DNA from: Mobula hypostoma
Lineage: Eukaryota
Reading direction: 5' to 3'
Assembly: GCF_963921235.1 (NCBI RefSeq)
Contig: NC_086097.1
Span: forward strand, 135,472,001-135,536,000
Length of the DNA: 64,000 nucleotides
Shown: piece after piece, positions 1 through 64,000 of the stretch
Layout: the number at the start of each line of letters is the position of its first letter
Numbering within the stretch: position 1 is the first letter of the stretch
Position numbers and translations under genes: made by a program
Notes under the pieces: generated by a model
Told to the model about the DNA's origin: nothing
The model's input: the letters and a program-made list of their open reading frames with translations, nothing else
The model's database searches: none

Positions 1-27
1 ATCACCTCTTCAGCTCTCACTCTAGAG

Positions 28-109
28 TAGGGGTTCCCAACCTTTTCTATGCCATGGACAGACCCCTACTATTAACTGAGGTCTGTGGATCCCAGGTTGG
101 GAACCCCTG
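28..109. mobile_element. hAT (Charlie/Buster-type) MITE, 82 bp
   Basis: TIRs (t)aggggttcccaacc / ggttgggaacccctg; perfect 8-bp TSD ctctagag at 20-27 and 110-117. Confidence 0.9.
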
Positions 110-469
110 CTCTAGAGGGCTTCAGGTCTTGCAAGTTACTGAACCATGAAACATATAATATACCAGGGTTGAAAATAATCTGATGCTCTTACTCTACAGT
201 TCCTCATGAAAGAGGCAGTACCACCTCTGAGCCACAAGCAGTAGCAGGTTGTAAGGCAAGATCAACACACTGTGGTCACATGGGCTTATTGCATGCAAAA
301 TGATTTACAGGCACCAGTCAAAACTGGATGCAAGCGAATGGTCTCCTCGCTCTGACCGTCACCCTTTCTCCATTAGTGATGCAAAAACCTTCTCCGAAGC
401 AATTCCATTCTCCTTCCTCCCACTACACACTCCAGACAGCTGCCCTCCTCCCATCTCCAAATGAGCAAA

Positions 470-745
470 CGGCACCTTAGCACAGCGCTTAGCACAACGC
501 TTTACAGTACCAGCGACCTGGGTCCAGTTTCCGCTGCTGTCTGTAAGGAGTTTGTATGTTCTCCCCGTGAACGCATGGGTTCCTCTGGGTGTTCCTGATT
601 CCAAGGACCTACCATTTGGCAGGTTAACTGGTCATTGTAAACTGTCCTGTGATTAGGCTAGGATTAAATCGGAGGATTGCTGGGCGGCACAGCTCAAAGA
701 GCTAAAAGGGCCGATTCCATGCTGTGTCTCAATTAATCAATAAAC
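470..745 (+). mobile_element. tRNA-derived SINE, HE1/V-SINE-like
   Basis: tRNA-like head, central ggagtttgtatgttctccccgtg core and LINE-like tail ending in aataaa. Related copies lie at about 18160-18355(-), 31070-31360(+), 38110-38420(-), 41090-41345(-), 43165-43395(+), 45400-45620(+), 48920-49175(+) and 53900-54155(-). Confidence 0.75.
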
Positions 746-2105
746 CCACTTCCCTCGCCAAACTAATCAACTTCAACATGAAGCAACACACACAAAATGC
801 TGGAGGAACTCCGCAAATGAAGCAGCATCTACGGAGGCACATGGACAGTCGAAGTTTTGGGTCAAGACCTCCATGTTCAAGTTCTCTGGCTGACCTGCAA
901 GCTGTCTCTATCATTGCTGCGTGATCTAACGGAAAAATCCGTCATCCCACCCATATTTCCAGATTCACTGTCTTTATGGCCTTGAGACAGACTGTGAAAG
1001 GTCAGTGGAAATGCCTCAGTTCCTTTGCCAACTATTTGTTCTCTCCAATAGTTTCATGAGGAACTATTTGTTTCTGCCAGTGAAGAAAGCCTTCTGGTGT
1101 AGGTGACTGGGTGGTGTGGGGGAAGTGAATAACCAAGATGGTGGAACAACAGAAATAAAAAGAGAAAATTCTGGTAACATTGGGCGTCAACTGTGCAAAC
1201 AGGAACAGAGTTAATATTTCAAGTCAATGACTCTTCATCAGAATCAGAGAAGTGAGAAAACCATTTTCAGAATTATTCATAATTATACTGTACTCATTTG
1301 GTGCGAACATCCTTGCATCTGATACACAAAATCATTAAACACCTTTTTGTTAAAATTATACTAAAACAATCTTCTAATTTTACCATGCAAACATCTGTTA
1401 GGTTTTATTTTAACTTGGTTTGAATGTATTGGCTTTATCTGAAACACTGTATTAAAACTTTTGATTCAAAACTAGCAGCCAAAATGGAGTTAGGATCAGG
1501 ACAGGAGCAGAAGCTTTGAAATTGATTCATGACCACTTCAATGAACCAAACCTTCATTACAGTCTTATTTATCACTTAAACCCCAACCTAAACCATACAA
1601 AAATCAACAGAGGTCATACATGAAGCGAAAACATGAACAATAACTGCACTAGGAGGTCATTTTGTATAAATTAGCATCAAGACTGGCACATTGCTGGCTG
1701 AGTGGCCTGTCTGCTCTACTGTTCCATGTTCTACTTTCTGACTGAAACACAGCTTTGTTTTTCCCTCTTTCCTCCAGCTGAAGGAATCAAACATTTTCTT
1801 CCAATAATAAAGTTCCACTTACATTATCCTGCTGAGCACTGGCAAAAGACTCAACTTTCACCCCATAGGAATTAAATATTTAAATTGGACTCCACATCTC
1901 TATCTGCCAGTCCAGAAACTTCATCACTAAAGCTGCTAGCTATCCAACAAATATTTAGTTTAAAGCCTCTTTTGGTCAGTCTTTCCCATAAAACACAGTT
2001 GTGAAAACAAATACTGTTGTCTTAATAAATTTGTTGGCTTTTGGGATGTAAATGATCTGTTAAAACCTTGAATTGAATTACATTAACTGCACAAGGAACG
2101 AATTA

Positions 2106-2767
2106 GAGTGGATTCCAGTTAAATGGGCCATTGGTTAATCGATGCAGCCGCTCATTTGGGACAATTCTTAAAAGAACAAAAACCAATTGAGAAAATGGCT
2201 GGGATTCTCTTTATTTAGGATGCTATGCCACTTAATTGTGACAGGAAACTATTGCAGAACAGTTTCTAACTAGTGTTAGCCATGTGCACTTGTGCGGCCA
2301 TTGGGCAGTGCACTGTGCTTCAAACGCCAGCTGTGTGTCCTTGTATTCAAAAAGCAATATTTGTCACTAACAGATGGAGAGAAATAAACAGCAAGACAAG
2401 TCAGAACCGCTTTGCTCTCTGCAGTTTCAAGCATTCAGGTCTGGAGATGCCAGAAATAGCCGGGAGAGAAAATGAAATGATTTCACTACCTCAACAAAAA
2501 CTATGAAGAATTTGAAGGTATCGACAATCATTTTGAATGTTACAATGAAAACGAAGAGTTGGAGAATGCAATCATCTGAAGCATTATAGAAAAGCGGCCC
2601 ATTATCCGTTCTAGGGGTCTGCGCTGGTTTTCTTCATTTATGGTTAATGAAAAGAACACAGCAGCACACACTGGATGAATTCCTCCGTTGATAACCATCA
2701 GGAACTAATTGGGGCCGTTACTTAACTGGGCCAAAATATACTGGCCCTGATGAACCAGAATCCACTG
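2106..2767 (+). mobile_element. Non-autonomous Tc1/pogo (Tigger-like) DNA transposon
   Basis: TA-flanked TIRs (c/g)agtggattcc...gaatccactg; internal sequence is homologous to 8135-8945 in the opposite orientation. Confidence 0.8.
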
Positions 2768-2799
2768 TATATTATATTGCACAAAAGAAAAAGAAAAAA

Positions 2800-3455
2800 G
2801 TGTGTACTATTCTGGTCGACTCAATACAGGAAAAACATGGAAGCTTGGAAAGAGTGCACAAAGAGGTTAACTAGGATGTTGCTTGGATTAGAGGTCATGA
2901 GCCATATAGAGCAAAGACAAACTTGCACTTTTTATTCTGGAGAATCAGAGGCTGAGGAGCGACCTGATAGAAGTTCTTTCATGTATCTCATCAAAAAACA
3001 GCAGACAGGTAGAAATGTCAAATAGTCGAGAGCATGCATTTAAGTGGGAGGTGGAAAGTTTAAAAGAGATGTGTGGAGCAAGTTTTTTTAAAAATACAGA
3101 CACAAACACAGAGTGGTAGGTGTCTAGAATGGGCTAACAGGGGAAGTGGTAGAAGCAGATGCATTAGTGGCATTTAGCAGTCTTTGAGATGGACATGAAT
3201 ATGCAGGGAATGATGAAAATATGGATCATGTACAGGCAAACCAGCTTAATTTCATACACACGAGAAATTCTGCAGATGCTGGAAATCCAAAGCAACACAC
3301 ACACACACAAAATATTGGAGGAACTTAGCAGGTCATACAGCATCTATGGAAGTGAATAAACAGTCAACATTTCAGGCTGAGATTTAACTTAATTTACATG
3401 TCATCATGTTCGACGTAGACATTGTGTGCCAAGGGGCCTGTACTGTTGTACATTA
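2800..3455 (+). mobile_element. Degenerate CR1 LINE 3' fragment with a nested Penelope-type repeat (about 3255-3385)
   Basis: Remnant of the CR1 ORF2 C-terminus (cvlFWS..yRK..e.vqKRlTRMllGLe) plus 3' UTR. Confidence 0.65.
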
Positions 3456-4689
3456 ATGCATTTCTATAAATGGAACATTTCCCCATCTTAGTAGTTAGAA
3501 GTGTGTTTTCTACACAAAACAGTAGGATGAGTTATGTAAACATTACAATATTTTGGGTTTACAGTGCTTGAAATTGTTGAATCAATCTGATGCATTGTGG
3601 AGTAGCTTAAAGTTGGTGTATACATAATTATATTTCCAATGTGCTCAGAAGATGATGGAAACATTTTTTTAATTTTAAATTTTCAAGTTTGTGAAGATGA
3701 AATATATAAATACATTGGAAAAAAAAACCTGTTTCACAACACACAAACGTACTGACATCAGGATGAAGATTTCACTTCCATTATACCCTGGAGACAATTG
3801 GAGTGGAAAACCTGCTACTTCATATTATTTAGATGCTTAAACGCTAACACACAATTTGATATCCAGTCAATTATCTCCAGTGCTTGTGTTAAGGAAACCA
3901 TTGATAGAGCATAACAATAAACAGCTGGGCGAATCAGAGGATCAGGTAGCATCTGTAAAGGCAAAGGGATATCAGTATTTTGAGTTGACCCTGCAACAGG
4001 ATCCTTTGCCTCCGCAGATGTTGTCTGACCTGCTGAGTTCCTCTAGCAGATTGATTTTTTTTTGCTCCAGATTCCTGGTTCTGCAGTCTCTTGTGAAGTA
4101 ATTTCGGGCACTGAATGTCATTATATTCAGGACTTAAGCAATTCAATAGTTAATTTTGGATTTAAATATTTTCAAAGGGACATCCATCATTAAGGATCTT
4201 CGCCATCTGGGATGTGTTCTCTTCTCGTTCCTGTCATGGGGGGGGGGGGGTGGTGGTGGTGTTTGGTACAGCAGTCTGAAGTGATTCAAAAACAGCTTTT
4301 TTCCCCTTCCACTATCAGGTTTCTGAACGGTCCATGAACCCAACCTTAAAATTCCTTCTTCTTGTGCTATCTGTTTTGGTAATTCTTAGTAACTTCGTCT
4401 CGGTATGGCATACAACAAAGTTCACAAAGTCAGTGTTAATAATTCCACTTCAAATGTTGATTCTGAGTAATTCCAAGTTATAAGAAAACAAATTTATTTC
4501 CTTTTCCCATCTATCTTGTTAGAAACTGCCTCTTTGGGCTATTCTTTAAAAACACGTATTTTGTCATGAATCATTTTAAAATCTGGACCATATAATAATT
4601 AGTACAGTTTAGTTCTTGAGTCAGAAGTGATCCAACCCCATTCCAGGCCTTGGGCACATGGTCTAGATCAGTGGTCCCCAGACTGCTTG

Positions 4690-5318
4690 AATGGGACAGC
4701 TTTTCTGAACATCTACGCTCTGTCCGCCAGAGAAAGCAGGATCTCCCAGTGCCACACATTTTAATTCCACATCCCATTCCCAGTCTGACATGTCTATCCA
4801 CAGCCTCCTCTACTGTAAAGATGAAGCCACACTCAGGTTGGAGGAACAACACCCTATATTCCGTCTGGGTAGCCTCCAACCTGATGGCATGAACATTGAC
4901 TTCTCTAACTTCCGCTAATGCCCCACCTCCCCCTCGTACCCCATCCGTTGTTTATTTTTACACACACATTCTTTCTCTCACTGTCCTTTTTCTCCCTCTG
5001 TCCCTCTGACTATACTCCTTGCCCATCCTTTAGGTTTTCCCCTCCCCCTTGTCTTTCTCCCCGGGCCTCCTATCCCATGATCCTCTCATATCCCCTTTGC
5101 CAATCACCTGTCCAGCTCTTGGCTCCATCCCTCCCCCTCCTGTCTTCTCCTATCATTTTGGATCTCCTCCTCCCCCTCCCACTTTCAAGTCTCTTACCAA
5201 CTCTTCCTTCAGTTAGTCCTGACGAAGGGTCTCGGCCTGAAATGTTGACTGTACCTCTTCCTAGAGATGCTGCCTGGCCTGCTGCGTTCACCAGCAACTT
5301 TGATGTGTGCTGCTTGAA
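4690..5318 (+). mobile_element. Penelope-like element 3' fragment (GIY-YIG endonuclease end plus terminal repeat)
   Basis: Translates to FSEHLRSVRQRKQDLPV and, after a frameshift, HFNSTSHS and LEEQHPIFRLGSLQPDGMNIDFSNF; followed by a pyrimidine-rich tract and a hammerhead-containing repeat. Confidence 0.85.
5215..5250 (+). ncRNA. Minimal type I hammerhead ribozyme motif (Penelope-associated)
   Basis: AGTC-CTGACGA-agggtctcggcct-GAAA-TGTT-GACT; both core boxes intact and stem I AGUC/GACU pairs. Confidence 0.7.
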
Positions 5319-6013
5319 TGAGTGATGGCTCTATTTATCCATGCTTGGTAAAATATTCACCTACCCACCATTGCACTGAACGGCTGATGACGTCATTGGT
5401 TCTCCCTTTGATGAAGTAGGGTGGGGAGGTGGGACAGTGCCTCGGAGGCTGCTGCCAGCCCCAAAGTCGAGGCAACTAGAATCATAGAGTTGTGGAATGA
5501 AACCACACCCTTCGGCCCAGTTTCTCCATGCTGACCAGGGGTTCTCCCATTTGATCGATATCTGTCCAAACCTTTCCTATCCACGTAATTGTCCAAATGC
5601 ACCAGGTACTTTATGCTTCTACTAAATTATGAGTTTTAACTACATTACCCCAATATCAGAAAAACCCCAGACTTCCTCCCACCCCATTCCTTTATAGGTC
5701 TTTTGCTCACATTTGTTTGAGAGCCAAAGTTGGGGCTAACATGGAACATCACAGTATCATACACAAAGTGCTGGATGAACTCAGCAGGCCAGGCAGTATC
5801 TATGGAAAAAAGTACAATCATAGCATGTTTGCCATGTTCCTGGGACTGCTGCTCTTCAGACATGTCACAAAGCCCAAGAATGGACAGGACAGGAAAGATT
5901 TAGAGGTATGTGGGACACACAGAGGCAAATACGAAGCTACATTGGTCAGTGTGCATGAATTGTGCAGACGGGCCTATTTCTGTGCTGAATTACCCTATGT
6001 CAGTGATTCATCG

Positions 6014-6049
6014 AGTCCTGATGAAGGGTCTCGGACTGAAACGTCAACT
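6014..6049 (+). ncRNA. Minimal type I hammerhead ribozyme motif
   Basis: AGTC-CTGATGA-agggtctcggact-GAAACGTC-AACT; core intact, with mismatches in stems I and II. Confidence 0.65.
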
Positions 6050-7069
6050 GTTTATTCTTTTCCATAGATGGTATCAGACCTGCTGAGTTTCTCCAGCATC
6101 TTGTGTGTCACAATAAACCCGATTCCAAAGAAGACTTAAATATTAGGAGGTACCAGAAACTTACTGTTTCAATTTAATAAACAAAATGTCACTGCTTTTC
6201 TACATCGGCACTCCTGTTCAGTATTCAAAGATTGCCTAGAAGTTTGGAAAATTTTGTATTAAGATTTCAGCTCAGCCTTGAACATTTGAAAAGGAAGATG
6301 AATGTTAAAGCCAAGAGCCAAATGAAAGCAGAAAGGTGGACACAAACAAAACACCGGAGGAACTCAGCAGGCCAGGAGCGTCTATGGAAAAAGAGTGAAC
6401 AGTCGACGTTTCGGGCCGAGACCCTTCTTCTGGTAGACACGCGGTTCCTTTGGCAAGTCAGAGCAGAAGGGATATGGCAGCGTGGTGAAATGCATGGGGA
6501 GTTGGTGCTGTTTGCACTCGAAAAGATAATGCTGCTGTTCAGGCCAATAAACTTCCGAAACTATGGAAGCACTGCAGATGAAGATGTTTCAGTTGTAGGG
6601 GTGCAGAAGGCCAGTACTGAGTGTCTAAAGCATAATCATTAATCATCTTCCACGGAATTCTGCACTCCAGAAGGCCGTGGGGGCTCAGTGTTTCATCTCA
6701 GTCTGATAATTAGCCATTAAGGGAAACAAGGGATACAGGGTCAGTGCAGGAAGGAAAAGCTGTGATAAAGGATCTTAATTGAACGATGGATCTGGCTTAA
6801 GGGTGTCAAATACACAAAAATTAGCTCTGTTGAATCCCAACTCAGAAAGAACAACTTGTTACTTACACAGGGTAGTGGAGGCAATTAACACAGGAGCATT
6901 TGAGGGGAGGTTAGATAAACACACGAAGGTGGAAGATGGCAGACTACCATTTGCCAGAGGTTCTTTAAGAATGATGAGAGGGACTGCCATGAAGGTAAAG
7001 GTGGAAATGAACCAGATTCGGACAATATTTCTCTAATATAATTGGGTACTAAAACTACAATGAGATGAA

Positions 7070-7530
7070 GCTGTTGGTATTATTAAACCAGCTGACCAGC
7101 TACATCATGGCTTCGTATGGAACTCCAATGCACAGGAACACTAGAGGCTACAGAGAGTGGTGGGCTCAGCCAGCTGCGTTGTGGGTACAGCTCTTCCCAC
7201 TAAGGACATCTACAAAGGGTTGACGTTTCAGGAAGGTGACATCTATCATCAGGGTAGGAAGTGAAGGAGCTCAAAGACCTACTCCTCGTTCAAAAAGTTT
7301 CTTCTCCACTGACATTCGGTTCTTGAACGACCCAAAAAACTCTAATTCTACCTTGAACGACATTTCTTTCCCTTCCTCAATCTTGTACTTGTGTCATTTG
7401 TCCTTTCTTGCACGGGTGTAAATTATAAGTGACTTGTGTTTGTTCTCGTCTTGTAATACACTGGGCTGATGCAGCTAAGAGCTCACTTTCAAGGCACTTA
7501 CTATGGATAGCTATGACAACAAACTTGCAT
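7070..7530 (+). mobile_element. Degenerate Rex/Babar-type LINE 3' fragment
   Basis: Remnant of the C-terminal region (..rLQRVVgsA..i.G..LP) and 3' UTR; a similar fragment lies at about 4170-4440. Confidence 0.6.
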
Positions 7531-7644
7531 TGCTGATTTTACTATAAAACTGGTGTAAAACTTGATTATTATGAGATGGGAAGCTATTTGGTCTCGTGCA
7601 TTCCTATACCTCTTCTATTTTGCATTTCTCTGTAATGTATTCTG

Positions 7645-7726
7645 CAGGGGTTCCCAACCTGGGGTTCACTGACCCCTCGGATAACAGTCAAGGTCCATGG
7701 CATGAAAAGAAGACTTGGAATCCCTG
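7645..7726. mobile_element. hAT MITE, same family as 28-109
   Basis: caggggttcccaacc...ttggaatccctg; a third degenerate copy lies at about 48737-48787. Confidence 0.75.
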
Positions 7727-8134
7727 CTTTAAAGGCCCATCAACACGCCTTTGATCCTTGTTCCAATTGCCTACATTACAGGGTTATATACGATTTAGAT
7801 AAACCACTTTTATGTTGGCACAGAAGAGGGTGAGTCTGGCTCTGTTGAAGTAAACCAATCCACCTGCTACACAAAAAAAAAAGGTTAATATAATTCTGTG
7901 TTTCCAACACAAAACAGCCCATGTTGAGACAAAGCTGCTGATGGACTTCATGTTCAACATTACTTTGGTGCAGTTCCGATCACTCACGGATATCACAAAC
8001 TTACGCTGAACTGCACTTTGGTAATGCATAGGTGACGTAACAGTACAGGAGGAACAGAGCACAAGATCAAGATGGCTGTGATAAATGCTAGAAACTCAGA
8101 GTCTGCCTCCACTCTGCTTGCCCTCAATATACTA

Positions 8135-8945
8135 CAGTGGATTCCCGTTAACTGGAACGCATTGGGACCAGTACATTTTGGCCCCATGAAGTGCTGCTCT
8201 TTTTAGCTAGTTTCATGGAAAAGGTTAAAAAGGTATAAAAAGACAAACTACTATTTAACTAAGTAACAAATTATATATTTAAATGAAATACAGAACAGAT
8301 TAGAACACTATCAATACTACTACAATAGTATTAGTGTACAGAATTATAAAACTGTATTAGTTCCAAATAGTTAGATATGGAAGAATTCATCCAGTCGACA
8401 CTGAAGTGTTCTTTTGATTAACTGTAAATTAACAAAATTAGTGCAGACATCTAGTGCAGATAATGGATTGCCTTCATACAATGCTTTAAATGATTACATC
8501 CTCCAAATCCTTTTCACCATAACATTCAAGGTGATTGTCGATACCTCAAAATTCATCGTAGTTCCTAACTTGAAGTAGTAAAATTGTTTCACATTCACTC
8601 CCAGCCGTTCCTTGCACCTCTAAGCCTTAATGCTTGAAACTGCAGTGAGCAAAAAGTCCTGAATTGTCTTTCTGCTTATTTCTCACCAACTACTAATGAC
8701 AAAATCCACTTCTCTTTGAAGTAAACACATGCAACTGACACTATTTAAAAACTATACACTCTAAGCACAGTGTAGTGTCTAATGACCACAAAAGTGCACG
8801 TGACTGACGCTAGTTAGAAACTGTTTAGTGACAGCGTCCTGTCCCACTTAAGCAGCATCATGTTCCAAATAAACAAAGGGAATCCGGGCTATTTTCTCAA
8901 TTGATTTTTGTTGTTTAAAAGTTGCCCATTAACCAGAATCTACTG
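8135..8945 (-). mobile_element. Non-autonomous Tigger-like DNA transposon inserted in a pseudo-exon
   Basis: TIRs cagtggattcc / gaatctactg; TA duplication at 8133-8134 and 8946-8947. Confidence 0.85.
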
Positions 8946-9469
8946 TATATTTTACTGAATTTCTGAACTCCACAAATGAAGGACTGCAATTAACAGCATC
9001 ACCTGACAACCGGAGATACCATTTAATTTCAAATCAGTGCCAGACCAAAGAGGATTGCAGTGATATATGCAACAGAAAAGTTTTAATAACCTATATTTTG
9101 TGATCTTTACATTTGGGGGTTATCAGAATTCTCCACCTTCTTTTGGTTAATATTAAACTGGCCGATTCAAAGTTGTATTGGCGTATTATAGAATCTTACA
9201 GCAATCCATTGCATTGATTCTAGGGCTTCGAATCAGTCAAGTGCTATTGAGTTGGTGATTAACTGACCAGCTCTCTCACTGAGTTATGTTTTACCAACAA
9301 TTTTCTCTTGCTACTGCAGAGACACTTGAGCAGAGAAAGTCAAACAGTACTATTCTTTTCTCATACACTAATAAACATTCTTTTCCTGTAATAGAAACAT
9401 AGAAACATAGAAAATAGGTGCAGGAGTAGGCCATTCGGCCCTTCGAGCCTGCACCGCCATTTATTATGA

Positions 9470-12400
9470 TCATGGCTGATCATCCAACTCAGAACCCAGC
9501 CTTCCCTCCATACCCCCGACCCCTGTAGCCACAAGGGCCATATCTAACTTCCTTTTAAACATAGCTAATGAACTGGCCTCAACAGTTTGCTGTGGCAGAG
9601 AATTCCACAGATTCACCACTCTCTGTGTGAAGAAGTTTTTCCTAATCTCGGTCCTAAAAGGCTTCCCCTCTATCCTCAAACTGTGACCCCTCGTTCTGGA
9701 CCTCCCCAACATCGGGAACAATCTTCCCGCATCTAGCCTGTCCAATCCCTTTAGGATCTTATACGTTTCAATCAGATCCCCCCTCAATCTTCTAAATTCC
9801 AACGAGTACAAGCCCAGTTCATCCAGTCTTTCTTCATATGAAAGACCTGCCATCCCAGGAATCAATCTGGTGAACCTTCTTTGTACTCCCTCTATGGCAA
9901 AGATGTCTTTCCTCAGATTAGGGGACCAAAACTGCACACAATACTCCAGGTGTGGTCTCACCAAGGCCTTGTACAACTGCAGTAGTACCTCCCTGCTCCT
10001 GTACTCGAATCCTCTCGCTATAAATGCCAGCATACCGTTCGCCTTTTTCACCGCCTGCTGTACCTGCATGCCCACTTTCAATGACTGGTGTATAATGACA
10101 CCCAGGTCTCGTTGCACCTCCCCTTTTCCTAATCGGCCACCATTCAGATAATAATCTGTTTTCCTATTTTTGCCACCAAAGTGGATAACTTCACATTTAT
10201 CCACATTAAATTGCATCTGCCACGAGTTTGCCCACTCACCCAACCTATCCAAGTCACCCTGCATCCTCTTAGCATCCTCCTCACTGCTAACACTGCCACC
10301 CAGTTTCGTGTCATCCGCAAACTTGGAGATGCTGCATTTAATTCCCTCATCCAAGTCATTAATATATATTGTAAACAACTGGGGTCCCAGCACTGAGCCT
10401 TGCGGTACCCCACTAGTCACCGCCTGCCATTCTGAAAAGGTCCCGTTTATTCCCACTCTTTGCTTCCTGTCTGCTAACCAATTCTCCACCCACACCAATA
10501 CCTTACCCCCAATACCGTGTGCTTTACGTTTGCACACTAATCTCCTGTGTGGGACCTTGTCAAAAGCCTTTTGAAAATCCAAATATACCACATCCACTGG
10601 TTCTCCCCTATCCACTCTACTAGTTACATCCTCAAAAAATTCTATGAGATTCGTCAGACATGATTTTCCTTTCACAAATCCATGCTGACTTTGTCCGATC
10701 ATTTCACCGCTTTCCAAATGTGCTGTTATCACATCCTTGATAACTGACTCCAGCAGTTTCCCCACCACCGACGTTAGGCTAACCGGCCTATAATTCCCCG
10801 GTTTCTCTCTCCCTCCTTTTTTAAAAAGTGGGGTTACATTAGCCACCCTCCAATCCTCAGGAACTAGTCCAGAATCTAACGAGTTTTGAAAAATTATCAC
10901 TAATGCATCCACTATTTCTTGGGCTACTTCCTTAAGCACTCTGGGATGCAGACCATCTGGCCCTGGGGATTTATCTGCCTTCAATCCCTTCAATTTACCT
11001 AACACCACTTCCCTACTAACATGTATTTCGCTCAGTTCCTCCATCTCACTGGACCCTCTGTCCCTTACTATTTCTGGAAGATTATTTATGTCCTCCTTAG
11101 TGAAGACAGAACCAAAGTAATTATTCAATTGGTCTGCCATGTCCTTGCTCCCCATAATCAATTCACCTGTTTCTGTTTGCAGGGGACCTACATTTGTCTT
11201 TATCAGTCTTTTCCTTTTTACATATCTATAAAAGCTTTTACAGTCCGTTTTTATGTTCCCTGCCAGTTTTCTCTCATAATCTTTTTTCCCCTTCCTAATT
11301 AAGCCCTTTGTCCTCCTCTGCTGAACTCTGAATTTCTCCCAGTCCTCAGGTGAGCCACTTTCTCTGGCTAATTTGTATGCTACTTCTTTGGAATTGATAC
11401 TATCCCTAATTTCTCTTGTCAGCCACGGGTGCACTACCTTCCTTGATTTATTCTTTTGCCAAACTGGGATGAACAATTGTTGTAGTTCATCCATGCAACC
11501 TTTAAATGCCTGCCATTGCATATCCACCGTCAATCCTTTAAGTGTCATTTGCCAGTCTATCTTAGCTAATTCACGACTCATACCTTCAAAGTTACCCCTC
11601 TTTAAGTTCAGAACCTTTGTTTCTGAATTAACTACGTCACTCTCCATGTTAATGAAGAATTCCACCATATTATGGTCACTCTTACCCAAGGGGCCTCTCA
11701 CGACAAGATCGCTAATTAACCCTTCCTCATTGCTCAAAACCCAGTCCAGAATAGCCTGCTGTCTAGTCGGTTCCTCGACATGTTGGTTCAAAAAACCATC
11801 CCGCATACATTCCAAGAAATCCTCTTCCTCAGCACCTTTACCAATTTGGTTCACCCAGTCTACATGTAGATTGAAGTCACCCATTATAACTGCTGTTCCT
11901 TTATTGCACACATTTCTAATTTCCTGTTTAATACCATCTCCGACCTCACTACTACTGTTAGGTGGCCTGTACACAACTCCCACCAGCGTCTTCTGCCCCT
12001 TAGTGTTACGCAGCTCTACCCATTTCGATTCCACATCTTCCCGGCTTATGTCCTTCCTTTCTATTGCGTTAATCTCCTCTCTAACCAGCAACGCCACCCC
12101 ACCTCCCCTTCCTTCATGTCTATCCCTCCTGAATATTGAATATCCCTGAACGTTGAGCTCCCATCCCTGGTCACCCTGGAGCCATGTCTCTGTGATCCCA
12201 ACTATATCATAATCATTAATAACAATCTGCACTTTCAATTCATCCACCTTATTACGAATGCTCCTTGCATTGACACATAAAGCCTTCAGGCGCTCTTTTA
12301 CAACTCTCTTAGCCCTTTTTAATGCTTGCCCTGGATTTGTCGGCCTGCCACTTTTACTTTTCTCCTTTGTACTTTTTGCTTCTACGCTCACTTTACACCC

Positions 12401-12487
12401 CTCTGTCTCTCTGCACTGGTTCCCATCCCTCTGTTGTGAACTAACCTCCTCACACCTAGCCTCTTTAATTTGATTCCCACCCCCCAA
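9470..12487 (-). CDS. CR1 ORF2: apurinic endonuclease plus reverse transcriptase
   Basis: 1005-codon ORF with EN motifs (NARS, ITETW, YRPP, GDFN, SDH) and RT motifs (KSPGPDG, YRPVSL, DFQKAFD, GVPQGSVLGP, FADD). The annotated start is TTG, not ATG. A probable 1-nt deletion alters the last ~15 codons. Confidence 0.95.
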   Translation of the reverse strand: MGGGNQIKEARCEEVSSQQRDGNQCRETEGCKVSVEAKSTKEKSKSGRPTNPGQALKRAKRVVKERLKALCVNARSIRNKVDELKVQIVINDYDIVGITETWLQGDQGWELNVQGYSIFRRDRHEGRGGGVALLVREEINAIERKDISREDVESKWVELRNTKGQKTLVGVVYRPPNSSSEVGDGIKQEIRNVCNKGTAVIMGDFNLHVDWVNQIGKGAEEEDFLECMRDGFLNQHVEEPTRQQAILDWVLSNEEGLISDLVVRGPLGKSDHNMVEFFINMESDVVNSETKVLNLKRGNFEGMSRELAKIDWQMTLKGLTVDMQWQAFKGCMDELQQLFIPVWQKNKSRKVVHPWLTREIRDSINSKEVAYKLARESGSPEDWEKFRVQQRRTKGLIRKGKKDYERKLAGNIKTDCKSFYRYVKRKRLIKTNVGPLQTETGELIMGSKDMADQLNNYFGSVFTKEDINNLPEIVRDRGSSEMEELSEIHVSREVVLGKLKGLKADKSPGPDGLHPRVLKEVAQEIVDALVIIFQNSLDSGLVPEDWRVANVTPLFKKGGREKPGNYRPVSLTSVVGKLLESVIKDVITAHLESGEMIGQSQHGFVKGKSCLTNLIEFFEDVTSRVDRGEPVDVVYLDFQKAFDKVPHRRLVCKRKAHGIGGKVLVWVENWLADRKQRVGINGTFSEWQAVTSGVPQGSVLGPQLFTIYINDLDEGIKCSISKFADDTKLGGSVSSEEDAKRMQGDLDRLGEWANSWQMQFNVDKCEVIHFGGKNRKTDYYLNGGRLGKGEVQRDLGVIIHQSLKVGMQVQQAVKKANGMLAFIARGFEYRSREVLLQLYKALVRPHLEYCVQFWSPNLRKDIFAIEGVQRRFTRLIPGMAGLSYEERLDELGLYSLEFRRLRGDLIETYKILKGLDRLDAGRLFPMLGRSRTRGHSLRIEGKPFRTEIRKNFFTQRVVNLWNSLPQQTVEASSLAMFKRKLDMALVATGVGGMEGRLGSELDDQP

Positions 12488-12492
12488 CCATT

Positions 12493-13452
12493 CTAGTTTA
12501 AAGTCACCTCAGTAGCCCCCGCTAATCTCCCTGCCAGGATATTGGTCCCCCTAGGATTTAAGTGTAACCCGTCCTTTTTGTACAGGTCACACCTGCGCCA
12601 AAAGAGGTCCCAATGATCCAAAAACTTGAATCCCTGCCCCCTGCTCCAATCCCTCAGCCACGCATTTATCCTCCACCTCATCGCATTCCTACTCTCACTG
12701 TCGCGTGGCACAGGCAGTAATCCCGAGATTACTACCTTTGCGGTCCTTTTTCTCAACTCCCTTCCTAGCTCCCTATATTCTTCTTTCAGGACCTCATCCC
12801 TTTTCCTACCTATGTCATTGGTACCTATATGTACCAGGACCTCTGGCTCTTCACCCTCCCACTTCAGGATATCTTGGACACGATCAGAAATATCCCGGAC
12901 CCTGGCATCAGGGAGGCAAACTACCATCCGAGTCTCTGGACTGCGTCCACAGAATCGCCTATCTGACCCCCTTACTATCGAGTCCCCTATCACAACTGCC
13001 CTCCTCTTCCTTGCCCTACCCTTCTGAGCTACAGGGCCAGACTCTGTGCCGGAGGCAGGGCCACTGTCACTTCCCCCGGGTAAGCTGTCCCCTCCAACAG
13101 TACTCAAACAGGAGTACCTGTTGTTAAGGGGCACAGCCACCGGGGTACTCCCCATCACCTGCCTTTTCCCCTTCCCCCTCCTAACCGTGACCCACTTGTC
13201 TGCCTCCCGTGGCCCCGGCGTGACCACCTGCCTTCCACTCCTCTCTATCACCTCCTCGCTCTCCCTGACCAGACGAAGGTCATCGAGCTGCAGCTCCAGT
13301 TCCGTAACGCGGTCCCTTAGGAGCTGCATCTCGATGCACTTGGCGCAGATGTAGACGTCCGGGAGGCTTGGAGACTCCAGGGCCTCCCACATCCGACACC
13401 GAGAACAGCAAACTGCCCTCACAGTCGTAATGCCCCTCTCCTCAAATAGCAA
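12493..13452 (-). CDS. CR1 ORF1: zinc finger/leucine zipper plus SGNH esterase domain
   Basis: CxxC..CxxC (CSRC, CAKC), coiled coil LRDRVTELELQL, and esterase blocks VIGDS, HIGTND, DGLHL. Start codon uncertain (TTG at 13452; ACG may be a mutated ATG). Confidence 0.92.
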   Translation of the reverse strand: MLFEERGITTVRAVCCSRCRMWEALESPSLPDVYICAKCIEMQLLRDRVTELELQLDDLRLVRESEEVIERSGRQVVTPGPREADKWVTVRRGKGKRQVMGSTPVAVPLNNRYSCLSTVGGDSLPGGSDSGPASGTESGPVAQKGRARKRRAVVIGDSIVRGSDRRFCGRSPETRMVVCLPDARVRDISDRVQDILKWEGEEPEVLVHIGTNDIGRKRDEVLKEEYRELGRELRKRTAKVVISGLLPVPRDSESRNAMRWRINAWLRDWSRGQGFKFLDHWDLFWRRCDLYKKDGLHLNPRGTNILAGRLAGATEVTLN

Positions 13453-14329
13453 CAGAAAATGAATGTCAAACCTTCCTCGCCTCGCCCGCTTCTGCCTAAG
13501 CCCGGTGAGCCAAAGCCCTTAAGTCTTCACTCTGCTCCCGGCTCACTCCGCCGCCCGCAAACTACGCTGCCCGCTCTATGAGGCTCTGTTCCTTTTAAAT
13601 CTGCCGCGCTGCACTGCCCAACGTCACACGCCTGCGCAGTCCCGCCTCTCAGAAAGCCGTTGGAGAAAAAAACATAACGAAAATTTCAAAAATCTCTTTC
13701 TCGGCACTCCCACTCAGACTCTCAGACTCCTTCTTCGAATCAAATCCGAAGCAGGATGTCTGCCCTTTTAATCTTGCATTTTTCTGTTGAAAGTTTCTAA
13801 CAAAGCCATTTTCAAAATCCTCCCTGGCAGTAGAATCATAACTTAGATAAAGTTTCTGTGCAAAAGCTCCTCTTGCTATTTGTGATCAACACATTACAAT
13901 TGTAAACCACTGCCTCATCTACCCAACAAAACCAAAAATAATTTGAAAGGCCTTTATCAGGACCCCTTAACCTTTTCTGTTTCAAGGAGAATATGATCAG
14001 ACATTTCCTGTCACTCACACTTCACTAAATATCTGTATCCCTCACAGATCTGCGAATCCTTCCTAAAATTCAATGCCCAGAAATGAAAAAAGTACTTCAG
14101 CTGAGATCGAACAAGTGTTTTACAGAGCACTTCCTTGCTTTTACTTCATGAATTAAAGGTAAAACATACACATTCAATAGCTATCAAATTGTCTAGTCAT
14201 TTTCCATGGAGAGGAAACTTCTTTTCTATGGCACCTTATGGAACACCTGATTTTCTGCCAATGAAGTATTTTGAAGATTACACAAGAAACTGCAGATGCT
14301 AGAATTTGCAGCAACACACAGAACAGAAT

Positions 14330-15600
14330 CAGGTTAAATATCACGTTATGAAATTCGCTGTTTTGTGGCAACAGCACATTGCCATACATGATAAATAAAA
14401 CTAGTTACAATAATATAAATATAAAAAATTAAATAAGTTGTGCAAAAAGAGCAAAAAAAGTGACATAGTAAATTGTCCATTCAAAACTCTGATGGTGGAG
14501 GAGAAGAAGCTGTTCCTAAAATGTCAAGGGTGTGTCTTCAGGCTCTGGTACCTCCTCGTTGATGATAGCAATTGGAAGAGGGCATGTCCTGGGTGATGGA
14601 GGTTCCTAACAATGGATGCTGACTTTTTGAAGAATCATCTTCTGAAGATGACCTCGATGCTGGGGGTGGGTGGGTGGGTGGGGGGCAGTACTAGTACTCT
14701 TGACAGAGCTGGATGAGTTTACAACCTTCTGCAGCTTCTTCCAAACCTGTGTAGAGGCTCCTCCATACCAGACAATGATGTAACCAGTTAGAAATTTGCA
14801 AATGTCTTTGATGACATCCCAGTCTCCTCAAAATCTTAATGAGATATAACCTCTTTGTAACTGCATCAATATGTTGGACTTAGGATAGATCTTCAGAGAT
14901 ACTGACACCCAGGAACTTGAAACTGCTCACCTTTCCACCGCTGATCCCTCATTGAGGACTGGTGTGCATTTGCCTGGACTTCCCCTTTCTGAGGTCCACA
15001 ATCAATTCTTTGGTCTTACTGACATTGAGTACAAGGTTGCTGCTACAACACCAATCAGGCAGCTGATCAATCTCACATCAGTATGCCTCCTCGTTCCCAT
15101 CTGAAATCCTGCCAACAATAGTTGTGTCACTGGCAATGGTGTCTGAGCTGCACCTAAGCACACTGTAATAAGTGTGTAGAGAGTAGAGCAGTGGGCTAAT
15201 CTCACATCCTTGAGGGGCAATGTTGTTGATCGACAGTGAACAGATGTTATTTCTGATCACAATGATTGTAGTCACCCAATGAGGAAGTCAAGGATCCAGG
15301 TGCAGAGGGAGGCACAGAGGACCAGGTTCTGGAGCTTGTTGGTTAGAACTAAGGGTATGATTGTGTTGAGTGCTGAGCTGCAATCAATAAATAGCAGCCT
15401 GACATAGGTATTGCTGCTGTCCAGGTGGTCAAAGGCTAAGAGGGGAGCCAATGAGATTGCATCTGCTATAGACCTATTGTGGTGAGAGGCAAACTGCAGT
15501 GGGTTCAGGTGTTGCCTCTTGACCAAAGCATTCATCTTAGCAGATATGACTGCATCTGGGCTGCTCATCCTGCTCTTTTTGGGCCCTGGTGTGACTGTTG
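14330..15600 (-). mobile_element. Degenerate Rex/Babar-type LINE (RT 3' half)
   Basis: [29 protein letters not shown] and DTTIVGRIS remnants. Confidence 0.85.
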
Positions 15601-16294
15601 ATTATGAAAGTACAAATGATGCCCTTTTAAACCGGAAAGAACTGTGGAGTGGAAACTTCACTTCAGTTTTACAGCTAGTGCGAATATTTGATAAACTTGA
15701 CGTAACGAAAGCTTAGTTTTCTTAATGTTCTAATTTAGTGAAGAAATAGCACATTTTAGAAAATCAGTCAGTGCTAGACAGCCACGTGGTTTAGAAAAGC
15801 AATCCCATGACTTGTGTTAGAATCTGCAGTCCTCCCCTCACTCTTCATTCCAATATGCCTGCAGGCACTGGTATCAACCTCCCCCCACACATTCCTGCTA
15901 GATTCTGCCTCTGCTGCCCCCCTCCCTGCCAACAATAATGTGCAACCTCTTACTTGATGGGTGCCACAGTAATAATTGTTCACATCTCCTGGGTCCCTTT
16001 TAAACCTCCTTCCACAAATCTGTAGTGTCTAGCTTTAGACACACTGATGAAGGGCAGACTCTGCTTATTTACCCGACTGATTTTATGTACTGTTATCATA
16101 TCACCTCTCATGCTCCTTTGCTCCAGAGGAAACAGGCCCAGTCTGTCCAATCCTTCCTGATACTCAAGCCCTCTAACCTAGGCAACACCTTCAAAGATTC
16201 AAAGTATATTAATTATTCAGGTATGTATGCAGCATACACCCCTGAGATTTGTCTTCCCCACAGACAATTCAACCAGTGTCAAAAAGATCAAAGA

Positions 16295-16648
16295 AATGTT
16301 TTAAGCAGCAGCCTTTTGACAGTCAACGCACTTAGTGTGAAGAAGCGTTCAAACTCTTCATCATTATCTTGGCATTAACTGGCAAAATATTATGTTATTT
16401 AATGGATGAGCTTTGATTTTGTTGATAGCAGGTATTCCAAGAGTCATGCTTGAAACAGATCAATGGCTAAGGTTTTGGCTGTGAGATGTTGCTGATGAAT
16501 TACCCAATGGATTGTGAACAGACTTTGCAATTTCTTTTTTCATAAATGCCACTAAACCAGCATGGCAATCTGTCATATATGGTGCTCTATCTGTTGCACA
16601 AGAGATTGTGGTCCTACTTGGAATACTTTTACCCTCTATATACCTTTT
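16295..16648 (-). mobile_element. hAT (Charlie/ZBED5-type) transposase internal remnant
   Basis: Minus strand gives DRAPYMTDCHAGLVAFMKKE, IHWVIHQQHL (decayed CxxH) and DNDEEFER...R*LSKG (RW motif). Confidence 0.8.
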
Positions 16649-17569
16649 GAGCTTATTGCACGCACGTCAGACTCGGGAACATTGCTTCACGTGTTGGAGC
16701 CCTGTGTTCCGTACTTTAATCCAGTTCGAGGCTCGTGAGCAGAGTACAGAAACTTTTACCTCAAATCTGGAAAAACTCATTTTCCTTCTGCAAGATAGTC
16801 CCAACATTTCTGGGATTACCTTCCACAATAACTACCCCTCTCATTTAAATTGCATATAAATCCTTGACTTTGGCAGACGGTTCCTCCCCTCCTTTGGCTG
16901 GTAACTTCTCCTCTCCCTACCCACTGATCATTTAGTAATCCAACAGCAGAGAACTCGCTCCATTTAGTGGCAAAATAGCAAAGCAGAACCCCAAGATGTT
17001 TCTAAGATGCACACGCTTACTTCACAGAAATAAAACTTAAGCATAAACCAGTTTTGGTTTGCTTCCAAAAGCCAACGCTTGAAAATGAATTTTTTTTTCT
17101 GCGGCACAGTAGAACTGCAGTGTCTGCTCAAAACAAACAGAAAAAAAATCACTGGTATACAACTACAGTCACGTTTCTCTCGATATCTCAATCAACATCC
17201 TTGATTAAGAGAGTGTCAAAGGGGTCTGAAACTAATGCTTACCACTGAGGACAGATTGCCTTGAACCCACTGCAGTGTTCCAACTGCTTATTGTTGATGC
17301 ATAATAACTACCTTTTGTTTCTGCAAAAGACTCTGTTCAAAGGTCTAAACTTGCCCTTCAATTCCTTGAAAAACTCCATTTACTTTCCAGAGCTCAAGCT
17401 TTCTATTTTGGCTAAGTAATGAAAATAACGAGACAACTACATTTGATAAATATTGTCCTTGGAATTCTGAGCAGCAAGGTTGTCTTGATTTTAAAGAACT
17501 ATGATTTTCATCTTCATCCCAATTGCATTAGATTTGGCTGAAAAGCTATCGACCAGGATCCGAACTTGA

Positions 17570-17880
17570 AAGGATCTTCAACAAACGGTGCCTCAAAAAG
17601 GCAGAGTCCACCATCAATGACCCCCATCACCCAGGACATGCCCTCTTCTCATTGTTACAATCAGAAAGGAGGTACAGAAGCCTTAAGGGACACACTCAAT
17701 GATTTAGAAACAGCTTCTTCCCCTCTGCCATTCAATTTCTGAATGGACATTGAACCTATGACCACTACCTCAATATTTTATTTCTGTTTTCGCACTATTT
17801 ACCATGTATTTCATTGTACTGCTGCTGCAAAGTTAATGAATTTCACTACGTATGCCGGTGATATTAAACCTGATTTTGAA
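17570..17880 (+). mobile_element. Rex/Babar-type LINE 3' end
   Basis: DPHHPGHALFSLL.S.RRYRSL..HTQ.FRNSFFPSA. Confidence 0.8.
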
Positions 17881-20159
17881 CTGCAGCTAAACAAACATAT
17901 AGCGTATTTTTGGCATTTTTAATGCTCTGCAAAATGATAAATGTTGGGAGCTGATTATGCCTGACATTCACAGCACACTCTCTTCCAAGTGAGGGTGACC
18001 TCATTTAGACCTATTTATAATATTAATTATTGTGACTAAGGATGCATTTACTAAGACGGAGTTAATTAATCGTGGCGGTGCAGGTTATTTGTCACGTGTA
18101 CGTGGAAACATGAAATGTGCTGTTTGCATCAATGACCAACACAGTCTGAGGGTGGCCTGGGGGCAGCCCGCAAGTGTTGGCATGCTGCCGGCGCCAACGT
18201 AACTCGCCCAAAACTTACTAACCGTAAGCTGTACGTCTTTCGAAAGTGGGAGGAGAGCAGATCATGGGGGAGAATATACAATCGCTTTACAGACTGTGGT
18301 GGAAATTGGAAGGGGGATTGCTGGGACCGTGAAGCTTTACGTTAAGTACTACGCTACCAAGCTGTGCACTGGTGGGTGTCTGTAGCACCGAGAAGCCCAG
18401 TAAGAACTCCCTCAGGCCTGCTGCCATGCCATCTGTGACTCCACGTCCTTGAATAGCACCAAGCAGCCCAGTCAGGTCCATAAGCACTACTTAGGGCACA
18501 GAGGAGGATACGACCATCATATCTCAAAGACAGTGCCGTTGAAGGCATTCAGGGAAGTGTCCAAATTCAGGCAAGTTGAAGACATTAAAACTGGTTCAGC
18601 TGCCGCTTCACAGCTCCAGAGATCATGGCCTTGGGTGCTGTCTGTGAGGAGTTTACCATAAGACACAGGAGCAGAATTAGGCCATTCGGCCCTTTGAGAC
18701 TGCTCCGCCATTCCATCATGGCTGATCCCGGATCACACTCTCACTGTGACCAGGTGGGTCTCCTCTGGTTTCTGCCAATATCCCAAAGGCATACAGGGTG
18801 ATAAGTTAATTCAGAGTACATTTAATATCGAAGTATGTCTTCCTCAACTCACAACCATGAAACAAAGAAAACCACAGAACCAGTTCAAAGAGAAACATCA
18901 GACCCACTTCCCCCCCCCCAAAAAAACACAAATCTCACTAACGGCAACAAAAAAAACTCAGAGTATAAAACACAAAATCAAAAGAGACCAGGCAAATTCA
19001 GTTGCCCCCCAGTGCAAGTGAAACAGGAACACCTCTTTTGCTCTTACCAGGGAGAGACTGTGGTATGTCAAAATACCGGGTGAACGAGTAGTCTTTGGGT
19101 ACCGCAGGTCTCTGTCTTTACTGATGCTTTGCTGCACGCTTGAGTGCTCGGTGGTGAATGCTAATATATTCTTGCTGGTGGGGAGGGGGGGGTCGTTGCC
19201 TTACTGCTACTTGTGCTTGCGTGGGGGCTCTGCGGTTCTAACCTTTTAATTGTCATTCATTCTTTGGGGAACAACTCTGTTTTCATGGATGTTTGCGAAG
19301 AAGAATTTCAGGATGTATATTGTATACATTTCTCTGACATTAAATGTACCTATTGAAGTTGATACATTAGTCAGTTGCTGCAAATTGCCCAGGTAGGTGG
19401 TGACAGAATTGGAGGTGGGGGGGAGGGGGGTTAGAGAAAGAGAATACAGGAAAAATAATAATGGGATGAATGTGGGTGGTTGATGGAGAGTATGGACTCA
19501 ATGGAACAAAGGGCCTGTTCCCATACTGTCTGTGACTCCATGCCTTTGGATGACCAGGTTTAACCAATGACTATTCAGCAGCTGCAAAGACAGAAGCAGC
19601 AGGTTAGCCGGTGACTCCAGCTTGTAACTCCTTTAGTAATGACAACTCGTAGTGGCCTGCAGTATTTCCAGACTTGATCAAAATAACAGGCAAGATCGAA
19701 ACTACCCATTAATAGATTTTTTTTTACTTGAAATCCAGCCATCTGCTCTGAGCACTGAATGTTACCCCTGGCCTAGCCATGTAGAAGGCAAGACTCAGGG
19801 CAGAGGCTAGGTCTTAGATGAAGTTCTGGTTCCTCAAAACTTCCCCAGTATCCAGTAGACTCAGGACAGGAACACTTCCCTGAATGTGTGCAGTCACAAC
19901 AGGCAAGACTAACAACAGCACTTATAGTGGCACTAAACTTACTATCCACACTTTCACCACTACGTAGTCAAGACTGGACAGTCTACCTGACATCCTGCAG
20001 CAACTAACAGCTGTATTGGTAGCATCACATGATTCACATCGCAGAGAACTACAGTGGCAATCCCATCTGGATTTGGAGACACACTGTTGTTCTGTTTTGG
20101 CAGAAGGCAACAATTCCCTACCTAACATCAATGAGAGAGCATCTCTATCGCCAGGCTCA

Positions 20160-20660
20160 AGAAATCTTTCGCTGTGGGCCCGAAGACCCGAGTCTTTGCA
20201 ATCTTTGGACACGGAGCTCGAAAAAAGCAACAAAACGGACTTGCAACATTGAACAACAACCCACTGGTTTAATGTCTCCCACTCGCTGTGAGAATGGGTG
20301 ACACCTCCCTCTCCCTTACCAGGGAGAGAGAACACCTGTGGTTTGTTCGAATGTCGGATGAAATGCGAAGCCTTTGGGGCAAATTTGGTCAGTGTCTTTG
20401 CTATTGCTTAGCACACACTTGGGCTCGGTGACAGTACCGATGCACTTTTCTCTGCTGGTGGGGGAAGGGGGGATTGTTGCTTGTTGCCGCTTATGCGTGA
20501 GGGGGGGAACTGGGGGTGGGGGGGGACTGGGGCTCTCACTTTAACTGTCGTTCATTCTTTGGGGCACTCCTCTGTTTTCGTGGATGTTTGCGAAGAAAAA
20601 GCATTTCAGGATGTATATTGTATACATTTCTCTGACATTAAATTCGACCTTTCAACCTTT
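20160..20660 (+). repeat. Non-coding interspersed repeat (probable non-autonomous LINE-dependent element)
   Basis: Homologous to about 19040-19340 and 28165-28400 (shared gtggatgtttgcgaagaa...tttcaggatgtatattgtatacatttctctgacattaaa). Confidence 0.65.
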
Positions 20661-21259
20661 GAAAGCTTGTCACCATTTTGGCAAGAAAAGTCTGGACAAG
20701 AAATGGGGCCTTGCCTACACTGTATTGTCACCAAATTCAGAGAAGGTTGGACGAGGTCCAAGGGTCAGGAGAACATCTAATACAAATACATCTTTGCAAG
20801 CTTAGTGAAACGTGATTAACATTTCAGAGTGGGAGTGGGACAGAGAGACAGAGAGCAATGGAGGGAGACTTCTTATCTTATAAGATAGAAACAACAAATA
20901 CAATCACTTCTAAGTTGCAGAGCCTTCATCTCATGATTACTGGATAAACCAAGGTCTGTGTCTATTACAAAAACTTGTGGGATTTTTTAAACCAATATTT
21001 TAGGAATTAAAGTTCAAGTGCAAGCTTAATTGTCATTCAACCATACATGAATACAGCCAGACAAAACAGCGTTACACTGGGGTCAAGGGGCAAAGCACAG
21101 TACAAACAGTCATACACAACACAAGGCACACAGGGCACATATAAGACAGCAGTAAAATAGTCACACACAAAACAAAATTATCCAAGTTCCTGAATCGATC
21201 AGTGTTGCAGCAGTCTGCAGTTGAACACAATACAACAAAAAAAACACTAGACTGCTCTG

Positions 21260-22075
21260 TTTTGGACAATTTTAGACCCATTTCCAAACTTCCTTTTCTA
21301 TTAAGATTGTGTCCTTTCATTTAAGAAACATGGAAGGAGTTTGATTTCTTACAACATCTCAAGATGCAGAAAATTGACACACTTTTGTTTTTAGATGATT
21401 AGACTACTGTAAAGTACTCTTTTCGGGACTGCCTAAGAAAGGTATAAACTGGCCGCAACTTGTTCAAAATGCAGCAGCAAGAATCTTAACAAAAGAAAAT
21501 CTGAGCAATTTCACAGGTTTTGGCATCATTACATTAACTGTATACCAGACTGAATAATCTAGCTCCCCCATATATTTCGGAGGGTCTATACCCTTACATT
21601 CTGACTCATAATCTTAGATCCACAAATACTGGTTTGCTTAGTGTTCCTAGAGCCAAGCATACAAGAACTGCAACACACATCAGAGTTGCTGGTGAACACA
21701 GCAGGCCAGGCAGCATCTCTAGGAAGAGGTGCAGTCGACGTTTCAGGCCGAGACCCTTCATCAGGACAAGAACTGGTGGTGTGGCCTTTTGCTCTTAAGC
21801 ACAAACAGTCTGGAACAGTCTACTGAGATACATCAGGCTAGTACTCTGGAATGTTGCAAAACATTTCTATAAACCTACATTTTTTAATTTCGCCTACTTA
21901 GAGGATCACTTACTGCCTGTTGATGTTGATTACATTTATATAATTTGGTAAATTCAATTACATTTTATTCCATATAATCTTTTAATTTTGACTCACATCT
22001 TTATGACTACTTTGATTTATCTTTACAATCTTTGTAAAGCAATTCGAGCCTGCATCTTAATGTATGAAAGCCACC
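21260..22075 (+). mobile_element. Degenerate, internally deleted L2-clade LINE
   Basis: LDNFRPISKLPFL and RLDYC..LFSGLP...QLVQNAAARILT. Confidence 0.75.
21671..21765 (-). mobile_element. Short Penelope terminal-repeat insertion with intact hammerhead core (21734-21767)
   Basis: Perfect 10-bp TSD acaagaactg (21661-21670, 21766-21775); minus strand reads gtc-CTGATGA-agggtctcggcct-GAAACGTC-gac. Confidence 0.85.
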
Positions 22076-22798
22076 TACTAAATTATCATCTTGTCTTCTG
22101 CTGAGCGAACACTGGAGGGCAGCACTGACTCCAGCATGGACGCCGTGCCACACAGCCTCCCGTGGAGTGCACTGACTACAATGCTTTTCTCCTGGGCCGC
22201 TGTAACAGGCGACACAGCGGTTTGAGGCCTGGTCATCACTATGACTGAGGCCATGCAGCCCTCGTTATTCACCAATAAAACAGTGAATTGGACTTGCAGC
22301 CTTCCACATTGCCAATATCCAACAGGGTCTTACAAACACAAGAAAGGCAACTAAGAACATCTTTCGCTGCACACTGGCTTTGCCTCTCTGACGCAAGCAG
22401 CAGCATGATCTGCCCCATGTCCAGTTCCTTCAGTTTCTCCGCCAACGAGCAGCTCCACGACGAGGTAGACCTGAGGTACTCTACGTCCTTGATATCCAAC
22501 AATCTTGAAACCATAACATTTTTTAAAAAAAGACAATTTAACACCTTTGGTTGGCGGTAGAAACCGCTGCTTTTATGCTTACTGGAAGTAAGTTGTTGTT
22601 GCTATCAGTATCAGTAAATAACTTTGAATGTTATAACATCCAAAGGCTTAAGCCCTGAAAAGTTCTGAATGTCTGCTCATCTGCAGCACACCCAGTGGTT
22701 GGATATTTATGATAGGTAATAGAAATCCGTTTAAATTGCTTGACTCAATACTTTTACCACAATGGGGCATGATCTACCAAGGGAGAGGGCTTGGGGAA

Positions 22799-23078
22799 GT
22801 GTGGTGCATGGCCAAGTGGTTAAGGTGTCAGTCTAGTGATCCGAAGGTCGCTGGTTGGAGCCTCAGCTGAGGCAGCGTGTTGTGTCCTTGAGCAAGGCAC
22901 TTAACCACACATTGCTCTGCGACGACACCGGTGCCAACCTGTATGGGTCCTAGTGCCCTTCCCTTGGACAACATCGATAGCATAGAGAGGGGAGACTTGC
23001 AGCATGGGCAACTGCCGGTCTTCCATACAACCTTGGCCAGGCCTCAGTTAATATCGAAAATTGATGGACAGCCGAAGA
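22799..23078 (+). mobile_element. tRNA-derived SINE (second family, CORE-like central box)
   Basis: A box tggccaagtgg, B-box-like ggttggagcc, gtccttgagcaaggcacttaac; 15-bp TSD agagggcttggggaa (22784-22798, 23079-23093). Confidence 0.9.
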
Positions 23079-23649
23079 AGAGGGCTTGGGGAATTAAGAA
23101 CCCGAGAGCCTGGTGCTCCCAAGCACTAAAATAAAAAATTAAGTCCTTTTGCTTCAATTGGGTGAGCAGACAAAACCAATGACTTAGCTAAACAATTACA
23201 CCAGCTTTGGCATTAGATATAATGCTTTACTTTGGCACCATTTCTATTTTCTATTGTGATCCTGCAATACCAGTCAGCATGGAACTCAATGGGATTACCG
23301 GCCAGTGGGTTATGTATCACCTACACATCCTACCCCGCTTACAAACTCCCAATTTATGTACATACAAGTGTTTGAGACCGGCACAAAATTGCAAATATCA
23401 TCTGCTGTGTGGGGATTGGGTGGCAGCCGTATCCCTGACTTGCAAAAACTGTTCCGGTTATGAACAGTTCACAAGGACAGAACTTTACCATTAGATTAGA
23501 TTAGATTACCATGATTACCATGACCAGGGAGTAATCTCTACGGAGGACAGACAATGATCAGGGGAAAGTATAAAGCCCTCTCATCATAAGGAGTGCTTGC
23601 CTGCTCTTTCTCCTACAAAAAGAATGAAGTAACAAAGAAAATAAAACTC

Positions 23650-24362
23650 ACTACCAGTCTGAGCACCAAACAGTCCTTCCAGGTGAGGCGACACTTCAGT
23701 TGTGCGCCTGTTAGGGTCATCTACTGGGTCCGGTGCTCCTGGTGTGGCCTCCTGTGTGTTGGTGAGACCTGACGCAGATTGGGAGACCACTTCGTTGAGC
23801 GCCTGCGCTCTGCCTGCCAGAAAAAGCGGGATCTCCCAGTGGCAAGCCACATCAATTCTACTTCTGGTACGTCTCTCCATGGCCTCCTCTACTGCTGCGA
23901 TGAGGCTACACTCAGGTTGGAGGAGTAACACCTTGTATTCCATCTGGGTAGCCTCCAACCTCATTGCATAAACATCGATTTCTCAAACTTCTAGTAACTG
24001 ATCCCCCCCCCCCAACCATTCGCCATTCCCATTTCCTTACCTGCCCATCACCTCCCACTGGTGCTCCTCCCCACTTCCATGTCCTTCTGTCCTCTCCTAT
24101 TAGATTGCCTCTTCTCTAACCCTTCATCTCTTTCACCAATTGACTTCCCAGCTCTTGATTTCACCCTTCCTGTTTCACCCATCACCCCCCCGCCACCTTC
24201 ATGTCTGACTTTTCATCTCTTTTTCCAGTCCTGATGAAGGGTTTCAGCCTGAAACGAAGACTGTTTACTCTTTTCCATAGTTCTGCCCGGCCTGCCGACT
24301 TCCTCCAGCATTCTGTGTGTGTTGCTCTGATTTCCGGCATCAGCAGATTTTCTCTTGTTTGA
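23650..24362 (+). mobile_element. Penelope-like element 3' fragment
   Basis: GVIYWVRCSWCGLLCVGET.RRLGDHFVE (GIY-YIG); terminal repeat with a mutated hammerhead at 24226-24263. Confidence 0.85.
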
Positions 24363-24489
24363 AAATAAAACTTTATTCAGCTAAATCACACCAGCGGGTG
24401 GCATAGAGATGAACTGTGATATGGAAATGAATTGTAAATATTTTTAAGCAAAACACAGGTACAGGATGTCACTTGGTTATGAACCGATT

Positions 24490-25050
24490 CAAAACAGGTC
24501 AGCAGCAGACACCCGTATCATTGGCCCTTCACTCATCTCTGGTACACTTGGACAGCAAAGGTGCATACATCAGGATGCTCTTTATTGACTGCAGTTCAGC
24601 ATTCAATGCTGCCATCCCCTCAAAGCTAATCAATAAGTCCCAACACCTGGGCCTCAACACCTCCCTGTACAGCTGGATCCTTTATTTCCTCACTTGCTGG
24701 CCCCAGTCAGCACAGATGGTCAACAACATCTCCTCCACCAATCAGCATCAGTGCAGGTGCACCACGAGATACTGTGCTTAGCCCCCTGCTCTGCTCACAT
24801 TATACCTGTGACTGTGTGGCCAAGCACAGCTCCAATGCCATGTTTAAGTTTGCTGACAACACCACTGTTGCTGGCTGAATCAAAGGTGGTGGTGGATCGA
24901 CATACAGGAGGGAGATTGAAAATCTGGCTGAGTGGTGCCACAACTACCACCTCTCACTCAATGTCAGCAAGATTATTATTGTCTTCAGGGAGGAGGAAAG
25001 CAGAGGTCCATGAGCCAGTCTTCACTGGGGATCAGAGGTGGAGATTTAAA
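24490..25050 (+). mobile_element. Rex/Babar-type LINE RT fragment
   Basis: [21 protein letters not shown] and KFADNTT. Confidence 0.8.
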
Positions 25051-25129
25051 GTCAACTACTTAAAATGTCATGACATTATTTATATCGGAGGGCCATCACA
25101 AAGGCGTACACCAGTATCTCCACTTTGAG

Positions 25130-28050
25130 TAAAGGACCCGAGGGGGACCAATATTCTCAGGGGCAAGCTTGTTAGAGCTGGTGAGGAGGGTTTAACTAAT
25201 TTGGCTGGGGGGTGGGAACTGGAGTGAAGGGTCTCAGAATAGGATGGATGGTTTTAAAAAAAGCAAAGATAGGGTGCAGTCAGACTGCTGGGAGGGCAGG
25301 CAGACGATGGACAAAATTGCAGCCAGCAGGGTGAGTATCAGTGCATTAAGATGCAGAATCAAAAAGGGTAGCAAATGCAGTACTCAAAGTGTTATATCTC
25401 AATGCACAGAGTACAAGAAATAAGGTGGATGATCTTGTTGCACTATTACAGATTGTCAGGTGTGATGATGTGGTCATCACTGAATTGTTGCTGAAGGATG
25501 GTTGCAGTTGGGAGCTGAATGTATTGGCGGGATGGGAAGGTAGGCAGAGGGGGTGGCGTGGCTCTGCTGGTAAAGAATGGCATCAAATCATTAGAAAGAT
25601 GTGACATAGGATTGGAAAATGTTGAATTGTTGTGGGTTGAGTTACGAAACTGCAAGAGAGAAAGGACCTTGATGGTAGTTATATACAGGCCTCCCAACAC
25701 TAGCTGGGAGGTGGATCACAGATTACAACAGGAAATAGAAAAGGCTTGTCAAAAGGGCAAAGTTATGATAGTCACGGGAGATTTTAACATGCAGGTAAAT
25801 TGAGAAAATCAGGTTGGTAATGGATCTTAACAGAGTGAATTTGGTGAATGTCTACGAGATGGCTTTTAAGAGTAGCTTGTCGTTGAGCCTACTAGGGAAT
25901 TAGCTATACTGTACTGGGTATTATGTAATGAACTGGAGGTGATTAAGGAGCTTAAAGGTAAATAAACCCTTAGGAGGTAGTGATCACAATATTATTGAGT
26001 TCAACTTGAAATTTGATAGGGAGAAAGTAGTCTGATGTAGCAGTATTTCAGTTGAGTAAAGGAAATTACAGTACGAGAGAGGAGTTTGCCAAATTAAATT
26101 GGAAGAAGATGGTGGCAGGGATGAAAGCAGACTAGCAATGGCTTGAGCTTCTGGGAAAAATGAGGAAGGTGCAGGATAGGTGTATTCCAAAAAGAAAGAA
26201 ATACTCAAATGGCAAAATAGTACAACCATGGCTAAGGAGGGAAGTCAGAGATAATGTAAAAGCAAATGAGAGGGCATACAACAAAGCAAAAAATTAGTGC
26301 GAAGACAGAGGATTGGGAAGCTTTTAAAACCCTACAGAGAGCAACTAAAGTATCATTAGGAGGGAAAAGATGAAATATGAAAGCAAGCTAGGAAACAATA
26401 TCAAAGTGGATAGTAAAAGCTTTTTCCAAGTGTGTAAAAAATGAAAGAGAGATGAAAGTGGATATAGGACCAGTAGAAAATAAGGCCAGAGAAATAATAA
26501 TGGGGGCCAGGGAGATTGCAGATGAACTAAGTGAGTATTTTGCATCAGTCTTCACTGTGGAAGACACTAGCAGTGTGCCAGGTGTTGAAGGGTGTGAGAG
26601 AAGAGAAGTGAGTGCAGTTACTATAAGGAGGGAGAAGGTGCTGAAAAGACTGAAAGACCTAAAAGTACACAAATCACCAGGAACAGATAAACTGCACCCC
26701 AAGGTTCTGAAAGTAGAGATTGAGATTGTAGAGCAGTAGAGATTGTGGTGGCATTAGAAATGATCTTTCAAAAATCACTAGACTCTGGCATGGTTCCGGA
26801 GGACTAGAAAATTGCAAATGTCACTCCACTCTTCAAGAAAGGAGGAAGGCAGCAGAAAGGAAATTATAGACCAGTTAGCCTGACCTCAGTGGTTGGGAAG
26901 ATGTTGGAATCAATTTTTAAGGATGAGGTTATGGAATACTTGGTGACACAGGAAAGATGACATGGTTTCCTTAAGAGAAAATCTTGCCTGACGAACCTGC
27001 TGGAATTCTTTGAGGAGATTACAAGTAGGATAGATAAAGGGGATGCAGTGGATGTTGTAAGTTTGGACTTTCAGAAGGCCTTTGACAAGGTGCCACACAC
27101 CAGGTTGCTTACCTAGTTAAGAGCTATGGTATTACAGGAATGTTACTAGCATGGTTAGAGCAGTGGCTTGATGGGTAGGAGGCAGTAAGTGGGAATACAA
27201 GGATCTTTTTTCTGTTTGGCTGCCAGTGACTAGTGGTGTTCCACAAGGGTCAGTGTTGGGACTGCTGCTTTTTATGCTGTATACCAATGGTTTAGACAAT
27301 GAAACAGATGGCTTTGTTGCCAAGTTTGCAGATGATATGAAGATTGGTGGAGGGGCAGGTAGTGTTGAGGAAACGGGGAGCCTGCAGAAAAACTTAGATT
27401 AGGAAAATGGGCAAGAAAGGGGCAAATGAAATACAATGTTGGAAAATGCAAGGTATGCACTTTGGTAGAAGAAATAAATGTGTACACTATTTTCTAAAAA
27501 TGGAGAAAATCCAAAAATCTGAGATGCAAAGGGACTTAGGAGTCCTCATGCAGGACACCCTAAAGGTTAACTTGCAGGTTGAGTTGATGGTGGTGAAGGC
27601 AAATGCAATGTTAGCGTTCATTTAAAGAGGTCTGGAATACAAGAACAGGGATGTGATGCTGAGGCTTTATAATGCACTGGTGAGGCCTCACCTTGAGTAT
27701 TGTGAACAGTTTTGGGCTCCTAAACTAAGAAAAGATGTGCTCGCATTGGAGAGGGTCCAGAGGAGATTCACAAGGGTGATTCCAGGAACGAAAGGTTTAT
27801 CATATGAGGAACGTTTGATGGCTCTGGGCCTGTACTCGCTGCAATTTAGGAGGATGGGGGGGGGATCTCATTGAAACCTTTTGCATGTTGAAAGATCTTG
27901 ACAGTAGATGTGGAAAGGATATTTCCCATGGTGGGGTAGTATAGGACAAGCGGGCACAACCTCGGGATAGAGGGGTGTCCATTTAAAACAGAAATGCTCA
28001 GAAATTTCTTTAGCCAGGGGGCAGTGAATTTGTGGAATTTGTAACCACAG
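25130..28050 (+). mobile_element. Degenerate CR1 LINE (ORF1 end through ORF2)
   Basis: LYLNAQSTRNKVD, YRPPN, GDFN, KSPGTD, FADD and LVRPHLEYC, with many stops and frameshifts. Confidence 0.92.
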
Positions 28051-29539
28051 GGAGGAGGGAGCGATTGTATGAGATACCAAAGTGATGAATCATGGACTGT
28101 AGCTTTCAGAACCAGAATCAGGTTTATTATCACCAGCAAGTGATGTGAAATTTGTTAACTTGTTTTGATGGACTCTGATTCAAGATCTCTTTGGAAGACT
28201 TCTGCTGTTGCTTGCAAGGTGGGGGGGGGGGGCACGTTGGTATTTCTGTTGTCACGAGTGTGTATGGGGGAGGGAGACCGGGGCTTTGATGTTTCCATCA
28301 TTCATTCTATGGGGCTTCTTGTTTTCGTGGATGCCTGTGAAGAGTAGGAATTTCAGGTTGCATACTGTACACATTCTGATATTATAAATGAACCTTTGAA
28401 CACTTGCACAATCATATAGGTTGTCAGTCTTTATGTATGTTCTCAGAAAATAAAGAAAATATTTCTTTATTTTTCTGTAAATGGCTGCAAGAAACTGAAT
28501 ATATATATTTCAGTTTTTTTGACATTGACAACACCTGATTATGGACAGATACCAGTACATATCAACAAACTCCCATAAAACTAAGTTTAAAATTTTGATA
28601 TACGTACAATCATTCCTATGAACAGTAGAACTCCTCTCTCTCTCGCCCCGTTTTAGTAATTGTTTTCTCTTTTTGGTCTAGTGTGCTTTTTATACCATGT
28701 ATTATCATTCTGAGATTCTGAGGGGGTTTTATTTGTCATATAGAGTGATTTTGGTGTATTTGCCGACTTTCAGACAAAATCAACTTGAAGATGACTGCAA
28801 GAACAGCCTGTTCATTACCAGGTGATGGACTGTAACAAGATGTTGAATAATATGGCGTTGGAAAAATGGTTTTCTGGACCACCACTGCTAACGTGCAGAA
28901 CTCATGACTGAAGGGTTTTGGACTCGTGCTTAATCTGACCCATGCCTGATCATTTGGTACTAAGATGAGTAAATGCATTCAATATTAATGCTGCAGATGG
29001 TGCTGACAAAGCAACGCATCACCTGACAGTTGTCGAGTGAGTTGTTTTATAGACAACTCCATCTGCACAGTATAGCTGATGTCAATAGGGTTCACAAGCA
29101 GCCTTAACAAGTGAATAAGAGAAAAAGGTAAATAAGATGAGGACCTGCCCTGAAGTTAAATCAAAGTTTGCCAATTAGCTTTTTCACTCAAAGCAGGCAA
29201 GCATGAGCTCAAATATGGACAAGCGACTGACTGGATCTGAGGGCCTCTAAGTATATAAGAGTGACGCAGCCACAGTGGATAGCCGGAGACTTTTACCCCA
29301 GGGTGTACTGCAAGTGTCAGATATTAGTTGGCATAAATTTTAGGGTTGTGGGGAAAGTTTAAGGTAGAATTACAATTAAGTCTTTTCCCCGAAATACAAA
29401 TTGGTAGGTGCCTGAATTGTGCTGCCAGGGGAGGTGGTGGAAACAAATACAATACTACTATTTAAGGAGGATTTAGGCAGGCACAATGACAGGCAAGGAA
29501 TGGAGGCACATGAACCATGTGCAAGCAGATGAGATTGAA

Positions 29540-30945
29540 CTGAATTGAATTGACTTTATTTCTTGCATCCTTCATATTCACGAGGAGTAAAAATCTTTAT
29601 GTTACATCTCTATCTAAATGTGCCATGTGCGATCATAGTAATTTATAATAAATAGAACCGTCAATGTAATATAGAATACACTCAAATCAGCGCGAGTTCA
29701 TCAGTCTAATGGCCTGGTGGAAGAAGTTGTCCTGGAGCCAGTTGGTCCTGGCTTTTATGCTGGGGTACCGCTTCCCGGATGGTAGCAGTTGGAATAGATT
29801 GTGGTTGGGGTGACTTCGATCCCCAATGATCCTACACACCTGTCCTTGTAAATGTCCTGAATCATGGGAAATTCACAGCTACAGATGCGCTAGGCTGTCT
29901 GCACCACTCTCTGCAGAGTCCTGCGATTAAGGGAGGTGCAGTTCTCATACCAGGCAGTGATGCAGACAGTCGGGATACTCCCAACTGTGTAGAAAGGTCT
30001 TAGGATTTGGGGGCCCATACCAAACTTCCTCAACTGTCTGAGGTGAAAGAGGCGCTGGTGTGTATAGGCCATGTGAGGTCCTTGGTGATGTGGATGCCGA
30101 GGAACTTGAAGCTGTTTACTCTCTCAACCCCAGATCCATTGATGTCAATAGGAATTAGCCCGTCTCCATTCCTCCTGTAATCCACAACCAGCTCCTTTGT
30201 TTTTGCGACATTGAGGGAGAGGTTGTTTTCTTGACACCACTGTGTCAGAGAGATGACTTCTTCCCTGTAGGCCACCTCGTTATTGTTTGAGATTAGGCCA
30301 ATCAATGTAGTGTCGTCGGCAAATTTAATTAGCAGATTAGAGCTGTGGGTGGCGATACAGTCATGGGTATACAGGGAATAAAGGAGGGGACTCAGTACGT
30401 AGCCACGAGGGGCTCCTGTATTGAGAGCCGGAGGGCTGGAGGTGAGGGAGCCCACTCTTACAACCTGCCAGTGATCTGACAGGAAGTCCAGGATCCAGCT
30501 GCATAAGGTAGGGTCAAGGCCGAGGTCTCTGAGCTTCTTGTCAAGCCTGGATGAAACTATGGTGTTGAATGCTGAACTGTAGTCCAAGAACAGCATTCTC
30601 ACATAAGCATCCTTCTTCTCCAGATGTGTAAGGAGGGTATGTAGAGCAGTGGCTATTGCATCATTTGTCGATTGGTTGTGTTGGTAGGTGATTTTGGGTG
30701 GTAGCAAGCTGCAGATGTAATCCTTGACCAGCCTCTCAAAGCATTTGCTTATTATTGAGGTGAGTGTGACCGGACACCAGTCATTCAGGCACGTTACCTT
30801 GGTCTTTTTTGGTACAGGGACAATGGTGGATAACTTGAAGCAGGAGGGCACTCTACACTGGGAGAGGGAGATATGAAAAATATCAGTAAACACACCTGCC
30901 AGTTGTGCTGAGCACATCCTGAGAACTTGCCCTGGGATGTCGTTT
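29540..30945 (-). mobile_element. 5'-truncated Rex/Babar-type LINE
   Basis: 295-aa RT ORF at 30030-30917 (LFLDYSSAFNTI, LSPLLYSLYT, KFADDTT) followed by the C-terminal region and 3' UTR. Confidence 0.92.
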
Positions 30946-32109
30946 AAATTGGTATAATGGTGAGCACAGACATGGGCCCCTTCCTGTGCTTTACTGTTTT
31001 ATGTTCAAACATCTTATGTTCATCTTTTATGATATTAAAAGATTGATCAGAAAGCATTCTACATTCCCTCATATGCTTAGTTCACCACAGTTCAAGAGAT
31101 TCAAGTTCAATCCTGACCTCAGGTGCTGTTTGTGCGCAGTTTACATATTATCCCTGTGAATGCATGGGTTTACTCTGGTTTCCTACAACTGGTAGGTTAA
31201 CTGGCCACTGTAAATTGCAGGTGTGGGGTAGAAAGTTCAGGGAGTTAATGAGAATATGAAATGGGATGAATGTAGGATTAGTGTAAACAGGTGCCTGTAG
31301 CTCACACCAGGGACTCAATGGGTTGAAGAACCTGTTTCTTTGTCTCTCCCCATGACTCAAGTCAGTTTGCAAACAACTAATTCTTCATTTCAAATACGAC
31401 AGATGAAGAAGCTGACACAAAAAGATAACCAAGCTAAAGAAAATTAAGAACACGTTATCTGGACGCCAGCAGTCATGGGTCATCAGATCTTTGTGGAAAT
31501 GTTCACTTTCTGCCAAGGCAGGGGGAACGTTGGAGAGTCAGTGGCAGGTTTGGGGTCCAAATCTGAAGCAGCAGTATGGCCAGCAAAGTCTAAGGCCTAA
31601 CGGGGAAAACAGAAACAGCCACTGGCATTTTAAATTCAGCAATAAAATTGTCCAGTTGTATCTCCAAGCAATTCTGATTGCAATCTTTAAATGTTTAGCT
31701 GCATCATATAAAAAAGTTTAAGAGGTAGAAATATTAAAATTATCTCCCTGCTTCAACTGTTGTAGGAACTGTTGACTCATCTTTGGACAACCATTGGCCG
31801 AAATGCAGTTTGTGATTTAGTTTTTGGGGGCAATTGGGATTGTGTTGACTACTAACAATATGCCTTAATATGGCATTGCTAATTTTACACTGAGTGATGT
31901 GGCGAGATACCATGGTGGATGATGCACCAGCATTTGCATTACACTCACTAAAGCACGGAACTAAAATGATACAATTTATTTTTGGTCAATTCTTGGTCAG
32001 TCATTGTACAGGAGACCAAGGAGCTTTGTGAGGAAACCGAAGATTCCATCAGACTGAATTCAACGAGACATAAATCATCCTGCTATGATGCAGGGCTTTG
32101 GCAAGACTT

Positions 32110-33120
32110 CATCAAAACTACTCTGCACACTTCTAGTAAGTCTCTCTACAACTGGATCCCGACTTCCTCAAAGACCGCTGTCTGGGCGGATTGTTAATAA
32201 CTTCCATTACTCTACTCTCTCCACACCCATGACTGTGTTGCTACATATAGCTTAAATGCTACCTATAAATTTGCTGATGACACGACTATTGTCAACAGAA
32301 TTTCAGATGACGACGAGAAGGCGTAGAGGAGCGAGACATATCAGCTAGCTGAGTGGTATCACAGCAGCAAGCTCACACTCAACGTCAGTAAGACCACAGA
32401 ACTGATTGTGGACTTCAGAAAGGGTAAGACCAGGAAACACACATGAGTCTTCACAGAGGAATCAGATGTGGAAAGAGTAAGTAATTTCTATTTCTGGGTG
32501 TCAACATCTCTGAGGATCTGTCCTGGTCCCAACATATCTATGCAGTTACAAAGAGGGCATGACAGCAGCTATGTTTCATTAGGAATTTGAGGAGATCTGG
32601 TTTGTCACCAAGGCACTTGCAAACTTCTACAGAAATAGTCTGGAGCATTCTAAATGGCTGCATCTCCACCTGGGATTGCGGGGGGGGGGGTGGCGTGCGG
32701 GGAACTACTGCACAGGATTGAAAGAAACTGCAAAAAGCTGTGAACTCAGTCAGCTCAATCATGGAACTAGCCTCCATAGCATCCAGGACATCTTCATGGA
32801 GTGATGCCTCAAAAAAAACGGCATCTTTCATTAAGGGCCATTACCCAGGACATGCCCCCTTCTCATTGCTACCATCAGGAAGGAGGTACAGTAGCCTGAA
32901 GGCACACACTCAATGATTCAAGAACAACTTCTTCCCCTCTGCCATCAGATTTCTGAATGGACATTGAAACCATGAACACTACCTCACTACTTTTTTTTTG
33001 CACTGCTTATTTAAATTTTGTTATTAAGAAATAGTGTTATGCAGTTTTTATTATGTATTGCAACGTACTGCTGCTGCAAAAATAACAAATTTCACGACAT
33101 ATGCTGGTGATATCATTCTG
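32110..33120 (+). mobile_element. Degenerate Rex/Babar-type LINE 3' part
   Basis: KFADDTT at about 32268-32288; RRYSSLKAHTQ.FKNNFFPSA. Confidence 0.85.
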
Positions 33121-33519
33121 AAGTTCTAAGAATAGGGTAATTGTCCTGGAGGGAGTTTCACTGGACTAATTCCAGGGATGGCAGGCTTTCTGCACAAGGG
33201 GTAGAATAAGCAAGGGCTGAATTTGCTACAGTTTAGAAAAATGAAAGGAGATCTCTTTGAAACTCAAACAATTTTTATGCCTGGTGCCGGGAGAAGGGTG
33301 AAGGGGCCCAGAATCAGGGCTCAACCTCAGAATTAGAAAGCCATTTAGGATTGAGATGAGAACAAATTCCTTAACGCAAGGCTAAGGAAGCTCAGTCATT
33401 GAGTTCATTTAAAATGAAAGTTAATAAGATTAGACTAACTGAATGGGAGAGCAGCACCAAGAGCCAAATGACCTACACCTGATACACACTTTCTCTTGGG
33501 ACAAAACAGGAGTTACTTG

Positions 33520-34079
33520 TGTAAGGGTTTCTCTTTCATATTAACTGCTAAGGCTAATAAAATGGCTTCTCTGTAGCAGCATGTTTGGGTTATAGGTAGA
33601 GATAACGGGACTTTGGAATTCAGTTGCTGACCAATGGGCGAGATGTTATTCTTTCTTGTTTGTGTGAAAGCTATTGGTTTTCGCAGGCTTTGGGGAGAAG
33701 GCGTGAGGGGAATGAAGAGAGGAAACGCGACTTGAGGAGTCGGTGGGCTGCCCGACCCTTCGGGCTCCGGCGGGAGCCGGAGGTCAACGACAATCGAAGG
33801 AGGAATCAGCAAAGGAAAACCATGAGCTCCAATGAATTGTGCATGAACCGATTAAATAAATTCCTGGCGCCTTTTATTTTGTATTTTGTTCTCTACTACT
33901 CATAGTCCAAGTAAGAGTTATAAAATCTTACTTGTTTAACCGCATAGTGTGTACTGTTTGTTATTTCAGGGTACTGATTTGACACAGGGGGACACTTCAC
34001 GCAGCATCCACCCAAACGTTTGGCCGGGCAGGGGGTTACCATGCCTGAGATCATGCCACTAGGCAAAGCGAGTGTCACA
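33520..34079. mobile_element. Solo LTR, 560 bp
   Basis: Ends TGTAA...TCACA; 4-bp flanks cttg/ctta; CpG-retaining interior; internal aataaa; no coding sequence. Confidence 0.65.
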
Positions 34080-34374
34080 CTTAAAAGAAAGGAAAAGAGA
34101 CAGAAATGGAACTGCTTGAAACAGAAATTTAAATTCCATGATGAATCAGAGTAAACCTATTAACTATTTTCATTCACCACTTTAATAAAGCCACCAATTA
34201 GCATCTCACAGGGAACAGACGGTTCATTATTGTATAGATTTAGATTCTAAACATCAAGTGCCCAGCGGTAACAGATCAGCTTAGTGATGCAGTTATATTT
34301 TTTTTATTTGAGCTGCTTAAAAATGGCTTTGGTTATAAACAAAACATTCCACCCAGTTGTCATTTCTGTCTAGA

Positions 34375-34765
34375 GTTTCCTTTGAGATTCCCTTGTCCAT
34401 TCATCCCTCCCCACTAATCTCTCTCCTGGCACTTAACTCTGCAAGCCAAAATGCTGCACCTGCCCATTCACCTCCTCCCTCATCTCCGTTCTGGGCCCCA
34501 AGCAGTCCTTGCAAGCGAGGCAACACTTCACCCAAGAACCTGCTCAGGTCATCTACTACTTCCAGTGGTCCCGACGCAGCCTCTTCTACATTGGTGAGAC
34601 GTGACGTAGGCTGAGGACTGCCTTGTGGAGCACCTTCACTCCATCTGCATAAAGCGGGATTTCCCAGTTGCCAACCATTTTAATTCCAATCCCCATTACC
34701 ATTCCAATATGTTGGTCGATGGGCTCCTCTACTGCCATGATAAAACCATTCTCAGGCTGGAGATA
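34375..34765 (+). mobile_element. Penelope-like GIY-YIG fragment
   Basis: SLFYIGET and EHLHSICIKRDFPVANHFNS. Confidence 0.8.
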
Positions 34766-35305
34766 TGTAGCCCACATCCTGACTACTGTTTGGAGACCTG
34801 TACATAACTACCATCAGGGTCTTTTTACCCTTGAGGTTTCTTAACTCTACCCAGAAGGATTCTACATCTTCTAATGCTTTGTCACCTCTGAGGATTTGAT
34901 TTCACTTTTACCAACAGAGCCACACCATCTGTCTGGCTACCTGCATGTCCTTTCAATACAAAGTGTATCCTTTAATATTAAGCTCCAAACTATAATCTTC
35001 TTTCAGCCACGACTCAGTGATGCCCACATCATAACCGCCAATCTCTAACTGTGCTACAAGATTATTTACCTTATATTTGAATGCACAGTAAACAGAATAA
35101 CACCTTCAGTCCTGTATCGATCTCTCTTTACAATTTTATCCCCCTGTTACACTGCAACTCATTCCACTGACTGCAATTTTGCCCCATCACCTGCCTGTCA
35201 AACTTCTTGACAATCTCACTACACAATGCCTCTGCTTATAAACCAACAGACCTATCCCTCGGCCCTTTCATTCTGGATCCCACCGCCCTGCCAATTAGTT
35301 TAAAC

Positions 35306-37094
35306 CAGAGTATCCCAAACTTTTTTAGCCCAATACCCCCCCCAAATAATTGTCAAACTTGCCAGGATCCCCCAAAGCAGCTTCATACTTGCTAATGCCC
35401 CTCTTAGGCACAATATATTTCCCAGCGTCCACAAAGTGTAAAAACATGTCTACCATATGCCAACATGAGAAAAATGATTCAGCTTTAAATTTGTATTTGT
35501 CTTTAAACCTAGCTTACACAATAGCTGTGTACTATACAGCAGCTTCAATATCAATATGATCCTTGAGCTTGATGGGTTTTAGCAAGAGTTGAAATATCTT
35601 ATTCAAGTTGTGACAGCAAAAGCCTCAAGTTGCCATGCATTGCAATGTCCAAGCAGTTTCTGTTTTTTTGTGAGTATGTGGTTCACTGCACTGAAGCCTC
35701 TTTCAACAAGGTAGGAGAAAGGAAATGCAATGAAGAACAGTTTGGCTCTTCTCCAAAGACCAGGAAACTTTGTATCACAGTGCAATCACATACCAAAAAA
35801 AGCCAACATTTTTGAAAAGCATTTTGGCTTCGTCATCATTCTGAATTTTGATCATTTCTTCTTGCAAGCTCTCTTCCTATTTTCCACTTTGCAAAGAAAT
35901 GTGTTAATTACCCAGTCTGGAATTTCCAGATCATTCAAACCCTTGAATCAATTCTGAAAATCTTTCTTCAGTGACTGTAGGTATAAGCAGTACTCTTGCA
36001 AATCACTGCCTGTGAAAGAGAATGCCATACCTTCCATGCAGGGAAACTGTGAGAACATTCTTCTCCCAATGTTTTGGTTATATGTTTCCAATGAAAGTGG
36101 ACACTGCACTCATCCAGTTGTGTCCCAAATTCTGTTTTTTGTAGCTCTGTGCAGAGTTGATGCTCAATGTCTTCACTCATTTGGTCATTACAACAGCTAC
36201 AACATTATTACTCAGAGCAACTGATTTTAAGATATTGGTATCCTTTTTGAGAATAGTGGTGAGCACTTCTGACACAGCAGGCATTATTAATCTTTTGCAA
36301 ATTGAATAAGATTTTCCACACTTTGCTGTCAGTTTGGAAATGTTATAAGAAGCAATGAGACTACTATCAAGGTCATTTTTAGCCTTCTTAGCCAACGACT
36401 CAAGTGTGAAAGATTTTCAAATGCTTCTTTCATCTTCTGGAACTGAGTAATACCATAAGTAGCGTTATCAGGGTGTCTTTTACAGAAGTGGTCCTGCAAT
36501 CCTGATAAACACAAAATAATCTGCAGATGCTGGGGTCAAAGCAACACTCACAACACGCTGGAAGAACTCAGCAGGTCAGGCAGCATCCGTGGAAACGTCG
36601 ACTGATCGTTTCCACGGATGCTGCCCGACCTGCTGAGTTCCTCCAGCGTGTTGTGAGTGCTGCAATCTTGACAGTTTCACGGCTTCACTAGACAGTACAG
36701 TATTACAAATAAGACACATGGGGCATCGCTGACCTGACAGGAACTAAATAAAACCAAACTTCAGGTATGTAACATCGTATTGACGCACTTTCTGTAGTTT
36801 CTGTTTCTTAGCAGGTTAGAATTCAAGGCTTCACCACCTTCAGACTCAGAGATCGCGCTGTACATATTTATGTATCATTAACGGCGCTAAATTAAAATTA
36901 AAAAAAACCGGCAAACTGGGAATGCCCATCGGATGTTGACGGCAGTGAGTCCACACAATTGAGCAGGTCTCGTGCCTCAAGTTAGGGGGCCACTTACTGA
37001 TCCTCCTCCCCAAAGAATCTTGAATCTCCCCCCTCAAAACCATTTCCCCTAATGCCCCCAAAGGGCATGTAACTGCCCCCATTGTGAAACTCTG
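35306..37094 (-). mobile_element. Internally deleted hAT (Charlie/Buster, ZBED5-like) transposon
   Basis: TIRs cagagtatcccaa / ttgtgaaactctg; 8-bp TSD gtttaaac / gtttaatc; transposase remnants ASYNISKL.AKCGK, EFGTQLDE and FPFSYLVERGFS. Confidence 0.9.
36506..36659. repeat. Inverted Penelope terminal-repeat insertion forming a 53-bp hairpin
   Basis: Arms 36545-36597 and 36607-36659 with 2 mismatches; 12-bp TSD ctgcaatc(c/t)tga at 36494-36505 and 36660-36671. Confidence 0.9.
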
Positions 37095-38579
37095 GTTTAA
37101 TCACTCCCCAACAGCTCTAGAAAACCTGTCTGCACGGATATCGGTTCCCCCTCGAGTTCAGGTGTAATTTTGCCCCTTTTGTATATGAGACACTGACGAT
37201 CCAGAAACCTGAACCCCTGCCCTCTGCACCAGTTTCTCAGCCATGCATTCATCTGCCAAATCATCCTGTTCTCACCCTCACTGGCGCATGGCACAGAGAC
37301 CAATCCAGAGTCTGTTACCATGGGTGATCTGCTGTTCAGCTTTCTACTTAACTCTTGAAATCCTCTCTTCAGAACCTCCTCTCCTTTCCTACCCAAGAGT
37401 TCTGGCTGCTCACCCTCCCCCTTTAGAATGCTGTGGACCCGATCTGAGATATCTCTGGCCCTGGCACCTGGGAGGCAACATACCATCCTGCCGGGCCTGT
37501 TGTGTCCACAGAAACTCCAGTCTATGTGTTGCAAAGGACCTCCAATTCCAGCTGAGGCTTCCCTTGGGTAATGAAAGGACTCCTTTTTTATAGATGGCCA
37601 TAAATCAGTTTTGTCCAAAAGTCCGACAGGACACAAAGATACCTGACGTGGTAACCAGACTTCCATACTATGTGTAATGACCAGCAGGAAAAGCGCACAG
37701 GACGGATAAAAACAATTACTAAAAGTGGAGAGAGGAACTAGCTCTGCTGTTTGTTAGAAACAGACTTTCAAATTCAATATTACGGTACCTCGTTTGTACA
37801 TATGGGTGCCCACGGGTTAGGCATTAGTAACTACGAGACAGCCTGAATGCAACAAAGAATGCTAATATTTGCACAGTGAAAATATTTTGCGCAGGTTATT
37901 GTTCCCCATAGCTGCAAATTTACAGCATGAATGAATATGCCATTTGCAAATAATTCTTGTATACAAAAACTAGGGTAAATTTTCAAAAGATAACAAAATT
38001 ATTCCTGAATGATTTAAAGTAATTGGTTTATGAAATGACTGATTAGTCTGATTAGCCACCCACCCACACAGAATTCTGTCAAGCATAAATAAGTCAGTGT
38101 AGGAAACGCACAACATTCACTCGATTATGGAGCTATACAGCAGATAAATGCCCTTTACCCCACTGAATCCTCATTAGCCATCCAACACCCAATTGCAATA
38201 ATCCATTTTATTTTTCCACGTTGTGCTCAAATTCCTCCAGATTCTTCTACTCACCTTTACATTAGGGGCAATTTACAGCAGCCAATTAGCCTAGTCTTTG
38301 GGAAGTGGGAGGACACAGGAGCACTTGAAAGAAATCCAGCAATCACAGGAAGAATGGGAAAACACTGAACGTCAGGATTGAATCAGGGTTGCTGGAGCTT
38401 CAGGTAGAGTTCTACCAGCTGCACCTCATGACTTGTTTTGGTGCAATAGGAAGACTCTGGCTGATCCTGTCTTACTCTCAAACCTGTGTGCTCTCTGAAA
38501 CTGACTGGCTTCAACAAGAATACAGCCTTCAGCTTTGTTTGCCTCATTATGGGTGAATGGGAAAGTTTTAAAAGATGGC

Positions 38580-39510
38580 CCAGGCTAGGCACAACTCAAA
38601 TACCATCTATAAATTTGCTGACGATACAACCATTGTTGTATCTCAGATAGAGATGAGAAGGTGTACAGGAGTGAGATATGCCAACTGGTGGAGTGGTGTC
38701 GCAGCAACAACCTGGCACTCAGTGTCAGTAAGACAAAAGAGCTGATTGTGGAGTTCAGGAAGGGTAAGATGAATGAACACATACCAATCCTCACAGACGG
38801 AACAGAAGTGGGGAGAGTGAGCAGTTCCAAGTTCCTGGGGGTCAGGATCTCTGAGGACCTAACCTGGTCCCATCATATTGATGCAGTTATAAAGAAGGCA
38901 AGACAGCAGCTAAACTTCATTAGGAGTTTGAAGAGATTTGGTATGTCAACAAATACACTCAAAAACTTCTATAGATGTACCTTGGAGAGCATTCTGACAG
39001 GGTACATCACTGTCTGGCATGGGGGGCGGGGGAAGGGGGCTACTGCACAGGACCAAAAGAAGCTGCAGAGGGTTGTAAATTTAGTCGGTTCCATCTTGGG
39101 TACTAGCCTACAAAGTACGCAAGTCATTTTCAAGGAGCAGTGTCTCAGAAAAGCGGTGTCCATTATTAAGGACCTCCCAGGGCATGCCCTTTTCTCACTG
39201 TTACCATCAGGTAGGAGGTACAGAAGCCTGAAGGCACACACTCAGCGATTCAAGAACAGCTTCTTCCCCTCTGCCAACCAATTCCTAAATGGGCTTTGAA
39301 CCCATGAACACTACCACACTTTTAAAATATACATTGTTTCTTTTTTGCACGATTTTAATCTATTTCAATATACGTATACTGTAACTGATTTACTTATTTA
39401 TTATTATTTCATTTTTCTCCCTCTTCTTCTATTTTATGTATTGCCTTGAACTGGTGCTAAGTTAACAAATTTCACGACACACACCAGTGATAATAAACCT
39501 GATTCGGATT
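38580..39510 (+). mobile_element. 5'-truncated Rex/Babar-type LINE
   Basis: KFADDT followed by a 212-aa ORF (KTKELIVEFRK, KKARQQLNFIRSLK, RFKNSFFPSA) and 3' UTR. Confidence 0.9.
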
Positions 39511-39954
39511 CTGAAAGATTTTGCTGTTTATGTTTCAGGTCAAGACACCTCAACTGGACTGGATTGGCCCAGGTGAATGGTCTCTACCAGAAATATCATC
39601 TATCCATTTCCCTCCACGGATACTGCCTAACTTGCCGAGCTCCCGCAGCATTTTGTTCTTTGCCATAAGATTATCCATACTGTTAGAAGGAATGGGAAAG
39701 GGATATTTTATTTTATTACACAGGAAGGTCAATAGTCCATTTGGCTTATTACAAGGGGGTTGGAACATGAAGTCAATCTTATTGCTGTAGTATAGGGTTT
39801 TATTGAGTTCGCAACTGGAATATTTCAGATACATTTAGTCTTTCTACCCAAAGTATATTTGTCTTAGGATTGTAAAGACGATTCAACAAAAAAAACACGT
39901 TTATATGGCTCCTGCAGAGGAGGGGTCCTATCAGTCAGACTTCAATTCAAAAAT

Positions 39955-40303
39955 CACAGAGGCCACCTTATAGGGGATACCTGTACTCCTGCTCATTAAT
40001 GTAAATATCGAATCAACCAATCATGTGGCAGCAACCCAATGCATAAAAGTATGCAGACATGGTTATGAGGTTCATTTGTTGTTCAGACCAAACATCAGAA
40101 TGGGGGAGAAATATGATCTAAGTGAGTTTGATCATGGAATGATTGTTGGTGCATGACAGGGTGGTTTAAGTATCTCAGAAACTGCTGATCACCTGGGAAT
40201 TTCATACACAACAGTCTCTAGAGTTTACAGAGAATGGTGAGAAGAAAACAAAAAAAATTCAGTGAACAGCAGTTCTGTGGGCAAAAACACCTTGAGAGAG
40301 GTC
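39955..40303 (+). mobile_element. Tc1-like transposon 5' fragment
   Basis: ATG at 40100: MGEKYDLSEFDHGMIVGA*QGGLSISETADHLGISYTTVSRVYREW (paired-like HTH), joined to a Rex-type 3' end at 40303-40750. Confidence 0.85.
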
Positions 40304-41409
40304 GAAATAAGGTGCAGAAAGTTGTAAAATTAGTCAGCTCCATCATGGGTACACGGCTCTGTAGTATCCAAGGCATCTTCAAGGAGTTCTGTCTTAGGAA
40401 GACAGCGTCCACCATTAAGGACCCCCACCACCCAGGACATGCCCTCTTCACTGCTACCATGGGGAGGAGGTACAGAAACCTGAAGCCACACACTCAGCAA
40501 TCAGCAATTCAAGAACAGCTTCTTCCCCTCTGCCATCTGATTTCTAAATGGACATCGAACACATGAACATTACCTCTCTACTTTTTTAAATTTCTGTTTT
40601 TACTCATTTTAACTTATTTAATAGACATATACACACTTACAGCAATTCAGTTTTTCCTCTACATTTATTTATCATATATTTCATTGCACTGCTGCCAATA
40701 AAGTTAATGAATTTCATGACATAATGCAGGTAATATTAAACCTGACTCTGATAACTATACAACATTTAAACCTCCCCATGCAATTACCTTTTTTTTTCCG
40801 TACCATGGTAGGTTCAGCAGAAAACACAAATACAATATCACTTCTCAGCTTTCTAAAACTCCAAAGAGTAGTACGGAATTCTAACCACATCGGGAATGTA
40901 TGCATAAGAAAATCTCCAAGTCACTGAAAAAAAAATCAGGGACTGGAAGAGGGGGAGGAAACACACTGAAAAAGATTAATTGCTTTTTGCTCAGAGTAAA
41001 GACATATTGTACACATGAAGTTTCTTTCATTAAAAGATTTTAATCTTTTTTAAAACCAGTAGAACTCTCTCAAGTGAACTCAAATGTATTTATTTAATTG
41101 AGATACAGTGCACAATGGGCCCTCTGAACCACACGGTCCAGCAACTCCCTTTTAAACCCGAGCCTAGTCATGGGTCAATTTACAATGGCCAGTTAACCTA
41201 CTAATCGGTACATCTTTGGACCGTAGGGAGGAAACCGGAGAGCCCGGACGACATCCACGCAGTCGCAGGAAGAACGTACAGGAAGTGAGCACGGGTCACT
41301 GATACCGTAAAAAGTGTTATGCTAGCCAGTATACTGCCGTGCATTTGCACAGTAGAAATGGAAGAATTTCTACCATACTCTACAGACTGCAGCCCAGTTA
41401 CAATTGTAG

Positions 41410-42590
41410 TCAATTAGAGTCTGACAGCACGAAAGCAAGCCCTTTGGCCCAAAAGGTCTGTGATGATCAAGATGCCCCATCCTAGCTTGCTACATTTGCC
41501 AGCTTTTGGACCATAACCTTCTAAAACTTTCCAATCCATGTCCATAAAGATACCACGCTTTGTGTTAAAAAAAAGCCACTGAAGTTCCTTCTAAGTATCT
41601 GCCCTCTCACCATAAACCTATGCCCACTCGTTCTTAATACCTCAACTCCGGGAATAAGACTGGGTGCATTCACCCCATGACTTGATACACCTTTAGGATT
41701 ATTCCTTAAAGCGCAGGAGACAGAAGTAAAGTCCTAGTCTGTTCAACCTCTTTCTATAACTCAATTCCCTTAAGTTCTGACAGTATCCCTGCCAACACTT
41801 TCTGCAACTTTTCCAGTTTAGTAACACCTTTTCTACAGCAGGGTGACCAAAACTAAACACAATACTCCAAGTGTGGCCTCAAGAGCACCCAGTATAACAG
41901 TACCTCCCAAATTTTATACTTAATCCCCTGACTTACAAAGGCAGTGAACCAAAAGCTTTTTTTTAAACCACACTGTCTATCTCTGACTCCACTTTGGTCT
42001 TGTACTATCAGGTCTCTGTTTAATAACATTCTCCAGGACCCTGCCATTCAGTGTGAAGGTTTTACCTGGATTTGACTTTCAAAGATGCAACACCCTACAC
42101 TCAATCAAAATTGAAGTTCTATTTGCCTCTACTCGGCTCATGACTTAGCTGATTAGCCCATGTAATTTCTCATTGGCCACTAAAACCACCTATGTTAGTG
42201 CTTCCCGTAAACTTAATCACACTTTGTACATTCTAACTCAAGTAGTTAATCTAGATAATGAACGACAATGGGCCTAGCACTGACTCAACACACAGCACTT
42301 GTCACAGGCCACCCATCTGAGAAATACCCTTCCACCATCACCCTGCACTTTCTACCAAGAAGCCAATCTTGTATCCAATTAGCCAGCACTCCCTGGATTC
42401 CATGTAATCTAAACTTCCTGAGCAGCCCATCAGCATCCGCATCTTACCCTTGTCTAATTGTGATGCAAATATCTCAGCCAGGGCATCCACAATTTCTTCT
42501 GTAACCTCCCACGGTGTTCTTGGATAAACTTGGTCAAGCCCTACAGTTATTCACCCTCAGACCTTTTAAGACATCCAGCACCTCCTCTCC
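41410..42590 (-). mobile_element. Degenerate CR1 LINE 3' half
   Basis: LLRPHLEYCV remnant and 3' UTR. Smaller CR1 pieces lie at about 29230-29540(+), 33130-33480(+), 43540-44080(+) and 45900-46270(-). Confidence 0.75.
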
Positions 42591-45166
42591 CATAATTTTA
42601 TATAAACATATTTGAAATGGCCAATTACTTTATGACATTTAAAATAAGTACTCTTGCTTAATTTAATATCAACGCTAAAAAGGGGCACTCCCTTCTTAAA
42701 GGAACCATTTATAACAGACATCATTTCTCAGTTCAGCTAAATTATTAAACCTCTACAATGCATTTAGATTGGAAAATTAATATGCCCAGTCATTGCTATG
42801 AACATCTAGTGGCAACATACTCTACACATCTTGTTACATCCAGTAACATGATCTGCATGAGAAAGACATCGGCTACAGACATTCAGAATCTACATCCTTT
42901 AAAAAGAGAGTTCATGGTGTCACATTACAAGGTGTAGGAGGTGGTATTTTGCCACGCAATAAGAACAGCTCATATTTGGTCCATCAGTACCAGACTGGCC
43001 CTGCAAGATTTAGGAATAATTTGTCCTTTGCAATGAAGGCAACATTTTTGACTGTCAACATCTAGTTGCCGATGAGCTATTTGATAGATTATTTATAGTG
43101 TCTGTTATACAAGTAGGTGCAATGGTGCTCGCTGACAGACGGAAGGATATCAACGTACTGACGTGCTGCATGGTACCACAGCGGTTTTGTGTAAAACTAT
43201 TATAGTGCCTGCGACCTGGGTTCAATTCTGCCGCTGCCTGTAAGATGCCTGTACACTCTTCCCGTGATCACCGGCGTTTCCTCCCACATTCCAAAGACGG
43301 ACGGGTCAGTAGGTTAACTGGTAACATGGGTGTAATTGAGTGACATGGGCTTGTTGGGCCGGAAGGGCGTGCTACTGTGATGTGTCTCTAAATAATGCAA
43401 AAGGCAAAATATTTCAGAATCAATTGTCTAATTCAACATCAAGTCCTGAACGCTGCAACACTTCCAAATGGATGTAATCCATAGAAAGAAGCAACGCAAA
43501 CAGAGTGGTAATGGGGACACTTCCGTCGTCATTGTTTTGGGGCACAGCACATAAAAGCAAGAAAGTCACATTGCAGCAGTTTAAAAATCTGGTTAGGCCA
43601 CAGTGAGCATTGTGTGCAGTCTGGTCACCCCACTTCAGGAAGGATGTGGCAGCTCTGGAAAGGGTGCAGAAAAGGTTAAACAAGTTATTGCCTGGATTGG
43701 AGAATATCTGCTACAAGGAGAGTTTGGACAAACTTACATTGTTTACACAAACTTAGGTTGTTTAAAATTACGAGAGGTGTGCATAGGATAGACAGCAGAG
43801 TCTTTCCCTCCAGGGTAGAAATGTCAATTAGTAGAAGATACAGATTCAAGGTTATAGAGGTCAAAGTCTAAAGGAGATGCATATGACTTTTTTTAAGAAA
43901 CGGTGGCAAGTGTGTGGAGAACTGCCATGGGAGGTGGTGGAAGCAGATATGATAGCAACTTGTAAGAGGCACACAAACAAGCAAGGAATGGAGAGATATA
44001 ATCCACATGCAGGCTGATGGGATTAGTTTGATCAGCACTAATGGTGGGTCAAAGAACCAGCTCCCACGTGTACTGTTCTTCATTCTGAGAGATTCAAGAA
44101 ATCCAAGATCGTTTAATGTCATCTCCAGTACACGGGTGTAAAGAATAATGAATTGATTGTTACTCCAGATCCACATTACAAAACACATTAAAATAAAGAA
44201 CACAATAAATAAAAATCATAATCAATATAAATGCACGGGACAGCTTACATACACAGGTTGATTATTGGTCCATTGTACAGTAGTGTCTGTACACAAGGTG
44301 ACTGACAGGAAGTTATAAGGTAGTGGTGGTGGGGCTGTGGTGCATAGAGATGTTGAACAGCTTCACTGCTTGGGGAAAGTAACTGTTCTTTTGAGTCAGG
44401 GGGCCCTGGTGTTGATGCTACATAGCCACCTCCCTGATGGGAGCAGGACAAACTGTCCACGTGTAAGGAAGAAGAGCTTATGTTGGACTTTACTAAAACA
44501 GTGAATAAGGCCAGAGTGGGAGGGGGACAAAGTCAAAAGGATAGGTGACTAGAAACTCAGGGTCACCTCTTTGAATTGAACAAAAGTACCTTCTTACTCT
44601 GATCTCTATCATTTCTTTTTAGTCTTGATAAAAGGGCCTTGGCCCGAAATCTCAACTGTTTACCCTTTTCCATAGATGCTGCCTGACCTGCTGAGTTCCT
44701 CCAGCATTTTGTGTGCGTTGGTTTGGATTTCCAGCACCTGCAGATTTTCTCATGTTTGTCGCCTAATGTTTGCCTGGGGATGTGATCGCCTGGTGAGCAG
44801 TGAATACACGGATGGCCGGTGATGTTGTGCAACTCAGGAGGTAATCAGTCTCCCCTGCTGTTACGGTTAATCTCTAACTGTGAGAACTAGCCACCTCCCC
44901 CTCCCCCCATGATATGTCAGAAGCATCCAACAATAACTCTGCTGATAAAGGCAAAGGGAGAAAGTAGTTGCTGTGACAAGATGAACTGCAGTCAGTCACT
45001 TAAGACTGCAGCAGCTCCTCTCCCATCTCTGATCTCTACTACCCAGGGGAAGGGGGGCAGCAGATACAAGGGACACCTTCACCAGTAGACTCCTCACTAA
45101 GTCACATCCCATTCGGACTTGGGAATCACTATGAATACACTCTGGCACAGTTAACACCAAACTCAC

Positions 45167-45251
45167 TGAAAGGACGGCAGCAGGTCACTAACAAGGCTCT
45201 CTGTTACATCGTAAAGACAGTTAGAACGGTCCTGTTAACAGAGCCCTCGTC
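45167..45251 (-). other. Candidate non-coding internal exon, 85 nt
   Basis: Acceptor ttttcttttattcctctacag and donor ca|gtgagt; stops in all three frames. Confidence 0.3.
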
Positions 45252-46889
45252 CTGTAGAGGAATAAAAGAAAATGACCAGAGCCCTCTTGCTGGAGGATGT
45301 GACTGATAGCTTTTAAGTCCAAGCTGGATGCTGTCCTGCAAAAGTCTGCCAGCTGCTATTTTCATATGAATTAGATCAATAATTATTCAGAGCATTTATA
45401 TGGTGGCATAGCCGTTAGTACAACACTATTACAGTGCAGCTACCCCCAGGTTCAATTTCACTGTCGCCTGTGAGGAGTCTGTACATTCTCCTTGAGGGTT
45501 TCCTCCGGGTGCTCTGGTTTCCTCCCACATTCCAAAGACGTACAGGCTAGTAGATTAATTGGACAGCACTGGGTCTTTGGACTGGAAGAGCCCATTATCA
45601 TGCTGTATCTCCAAATTAAAACAAAAAACAGATAATCCTGGAAATGCACAATGGGTTGGGCAGCACGTGAAGAGAGAGAGAGCAGTTAATGTCGCAGGAC
45701 AATAACCTTTCGCAGAACTCGTCAATCTTTCCGATTCCCAGCTTCCATAGTATTTTACTTACTTTTTGAAATACAAGCGCAAAGTCAGAGAAAATTGCTG
45801 CTTCCCAATTTTATCTGAAAATACCTTGTTTCACCTCTGTAGGGGAAATTACTGTTCCCCCAACTCCTGACCTCTTAGGGGGCAAAAACAGCTTAGGACA
45901 TAGAAGAGTGCAGAAAGGCCCTTTGGCCCATGAACTAATTAAAATAATGAATTCTAATCGCTTCAGTCAGTACAAGGATCCTATCCCTACCTGCATGTTA
46001 AAGTACCGAAGAGCCACTTAAAACACCTTTATTGTGTCTGCCTCCACCACCAACTCTGACAGCACGTTCCAGGCATTAGTGTCTTTAAAAAAAGACATCT
46101 TCTTTGAACTTTACTCCTTTCACCTTAAATGGATGCCTTCTACTATTTGGTGTTCCTACACTGAGAAAAAGATTATGACTATGTCCCTCACAATTTTATA
46201 AACTTCTATCAGGTTCTCCCCACCCCAGTCTCCAATGCTCAGAGAAGACAACCCCGGTTTGTCCATGCTCTCCGTATTAATCCTGACTCAGGTCTCAGAC
46301 CTGAAGTGCTAACTCTTTCACTCCCCACAGACACTGCCTAACTTGCTGGGTGTTTTCAGCATTTTTGGGTTTTGTTGCAAATGTACCAACCGTGGCCATG
46401 CAGTAGGGAAACCACTGCACTCTGGTCGTCTTTGGGGGAAGGGGTGGGGTTAATGATCCAATGGACTCTAGAACAAGTTTATTTACACGTAGCCAGTGAA
46501 TGTCCAGTCCCAAAATTCCTATCCCTGTGTAGTCGGGGAAAAACTGAATGGCCTAATTTTCAAAGCCATGTGTTCTAGCTGGAGCACCCACTTACTGAAA
46601 AAATTCAATACGTAGATGACACATTGATTGCTCTGTTCATAAACAGTCATCATCAGCAAATGTTGAATACAATCCCATTAAACACCAATAAATGACCCAT
46701 CTGATAAGTGTTTACATCATTTCTGCCAAAAAAAAATCTATTTTACATGCTCTTGATCTCCTCAGTAACTTCCAATTTCCCTGGCCTGACCGGCTCATCA
46801 TCATCCCTATACACCTCCATCCCCTGTCAAAAGGTCTGAGCTTAGAGCTCTCCACTTCTCTGAACAAAAGACCCAACTAGTTCCCCTCC

Positions 46890-48345
46890 ACCTCAGCCTT
46901 CCTCTGTCTGGCAGAGCTGTTCCTCGCCCTCAACAGTTTTCCCTTCAGCTCCTCTCACTTTCTCCAGACTCAAGGGATAGCTAGGGCCCTCAGCTATGCC
47001 TGCCTATTCATTGCCTACGTAGAACAGTCCATGCTCCAAGCTTTCCCTGGTAATACTCCCAAACTCTTCCTGCATTACATTTGACGACTACATTTTTGCT
47101 GCTTCATGCACCTATGCCGAGCTTGCCAGTGTCACCAACTTTGCCAGCTTCCACCCTCCTCTTAAATTTACTTGGTCCATCTCTGAAACGTCCCTCCTCT
47201 TTCTCGATCTGTCTCCATCTCTGGAGATGAACAGTCAACTGATATCTTTTATAAACCTACTGATTCCTATGGTTATCTCCACTACACCTCTTCTTACCCC
47301 ATCTTCTGTTAAAAATGCTATTGCCTTTTCTCAGCTGCATCTGTTCCCAGAATTGGGCTTTCCTTTCCAGGATATCAGAGATGTCCTCCTTCTTCAAAGA
47401 ATGGGGTTTCAATCTCTCCACTATTGATGCTCGTCTCACCTGCATCTCCTCCATTTCCAAAACATCCACACTCACCCCATCTTCCTGCCACCTTAAGTGA
47501 TAACCACCCCATTAGCCTCTGCATCCAAAACATTATCCTCTGCAATTTCCACCATCTCCAAAGGGATCCTACCACCAAACATATCTTTACCTCCTCTCCC
47601 TCCACCCCCAGCTTTCCGCAGGGATCGCACCTCCACCATTCCCTTGTCCATTCATCCCTCCCCTCTAAACTCCCTCCCAGCACGTGGGTTAAGTGCTACA
47701 CTGGGATCTGTTGGGGTTGTCTTTTGTATCTGGCTCTCTTGATGTGGCTTCCTCTATATTGGTCAGACATCATAAATTGGGGGGCCACTTTGTCGAGCAC
47801 CAGCAGAACTTCCCAGTGGCCAAACATTTTAATTCTGATTCCCATTCCCATTCTGACATATTGGTCCGTGGCTGCCTCTTGTGCCAAGATGAGGCCACCC
47901 TCAGGGTGGAGGAGCAACACCTTTATATTCTGTCTGGGTACCCTCCAACCTGGTGGCATGAATATCCATGTCTCCTTCCAAGTTAAAAAAACTTCTTCCT
48001 CCTCCCCTCTTCCTCTACTCCCCACTGTGGCCATTACCTCTTCTCACCTGCCTATCACTTCCCCCTGGTGCCCCTCCTCCTTCCCTTTCTCCGAGTCTTC
48101 TCTCTTCTTCTTCTATAAGAACCCTCCTTCTTCGGCCCTTCATCTTTCCCACCCACTTGGCTTCACCAGTCACATTCCAGCTATCCTCCTTCCCCTTCCC
48201 CCACCTTTTTATTCTAGTGCCTTGCCCTTTCCTTTCCAGTCCTGATGGATCCGAGTCTGAAGACAACCACCTCTTCTTTTCCATAGCTGCTGCCTGACCT
48301 GCTGAGCTCCTCCAACATTTTATGCATGTTGTCCTATTTTGAATT
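46890..48345 (+). mobile_element. Penelope-like element: RT, GIY-YIG and terminal repeat, degenerate
   Basis: FSFSSSHFLQTQG..SYACLFIAYVE, a frameshifted YIDD, and HFNSDSHSH...RVEEQHL. Confidence 0.85.
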
Positions 48346-49529
48346 TCTTGCTTCTGAACAAAAATGGACCGCCTGTGACAGATACTGGAAGAGTTCCAGA
48401 CAACATGAAGTTGCAAGCATTGGAAATGCAGAAAGATAAAGCCAACATCAAATATTTCACTGAAGCAGAATAAAACAGTGCATCAAAATGAGTGGTAGGA
48501 GGGTTCACCTTGGGATAATATTATAAACACAACCTGCCTCAGAACACTGCCCAGAAAGCACAATATTGGTTAACTGTGAGAAACGTTTTGTGAAACAGAA
48601 CCAGGAGCACTAAGACTGACGCTTCAGTGTGACTGTTGTCAAGGCAACATCAGATAGGCAGTAATTTGAAACTGAAGCCACAAAACCAAGTACCCACTTT
48701 TTTTAAAATAATTGGTCTTAATGTTTAATCCTAATACAGGGGTTCCCCACCTGGGGTCCGCAGCATAAAAAAAGACTGGGAGCCCCTATTCGAACAGAAG
48801 CAAACCTGAATGTTTATCTGAATATTTGCTGATTCTGAAAAAGTGGCCACAAAAGTAGCTGAAAGGCGTCAGCTCAATTAACAGCATGGCTTCAACTGAT
48901 GTAAATATACTCATAAACCGTGGGGCGCCACTGTAGCAAAGCAAATAGCGTGACACAGGGTGTCGGAGATAGGAGTTCAATCCTGGCATCCTCCCTGTGG
49001 AATGCGTGGGGTTTTTCCAGCTCCTTCGCTTTCCTCCCACAGTCCAAAGACGCAGCAGGTGGGTTAAATGGTTATTGTAAATCGTCCCTTGAGTAGGTTA
49101 GGGTTAAATTGGGATGGCCGGGGGCTACTGGGCGGTGTGGCTCAAAGGGCCTATTTCATGCTGTTATCTTTAATTTTAAAAAAATCAACACTGATGCTCA
49201 ACACAGAATCGTTGGACAGTTTTGAGAATTAATAATAGTATGACTGGGAGAAACTAAGGGCAAAATTTAACTCTTAATCACCCTGTGAGATTTGCACAGG
49301 AGATTTGAAGCAAGAATTGAGTTATCAGGTGTACAGCATCTTTTGATCGGCTGTTAAACCCATGAACTGATCATGTAAAACTGAATGAGGAAATTTGACA
49401 ATTTTAGAGTCAGGCAATTAATATTTGAAAGAAACAAGAACTCGTTAGCTGACTCCCCACCTCCCCCATCCCCAGATCGGCTGAGTCAAACATTCGAAAA
49501 GGTCAACTCAGATACAGTCAATCTGGTCA

Positions 49530-51960
49530 AACCAAACTTCACCAATGGACTCAGTTTCAAGGACTTGTGTAATGTTCTCAATATTTATTGCTTACTTATT
49601 ATGATTTCTTTCTTTTTGTATTTGCACAGTTTGTTGTCTTTTGTACACTGGTCGAACACCCAAGTTGGTGCGACATTTCATTGATTCTACTATGGTTATC
49701 ATTCTATTATGGATCTTTTGAGTATGCCCGCAAGACAATTAATCTCAGGGTTGTATATGATGACATATATAACCTTGAAGTTAATTTTCTTGCGGACATA
49801 CTCATTAAATCCAATAACGGTATTAGAATCAATGAAAGACTGCACCAACAGGGCAGACAACCATCGTTCAAAAGACAAACTGAAAATATTAAAAATAAAT
49901 AAATATCGAGAACATGAGGTGAAGAGTCCTTGAAAGTGTGTCCATTGGTTGTGGGAACAGTTCAGTGATGGGGTAAGTGAAGATGAGTGAAGTTGCCCCC
50001 TCTGGTTCAAGAGCCTCTTTGTTGAGGGGGTAATAAGTGTTCCTGAACCTGGTGGTGTGAGTCCTGAGGCTTTTGGACCTTCTTCCTGATGGCACCAGCG
50101 AGAAGAGAGCATGACCTGGGTGGTGGTGGGGGGGGGGGTCCCTGATGATGGATGGTGATTTCTTGTGACGACGCTCCGAGGAGATGTGATCAATGGTGGC
50201 GAGAGCTTTACCGTGATGGACTGGGCCGTATCCACTACTTTTTGTGGGATTTTTCATTCAAGAGGCGATTCCATACCCGCAGTATACTCTTCCCTACATC
50301 TACAGAAGTTTGGCAAAGCTTTAGATGTCATGCCGAATCTTACAACCTCCTAATAAAATAGAGGTGTTGCCGTGCTTTCTTCGTAATTGCTCTTACGCGC
50401 TGGACCCAGGACAGGTCCTCTGAAATGCTATCAAAGAATTCACATTGCTGACCCTCTCCACCTCTGATCTCCTGTCAAAGACGGGCTCATGGACCTCCGG
50501 TTACTCTCTCCTGAAGTCAATCAGCTCCTTGCTCTTGCTGACATCGAGTAAGAGGTTGTTCTGTGGAACCACTCAGCCAGATTTTCAATCTTCCTACGTG
50601 CTGATTCATCACCACCTTTGATTCGGCCAATGACATTGGTGTCATCAGCAAACTTAAATATGGCATTGGAGCTGTGCTTAGCCACACAGTCACAAGTTTA
50701 AAGTGAGTAGAGCAGGGGGCGAAGCACGCAGCTTGTGGGGAGGTGCTGGGGTCTGCAAGTGAGGAAATTGAGGGTCCAATTGCACAGTGATGTATTGAGC
50801 TCAAGGTCTTGAAGCTTATTGATTAGCGTTGAAGGGTATTGAATGCCGAGCTTTATTCCATAAAGAGCATTCTGTCTTTCCAGATGTTCCAAAGTTGAGT
50901 AAACAGCCAATGAGATGGCATCTACTGTGGACCTGTTATGCCAGTAGGTAAATTGGAGCAGATCCAAGTCGCTTCTCAAGCAGGAGTTGATGTATTTCAT
51001 CAGCAACCTCTCAAAACACTTCACATCTGTGAATACAAGTGATACTGGAGGATAGTCACTGAGGTTGGTTACCAAGTTCTTGTTAGGCACCAGTATACCT
51101 GAAACCTGCTTGAAGCAGGTGGGTACCTCAGACTGCCAAAGTGAGAGGTTAAAGACCTCAGTGAACACTCCAGCCAGTTGAACATCACAAGACTATCATA
51201 CCTAGTACCTAGTCTGGGCAGGATGCTTCACCCTCCTAAAGGCTGCTAGCACGTTAGTCTCGGAGACTGAAGTCACAGGATCATCGGAGCTGTGGGAGCT
51301 CATGATGGCTCTTCCATGTTCTGACAGTCAGAATTAGCCTAGACAGCATGAAGCTCATCTGGAAGTGAATCCCTGTTGTTGCCTCTCATTTGATTTTACA
51401 TTTACAGGGGTGATAGCATTTAAGCCCTGCTCAGCATCCTTCGTTGATTCAAGTTTAGTGGGAATTGCCACTTTGCCCATGAGATGGCTTTCCTGAGATT
51501 GTACCTGGATACCTTGTAACTTTCTTCGTCACCAGAGCTTCTGGTTGGACAAGACTCTGAATGATTTTGTTGGGGGGGGGGAAACACTCATCTACAGCTG
51601 TTTTGATAAAGTCTGTGACAACCATAGTGTATTCATTCAGATCTACAGACAAACGCTCGAACACAGCCCAGTTGACCGACTCGAAGCAATCCCGTAGCCA
51701 CTTCCTCTGCCTCCTGTGATCACTCCTTTGTTATCCTAATCTCTCTCGCCTCTGCCTGTACGCAGGTGGGAGAATGACAGCGAAGTGATCAACTTTCCCA
51801 AAATACAGTCTGGGCATGGAATGGTAGGCATTCCTTACCTTAGTATAACAGTGGTGTAGTGAGCAGAGAGCTCTGGTGCTGCAGGTTATAAGCTGATGGC
51901 AATTGGACAGGGATTTCGTCAAACAAGCCTGGTTGAAGAGATTTGAAATGTGCCAAGGAT
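49530..51960 (-). mobile_element. Degenerate Rex/Babar-type LINE, with an inverted second 3' UTR at 49540-49770
   Basis: VFNLSLWQSEVPTCFK, KCFERL, KFADDT, HPGHALFSL..RFRNTYYP; EN remnant LHHCYT...DH. Confidence 0.85.
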
Positions 51961-52692
51961 GGATTGTTTCTTGTTTGGAAATTGCATCATGCAAGATCTC
52001 AATATTTTAATTATAATCACCCACTGGTGGTATGAAAACTCTGGTGACAATCGCAGATGAGAACTCCCCAGGTAAAGAGAACAGACGGCATTCGAATGCG
52101 TTCTAGGTTGGAGGAACACAGGAGTTTGACAAAGTCGTCACATCAGAGCACTTTTTGCCTTTTCCAAATCAGTAGTTCGGTCCATCCTGTGAATCGAGAA
52201 GCCTTCAGGTCTGATCACAGCATCGTGGAATGCTGGGAGTAAGGCATGTCTTGGTCAAACATAGAACACAACAATCTCACATATCCAACAGCTAAACTAT
52301 GAAAGGCAGAACACAATTAAAACTTATTTTTATATGCAGAATGCATCAATCACCTTCCACCCTCTGCCTCACCTCTATACAGAACATTTTTTTCGATACA
52401 GGGGTCTCAATCCAAAACATCAACAGTTCCTTTGCTTCCACAGATGCTGCCTGACCTGTGTTCTTCCAGCACTATACTTTCTCACTCTAGATTCCAGCAC
52501 CTGCAGTCTCATGCCCCCTCTCCAACAATCAATGTGCTTTAGGTGGGGCCATTGTCTCACGGCTGCCACTGGCAGAAAGCCAAAGTCGCCCACAACCACG
52601 TTCAAGAAGAGCCAATTCCTTTCAACCATTTGGTATTTGAACTAATCAGCACAATCATAATCACTACAATTTAGCAACACTATGTCAACCTT

Positions 52693-53234
52693 TTTATTCA
52701 GGCAACTTCCCCCTTCCTTCTCAGTCCTGAAGAAGGGTCTCGGTCTGAAGCTTCGACTATACTCTTCTCCATAGATGCTGCCTGACCTGCTGAGCTCCTC
52801 CAGCATTCTGTCTGAGTTGCTTTGGATTTCCAGCAACTGCAGATTTTCTTGTGCTTGTGAATTACTACTCCACTGTGAAGTCTCTTCAAGGGATGCCTAT
52901 CCCGATTTAATCTCTCTTTCGACAGGGGTTCAGTGAAACCCTCTCTCTCTGCTCCCTGTGATCTCTGCTGCCCTTTGACTCCCTGACCACGTGCTCACCC
53001 AGACCTGTTATCACAGCCACATCTTCACTGATCGCCTTCCAGCTAGCCTCTCCCCCCCCTTCCATCTTTTATTCAGACATCTTCCCCCTTCCTTTCCGGT
53101 CCTGAAGAAGGGTCTTGGCCTGATAGGTCTACTGTTTACTCGTTTCCATAGATGCTGCCTGACCTGCTGAGTTTCTCCAGCATTTTGTGAGAGTTGCTTT
53201 GGATTTCCAGCAAATGCAGACCTTCTTGTGTTCG
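52693..53234 (+). mobile_element. Tandem Penelope terminal repeats with two decayed hammerheads (retrozyme-like unit)
   Basis: Direct repeats at about 52693-52860 and 53020-53234; CTGAAGA boxes at 52727 and 53102; 13-bp TSD-like flanks ctatgtcaacctt / ctatgaccacctt. Confidence 0.75.
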
Positions 53235-53545
53235 CTATGACCACCTTGATAAAACTTTTTTAAAATAAGATAAAACTTTTTGTTCTAATTGTGCTCTTGC
53301 TTGCAAAAATAGTTTAATTTACATTTATATCTTTCTTGTCAATGCTGTTTGTATAATGTTATGTCTGTGTCATGTTGCTGCACAAGGGTTTTTCATTGCA
53401 CTGATGCACAAGTGTGCTTTGTGTACATTACGATAAATGCAATTTCAACTATAAACCTGGATTTCTACGCTTTCTAGATCAATTACATCAAAGCGCTGAT
53501 CATTTTAGAGTAGTCCCTAGATTTACCACAGAAAGTGTTACTCAC

Positions 53546-53662
53546 CAGCCAGTGAAGAACCAGAACACCCGTATATAGAAAGTTCAAAGCCACGACAAGT
53601 TGAGAAGACATTTACCCTTTTTACTTTTGCAAGAATAATTAGCTACAGTTTAAAAACACAAA
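53546..53662 (-). other. Candidate exon 2 of the minus-strand host transcript
   Basis: Acceptor ttttttcacattttcctgacctgcag and donor ctg|gtgagt; unique sequence; ATG at 53611 opens MSSQLVVALNFLYTGVLVLHWL up to the donor. Confidence 0.55.
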
Positions 53663-56600
53663 CTGCAGGTCAGGAAAATGTGAAAAAAGTGCACACCATC
53701 CCCAGATTTTGCTGATTCACCACCGGATGTGGAACGTCACTTGCAATACCGGACATAGCACCCTTCTCTGTTGCTGCTCAACCACAGTAATTATTAAGAG
53801 TCAACCATCCTATTGTTTCTGGAGTCAGACGTAGACCAGCCCCAGCAAAAGCAGACTTCCTCTTCTGAAGTGTTTATTAGTGAACAAAAGGTACTTATAT
53901 TTATTTGGAGATACAACGCAGAACAGGTCCTTTCCTTCCAGCAACCCACCCATCTAACTCTAGCCTAATCACAGGACATTTTACAATGACCGATTACCCT
54001 ACTAAACAGTGCGCCTTTGGCCTGTGGGAGGACACTGGAGCACCCGGAGGAAACCCGTGCGGGTCACGCAGAGAACTTACAAACTCCTTTCAGATGGTGG
54101 CAGCATTGAACTCCGAAATGCAGAGCTGTAATAGCGCTGACTAACCGTTACTGTAAAGGGATTTTAAAAAGACTATTGAATAGTTTAGTTAACTGTCATG
54201 ACAGGATTTGAACCCTTCTGTCTGGCTCTGACCGTGCCTCATAGCTGATAATCTTGTGCTGTCCTCTGGCTTCATTCCATTTGGCAGTCTCAATAACCCT
54301 CAAATAGGTGCACCACTAACCCCACCTTTGCCAAGGTTACACTTGCTAGAAAATTTAACTGAAGCAGAAACGTGCAATATCAAATAATATACAAAACCAT
54401 AAAATTGGAGATGAAGATCACAAGATATGCAAAAACCAGGTATATCCAAGTTGCTCTGAAGCAAAAGGGTTCAGTTTTATTCCAGTCACAGCCTGTATGA
54501 GAAGTCCACACTCGACAGTTACAAACTTGCGTAGGTACACAGTCATAGAATTCTCACCCAACGCATTTTGAGTGGTTTATAAAAAAAACTCACGGTAATG
54601 CTCAAAAAGCCAAGATGAGCACATATTTAGTCCAAACTTCACTCAAGTTGAATGTAAAGCCAGCACAAGTCGGTAATCCAATACCACCTGTTGAAAGTTA
54701 TCTGGAGAACATAGACCCTGCAAACACAGCTTTTGTCATCTCTCATTCTTCACAATCGCGCGTCCAAAATGGAGTATGTCAAGCGCTGATCAGTCTACCA
54801 GGACTGAATACATGCTTGGACATGTAGAAAGATGCATGCAATGCAACATCACTGCTCACAATAGCCTGATACATTTGTTCACATTTAGCTACTCCAGTTA
54901 AAATACAAGAACAGTTACATCAAGTAATTGCTGCACAACATTCAGTATTTGTAAGACTATTTTCTTAGACCTCTATGCATTCTACTCAGACATTACAAAT
55001 GAGTAGAGACAAGAGTTTGCAGACACTGGAATCTGGGGCAAAGAGCAAGAACTGTGAGAAGAACTCAGGGGGTCGCACAGCATCTCCTCTGACAAAGATG
55101 GCTCTTATTTTGAGTCAAAGTCCTGCACCAGGATATAATTGAGAATACTTTATTACGTCACACCTCTTGTAATCAATCTAAGCTTATTTCTGATTTGAAC
55201 ACTTGATTTTACAATAATTCAGCATTATAAAAGAGATTATGGGACATTACTTAAACACATATTAAGTAATTTGTGGGAGGAACTTCGCAGGCCAGGCAGC
55301 ATCTATGCAAATGAATGAACAGTCGATGTTTCGAAGGGTCTCAGTCCGAAACATCGACTACTTACTCCTCTCCATAGATGCTGCCCGACCTGCTGAGTTC
55401 CTCCAGCATTTTGTGTGTGCTGCTTGCTCTGGATTTCCAGTATCTGCAGAATTTCTTGCGTTTTAGATGAAGTAACAGTAATGTTTCTTCCTTCTAAATG
55501 ACCAGCCCTTTTTAGTAGGCCTAGAACCAGAGTCAGGGTTGTACAACACAGAAACACTGCCTGCAGCACGACACATCCGCCCTGATTTTTTTTTTTGCCC
55601 AACTGTACAAATCCCATGTTCCCCATTAGGACCATATCCTTCAATACCCTGCCAATTTAAGAGTTTAAATGATTCTTAAACGCAGTAACTAGTATAAGCG
55701 TTTCAACCAAAGGTTTTGCTCAACAACCCAGATATGAATTGTGCTTAAGTGTTACAGTCTCAAGTCACAGAGGATGGAAATGGGTGCTTTGGTTCGACCA
55801 GTCCGTGCCGACCAAGATTCATTATCTAAGTTAGTGCCATTAACCTGCATTTGGCCCATATTTCCCTAAGCCCTTCTTATCCATGTACCTGTCCATTCAG
55901 CTTACAAATAGTGTTATCTTTTCAAACCTTGGAATCTCTAACTTCAAATCAGTCTCTTAAATAGTTAAACCACATGGAAATACGTTCCAGACAAAACATC
56001 AGCAGGGCATTCAGTGAAGACACCCAACTTCCAGTATCAGCAGGAGCACCACTGGAAACTGTTAATGTTTAACTGCTGAAGCCAGAACAAAAATCAAAAC
56101 TGCAGACGCTGCAAACAGAAGCAGAAGATGATGGAAACACCCAGTGGGTCAGGCAGCGTTTGTAGAGAAAGAAATGCAAATATCCTTTCTGGTTAAAGAC
56201 CCTTTGTTAGAGTAGGAATTTAGATCTGATGGAAGGTCTTAAACCCAAAGCACGAACTGTCTTGCCACGGATGTTGCCAGATCTGATGAGCGTTTCTGCT
56301 TTTGTTACAACTGCGAATAGCCTTTGCCTTCAACTAATGGTCAGGATCGAGGATGTTGTAGACATCAGTGTAATTCATCAGTGATGGAATGATACACACT
56401 GAGAATATGCAACTGTAGCTCCCCATACTGGTGACAAGACCTTTGCAAAGTCAGCCAAGAAAAAAAACACTTTAGTCAAAACATTACCCCCCTAAATTTC
56501 ATAGAAATTCAACTTAAAATGTCCCAGAAAACACCACATTTCACATTGATATATCTGCGGTCAATGCAAAGTGAATGGAGTGTACACACAAGTTTTATAA

Positions 56601-57799
56601 AGATCTGATCTGCGGATGTTTGGAGGCTGAGAGGGTGCAGTGATCTGATACAAGCTGTACATTTATATAAATTAAATGTTTCTTGTTTTTATTCCATCAC
56701 TTGAGCTAATGGAATAAAGCATACTAAGTGCTAGACGGTATTCACAGAACGTTCACGACTTGGAAGCTTATTCAGGGATAAACAATTCACACATTACCAG
56801 ATTAACCAATGATTCCGTTTAGAGTTAATACGTTTATGAACAACTCACAATGTTTTAGAAACTACATGGCGCGTTCAGTGTTGCAATTGAACTTTTTCCT
56901 TGTTTCCAATATTTCACCAGATTAGCTTTAGGAAACCGCGCCACAAGGTTAAAGACATGACAACTCATGTTCAGGTACACACATGTATCTTCGGTGTCAC
57001 AGACTCATACAGCACAGAAATAGTCAGCCCACTCTGTCCTATTTAACCCACTTACATAAATCCTTATATGACCTGCCGACTCAAGTTTCTGTCTTAATAT
57101 CTCTGAGACATTGAGATTCTATCTGATTCCAACATCGTCCCTGATCCACATTCAGGTTGCAAAGTTAAAGGAAACACGACAAGGTGTGTCAATTTCAGAG
57201 CAGTGATGGAAGTGTAAAAGGATGGAAGGTCCTTAAGAGAGGAACAATCTGAGTTCACAGAGTGTGACTGTTGAGACCTAGGAGGGCACAAGGCAAGTAA
57301 AAACTCGCTTAGGCGACTGTGTACCCAGTGGGAGAGGGGTAGAATTGTTTCTTCATACCCTTTGGCATGGGACAGAGTTTGGGAAAACTTAAATCCAATG
57401 CAGTAAGTGAACAAAAGCCCCACACTCTCAAACCCAGTTGCTCTTGTCCCCAGAAACTGGGGCTCCAGCCAATCATGGCCTTTGGCTGATCCATAGATTA
57501 AGAGGGGAATTGTCTGGGCTTTAAATGGCCAAGTTTAGGTAAATTCAACTTCCAGCATTCCTGATCCCCTTCACTCTCTACCTATACCCCAATTCATTGG
57601 CAACCATAGATCACTACTCTTGTTTGCAGTCCACTAATCCACTCCCACTCCACAAACCATCTCCCAACCACTCACCTGCCTCACTCCCCCTCCCACTGCC
57701 ATTCACCTTACCCCTTAAAACTCCTTCTTCCTTCCACCCCCCCATTCCACGCTCAGCTCTCCCAACAAGCCCCTCACTCTATTTCCTGCCCCCTCCCAT

Positions 57800-58500
57800 A
57801 CGGTAAACACTCACCCGCACCCCTTTTCCTCCCTCCCACCACCACCCCCGTCACGATGAGGAGGATTGCAAGCACTCTTTCACTTCCCCACCTCCCCGCC
57901 CAGACTTCCGAAGGAACAGAGGCCAGTGTGGCAGGAGCCGAGGGCGGACAGCATGCGAGGGGGAGCCGGGAGCAAGGCGACGCGGACGCCATGTTACGAG
58001 GCGGCCAGCCGGAGACATGTTTCAGTCGGCTCCCGCGCTGCCTGTGGCCCCGGCCCCGGGAAGAGCAGGGAGTTTGTAGGGGGTGGCGGCGGTCGGAGCG
58101 CGGGTACGAGCACCAGCTCGCCCTGCTGCACCGCGCCGTCAACCGGCCAAAGTTTCCTACCTGGATACATTGTAGCGCTTCTCCTGGTTACAATGAATCG
58201 CAGCACGGAATGTAGCAACATCGGGGAGACAGCCCCCGCGCCCGGCCACGTGACTCCAACGTCAGCGCCTGTATTTGCATACGATGCAAGCGGCCTCCTC
58301 CCTCGCCGTAAGTGTGTGTGTGGAGTGGGGCGGACAATGTTGCCGTTTCAGCGCCGGCTCCGTGTTCTGCCTCTGCCGTTCTGTGTCACATCTCTCATCC
58401 GAGCCCGGGAACTTGCTTTGCGGAGAACTGTTGATACAGACCACGTGCCTCCCCCCACCCTTGCGTAAAGAAATGACGCATTTCTCCACTTCAAAGTTTA
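57800..58500. promoter_or_regulatory. CpG-island promoter, probably bidirectional
   Basis: The only non-TE CpG-dense region. Contains YY1-like CGCCATGTT (57987-57995), E-box CACGTGAC (58247-58254), octamer ATTTGCAT (58273-58280), a second CACGTG (58442) and TTGCGTAA (58461). Minus-strand donors at 58160 and about 57815; plus-strand donor gtaagt at 58308. Confidence 0.8.
58161..58235 (-). other. Candidate first exon of an unidentified minus-strand gene
   Basis: Ends CCAG|GTAGGA just downstream of the E-box; the transcription start position is a guess. Confidence 0.5.
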
Positions 58501-58866
58501 GTTGGCAAAATAGGGGAGGATACTTTTAACGGCACGGGTGATGAATCAAGTTACGACTTCTTTTTAAACTGAGTACTTATTTTCAACTGCGTGAATAATG
58601 TGATACGCGACGATTTGCAGAGATGAATCCAGTTGCAACTTCGGTTTGTGAAAAAAAAAGTTCCAGGTCTAAGTGCATATCTCTAAATGTTTATTTACAG
58701 TGTGCGATATGTTGCGCAACGTCAATGAAATTGTAACTGCTGGAATCTGAAGGCAACACTAGAAGGGTAGATGAACTCAGGCCGTCGGACAGCATCTTTG
58801 GAGGGAGAAGCCAGTCAAGGTTTCTGGTCAGGGACAGGTCCTCACTTCTGGCGATATTTGAATCTT

Positions 58867-60198
58867 TAGATTAGATTATGAGAACACTCAGTCCACTTTT
58901 ATTGTCATTTAGAAATGCATACATGCATTAAGAAATGATACAATGTTTCTCTGGAGTGTTATCACAGAAAACAGGACAACCCAAAGACAGACCCAGGGGG
59001 TCAGTGTGGACATGGTGGAGGATTACAAATACCTGGGGATGCAAATTGATATAAACTGGACTGGTCAAAGAACACTGAGGTTGTCTACAAGAAGGGTCAG
59101 AGCTGTCTCTATTTCCTGAGGAGACTGAGGTCCTTTAACATATGCCAGACGATGCTGAGGATGTTCTACGAGTCTGTGGTGGCCAGTGCTATCATGTTTG
59201 CTGTTGTGTGCTGGGGCAGCAGGCTGAGGGTAGCAGACACCAACAGGATCAACAAACTCATTCGTAAGGCCAGTGATGTTGTGGGGATGGAACTGGACTC
59301 TCTCACGGTGGTGTCTGAAAAGAGGAAGCTGTCTAAGTTGCATGCCATCTTGGTCAATGTCTCCCATAATGTACTGGTTGGGCACAGGAGTTCAGCCAGA
59401 GACTCATTCCACCGAGATGCAACACTGAGCGTCATAGGAAGTCATTCCTGCCTGTGGCCATCAAACTTTACAACTCCTCCCTTGGAGGGTTAGACATCCT
59501 GAGCCAATAGGCTGGTCCTGGACTTATTTCATAATTTACTGGCATAATTTTACATATTACTATTTAACTATTTATGGTTCTATTACTATTTATTATTTAT
59601 GGTGCAACTGTAACAAAAACCAATTTCCCCCGGGATCAATAAAGTATGACTATGACTAATACTGACAGAACCACATAGTTATAACATATAGTTACAGCAG
59701 TGTAAAGCAATACCATAATTTGATGAAGAACAAACCATGGGCATGGTAAAAAAGTCTCAAGGTCCCCAAGTCAATCAGCTCCCTAGTCCCCGATAGCAGG
59801 CGGCAAAAGGGAGAAACTCCCTGCCATAAACCTCCAGGCACCGTCAACTTGCCGATGTCTTGGAAGCAGCTGACACTGAGTCCATCCATCCGAAAACTTT
59901 GAGCTTCTGACCGGCCCCTCCGATACAGCCTCCCGAGCGCCATCCTCTGCCGAGCGCCTTCGAGCTCGCCCCAGCCGCTGAAACAAGCAAAGCCAAGGAT
60001 TCAGGGCCTTCTGCTCCAGAGATTCCGGTTACCACACAGTGGCAGCGAAGCGGGCATTTCAGAAGTTTTCCAGATGTTCCCCCGTACTCTCACATCCGTC
60101 TCCATCAAAGCAGAATTGTGCACGGTCCCCTACTTGAGAGATAACAGATACCATCACCAAAGAGGCCGCGCGTGCTGCCGTCTCGCCGCCATCTTCCC
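58867..60198 (-). mobile_element. Non-autonomous non-LTR element with a nested Rex-type LINE 3' fragment (about 58990-59658, +)
   Basis: 5' end GGAAGATGGCGGCG, GC-rich body and (aatct)n tail; the nested part encodes KKGQSCLYFLRRLRSF...RMFYESVVAS and ends in (gactat)n. Confidence 0.65.
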
Positions 60199-60383
60199 CT
60201 CTTCCCCCATCTGGAGCAAAACTCAAAGCCCTCCAGGAATTTGTGGGATCAGCCCTTTATCACTATAACAGATCACCTCCCAGCTTCCAATACAATTCGA
60301 GCGTGTCGGGGGCAGAACTGAGTCTCAGTCGCTATTACTAAGGAGAAGGTGCTCGGGAAGCTGAAATGTCTGAAGGTAGATAA

Positions 60384-61401
60384 TTCACACAACATGCTGG
60401 AGGAACTCAGCAGGCCAAGCAGCATCTATGGGAAAAAAGTACAGTCAACGTTTCAGGCCAAAACCCTTTGGCAGGACTTGGGGAGAAAAAAGCTGAGGAG
60501 TAGATTTAAAAGGTGGGGGAAGGGGAGAGAGAATCAACCGGTGATAGGTGAAACCTGGAAGGGAGGGATGAAGTAAAGAGCTGGGAAGTTGATTGGTGAG
60601 ATGAGAGAGAGGGAAATGGAGAAGGGAGTGGTGGTTGGGGGGCATTACTGGAAGTTTGAGAAATTGATGTTCATGCAATCAGGTTGGAGGCTACCCAAAC
60701 AGAATATCTCCCAATCTACGTCGAGTCTCACTGACGTACAGGTGGCCACACCGGGAGCACTGAACACAGTAAGTGACCCCAACAGACTCACAGGTGCAGT
60801 GTTGCCTCATCTGGAAGGACTGCTTAGGGTGACTTCCTGTACATCGGTGAGACCCGACATACGTTGGGAGACTGCTTCGCCGAGCACCTACATTCCATCC
60901 ACCAGAACAAGCGGGATCTCCTAGTGGCTGCACATTTTAATTCCACTTCCCATTCCCGTTCAGATATGTCCATCCAAGGCCTCCTCCACTGTCGGGATAA
61001 GGCCATACTAAGGATGGAGGAACAACACCTTATATTCTGTTTAGGTAGCCTCCAACCTGATGGCATGAACATCGAATTCTCAAACTTCCGGCAATGCCTC
61101 CCCACACCGCCCCCCCACTTCCTTCTCCATTTCCCATCCCCTTTCCCTCTTCTCACCAATCAGCTTCCCAGCTCTTCACTTCATCCCTCCCCCTCCAGGT
61201 TTCATCTATCACCTGGTGTTTCTCTCTCCCTTCCACCCACCTTTAAAATCTACTCCTCAGCTTTTTTTCTCCAGTCCTACCAAAGGATTTTGGCCCGAAA
61301 CGTCAACCGTACTTTCCATAGATGCTGTCTGGCCTGCTGAGTTCCTCCAGCATTTTGTGCGTGTTGCTCAGATTTCCAGCGTCTGCAGACTTTCTCTTGT
61401 T
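60384..61401. mobile_element. Inverted Penelope composite insertion
   Basis: Minus-oriented terminal repeat and GIY-YIG pieces (60384-60830), then plus-oriented GIY-YIG and repeat (60830-61401); 13-bp TSD-like tgaaggtagataa / tgatggtagttaa. Confidence 0.85.
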
Positions 61402-61484
61402 TGATGGTAGTTAAGTCACCTGGACCAAGTGATTTACACCCGAGAGTCCCAAAAGAGGTAGGTGAAGTGATTATGGTGGCATTA

Positions 61485-61796
61485 AAGGCATCCGTTAGTC
61501 TTGCGAGACCATGGACCTCTGCCTGGAAAGTCTTCACTCTCCAGGGCGCAGGCCTGGGCAAGGTTGTATGGAAGACCAACAGTTGCCCATGCTGCAAGTC
61601 TCCCCTCTCCACGACACCGATGTTGCCCAAGGGAAGGGCATTAGGACCCATACAGCTTGGCACCAGTGTTGTCACAGAGCAATGTGTGGTTAAGTGCCTT
61701 GCTCAAGGACACAACACGTTCCCTCGGCTGGGGCATAAATTCATGACCTTCAGGTCACTAGTCCAATGCCTTAACCACTTGGCCACGTGCCCACAC
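61485..61796 (-). mobile_element. tRNA-derived SINE (same head and core as 22799-23078, different tail)
   Basis: 13-bp TSD tatggtggcatta (61472-61484, 61797-61809). Confidence 0.9.
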
Positions 61797-63489
61797 TATG
61801 GTGGCATTAGTAATGATCTATCAAGAATCACGAGATTCAAATCACAAATTACAAATGTCACTTCACCCTTTAAGAAGGGAGCAGGGCAAAAGAAAGGAAA
61901 TTATAGGCCAGTTAACCTGACCTCAGTGGTTGAGAAGATGTTGGGAGTCCATTATTAAGGATGAGGTTTTGGTGTACTTGGAAGCACACAATAAAATAGG
62001 CCAAAAGGTAGCAAGGTTTCCTTAAGGGGAAACCTTGCATGACAAATCTGCTGGAATTCTTTGAGGAAATAACAGGCAGGGCGGACAAAGGGGAATCGGT
62101 TGATGATGTGTATTTAGATTTTCAGAAGGACTTTGACAAGGTGCCACATGAGGCTTCTTAATAAGATAAGAATCCATGGTATTACAGGAAAGATACTATC
62201 ATGGATAGAAGATTGGCTGACTGTCAGAAGGCAAAGAAGGGAATAAAGGGGGCCTTTTCTGGTTGGCTGCCAGTGAATAGTGGTGTTACACGGGGGCTGG
62301 TGTTGGGATCGCTTCTTTTCACATTATATATCCAATGATTTGGACAAAGGAATTGATGTTTTTGTGGCTAAGTTTGCAGATGATATGAAGATAGATGGAG
62401 TGGTGCGTCGTGTTGAGGAAGCAGGGAGTCTGCAGAAGGATTTAGACAGGTTAGGAGAATCAGTAAAGAGTGTTGGGGAGTGTATGGTCACATACTTTGG
62501 TAGAAGGAATAAAGGTGTAGACTATTCTCTAAATGGGAAGAAAATTAAAAAAATCAAGGTGCAAAGGGACTTGGGTGCCCTTGTGAAGGATTCCCTAAGG
62601 GTTAACTTCTAGGATGAGTTGGTGGTAAGGAAGGTAAATGCAATGTTAGCATTCATTTTGAGAGGACTAGAATATAAGATCAAGTCTGTGATGCTGAGGC
62701 TTTATAAGTATTTGGTCTGATCACACAAAGTATTTTAAGTAGTTTTGGGCCCCTTACCTAAGAAAAGATGTGCTGGCATTGGAGAAGTCCAGAGGAGGTT
62801 CAGGGGAATGAAAGGGTTAACATATAGGGAGTGTTTGATGGCTCTGGGCCTGTAAATTCTGGAGTTCAGAAGAATGGGCGGCGAGGGATCTCACTCAAAC
62901 CCATCAAATAGTGAAAGGCCTAGATACAGCGGATGTGGAGAGGATGTTTCCTATATTCGGGGAGCCTAGGACAAGAGGGCAAAACCTTCATCAATTTAGA
63001 TCAGAGGTGAGGAGGATTTTCTTTAGCCAGAGATTAGTGAATCTGTGGAATTCATTGCCATAGATGGCTATGGAGGCCAAATCATTGAATATATTTAAAG
63101 TGGAGATTGATAGGTTCGTGATTATTCAGGGTGTCAAAGATGCAGGAGATTGGGGTTGAGAAGGATAATAAATCAACCATGATGGAATGATGGAGCAGAC
63201 ATGATGGTCTAATTCTACTCCTACATCTTACGGTCTTATGACATTAGTGGTTTGTTAATCTGATTTTTGAGGGCATGCTTCCATTTATCATGTTAAAATC
63301 CATTTTGTGCCCTTTTCACAATACTTAACTGTCCCTGATGCAGGGTTAGTCTCAACCCAAAATGTCGATTGCTCATTTGCTTCGACATATGCTGCCTGAC
63401 CTGCTGAAATCCTCCAGCATTTTGTTTTTCTTTTTGCTCCTTATTACAGTATCTACAGTCTATTCTGTTTCAATTGTCGAAGTGCAATT

Positions 63490-64000
63490 TAAAATCTATT
63501 GAGCTTTTCACTTTCCAGTCCCATTTTTTCTATTTTTTTAATCACCTATGTCTGATGTAGTTTTTAAAGAGTGGAATAGATTGGGTATTAAATATTTTTA
63601 TGATTTGTTTGTTGAAGATACTCTCTCTTCATTTGAACAACTGTCAATTAAGTATAGCCTACCGAGAACTCACTTTTTTCGATATTTACAAATTAGAGAC
63701 TTTCTGCGTTCTCAAGTTCATACATTTCCTAAAAGTCCAGATAAAAATTTACTTGATATAATTTTTAATTTGAAACCCTTCCAAAATGCATCTATTTCTA
63801 ATATTTATGCTATGTTGTCGGGAATAAGAAATATTCCTTTAGATAAAATTAAAAATCTTTGGGAACAAGATTTACAGATTCCAATTTATGAGGACACTTG
63901 GAATGAAATTTTTAAATTGGTTAATACTTCTTCATCATGTGCCCGTCATTCCCTTCTACAATTTAAAGTGTTCATCGAGCCCATATGTCTAAAGATAAGC
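63490..64000 (+). mobile_element. L1-clade LINE ORF2 C-terminal fragment (runs off the window)
   Basis: DLFVEDTLSSFEQLSIKYSLPRTHFFRYLQIRDF...WEQDL...SSSCARHSLLQFKV. Confidence 0.85.

Follow-up and report, generated by a model that had tools for sequence, protein, structure and literature searches.

A minimal type I hammerhead motif in probable Penelope-like element relics across a 64-kb window of Mobula hypostoma DNA

The stretch of Mobula hypostoma DNA analysed here (64,000 nucleotides, hereafter the window) contains many copies of one repeat of about 100–140 nt, together with remnants of GIY-YIG reading frames (Table 1, in which PLE denotes a Penelope-like element and pLTR a pseudo-LTR). 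In a profile search of the 64-kb window, all 15 sites named in a first-pass annotation fell on copies of this repeat. The profile, built from 10 seed copies that match by construction, gave 38 matches at E ≤ 10, 31 at E < 0.06 and 25 at E < 1e-5, and the best match in the reversed window had E = 1.6; the 31 copies at E < 0.06 are those counted below. Ribozyme-derived motifs are indeed abundant, as had been claimed, with about one relic per 2 kb of the window, and most of the approximately 30 copies are decayed. The repeat reaches 60–105 nt beyond the predicted cut site and is longer than the annotation had described. The ten sites listed there as carrying a consensus all lie on repeat copies, but the exact consensus as written occurs at none of the ten; the more decayed versions placed at about 1209(-), 44620, 48238, 56227 and 63335 were all recovered as profile matches.

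Table 1. Features assigned in the window (strand "." for inverted pairs)
Positions	Strand	Feature	Basis
1183..1248	-	Older-subfamily copy; different helix II, U-A as first helix I pair	Profile search
3908..4095	.	Old divergent inverted pair; one-arm tail	
4692..5315	+	5'-truncated PLE: GIY-YIG remnant, pyrimidine-rich 3' UTR, pLTR end	
6011..6108	+	Solo pLTR end; full core, broken helices I and II	
6340..6435	-	Solo pLTR end; truncation cuts CUGA box, 3' half intact	
21670..21772	-	Solo pLTR end, best preserved; 5' truncation at helix I, short 3' end	
21734..21767	-	Minimal type I hammerhead motif	
23548..24361	+	5'-truncated PLE: GIY-YIG remnant and tailed pLTR end; U16.1 changed	
34386..34840	+	PLE linker (C-x3-C-x2-C) and GIY-YIG remnant, without pLTR	
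36507..36663	.	Divergent inverted pLTR pair, GAAAC microhomology joint; one-arm tail	
39514..39677	.	Old divergent inverted pair; interruption in one arm	
44616..44758	+	Tailed pLTR end; changes at C3 and G8	
46734..48356	+	Longest PLE remnant: reverse transcriptase, GIY-YIG, 3' UTR, decayed pLTR end	
52402..53232	+	Three independent pLTR ends, same strand, unrelated spacers; cores truncated or changed	
55276..55463	.	Divergent inverted pair, CUGA box absent from both arms; one-arm tail	
56096..56305	.	Old divergent inverted pair; one-arm tail	
60386..61403	.	Divergent inverted PLE 3' ends, each GIY-YIG and pLTR; cores changed, tail on + arm only	
63334..63470	+	Decayed pLTR end with tail	Profile search

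The repeat carries a hammerhead core in type I order (CUGANGA ... GAAA ... UH; positions are numbered by the established hammerhead convention), and the majority base is kept at all 11 core columns. The base between positions 9 and 10.1 is A in 11 of 12 copies, helix II opens with G10.1 in 12 of 12 and with C or U at 11.1 in 13 of 13, and the palindrome ACGU is the majority state of helix III. The core pattern matched three times in the window and not once in 100 shuffles. The intactness of the ten listed sites had nevertheless been overstated, as the core is complete (11/11 bases) at only three of them (5215, 6014 and 21734), and 21734(-) alone adds both stems and ACGU; among full-length copies the complete cores likewise number 3 of 10. 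At 5215 the palindrome is gone (AUGU, U17) and at 6014 both helices I and II are; single core changes occur at 24226 (U16.1>A), 52722 (A15.1>G) and 53097 (A14>U), several at 60442 (A6, G8) and 61272 (G5, A6, G8), and in the copies at 6401 and 55333 a 5' truncation runs through the CUGA box. A further pattern match at 7222-7252(-) was not counted to the family, since it lacks helix I and sits in unrelated repeat sequence.

The Rfam hammerhead covariance models found no match at E ≤ 1 on the window, nor at E ≤ 10 on 21650-21800, a miss that is expected because the motif lacks a monomeric helix III, whereas a minimal-hammerhead descriptor that includes the stems matched twice (C3 at 5219+ and 21764-), against 0.035 matches on average over 200 shuffles. 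A covariance model made from window copies returned 22 matches at E ≤ 1, its 12 training copies among them by construction, and no new families. The Rfam mir-1791 and psbJ matches at 36.5 kb correspond to the hairpin of an inverted pair, and the idea that the pLTR end folds in a special way over its full length was rejected (z from -0.5 to +1.4 in 5/5 copies).

Several lines of evidence connect the repeat to PLEs. As had been noted previously, copies lie downstream of GIY-YIG remnants; this holds for 5 of the 31 (5215, 24226, 48238, 60442 and 61272), and the repeat follows within approximately 170–300 nt at five of the six reading frame remnants. The closest relatives of these remnants are ray and skate proteins, from Mobula, Hypanus and Leucoraja. 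Pfam did not recognize the window's own GIY-YIG fragment, and the link runs through these relatives, the long ones of which carry RVT_1 and GIY-YIG; their tblastn alignments cover 46734-47984 as reverse transcriptase followed by a C-terminal GIY-YIG. The CX2-5CxxC linker between reverse transcriptase and endonuclease, a Neptune feature shared with Nematis, occurs in 46 of 50 long relatives and also at 34.4 kb. The 64-kb window contained no full-length element flanked by two pLTRs. A reading-frame start at the ATG that follows the pyrimidine tract found no match among 153 PLE-related proteins, and a conserved splice acceptor after this tract was rejected, as the AG is absent in some subfamilies. 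It is highly probable, in our judgement, that the repeat, in a ray-like cartilaginous fish, is the 3' pLTR end of an endonuclease-bearing PLE whose linker is of Neptune type, and that the copies are relics of this element. Together with the fit to the published consensus, this context upholds the original reading of a minimal type I hammerhead motif, with palindromic helix III, carried by PLEs, and sequence comparison supports its identity with the minimal type I hammerhead already known from these elements.

The ends of the copies are informative about how they arose. Two classes of 3' end were observed, at +59 to +70 in 10 of the 31 copies and at +98 to +105 in 12, and the 5' ends are ragged and run into the PLE 3' UTR and GIY-YIG sequence. 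The predicted cut site is spanned by 27 of the 31 copies, and none starts or ends there. Six inverted 5'-truncated pairs lie in the window, with a tail of about 35 nt on one arm in all five readable pairs. Truncation at the 5' end, inverted copies and a 30–40 bp tail at one end are already known for PLEs (PMC8557442). The short units might instead constitute a separate non-autonomous family, a SINE or non-LTR retrozyme spreading via hammerhead-cut circular RNA. Such a family would suit the 26 of 31 copies without an upstream reading frame remnant and the three same-strand copies clustered within 830 bp, and retrozymes are reported from one chondrichthyan genome (bioRxiv 10.64898/2026.07.22.740005). 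However, no monomer is delimited by the cut site, no relevant tandem array of hammerhead-bearing monomers was found in the window (the spacers of the 52402..53232 cluster are unrelated), no tRNA head was found on the repeat, and the ragged 5' ends reach PLE sequence; we consider this origin extremely improbable.

After insertion, the copies appear to have decayed as ordinary sequence. Changes are concentrated at CpG columns (37/119, 31%) compared with the remaining columns (141/1215, 12%; p = 1e-7), and the 3 of 10 intact cores, against approximately 2 expected, fit neutral decay. Changes affected 8/107 core, 12/173 stem and 121/935 tail columns (p = 0.12 for the core); we ascribe the lower core and stem values to subfamily differences in the tail, from which selection after insertion is not fully separable.

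Covariation in the stems was compared within and beyond the window. Among 12 aligned window copies it did not rise above shuffled alignments: helix I and II pairing was 86.7% compared with 85.6% (144/500 shuffles), and for two-sided stem changes the count was 46/500 shuffles. In repeats of other organisms with the same core, helix I, which was outside the search pattern, showed covariation in 17 of 29 families, all different from the window family, compared with 11% shuffled (0/5000). An alternative reading is that the hammerhead-shaped motif is no longer catalytic in this lineage and is retained in the pLTR for protein binding, promoter activity or translation. This reading would accommodate the lack of insertions at the cut site, and in the anole PLE cleavage is dispensable for in vitro insertion and no RNA-seq reads end at the site (PMC11167929); Naiad PLEs also thrive without canonical hammerheads (PMC8557442). 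Nevertheless, column by column the majority sequence retains NUH and every catalytic position, 78 of 81 related motifs from elsewhere have C or U at H17, and the anole motif does cleave and loses its activity on core mutation (PMC11167929). Such a non-catalytic role is, in our estimate, very unlikely.

It had also been proposed that intact sense copies such as 21734(-) could act on host pre-mRNA. This copy offers the best case, having CUGAUGA from 21764, an extra A, a 4-bp helix II (G10.1.U11.1), GAAA, the retained ACGU and a predicted cut between 21737 and 21736. A CpG island at about 58.0–58.5 kb, together with a minus-strand signal-peptide-like reading and GT donor, would, on this sequence reading, place it in sense orientation; 6401(-), which lies 15 kb away on the same strand, could contribute its intact 3' half; the anole motif is protein-assisted (PMC11167929); and intronic hammerheads have been domesticated in amniotes (PMC7761336). 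A dimer, the PLE protein or chaperones might then permit cutting and alter host expression. Against this, helix I of 21734(-) has only 3 bp (21767-21765 with 21736-21734), and helices I and II are predicted at 1–5% with 30–150 nt of flank by a folding model that omits Mg2+, tertiary contacts and protein. A double hammerhead is likewise predicted to be disfavoured (-8.7 compared with -15.6 kcal/mol for two monomers in a nearest-neighbour calculation with the same omissions), and in published assays minimal hammerhead monomers remained uncleaved and dimers were weak. The window holds no fully intact minus-strand partner, and the copy, with 91 of 98 bases identical to that at 5215 and from the same young subfamily, is intact because it is young. 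To the left of the CpG island no strand bias was seen (13 minus and 14 plus copies). Nor is the host gene confirmed by an internal exon or homologue: Pfam on all 411 open frames of at least 55 aa gave LINE domains and weak matches only, scans for splice sites with approximate weights yielded no convincing internal exon, and the candidate first exon had 0 homologues and uninformative atlas matches. The proposal was not supported: an effect of the repeats on host RNA is unlikely, and there is only a slim chance that intact sense copies cut host pre-mRNA.

An extension of this idea is that the long pre-mRNAs of batoids contain half-hammerheads of both kinds, enzyme and substrate, in large numbers and that the PLE protein, as a chaperone, enables cleavage of nascent host RNA in cis or in trans. 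Stem-intact motifs occur about once per 30 kb in the window. If it were true, which we think most doubtful, the transposon would form a genome-wide, inducible RNA-cleavage system, active whenever the element is expressed, and host cleavage would leave its mark as a loss of intact sense copies from introns.

We favour an explanation based on the PLE itself, in which master elements would keep the motif under selection and the motif would cleave weakly, as a dimer and/or helped by the element protein, at some stage of the RNA. Reverse transcription may start at two preferred sites, 60–105 nt past the cut site, on template RNA that is uncut (or religated) at the cut site. It would usually stop early and therefore leave scattered short pLTR ends and inverted pairs. 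The inserted copies would then be methylated and undergo neutral decay, as relics without a host role.

Domesticated amniote hammerheads are single-copy, are conserved across species and fold as monomers. In contrast, the window copies are high-copy, decaying and without a monomeric helix III; the possible position of a core within an intron is a point of likeness to the intronic and 3' UTR hammerheads of amniotes (PMC7761336). A much closer match is provided by the minimal type I hammerheads (min-HHR) in the pLTRs of metazoan PLEs (Cervera and De la Pena 2014, PMC4209133), which likewise have a U-rich lead-in, a short helix I, CUGANGA with one extra base, a G opening helix II, GAAA, a two-pair palindromic helix III (ACGU) and NUH, and occur mostly as dispersed single copies of truncated PLEs with close opposite-strand pairs. 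The G10.1.U11.1 of the window motif is also present in published min-HHR families (PMC4209133, Fig. S3 text). The Schistosoma families have 7–8 bp in helix II, compared with 4 bp here, which resembles the coral and oyster rows, and no cartilaginous fish is listed in Table S1 or among the Fig. S3 rows examined (PMC4209133). The density in the window, 31 relics in 64 kb, greatly exceeds the 4,000–9,000 descriptor matches per genome in coelacanth and Xenopus (PMC4209133), with differing counting methods.

The Poseidon PLE of Anolis carolinensis (Frangieh et al. 2024, PMC11167929) likewise has a hammerhead in its pLTR, two downstream start sites for reverse transcription that give an optional 30–40 bp tail, uncut RNA as the insertion substrate and extension of both DNA strands, and the ends of the window copies relative to the cut site match this element. 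Unlike Poseidon, the window element has a Neptune/Nematis-type zinc linker. Animal non-LTR retrozymes (bioRxiv 10.64898/2026.07.22.740005) are likewise PLE-derived non-coding repeats with a type I hammerhead; they form tandem arrays of fixed monomers, whereas the window copies are dispersed, 5'-ragged and continuous with PLE coding sequence. The window motif adds no new kind of ribozyme and is an ordinary representative of the known PLE hammerhead type. PMC7761336 and PMC8557442 leave the function of PLE minimal hammerheads in vivo unsettled. A lineage with this many dated copies would allow strand bias in introns, the decay of cores with age and the position of insertion ends relative to the cut site to be measured with high power, and such measurements could reveal whether cleavage occurs in vivo and whether the host pays a cost for it.

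The repeat, found throughout the window, is with high probability the 3' pseudo-LTR (pLTR) end of a Penelope-like element (PLE), as judged from its motif, coding context, insertion ends and decay, and its hammerhead would, by analogy with the known family, cleave weakly and in a dimer- or protein-dependent manner in the RNA of the master element. The hammerhead motif occurs far more often than chance allows. All 15 sites named in the first-pass annotation fall on matches to a profile made from ten copies and run on the window, which gave 38 matches at E<=10; of these, 31 had E<0.06 (16 on the plus and 15 on the minus strand) and 25 had E<1e-5, and the top match in the reversed window reached only E=1.6. 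The core pattern matched three times against none in 100 shuffles, and a descriptor with helices I and II matched twice (with C3 at 5219(+) and at 21764(-)), where 200 shuffles gave 0.035 matches on average. Extrapolated from this one window of animal DNA (GC 43%, CpG observed/expected 0.34), the counts correspond, per gigabase, to about half a million relics and about 30,000 motifs with intact stems, in line with the earlier suggestion of very many ribozyme-derived motifs. Other mobile elements in the window include a near-intact young LINE (table below).

Features located in the window
Feature	Position	Strand	Remark
LINE ORF1	within 9470-13518	-	SGNH/GDSL esterase, 341 aa frame
LINE ORF2	within 9470-13518	-	AP endonuclease and RT, 1012 aa frame
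Decayed stretch	35530-36500	-	looks, by eye, like hAT-type transposase remnant; no Pfam match
AT-rich open frame	63542-64000	+	153 aa, continues past window end; taken to resemble L1/Tx1-type ORF2 C-terminus; no Pfam match
Readable inverted pairs	3908-4095, 36507-36663, 55276-55463, 56096-56305, 60386-61403		one arm with far 3' start, other near
Copy	6014	+	core complete; both stems lost
Copy	5215	+	core complete; palindrome reads AUGU, U17
Copies	24226, 52722, 53097, 60442, 61272		one to three core changes each
Copies	6401, 55333		cut short through CUGA box
Young-subfamily hairpin	21715-21735	-	7/8 pairs, directly after helix I
Young-subfamily hairpin	5250-5270	+	7/8 pairs, directly after helix I
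CpG island	57815-58500		observed/expected 0.95 (58.0-58.5 kb)
Candidate first exon	57992-57815	-	59-codon signal-peptide-like frame, ending at phase-1 GT donor

The repeat reaches 60-105 nt beyond the predicted cut and, on the upstream side, into a pyrimidine-rich tract and then coding sequence. The frame at 60828-61088 had three hits among 13 candidates: one each in Mobula (75%), Hypanus (71%) and Leucoraja (60%). These proteins match Pfam GIY-YIG only at scores under its curated cut-off, and the fragment from the window gave no Pfam match by itself. Among four longer relatives scanned, GIY-YIG exceeded the cut-off in two and RVT_1 was present in three. A tblastn search with relatives located six coding remnants in the window, five of which have the repeat ~170-300 nt downstream, as the first-pass annotation had noticed for GIY-YIG remnants. 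The CX2-5CxxC linker, a mark of Neptune and Nematis PLEs according to PMC8557442, is seen in the window at 34.4 kb and in 46 of the 50 long relatives; by this linker the element may be called Neptune-type. Judged by its transposon proteins, the host would be a ray-like fish. Hammerhead retrozymes are reported from one chondrichthyan in a 2026 preprint (10.64898/2026.07.22.740005). We regard it as exceedingly improbable that the repeat is a separate retrozyme or SINE family.

Relative to the cut site, the 3' ends of the 31 copies lie at +59 to +70 (10 copies), +98 to +105 (12) or elsewhere (9); 27 copies span the site, four start 7-20 nt past it and none starts or ends exactly there, copy ends being local-alignment ends uncertain by a few bases. 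There are six divergent inverted pairs, and in all five with both outer ends readable a ~35-nt tail is carried by one arm only; this split between far and near starts suggests that the two DNA ends are primed at different sites of the RNA. PMC8557442 describes 5'-truncated copies in inverted orientation and a 30-40 bp tail on one side as hallmarks of PLEs, and PMC11167929 traces the tail of the anole PLE to reverse transcription that starts at two internal sites of an uncut RNA template. A circular, religated RNA would give an identical end pattern here. By analogy with the known family, cleavage would not be required for the insertions seen in the window. One inversion junction (36592-36612) has a 5-bp microhomology between the hammerhead GAAAC and its complement just downstream. 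Many solo copies have 5' ends no more than ~35 nt upstream of the cut site, within or bordering the hammerhead fold, and these stops may reflect RT stalling or a detection limit.

Copy intactness was overstated in the first-pass annotation: the consensus it wrote is matched exactly at none of the ten main sites, and all 11 core bases are kept at three (5215, 6014 and 21734). The sole copy passing every intactness test is 21734(-), where helix I has 3 bp. It is identical to 5215 at 91 of 98 bases, with four of the seven differences at CpG, and the two form a young subfamily, which explains why they pass; their hairpin after helix I is lacking in other subfamilies. Decay was counted in 16 of the 31 copies (main subfamilies), each compared with a reference. 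Cells differing from the reference numbered 37/119 in CpG columns and 141/1215 in other columns (p=1e-7), both rates being inflated by subfamily differences, position 11.1 included; C>T or G>A made up 35 of the 45 changes at CpG columns, N7 counted among these. Core columns were changed in 8/107 cells against 121/935 for unstructured columns, which is not significant (p=0.12), and the neutral expectation for a complete core (~0.2) agrees with the 3/10 observed.

In 12 aligned window copies, covariation did not exceed that of shuffles (86.7% paired against 85.6%; 144/500), three pairs had two-sided changes (46/500 shuffles) and slid structures paired at just 19-45%. This covariation result counts against the structure reading; an excess among window copies is not expected, because copies decay after insertion. 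A non-catalytic role for the motif is, in our judgement, very unlikely. In two old copies, 1209(-) and 45721(-), the first pair of helix I is U-A where the others have C-G. At least 124 metagenome loci, probably animal host DNA, matched a pattern of the same core plus the helix II base, defined without helix I. Among the matches listed, a helix I of at least three Watson-Crick pairs is present in 52 of the 81 motifs that are distinct (16% in shuffles) and, counted by flank-defined family, in 17 of 29 (11% in shuffles, 0/5000), the fourth helix II pair forms in 31 of 39 (50% shuffled), a PLE protein match lies within 300 nt of 37 of the 124 loci, and the tail of the window repeat is absent from all 124. 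The metagenome covariation supports the motif class, not the activity of the window family. By their flanks, the loci fall into at least 29 families that share this minimal hammerhead and show clear covariation in helix I; many lie next to remnants of a PLE endonuclease.

Intact sense copies such as 21734(-) had been proposed to act on host pre-mRNA. The island and its minus-strand frame suggest a candidate gene on the minus strand whose first intron is long; the island, which has further donor-like sites on both strands, is likely a gene start and possibly bidirectional. No homologue of the candidate first exon and, in the window, no internal exons were found. Copies left of this putative gene show no strand bias, if the gene is real (13 sense, 14 antisense). 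For 21734(-), folding models that leave out Mg2+ and protein put the double-hammerhead dimer at -8.7 kcal/mol, two monomers at -15.6 and the best non-catalytic dimer at -23.9; when 30-150 nt of flank is included, they predict helices I and II at 1-5%. The closest partner of 21734(-) on its strand is 6401(-), at a distance of 15 kb, of which the 3' half alone is present. The disfavoured double fold, rarely predicted stems and absent strand bias argue against action of hammerhead copies on host RNA, to which we give very little credence. At 44660-44680 and at other sense pLTR ends, helix I is followed by a pyrimidine tract and AG, then ATG. Such a site receives a high score as a splice acceptor, and the frame stays open to the tail's end. 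In Hypanus, one isoform listed in a database for a host kinase-like gene (P0002) consists mostly of PLE sequence, and exonisation may be of greater consequence for hosts than cleavage is.

The hammerhead class itself was already described in 2014, and no new class is present here. Our literature search, with subscription papers mostly outside it, found no report of minimal hammerheads in cartilaginous fish. According to Cervera and De la Pena (2014, PMC4209133), monomers showed no cleavage and dimers weak cleavage; dimer cleavage is also credited to Lunse et al., as cited in PMC6765202. Dispersed single motifs from truncated PLEs and opposite-strand pairs are described in the same 2014 text. 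Their consensus, as given there, comprises a U-rich sequence, helix I, CUGANGAH, the helix II opening G, GAAAN, the palindrome and NUH, and the window majority sequence agrees with it at every point; with PLE remnants upstream, the motif is best read, as first proposed, as a PLE-type minimal type I hammerhead. Position 11.1 is T in 9/13 copies and G12 is G in 14/14; because symmetric CpG decay would strike both alike (p=0.004), G10.1.U11.1 is an inherited subfamily state, and it is also present in several of the rows published in PMC4209133.

What the first reader, a model, noticed from the sequence alone, without database searches (positions are those of the whole stretch)
6435..29022. Hidden fossil gene: a transposon-shattered CCDC142-like pseudogene with recoverable exon structure
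Seen: the unique DNA between repeats carries minus-strand exon remnants with splice sites, stops and frameshifts. Their translations match, in the right order, motifs I recall from human CCDC142: QIMLLLASERQSQCAA ~ RVLRLLTGERGCQVA; FQGQY ~ LWSQY; LQNTSL...*KRSFLSMEND ~ LQTTLL...WDPASFLLLIQKD; KRRWRILITPK ~ GRYWRLRLCPE; LLRHLCITKVQFS ~ WLDHILTHGIRFS; RIKGVLMGL ~ QLDGALLCL; EVYWPEQQHYLFECKQHQLP..LPYPFC ~ EGYLVGNQQAWLALRQHQRP..LPFFSC. Each match is weak alone; the collinearity and exon boundaries carry the argument. Inference: a divergent CCDC142 family member, probably an old paralog, was lost in this lineage and now lies within an intron or UTR region of the transcript from the 58-kb promoter. 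ORF-based annotation would miss it.
Basis: partly seen in the sequence, partly recalled or inferred. Interest (0 to 1): 0.8.

Follow-up and report, generated by a model that had tools for sequence, protein, structure and literature searches.

The report
Possible CCDC142-like gene relic in ray
A transposon-riddled stretch, likely inside the first intron of a ray's ZHX2 gene, holds a few worn exon-like pieces that may be the remains of a dead CCDC142-like gene; one of the seven claimed pieces is a common repeat and no search confirmed the family, so this is about an even bet and an ordinary kind of gene loss if true.

Summary
All nine quoted peptides are on the minus strand, in the stated order. 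The supporting argument mostly fails. The best-ranked match (22,412-22,365) lies in a high-copy dispersed repeat. The finding's seven motifs sum to 117 at the claimed sites, below the best ordered chains in shuffled windows (160±7). No Pfam, atlas, PDB or protein search returned CCDC142, and no CCDC142 sequence could be fetched.

What survives is the 9.2-7.7 kb cassette. Removing an 813-nt TA-flanked transposon and a 108-nt GT-AG intron gives 90 open codons. Two motifs end at donors, and a strong acceptor follows. Such anatomy arose in 3 of 100 shuffles. Anchored motif scores were reached by 4 of 16,150 decoys, which is not enough proteome-wide unless recalled human intron positions also agree.

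Verdict: decayed CCDC142-like relic 0.5, chance 0.38. No spliced RNA was seen. The host gene is likely ZHX2.

The parts
28770..29062 (-). Weak AGs at 29062 and 29022; 2-6 stops per frame. No tool evidence that it is an exon.
   Evidence: Pfam negative
25130..28040 (+). Decayed LINE (label from recall), similar to the 9.4-13.7 kb element
   Evidence: self-BLAST; ORFs
22090..22560 (-). 5' part of a high-copy dispersed repeat. It contains the claimed first 'exon' (22503-22273) and motif 1 (22412-22365). Not part of any gene relic.
   Evidence: depth profile; (another copy is exonised in M. hypostoma LOC134346664)
21005..21232 (-). 3' part of the same repeat, separated from the 5' part by an 857-nt insert (21233-22089)
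   Evidence: joint 21232-22090 (depth 204 in X5, 507 in X20)
17348..17527 (-). Low-copy 60-codon open frame holding motif 2 (score 10; 795 sites in the window score as well). The frame ends beside a weak GT at 17350. Candidate exon, weak.
14172..14279 (-). Motif 3 piece: 4 stops in 36 codons, no good acceptor, abuts a SINE end at about 14280. Candidate exon, weak.
9406..13745 (-). Near-intact LINE (1012-codon and 341-codon ORFs) lying between the 14.2-kb and 9.1-kb pieces
   Evidence: high depth
9111..9195 (-). Candidate exon A, 3' part: 28 open codons ending in motif 4 (score 26; 3 sites in the window score as well), then a phase-1 GT at 9110. A weak AG at 9225 would make it 115 nt with 2 stops.
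8948..9002 (-). Candidate exon B, 5' half, after a 108-nt GT-AG intron (9110-9003), phase-compatible with exon A
8135..8945 (.). DNA transposon with terminal inverted repeats and a TA duplication (Tigger/mariner-like, label from recall), inserted into candidate exon B. Element plus one TA = 813 nt. Second copy near 2.1-2.8 kb. The left junction is also in organism B.
   Evidence: X6 contig 7648-8253
8005..8134 (-). Candidate exon B, 3' half, ending in motif 5 (score 18) directly before a GTAAGT donor at 8004. Rejoined exon B is 185 nt, phase 1 to 0, with no stop.
7729..7863 (-). Candidate exon C after a 141-nt intron and the strong acceptor at 7863. Holds motif 6 (score 15). 4 stops in the motif's frame. 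Followed by a MITE at 7645-7726.
6434..6588 (-). Candidate last exon D: 51 open codons with motif 7 (score 22; 10 sites score as well), ending at a SINE (6340-6433)
57800..58400 (-). CpG-rich promoter-like region with strong minus-strand donors at 58160 (8.8) and 57814 (9.7). Likely the non-coding first exon of ZHX2 (inferred).
   Evidence: no protein hit; neighbour notes; PMC7144352

Best explanation
The pieces from about 17.5 kb down to 6.4 kb are likely the decayed exons of a long-dead, strongly diverged CCDC142-like gene that likely lies in the first intron of ZHX2, on the same strand, while the 22.4-kb piece is a transposon and not part of it. Shown: a TA-flanked DNA transposon interrupts an otherwise open frame, a MITE and a LINE sit beside or between the pieces, and the 14.2-kb and 7.8-kb pieces carry stops. 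Inferred: the gene stopped making protein, then collected these insertions. It is now copied only as intron of the host transcript and spliced away. It has no protein function. The best-kept trace is the A-B-C cassette at 9.2-7.7 kb; the 14.2-kb, 17.4-kb and 29-kb pieces are much less certain.
For: Removing 813 nt (element plus one TA) and the 108-nt GT-AG intron gives 90 open codons that start in exon A and end exactly at the 8004 donor. The next acceptor is among the 3 best of 2228 unmasked minus-strand AGs. With thresholds set to these values and introns up to 300 nt, such a cassette occurs once on the real minus strand, not on the plus strand or in reversed sequence, and in 3 of 100 shuffles. 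Motifs 4 and 5 both end at the cassette's donors. Random 750-aa decoys reach their trimmed joint score (50, worked out by hand) under the same anchoring in 4 of 16,150 cases, and the three-segment score (65) in 27 of 16,150. Recall only, no call: human CCDC142 has introns after the ends of motifs 4 and 5 in phases 1 and 0, with a 179-nt exon between them and a 115-nt exon before. The window gives 185 nt, phases 1 and 0, and an AG that would give 115 nt. If that recall is right, the expected number of chance matches across a proteome falls to roughly 0.05 or less (my estimate). X5 contigs cross the putative exon borders unspliced.
Against: No call returned CCDC142. Pfam gave 0 of 20, 0 of 18, 0 of 30 and 0 of 148 queries, including trimmed exons and long read-throughs (no positive control was available). 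The word search on 8133-7720 gave 0 of 223 candidates. The atlas and PDB gave nothing usable. The seven motifs sum to 117, against 159.6±6.8 for their best chains in 60 shuffles and 164 on the plus strand. Random decoys reach 128-202. Without the recalled intron positions, the rates imply about 5-100 equally good matches among 20,000 proteins. With introns up to 2 kb the cassette appears in 43 of 100 shuffles, and its two-exon part in 34 of 100 even with short introns; thresholds were tuned after the fact. Stop-free runs of 73 or more codons are common in unmasked DNA (22 minus, 32 plus). The 14.2-kb piece has more stops than background (4/36 against 5.5%), which sits badly with a 90-codon open frame nearby. 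The neighbourhood is not that of human CCDC142.
Confidence: 0.5

Rival explanations
1. There is no gene relic. The region is ordinary repeat-filled intron, and the peptides are chance look-alikes picked with a remembered protein in mind.
For: Motif scores and order are at or below chance. Motif 1 is a repeat. One 'acceptor' is a transposon end. All family and homologue searches were blank. Exon-like candidates of similar strength occur elsewhere in the window (6 minus, 3 plus) and about 3 per shuffled strand.
Against: In-frame rejoining across the transposon, compatible phases, two motifs ending at donors and a top-ranked acceptor all fall within 0.6 kb of excised sequence. The recalled exon sizes and phases agree.
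Confidence: 0.38
2. The 9.2-7.7 kb cassette is the relic of some other, unidentified protein gene, and the CCDC142 resemblance is chance.
For: The anatomy needs no homology. Earlier notes on this genome report several similar unidentified relics (unchecked).
Against: No other family scored above a Pfam cut-off, apart from reverse transcriptase in a LINE. The anchored motif scores are unusual for a given protein.
Confidence: 0.08
3. A living, very divergent gene or short coding isoform that is spliced around the insertions, with the stops being assembly errors or mis-set borders.
For: 90 open codons after excision. X5, guessed to be RNA, covers the unique stretches.
Against: The transposon sits inside exon B and its junction is shared with organism B. 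X5 contigs reproduce the stops at 7.7-7.9 kb and run unspliced across borders and through presumed introns. None of the 15 listed joints links the pieces (5075 were not shown).
Confidence: 0.04

Closest known systems
CCDC142 (human, chromosome 2, next to MRPL53; function little known, PMC13500973, 12 passages seen; fly orthologue CG13842, PMC7198581, 1 passage seen)
   Same: Short motif resemblance as quoted in the finding. By recall only, similar intron positions, phases and exon sizes around motifs 4-6.
   Different: No profile or sequence search linked the window to it. Motif scores are 10-27 raw BLOSUM62, or -1 ungapped for motif 3. The pieces are broken by stops and insertions. Neighbours are of the ZHX1/ZHX2 block, not MRPL53.
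Unprocessed (unitary or duplicated) pseudogenes of vertebrates (class definition recalled)
   Same: Exon-like pieces with GT-AG borders, stops, and transposons inserted in and between them.
   Different: No parent or orthologue has been demonstrated, which the class requires. The divergence is at the edge of detectability.
Mobula hypostoma LOC134346664 (XP_062904264.1 and isoforms; P0001-P0003)
   Same: Its C-terminal part matches 22502-22272 (41/83 identical), 22258-22190 and 21234-21136, i.e. the repeat in its uninterrupted form.
   Different: It is another copy of the repeat read as a last exon by an automatic gene model. It has no confident Pfam family and no link to CCDC142.

Membership tests
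CCDC142 family | Match to the family's Pfam profile (recalled as PF14923) | tested here: not met
   No hit for single pieces or stop-read-through stretches. HMMER drops matches weaker than about E 0.1. No CCDC142 protein was available as a positive control, and the spliced product was not scanned.
CCDC142 family | Significant similarity to a CCDC142 protein | tested here: inconclusive
Word searches are insensitive: one search missed P0001 at 53% identity. The finding's motifs score at chance level unanchored and at P 2e-4 to 5e-3 per protein anchored.
CCDC142 family | Shared intron positions and phases | not testable with these tools
   Agreement at 9110 and 8004 and a 185 versus 179 nt exon rest on recall of the human gene only.
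CCDC142 family | Synteny with a known CCDC142 locus (orthology) | tested here: inconclusive
   Unchecked earlier notes place ANXA13, ATAD2/ZHX1 and FAM83A/TBC1D31 509, 279 and 177 kb before the window. The gene list in the Fig. 1 legend of PMC7144352 has no CCDC142. Human CCDC142 lies beside MRPL53.
Unprocessed pseudogene | Exon-intron remnants beyond chance | tested here: inconclusive
   3 of 100 shuffles with short introns, 43 of 100 with introns up to 2 kb.
Unprocessed pseudogene | Disabling lesions that are real sequence | tested here: met
   Transposon inside exon B; stops in exon C confirmed by X5 contig 7622-7937; element junction shared with organism B.
Unprocessed pseudogene | An intact parent gene or orthologue exists | not testable with these tools
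   No genome held; no homologue retrieved.
Dispersed repeat (22090-22560 plus 21005-21232) | High copy number across the genome and in related species | tested here: met
   1857 contigs laid in X6 and 2771 in X14 on 751 nt; depth hundreds of times the flank; another copy in M. hypostoma.

The most novel reading that the evidence does not exclude
Jawed vertebrates once had a second, fast-evolving CCDC142-family gene nested in ZHX2 intron 1. It is dead in this ray lineage and may survive intact in some sharks, skates or chimaeras, where it has not been described.
Probability: 0.3. Interest if true: 0.45.

Novelty: new member of a known kind. Interest (0 to 1): 0.22.

Why it matters
If real, it records an undescribed member of a family whose function is little known (PMC13500973), at a locus described as stable from elephant shark to human (PMC7144352). 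It would add one more gene loss to this ray chromosome segment. It opens no new mechanism. The practical lesson is firm: a CpG-rich open frame in a common ray repeat mimics an exon, and another copy has been annotated as protein in M. hypostoma. Searches for 'ccdc142' (40 papers, 30 listed), 'ccdc142'+'shark' (1 unrelated paper), the full gene name or 'paralog', Mobula+genome+pseudogene and unitary pseudogene+cartilaginous (0) showed no report of such a paralog or loss, judged from listings and abstract starts.

Tried and rejected
No whole genome is held, so a separate intact CCDC142 could not be sought.

Family and homologue searches. Pfam: 20, 18 and 30 queries, plus 148 of the 273 non-repeat ORFs (those of 58 aa or more); 15 of the 148 gave hits at E 0.0009-0.1, all below cut-off. 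Word-based protein searches on 22278-22517, 57813-57992 and 8133-7720 gave 0 of 37, 0 of 191 and 0 of 223 candidates. ESM Atlas gave nothing at 0.9 or above. PDB gave only weak unrelated hits (E 0.02-1.8). Rfam gave 0. Metagenome contigs gave 0 of 375.

Runs. No RNA holder is listed on record. X5 and X20 are guessed to be RNA, and X5's even cover may be DNA, so expression is untested. The lack of X20 cover in unique stretches is not counted as evidence. The small word shares of organisms C-J probably come from the repeat (seen for the two that were laid) and are not counted as conservation.

A generic splice scan found no convincing coding exon of a host gene in the window. The cassette count used a mis-set excision and is superseded; the last part crashed. 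I rejected the CpG richness of the 22.4-kb piece as a coding sign once it proved to be a repeat. By-eye resemblances at 29 kb, 17.4 kb and 14.2 kb were judged too weak to count. Folding was not tried: the stop-free pieces are 28-60 aa and have no alignment. No supplements were read.
Full report
Setting. The window is CpG-depleted vertebrate DNA, about 43% GC, with a CpG-rich patch near 58 kb. My mask covers 29,685 of 64,000 nt. An earlier unchecked note calls the genome a devil ray, and the only protein hit was from Mobula hypostoma. Repeat class names below are from recall; Pfam confirmed only reverse-transcriptase pieces.

Observation. All nine peptides are present on the minus strand in the stated order. 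Stops are real: 4 in 36 codons at 14279-14172 and 4 in 45 at 7863-7729. Contigs of another sample (X5) reproduce 6425-7091 and 7622-7937 without substitutions.

The first 'exon' is a repeat. phmmer of 22278-22517 against 1.84 billion representatives gave one hit, P0001 (E 5.4e-7, 53%), an uncharacterised M. hypostoma model. It matches 22502-22272, continues through a frameshift to 22190, and jumps to 21234-21136. High-depth contigs make the same jump, 21232 to 22090. At fine scale, summed depth over 22404-22455 is 1635-2008 in X6 (flank 2.42) and 11592-17777 in X14 (flank 21). It is 417 and 2214 at 22378-22403, and 58 and 346 at 22352-22377. The tool warns that depth is not copy number, but 1857 and 2771 contigs were laid on 751 nt. 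The window copy also lacks six codons relative to P0001 in the middle of the motif, so part of the resemblance likely comes from a copy-specific deletion. Motif 1 was one of the two best-ranked motifs, and it is spurious.

Similarity and order are not above chance. Scored ungapped at the claimed sites, the finding's seven motifs give 27, 10, -1, 26, 18, 15 and 22 (sum 117). The numbers of window sites scoring as well are 2, 795, 5371, 3, 32, 102 and 10 of about 127,900. Motif 3 needs a gap and is undervalued by perhaps 15 points. The best ordered chain of the same motifs is 161 on the minus strand, 164 on the plus strand, 168 in reverse order and 159.6±6.8 in 60 shuffles. Random decoys give 128-148 with almost no choice of segment and 175-202 with choice (12 each). 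No Pfam, word-index, atlas, PDB or metagenome search returned CCDC142. These negatives are soft: there was no positive control, one search missed P0001, and the spliced product was not searched.

What survives. An element at 8135-8945 has terminal inverted repeats and a TA duplication. Removing it with one TA (813 nt) restores a frame. Splicing the 108-nt GT-AG intron at 9110-9003 then gives 90 open codons from 9195 to 8005. Motif 4 ends at the 9110 donor and motif 5 at the 8004 donor. After 141 nt comes an acceptor that ranks in the top 3 of 2228 unmasked AGs, then the piece with motif 6, a MITE at 7645-7726, and at 6588-6434 a 51-codon frame with motif 7. With thresholds set at the observed values, this cassette is found once on the real minus strand, not on the plus strand or reversed DNA, and in 3 of 100 shuffles; with introns up to 2 kb, in 43 of 100. 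With segments anchored at the two donors and kept near one diagonal, random 750-aa decoys reach the two-segment score of 50 in 4 of 16,150, the three-segment score of 65 in 27 of 16,150, and the five-segment score of 104 in 12 of 2,450 (thresholds worked out by hand from the finding's motifs). That would be significant for a protein named in advance. For a protein picked from about 20,000, it leaves 5-100 chance equals.

What tips it to an even bet is recall, not a call. I remember human CCDC142 having introns after the ends of motifs 4 and 5, in phases 1 and 0, with exons of 115 and 179 nt. The window offers phases 1 and 0, a 185-nt rejoined exon, and a weak AG at 9225 giving 115 nt. If true, about 3e-8 per placement times about 10 placements and about 1.6e5 internal exons (recalled figure) gives roughly 0.05 expected chance matches or fewer. 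Against this, the best-conserved part should have been visible to a family profile, the 14.2-kb piece is as stop-rich as random DNA, and long open frames are common here.

Host and expression. Strong minus-strand donors lie at 58160 and 57814 in the CpG-rich patch. The frame ending at 57814 has no protein relative, and no coding exon or RNA family was found elsewhere. Unchecked notes put ANXA13, the ATAD2-ZHX1 gap and FAM83A/TBC1D31 at 509, 279 and 177 kb before the window. PMC7144352 (passages seen) says ZHX1 and ZHX2 are tightly linked in a stable region from elephant shark to human; its legend lists ATAD2, DERL1, FAM83A, HAS2 and TBC1D31. By recalled human order and orientation, the next promoter facing this way is ZHX2, with non-coding first exons and long introns. 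This is inference. Human CCDC142 lies on chromosome 2 beside MRPL53 (PMC13500973, passages), so synteny gives no support. X5 covers unique stretches evenly and unspliced, inside and outside the claimed exons. None of the 15 listed joints links them, and 5075 joints were not shown. This fits intronic pre-mRNA or DNA and proves neither.

Mechanism and verdict. Most likely (0.5) a strongly diverged CCDC142-like gene in ZHX2 intron 1 died and was then broken up by insertions. The exon B insertion predates the split from organism B, whose contig 7648-8253 runs into the element. It makes no protein. Chance pattern 0.38, relic of another gene 0.08, living gene 0.04. It is not filed as a CCDC142 member because the profile test was not met. 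If real, it is a new example of an ordinary class, so interest is low.

Noticed in passing
window 21005-21232 and 22090-22560; P0001-P0003: A roughly 700-nt high-copy repeat, present in all four runs laid, has a CpG-rich open stretch. Another copy forms the C-terminal part of the M. hypostoma model LOC134346664, where the match starts at the same point as the AG at 22503. This is either exonisation or an annotation artefact. The family was not classified.
   Followed up: partly
window 9406-13745: Near-intact LINE with open frames of 341 and 1012 codons on the minus strand, probably young.
   Followed up: no
window 57800-58400: CpG-rich promoter with two strong minus-strand donors (58160, 57814), a GTCACGTG box near 58255 and a plus-strand GTAAGT near 58308. 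Possibly bidirectional, or with alternative first exons.
   Followed up: partly
window 8135-8945 and about 2105-2769: Two copies of a TA-targeting DNA transposon; the one at 8.1-8.9 kb is shared with organism B.
   Followed up: partly
window 7645-7726: Short MITE whose two 8-nt flanks do not match, possibly from an adjacent deletion that removed the rest of candidate exon C. Related copies lie at the window start and near 48.7 kb.
   Followed up: no
window 29022 and 9002: Both candidate acceptors share the same 13 bases around the junction (TGTCAG|GTGATGC); unexplained, probably chance.
   Followed up: no
window 44597-44249 (minus), 20121-19943 (minus): Other exon-like candidates pass the same splice and open-frame thresholds as exon B, with no family hit.
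   Followed up: no
window 35400-36900: By eye, an AT-rich decayed stretch with short inverted ends that may be an old DNA transposon; no Pfam hit in its ORFs.
   Followed up: no

What the first reader, a model, noticed from the sequence alone, without database searches (positions are those of the whole stretch)
12470..12515. CR1 LINE ORF2 appears to be expressed by -1 ribosomal frameshifting at a U_UUA_AAC slippery site
Seen: ORF1 ends ACT TTA AAC TAG, so a perfectly phased X_XXY_YYZ heptamer T_TTA_AAC (plus-strand 12496-12502) sits directly before the stop. A -1 slip reads TTT AAA CTA GAA TGG TTG GGG, which is the ORF2 frame (FKLEWLGGGNQ...). ORF2 has no ATG until about codon 200 (VIMGDFN), past the endonuclease NARS and ITETW motifs, so AUG initiation would give a truncated enzyme. 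A G-rich tract (GGTTGGGGGGTGGG) begins about 6 nt after the heptamer. A diverged CR1 copy keeps GGT TTA AAC TAA plus a G tract (35298-35305, minus), and a third has it with one A lost (about 25190-25218, plus). Known: UUUAAAC is the coronavirus-type slippery heptamer, whereas well-studied LINEs (human L1, SART1) use termination-reinitiation or translational coupling. Inference: this family makes a gag-pol-like ORF1-ORF2 fusion protein. I cannot verify whether this has been reported for CR1.
Basis: partly seen in the sequence, partly recalled or inferred. Interest (0 to 1): 0.85.

Follow-up and report, generated by a model that had tools for sequence, protein, structure and literature searches.

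The report
Conserved frameshift site in CR1 LINEs
In this ray-like genome and in sharks, amphibians, reptiles and birds, the abundant CR1 jumping gene ends its first gene with the same seven-letter slippery sequence plus a stop, and its second gene runs on one base back, so the copying enzyme is likely made by a ribosome slip that would fuse the two proteins, as retroviruses do.

Summary
Confirmed. A near-full-length CR1 LINE (minus strand) ends its esterase ORF1 in T_TTA_AAC-TAG (12502-12493). ORF2 is open in the -1 frame from there; its first Met lies 206 codons on, inside the endonuclease. The heptamer is fixed at DNA level. Six ray subfamilies (54-83% identical nearby) keep it, while an internal Leu-Asn uses three codon pairs. 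18 of 23 heptamer+stop hits in published consensus sequences sit at CR1-type junctions from chimaera to crocodile, with TAG, TAA or TGA; six synonymous variants hit no CR1. Linkers of 43-109 codons keep the frame. A GGGGG-NN-GG(G) motif starts 10 nt downstream in all six subfamilies; no significant 3' fold was found. Best reading: -1 ribosomal frameshift giving an ORF1-ORF2 fusion (0.8, untested at the bench). Against: two subfamilies have a linker AUG, and no structural stimulator was seen. Distant invertebrate-type relatives have an in-frame TGA-C junction instead (readthrough-like). A review states -1 frameshifting for Dictyostelium LINEs. I found no such report for CR1 in 10 searches, but the 1997 CR1 papers were not readable. 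This scan noted the same site before on other DNA. The window copy has ACG at its ORF1 start.

The parts
9391..13771 (-). Near-full-length CR1-type LINE of a young, high-copy subfamily (A)
   Evidence: 5 of 30 family loci align up to 13771 and the rest are 5'-shorter, 98-99.7% identical; 40 of 40 scored matches to the junction at 100% identity, 1069 candidates
12493..13428 (-). ORF1, 311 codons: N-terminal Cys motif, SGNH/GDSL esterase, ends T-L-N-stop; start codon is ACG in this copy
   Evidence: Pfam PF13472 E 1.5e-15; profile hits PDB 4c1b ORF1-encoded protein E 2e-38; ATG in 15 of 15 family copies that reach it
12496..12502 (-). Slippery heptamer T_TTA_AAC in ORF1 phase
   Evidence: conserved in six subfamilies
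12493..12495 (-). ORF1 stop (TAG) directly 3' of the heptamer; TAA or TGA in other lineages
12476..12485 (-). G-rich motif GGGGG-NN-GG(G) starting 10 nt 3' of the heptamer; candidate stimulator (untested)
   Evidence: G is the commonest letter at +10..+14, +17 and +18 in 6 of 6 subfamilies and at +19 in 5 of 6; same register in alligator, crocodile, sawfish and catshark consensus rows, read by eye
12275..12495 (-). Open -1-frame linker (76 codons counted from the heptamer) leading to the endonuclease NARS motif
   Evidence: 0 stops in the -1 frame against 6 and 8 in the other two; 0.5% of 2000 shuffles open (family copy L001)
9470..12508 (-). ORF2, 1012 codons stop-to-stop: APE endonuclease plus reverse transcriptase; first ATG at 11884-11882
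   Evidence: Pfam PF03372, PF14529, PF00078
9391..9415 (-). 3' end in short tandem repeats (TTTCTATG-type), no poly(A)
   Evidence: sequence
35280..35304 (-). Older CR1 copy (subfamily C): heptamer, TAA, G tract
25190..25218 (+). Older CR1 copy (subfamily B): heptamer with one A lost, TAA, G tract

Best explanation
This is the ORF1/ORF2 junction of a vertebrate CR1 LINE, where ribosomes likely slip back one base on the conserved U_UUA_AAC just before the ORF1 stop and would then read an open linker into the endonuclease and reverse transcriptase, making an ORF1-ORF2 fusion protein. Shown: phase, open -1 frame, DNA-level invariance of the heptamer across lineages, frame-keeping linker lengths, and a G motif at fixed distance. 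Inferred: most ribosomes stop and release the 311-aa ORF1 protein; a minority slip in tandem (tRNA-Leu and tRNA-Asn re-pair on UUU and AAA) and give a product of about 1320 aa in which ORF1's terminal Leu-Asn is followed by Leu-Glu-Trp of the -1 frame. This would set a high ORF1:ORF2 ratio and tether esterase to polymerase. Least certain: what slows the ribosome. No 3' stem-loop stands out, so the adjacent stop and the G motif 10 nt downstream (possibly a protein-binding site) are the candidates.
For: (1) Exact heptamer in own-genome copies: A 30/30, B 20/29, C 14/23, D 10/20, E 19/20, F 20/20 (8 of 150 loci dropped for lacking an ORF1 end). All six subfamilies agree on the commonest letter at all 7 heptamer positions and the stop's first two, though their last 300 nt of ORF1 are 54-83% identical (7 representatives). 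(2) Internal control: the Leu-Asn of the LHLN motif about 20 codons upstream is TTA AAT, CTG AAC or TTG AAC by subfamily, whereas the terminal one is TTA AAC in all. (3) ORF1 homologs that reach the last helix end in LN-stop in 44 of 50 (shark/ray set), 52 of 55 (bird set) and 43 of 51 representatives of 50%-identity clusters. The residue before LN can have a T-ending codon in 95 of 96 and 43 of 43 (the sets overlap slightly). (4) Stork, crane and stingray gene models that enter the other frame read S/G-F-K-L there (4 proteins), which together with LN-stop forces T TTA AAY. (5) Published consensus sequences (PMC13343379 supplement, first 400 nt of each row): 18 of 23 heptamer+stop hits lie at an ORF1 end by eye, in rows coded for chimaera, sharks, rays, bowfin, coelacanth, bullfrog, crocodilians and a lizard, with TAG, TAA or TGA. 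Six synonymous variants gave 6 hits, none in a CR1 row. (6) Linkers of 76, 69, 66, 43-50 and 109 codons in rays and 95 in birds all stay in the -1 frame; open from heptamer to NARS in A 29/30, E 17/20, F 15/20. (7) No Met before NARS in 29 of 29 open A copies and 16 of 17 open E copies. (8) U_UUA_AAC is listed among the most shift-prone sites for mammalian ribosomes (PMC5009743 passage). (9) Distant esterase-LINE relatives have the same layout with an in-frame TGA-C instead, which suggests selection for a fusion product.
Against: No measurement of frameshifting or of a fusion protein. No significant downstream fold: z -0.6 to +0.2 in the window and -0.5 to +1.0 in 8 elements; a G-quadruplex over the motif was predicted only for subfamily A; pseudoknots were not modelled. 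15 of 15 open F copies and 5 of 5 open B copies have an in-frame Met in the linker (mostly codon 18; 37-38 in some B), and the bird linkers contain Met too, so reinitiation is possible there. Human L1 ORF2 is reported to be translatable without its AUG (recalled, paper not held), which weakens the no-AUG argument. The G motif also encodes Gly-x-Gly in a G-rich strand. Older subfamilies are mostly broken (C 0/23, D 1/20, B 5/29 open), so phase there rests on few copies. The supplement tally has no known denominator and covers only some synonymous variants.
Confidence: 0.8

Rival explanations
1. ORF2 is made by termination-reinitiation: ribosomes stop at the ORF1 stop and restart nearby at an AUG or a non-AUG codon, as in SART1 and human L1, giving a free ORF2 protein.
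For: SART1 uses a UAAUG stop-start (PMC3708506 passage). F and B subfamilies and bird elements have linker Mets. No structural frameshift stimulator found.
Against: A and E have no Met for 206 and usually 104 codons. Met positions are not shared between subfamilies. Reinitiation does not explain seven fixed bases upstream of the stop, nor a frame kept open from the heptamer itself.
Confidence: 0.12
2. The motif is conserved for another RNA-level role (splice acceptor, RNA processing or protein binding, or polymerase slippage), and ORF2 comes from a spliced or shorter RNA.
For: TTTAAACTAG resembles a branch point plus YAG acceptor (my reading). Nine fixed bases and a G motif could be a binding site.
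Against: Three of six ray subfamilies plus B have TAA and a lizard consensus has TGA, which removes the AG. Runs of three are short for polymerase slippage (own knowledge). A spliced or short RNA would still lack an AUG in A and E.
Confidence: 0.05
3. The terminal Leu-Asn is a protein requirement and the heptamer is a by-product of overlapping amino-acid constraints in two frames.
For: Leu and Asn are nearly invariant columns of the ORF1 alignments.
Against: Constraint on F-K-L in the -1 frame presupposes that those bases are read in that frame. The solved zebrafish ORF1 esterase aligns only to profile position 307 of 311 and has two further residues, and the invertebrate-type homologs mostly run on 12-15 residues without LN-stop. 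Synonymous spellings were not seen in CR1 rows.
Confidence: 0.03

Closest known systems
Dictyostelium TRE5-A and TRE3-A (APE-type non-LTR elements)
   Same: Two-ORF LINEs for which a review states that ORF2 needs a -1 frameshift (PMC5911963 figure legend; primary papers not seen).
   Different: Amoebozoan, tRNA-gene-targeting, no esterase ORF1 described in the passages seen; their slip site was not compared here.
Retroviral and LTR-element gag-pol -1 frameshift; coronavirus (IBV) U_UUA_AAC site
   Same: Same heptamer class, same phase, structural ORF upstream of an enzyme ORF (PMC5009743 passages).
   Different: No 3' stem-loop or comparable fold detected; no protease domain found in ORF2, so the fusion might stay uncleaved; non-LTR element.
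Arterivirus (PRRSV) protein-stimulated frameshifting
   Same: A short single-stranded motif about 10-11 nt 3' of the shift site in place of a structure (CCCANCUCC bound by nsp1beta and PCBP).
   Different: The CR1 motif is G-rich; no binding protein is known or tested; analogy only.
Zebrafish ZfL2-1 (CR1-1_DR), L2 clade with esterase ORF1
   Same: Homologous ORF1 esterase (PDB 4c1b, E 2e-38). ORF2 reported to be made by suppression of the ORF1 stop (Kajikawa et al. 2012; recalled, not readable here), which also yields a fusion.
   Different: In-frame readthrough rather than a -1 shift; the relatives with that layout found here have TGA-C and no slippery heptamer (0 of 75).
SART1 and human L1 ORF2 translation
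   Same: Bicistronic LINE RNA in which ORF2 depends on ORF1 translation.
   Different: Termination-reinitiation at a stop-start or after a spacer; free ORF2 protein.

Membership tests
CR1-clade LINE | ORF2 with APE endonuclease followed by reverse transcriptase | tested here: met
   Pfam PF03372/PF14529 at 93-282, PF00078 at 566-783
CR1-clade LINE | Esterase-type ORF1 (the only ORF1 type found in vertebrate CR1 and L2 by PMC13343379 section 15) | tested here: met
CR1-clade LINE | 3' short tandem repeat without poly(A); frequent 5' truncation (recalled features) | tested here: met
CR1-clade LINE | Reverse transcriptase groups with CR1 in a phylogeny | not tested
   No tree built; ORF1 homology links it to bird ORF1 proteins and the junction matches rows labelled CR1 by eye
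Programmed -1 ribosomal frameshift site | X_XXY_YYZ heptamer in the phase of the upstream ORF | tested here: met
Programmed -1 ribosomal frameshift site | Downstream ORF open in the -1 frame from the heptamer | tested here: met
Programmed -1 ribosomal frameshift site | Heptamer conserved beyond amino-acid need | tested here: met
Programmed -1 ribosomal frameshift site | Transframe product or reporter activity dependent on the heptamer | not testable with these tools
   needs reporter, mass spectrometry or ribosome profiling
Canonical retrovirus/coronavirus-type (structure-stimulated) -1 site | Stable stem-loop 5-9 nt 3' of the heptamer | tested here: not met
   folding z-scores -0.6 to +1.0; no Rfam match at gathering score. 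Not filed under this subtype
Canonical retrovirus/coronavirus-type (structure-stimulated) -1 site | Pseudoknot or long-range pairing as stimulator | tested here: inconclusive
   duplex scan of the G motif against 8 elements found no partner position shared by all; pseudoknots not modelled

The most novel reading that the evidence does not exclude
All esterase-ORF1 CR1 LINEs of jawed vertebrates have used, for over 400 million years, a structure-free -1 frameshift triggered by a protein binding a G-rich motif 10 nt downstream, and the wider CR1/L2 group switches between frameshift and TGA-C readthrough at the same spot because these elements need an uncleaved esterase-endonuclease-RT fusion protein.
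Probability: 0.3. Interest if true: 0.88.

Novelty: new variant of a known kind. Interest (0 to 1): 0.7.

Why it matters
CR1 is the dominant LINE group in most vertebrates (PMC13343379 abstract, search listing), yet the passages I read on CR1 structure do not say how ORF2 is translated. A fixed slip site makes that directly testable with a 60-nt reporter insert. If right, the real CR1 polymerase starts with the ORF1 esterase, annotations that begin ORF2 at its first ATG cut off part of the endonuclease, screens for intact CR1 copies should score the junction, and CR1 assays need the native junction. It would add one of few conserved -1 frameshift signals in vertebrate genomes, possibly with an unusual non-structural stimulator.

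Tried and rejected
The metagenome scan returned only distant relatives (20-37% identity). Expression: no RNA holder listed (all 'RNA' labels are guesses). Contigs of 4 runs cover the element but cannot show strand, level or transcript form; among 15 of 69 joints shown none is a splice-type skip across the junction; not used as evidence. Local fold, G-quadruplex and long-range duplex searches gave nothing shared by all subfamilies. Rfam: one sub-threshold hit only. Splice-acceptor reading rejected because TAA and TGA replace TAG. Other slippery heptamers or an AAT spelling at junctions: none among the rows shown. PMC4316615 supplement file 2 gave only ORF2 3'-region hits; file 1 could not be searched. 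Literature: 10 searches found no statement of frameshifting in CR1; 'chicken repeat 1'+ORF1+ORF2+frameshifting gave 0 papers. Three papers were not held (SART1 2005, Kapitonov and Jurka 2003, Alisch 2006). Haas 1997, Kajikawa 1997 and Kajikawa 2012 were not looked up by id and could hold an earlier remark.

Full report
Observation. The finding lies in a LINE on the minus strand, about 13771 to 9391. ORF1 (stop-to-stop 13518-12493) encodes an SGNH/GDSL esterase and ends V-T-L-N-stop; ORF2 (12508-9470, 1012 codons) encodes an APE endonuclease and a reverse transcriptase and lies in the -1 frame. The last seven coding bases of ORF1 are T_TTA_AAC (12502-12496), directly followed by TAG. ORF2's first Met is residue 209. 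The nearest named ORF1 protein is from a devil ray at 98% identity; the genome has 3.5 Gb. The subfamily is young: 40 of 40 scored junction matches are 100% identical and 30 loci are 98-99.7% identical over their aligned part, many 5'-truncated. The window copy has ACG where 15 of 15 family copies that reach the ORF1 start have ATG, so this copy is probably not an expressed master; the argument concerns the family.

Is the heptamer more than chance? One occurrence is not: 23 heptamers lie in the window, 4 before a stop. I sampled 150 own-genome loci from six searches (the best 20-30 loci of each, not a random sample); 8 lacked an ORF1 end and were dropped. Exact heptamers: A 30/30, B 20/29, C 14/23, D 10/20, E 19/20, F 20/20; the misses are scattered changes in old copies. 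All six groups agree on the commonest letter at the seven heptamer positions and the first two stop positions, while seven representatives share 54-83% of the last 300 nt of ORF1 and 44-72% of the following linker. The internal control is the Leu-Asn of the LHLN motif: TTA AAT in A, CTG AAC in B, C, D, F and part of E, TTG AAC in the rest of E; the terminal Leu-Asn is TTA AAC throughout. From the element's codon usage that spelling has probability about 0.014 per independent lineage; the lineages are related, so this is not to be multiplied out.

Other vertebrates. Of ORF1 homologs reaching the last helix, 44 of 50 in the shark/ray search (71 hits) and 52 of 55 in the bird search (82 new hits) end in LN-stop, as do 43 of 51 among 150 cluster representatives. 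The preceding residue is one that allows a T-ending codon in 95 of 96 and 43 of 43. Stork and crane gene models that cross in the other frame read S-F-K-L-D/G-S-K-G-E-G/V, and a stingray one G-F-K-L-N. In the supplement of PMC13343379 (consensus families from 101 vertebrates; cells cut to 400 characters) heptamer+TAG gave 12 hits, 11 at an ORF1 end by eye; +TAA 8 hits, 6 at an end; +TGA 3 hits, 1 at an end. The row codes, which I read as species names, cover chimaera, dogfish, catshark, sawfish, stingray, bowfin, a teleost (row labelled Crack), coelacanth, bullfrog, alligator, crocodile and bearded dragon. Six synonymous variants with TAG gave 6 hits, none in a CR1 row. The number of rows whose junction falls in the visible part is unknown.

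The linker is under frame constraint. From heptamer to the NARS-type motif there are 76 (A), 69 (B), 66 (D), 43-50 (E) and 109 (F) codons, and 95 in birds. The -1 frame is open in A 29/30, E 17/20, F 15/20, B 5/29, D 1/20, C 0/23. In five representatives the -1 frame has 0-1 stops against 2-13 in the others, and 0-4% of shuffles stay open. A and E have no Met in the linker (29/29, 16/17), but F (15/15) and B (5/5) do, and so do the bird linkers; this counts against using 'no AUG' as a general argument.

Stimulator. G is the commonest base 10-14 and 17-18 nt after the heptamer in all six groups, including third codon positions of the -1 frame, and crocodilian, sawfish and catshark rows show the same register. 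Folding of the 3' region is no better than shuffles, a two-tier quadruplex over the motif is predicted only in A, and no long-range partner is shared. The Atkins review (passages; first 300,000 of 449,034 characters held) lists U_UUA_AAC among the most shift-prone sites, describes a protein-bound C-rich motif 11 nt downstream in PRRSV, and says natural quadruplex stimulators were not known. A protein-bound G motif is my guess by analogy; a low basal slip aided by the adjacent stop may be enough.

Relatives with another layout. The metagenome scan returned 80 loci with distant esterase ORFs, which I take to be invertebrate host LINEs. Of 75 with an ORF1 stop, none has a slippery heptamer before it and 50 have TGA-C. 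Of 37 where the endonuclease start is seen, 31 are in frame 0 and 29 of those are open from the stop through a 43-134-codon linker, in 10 sequence clusters. 25 of the 29 have a Met somewhere in that stretch, so readthrough there is suggested, not shown. It matches what I recall of zebrafish ZfL2-1 (stop suppression; Kajikawa 2012, not seen), whose esterase is the top solved-structure hit. Two recoding layouts at one homologous point favour a fusion product.

Literature. Ten searches found no statement on CR1 frameshifting. Seen as passages only: PMC5009743, PMC3905857, PMC3708506, PMC4120745, PMC4245944, PMC2734521, PMC2718515, PMC11835228, PMC5911963, PMC3880073. PMC13343379: passages, section 15 and supplement searches; 'frameshift' occurs 0 times in its text and visible supplement. 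PMC4316615: supplement file 2 only. PMC5911963 states that TRE5-A and TRE3-A need a -1 frameshift, and Drosophila R1B ORFs overlap in -1, so frameshifting LINEs are not a new idea. The 1997 descriptions of chicken and turtle CR1 were not read and may mention the overlap. Earlier notes of this scan report the same site in two other genomes and a related Penelope case in this one; they are not independent evidence, and one gave the TRE5-A lead.

Verdict. A real, ancient, DNA-level signal. Most likely a -1 ribosomal frameshift producing an ORF1-ORF2 fusion (0.8), with reinitiation the main rival (0.12). It works like gag-pol frameshifting but is not filed under the structure-stimulated subtype, because no 3' stem-loop was found. 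New variant of a known kind; interest 0.7.

Noticed in passing
L091-L170 (for example L107, L114, L118, L156): Distant esterase-ORF1 LINEs have ORF2 in the same frame behind one TGA followed by C (often TGA-CTA/CTT/CCA/CAA) and an open linker of about 70 codons: a readthrough-type layout.
   Followed up: partly
window 13426-13428 (minus): ORF1 start of the window copy is ACG; family copies have ATG.
   Followed up: yes
window 37080-37522 (minus): A fourth, decayed CR1 ORF1 fragment ends in a degraded version of the junction and is then interrupted.
   Followed up: partly
PMC13343379 supplement rows SquAca_CR1-3 and SquAca_CR1-18: A heptamer+stop also occurs in the 5' untranslated part of these dogfish consensus sequences; meaning unknown.
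   Followed up: no
PMC13343379 supplement row AldAff_Crack-2: A teleost element labelled Crack shows esterase-like coding sequence ending in the CR1 heptamer+TAG, although the paper reports no ORF1 for vertebrate Crack; possibly a mislabelled CR1.
   Followed up: no
P0022: A CR1 ORF1 protein 60% identical to the ray one is named as a Pseudomonas aeruginosa hydrolase, likely host contamination.
   Followed up: no
window 30030-30998 (minus) and 35500-36800 (minus): A distant reverse-transcriptase fragment (26% to ORF2) and a decayed stretch that looks by eye like a DNA transposase.
   Followed up: no
P0028, P0062, P0111, P0126, P0134: CR1 ORF1 sequence is fused into host gene models (named ribosomal protein S24, TMEM204, SOX5-like, PDLIM5 and others), probably annotation artefacts or exonised copies.
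   Followed up: no
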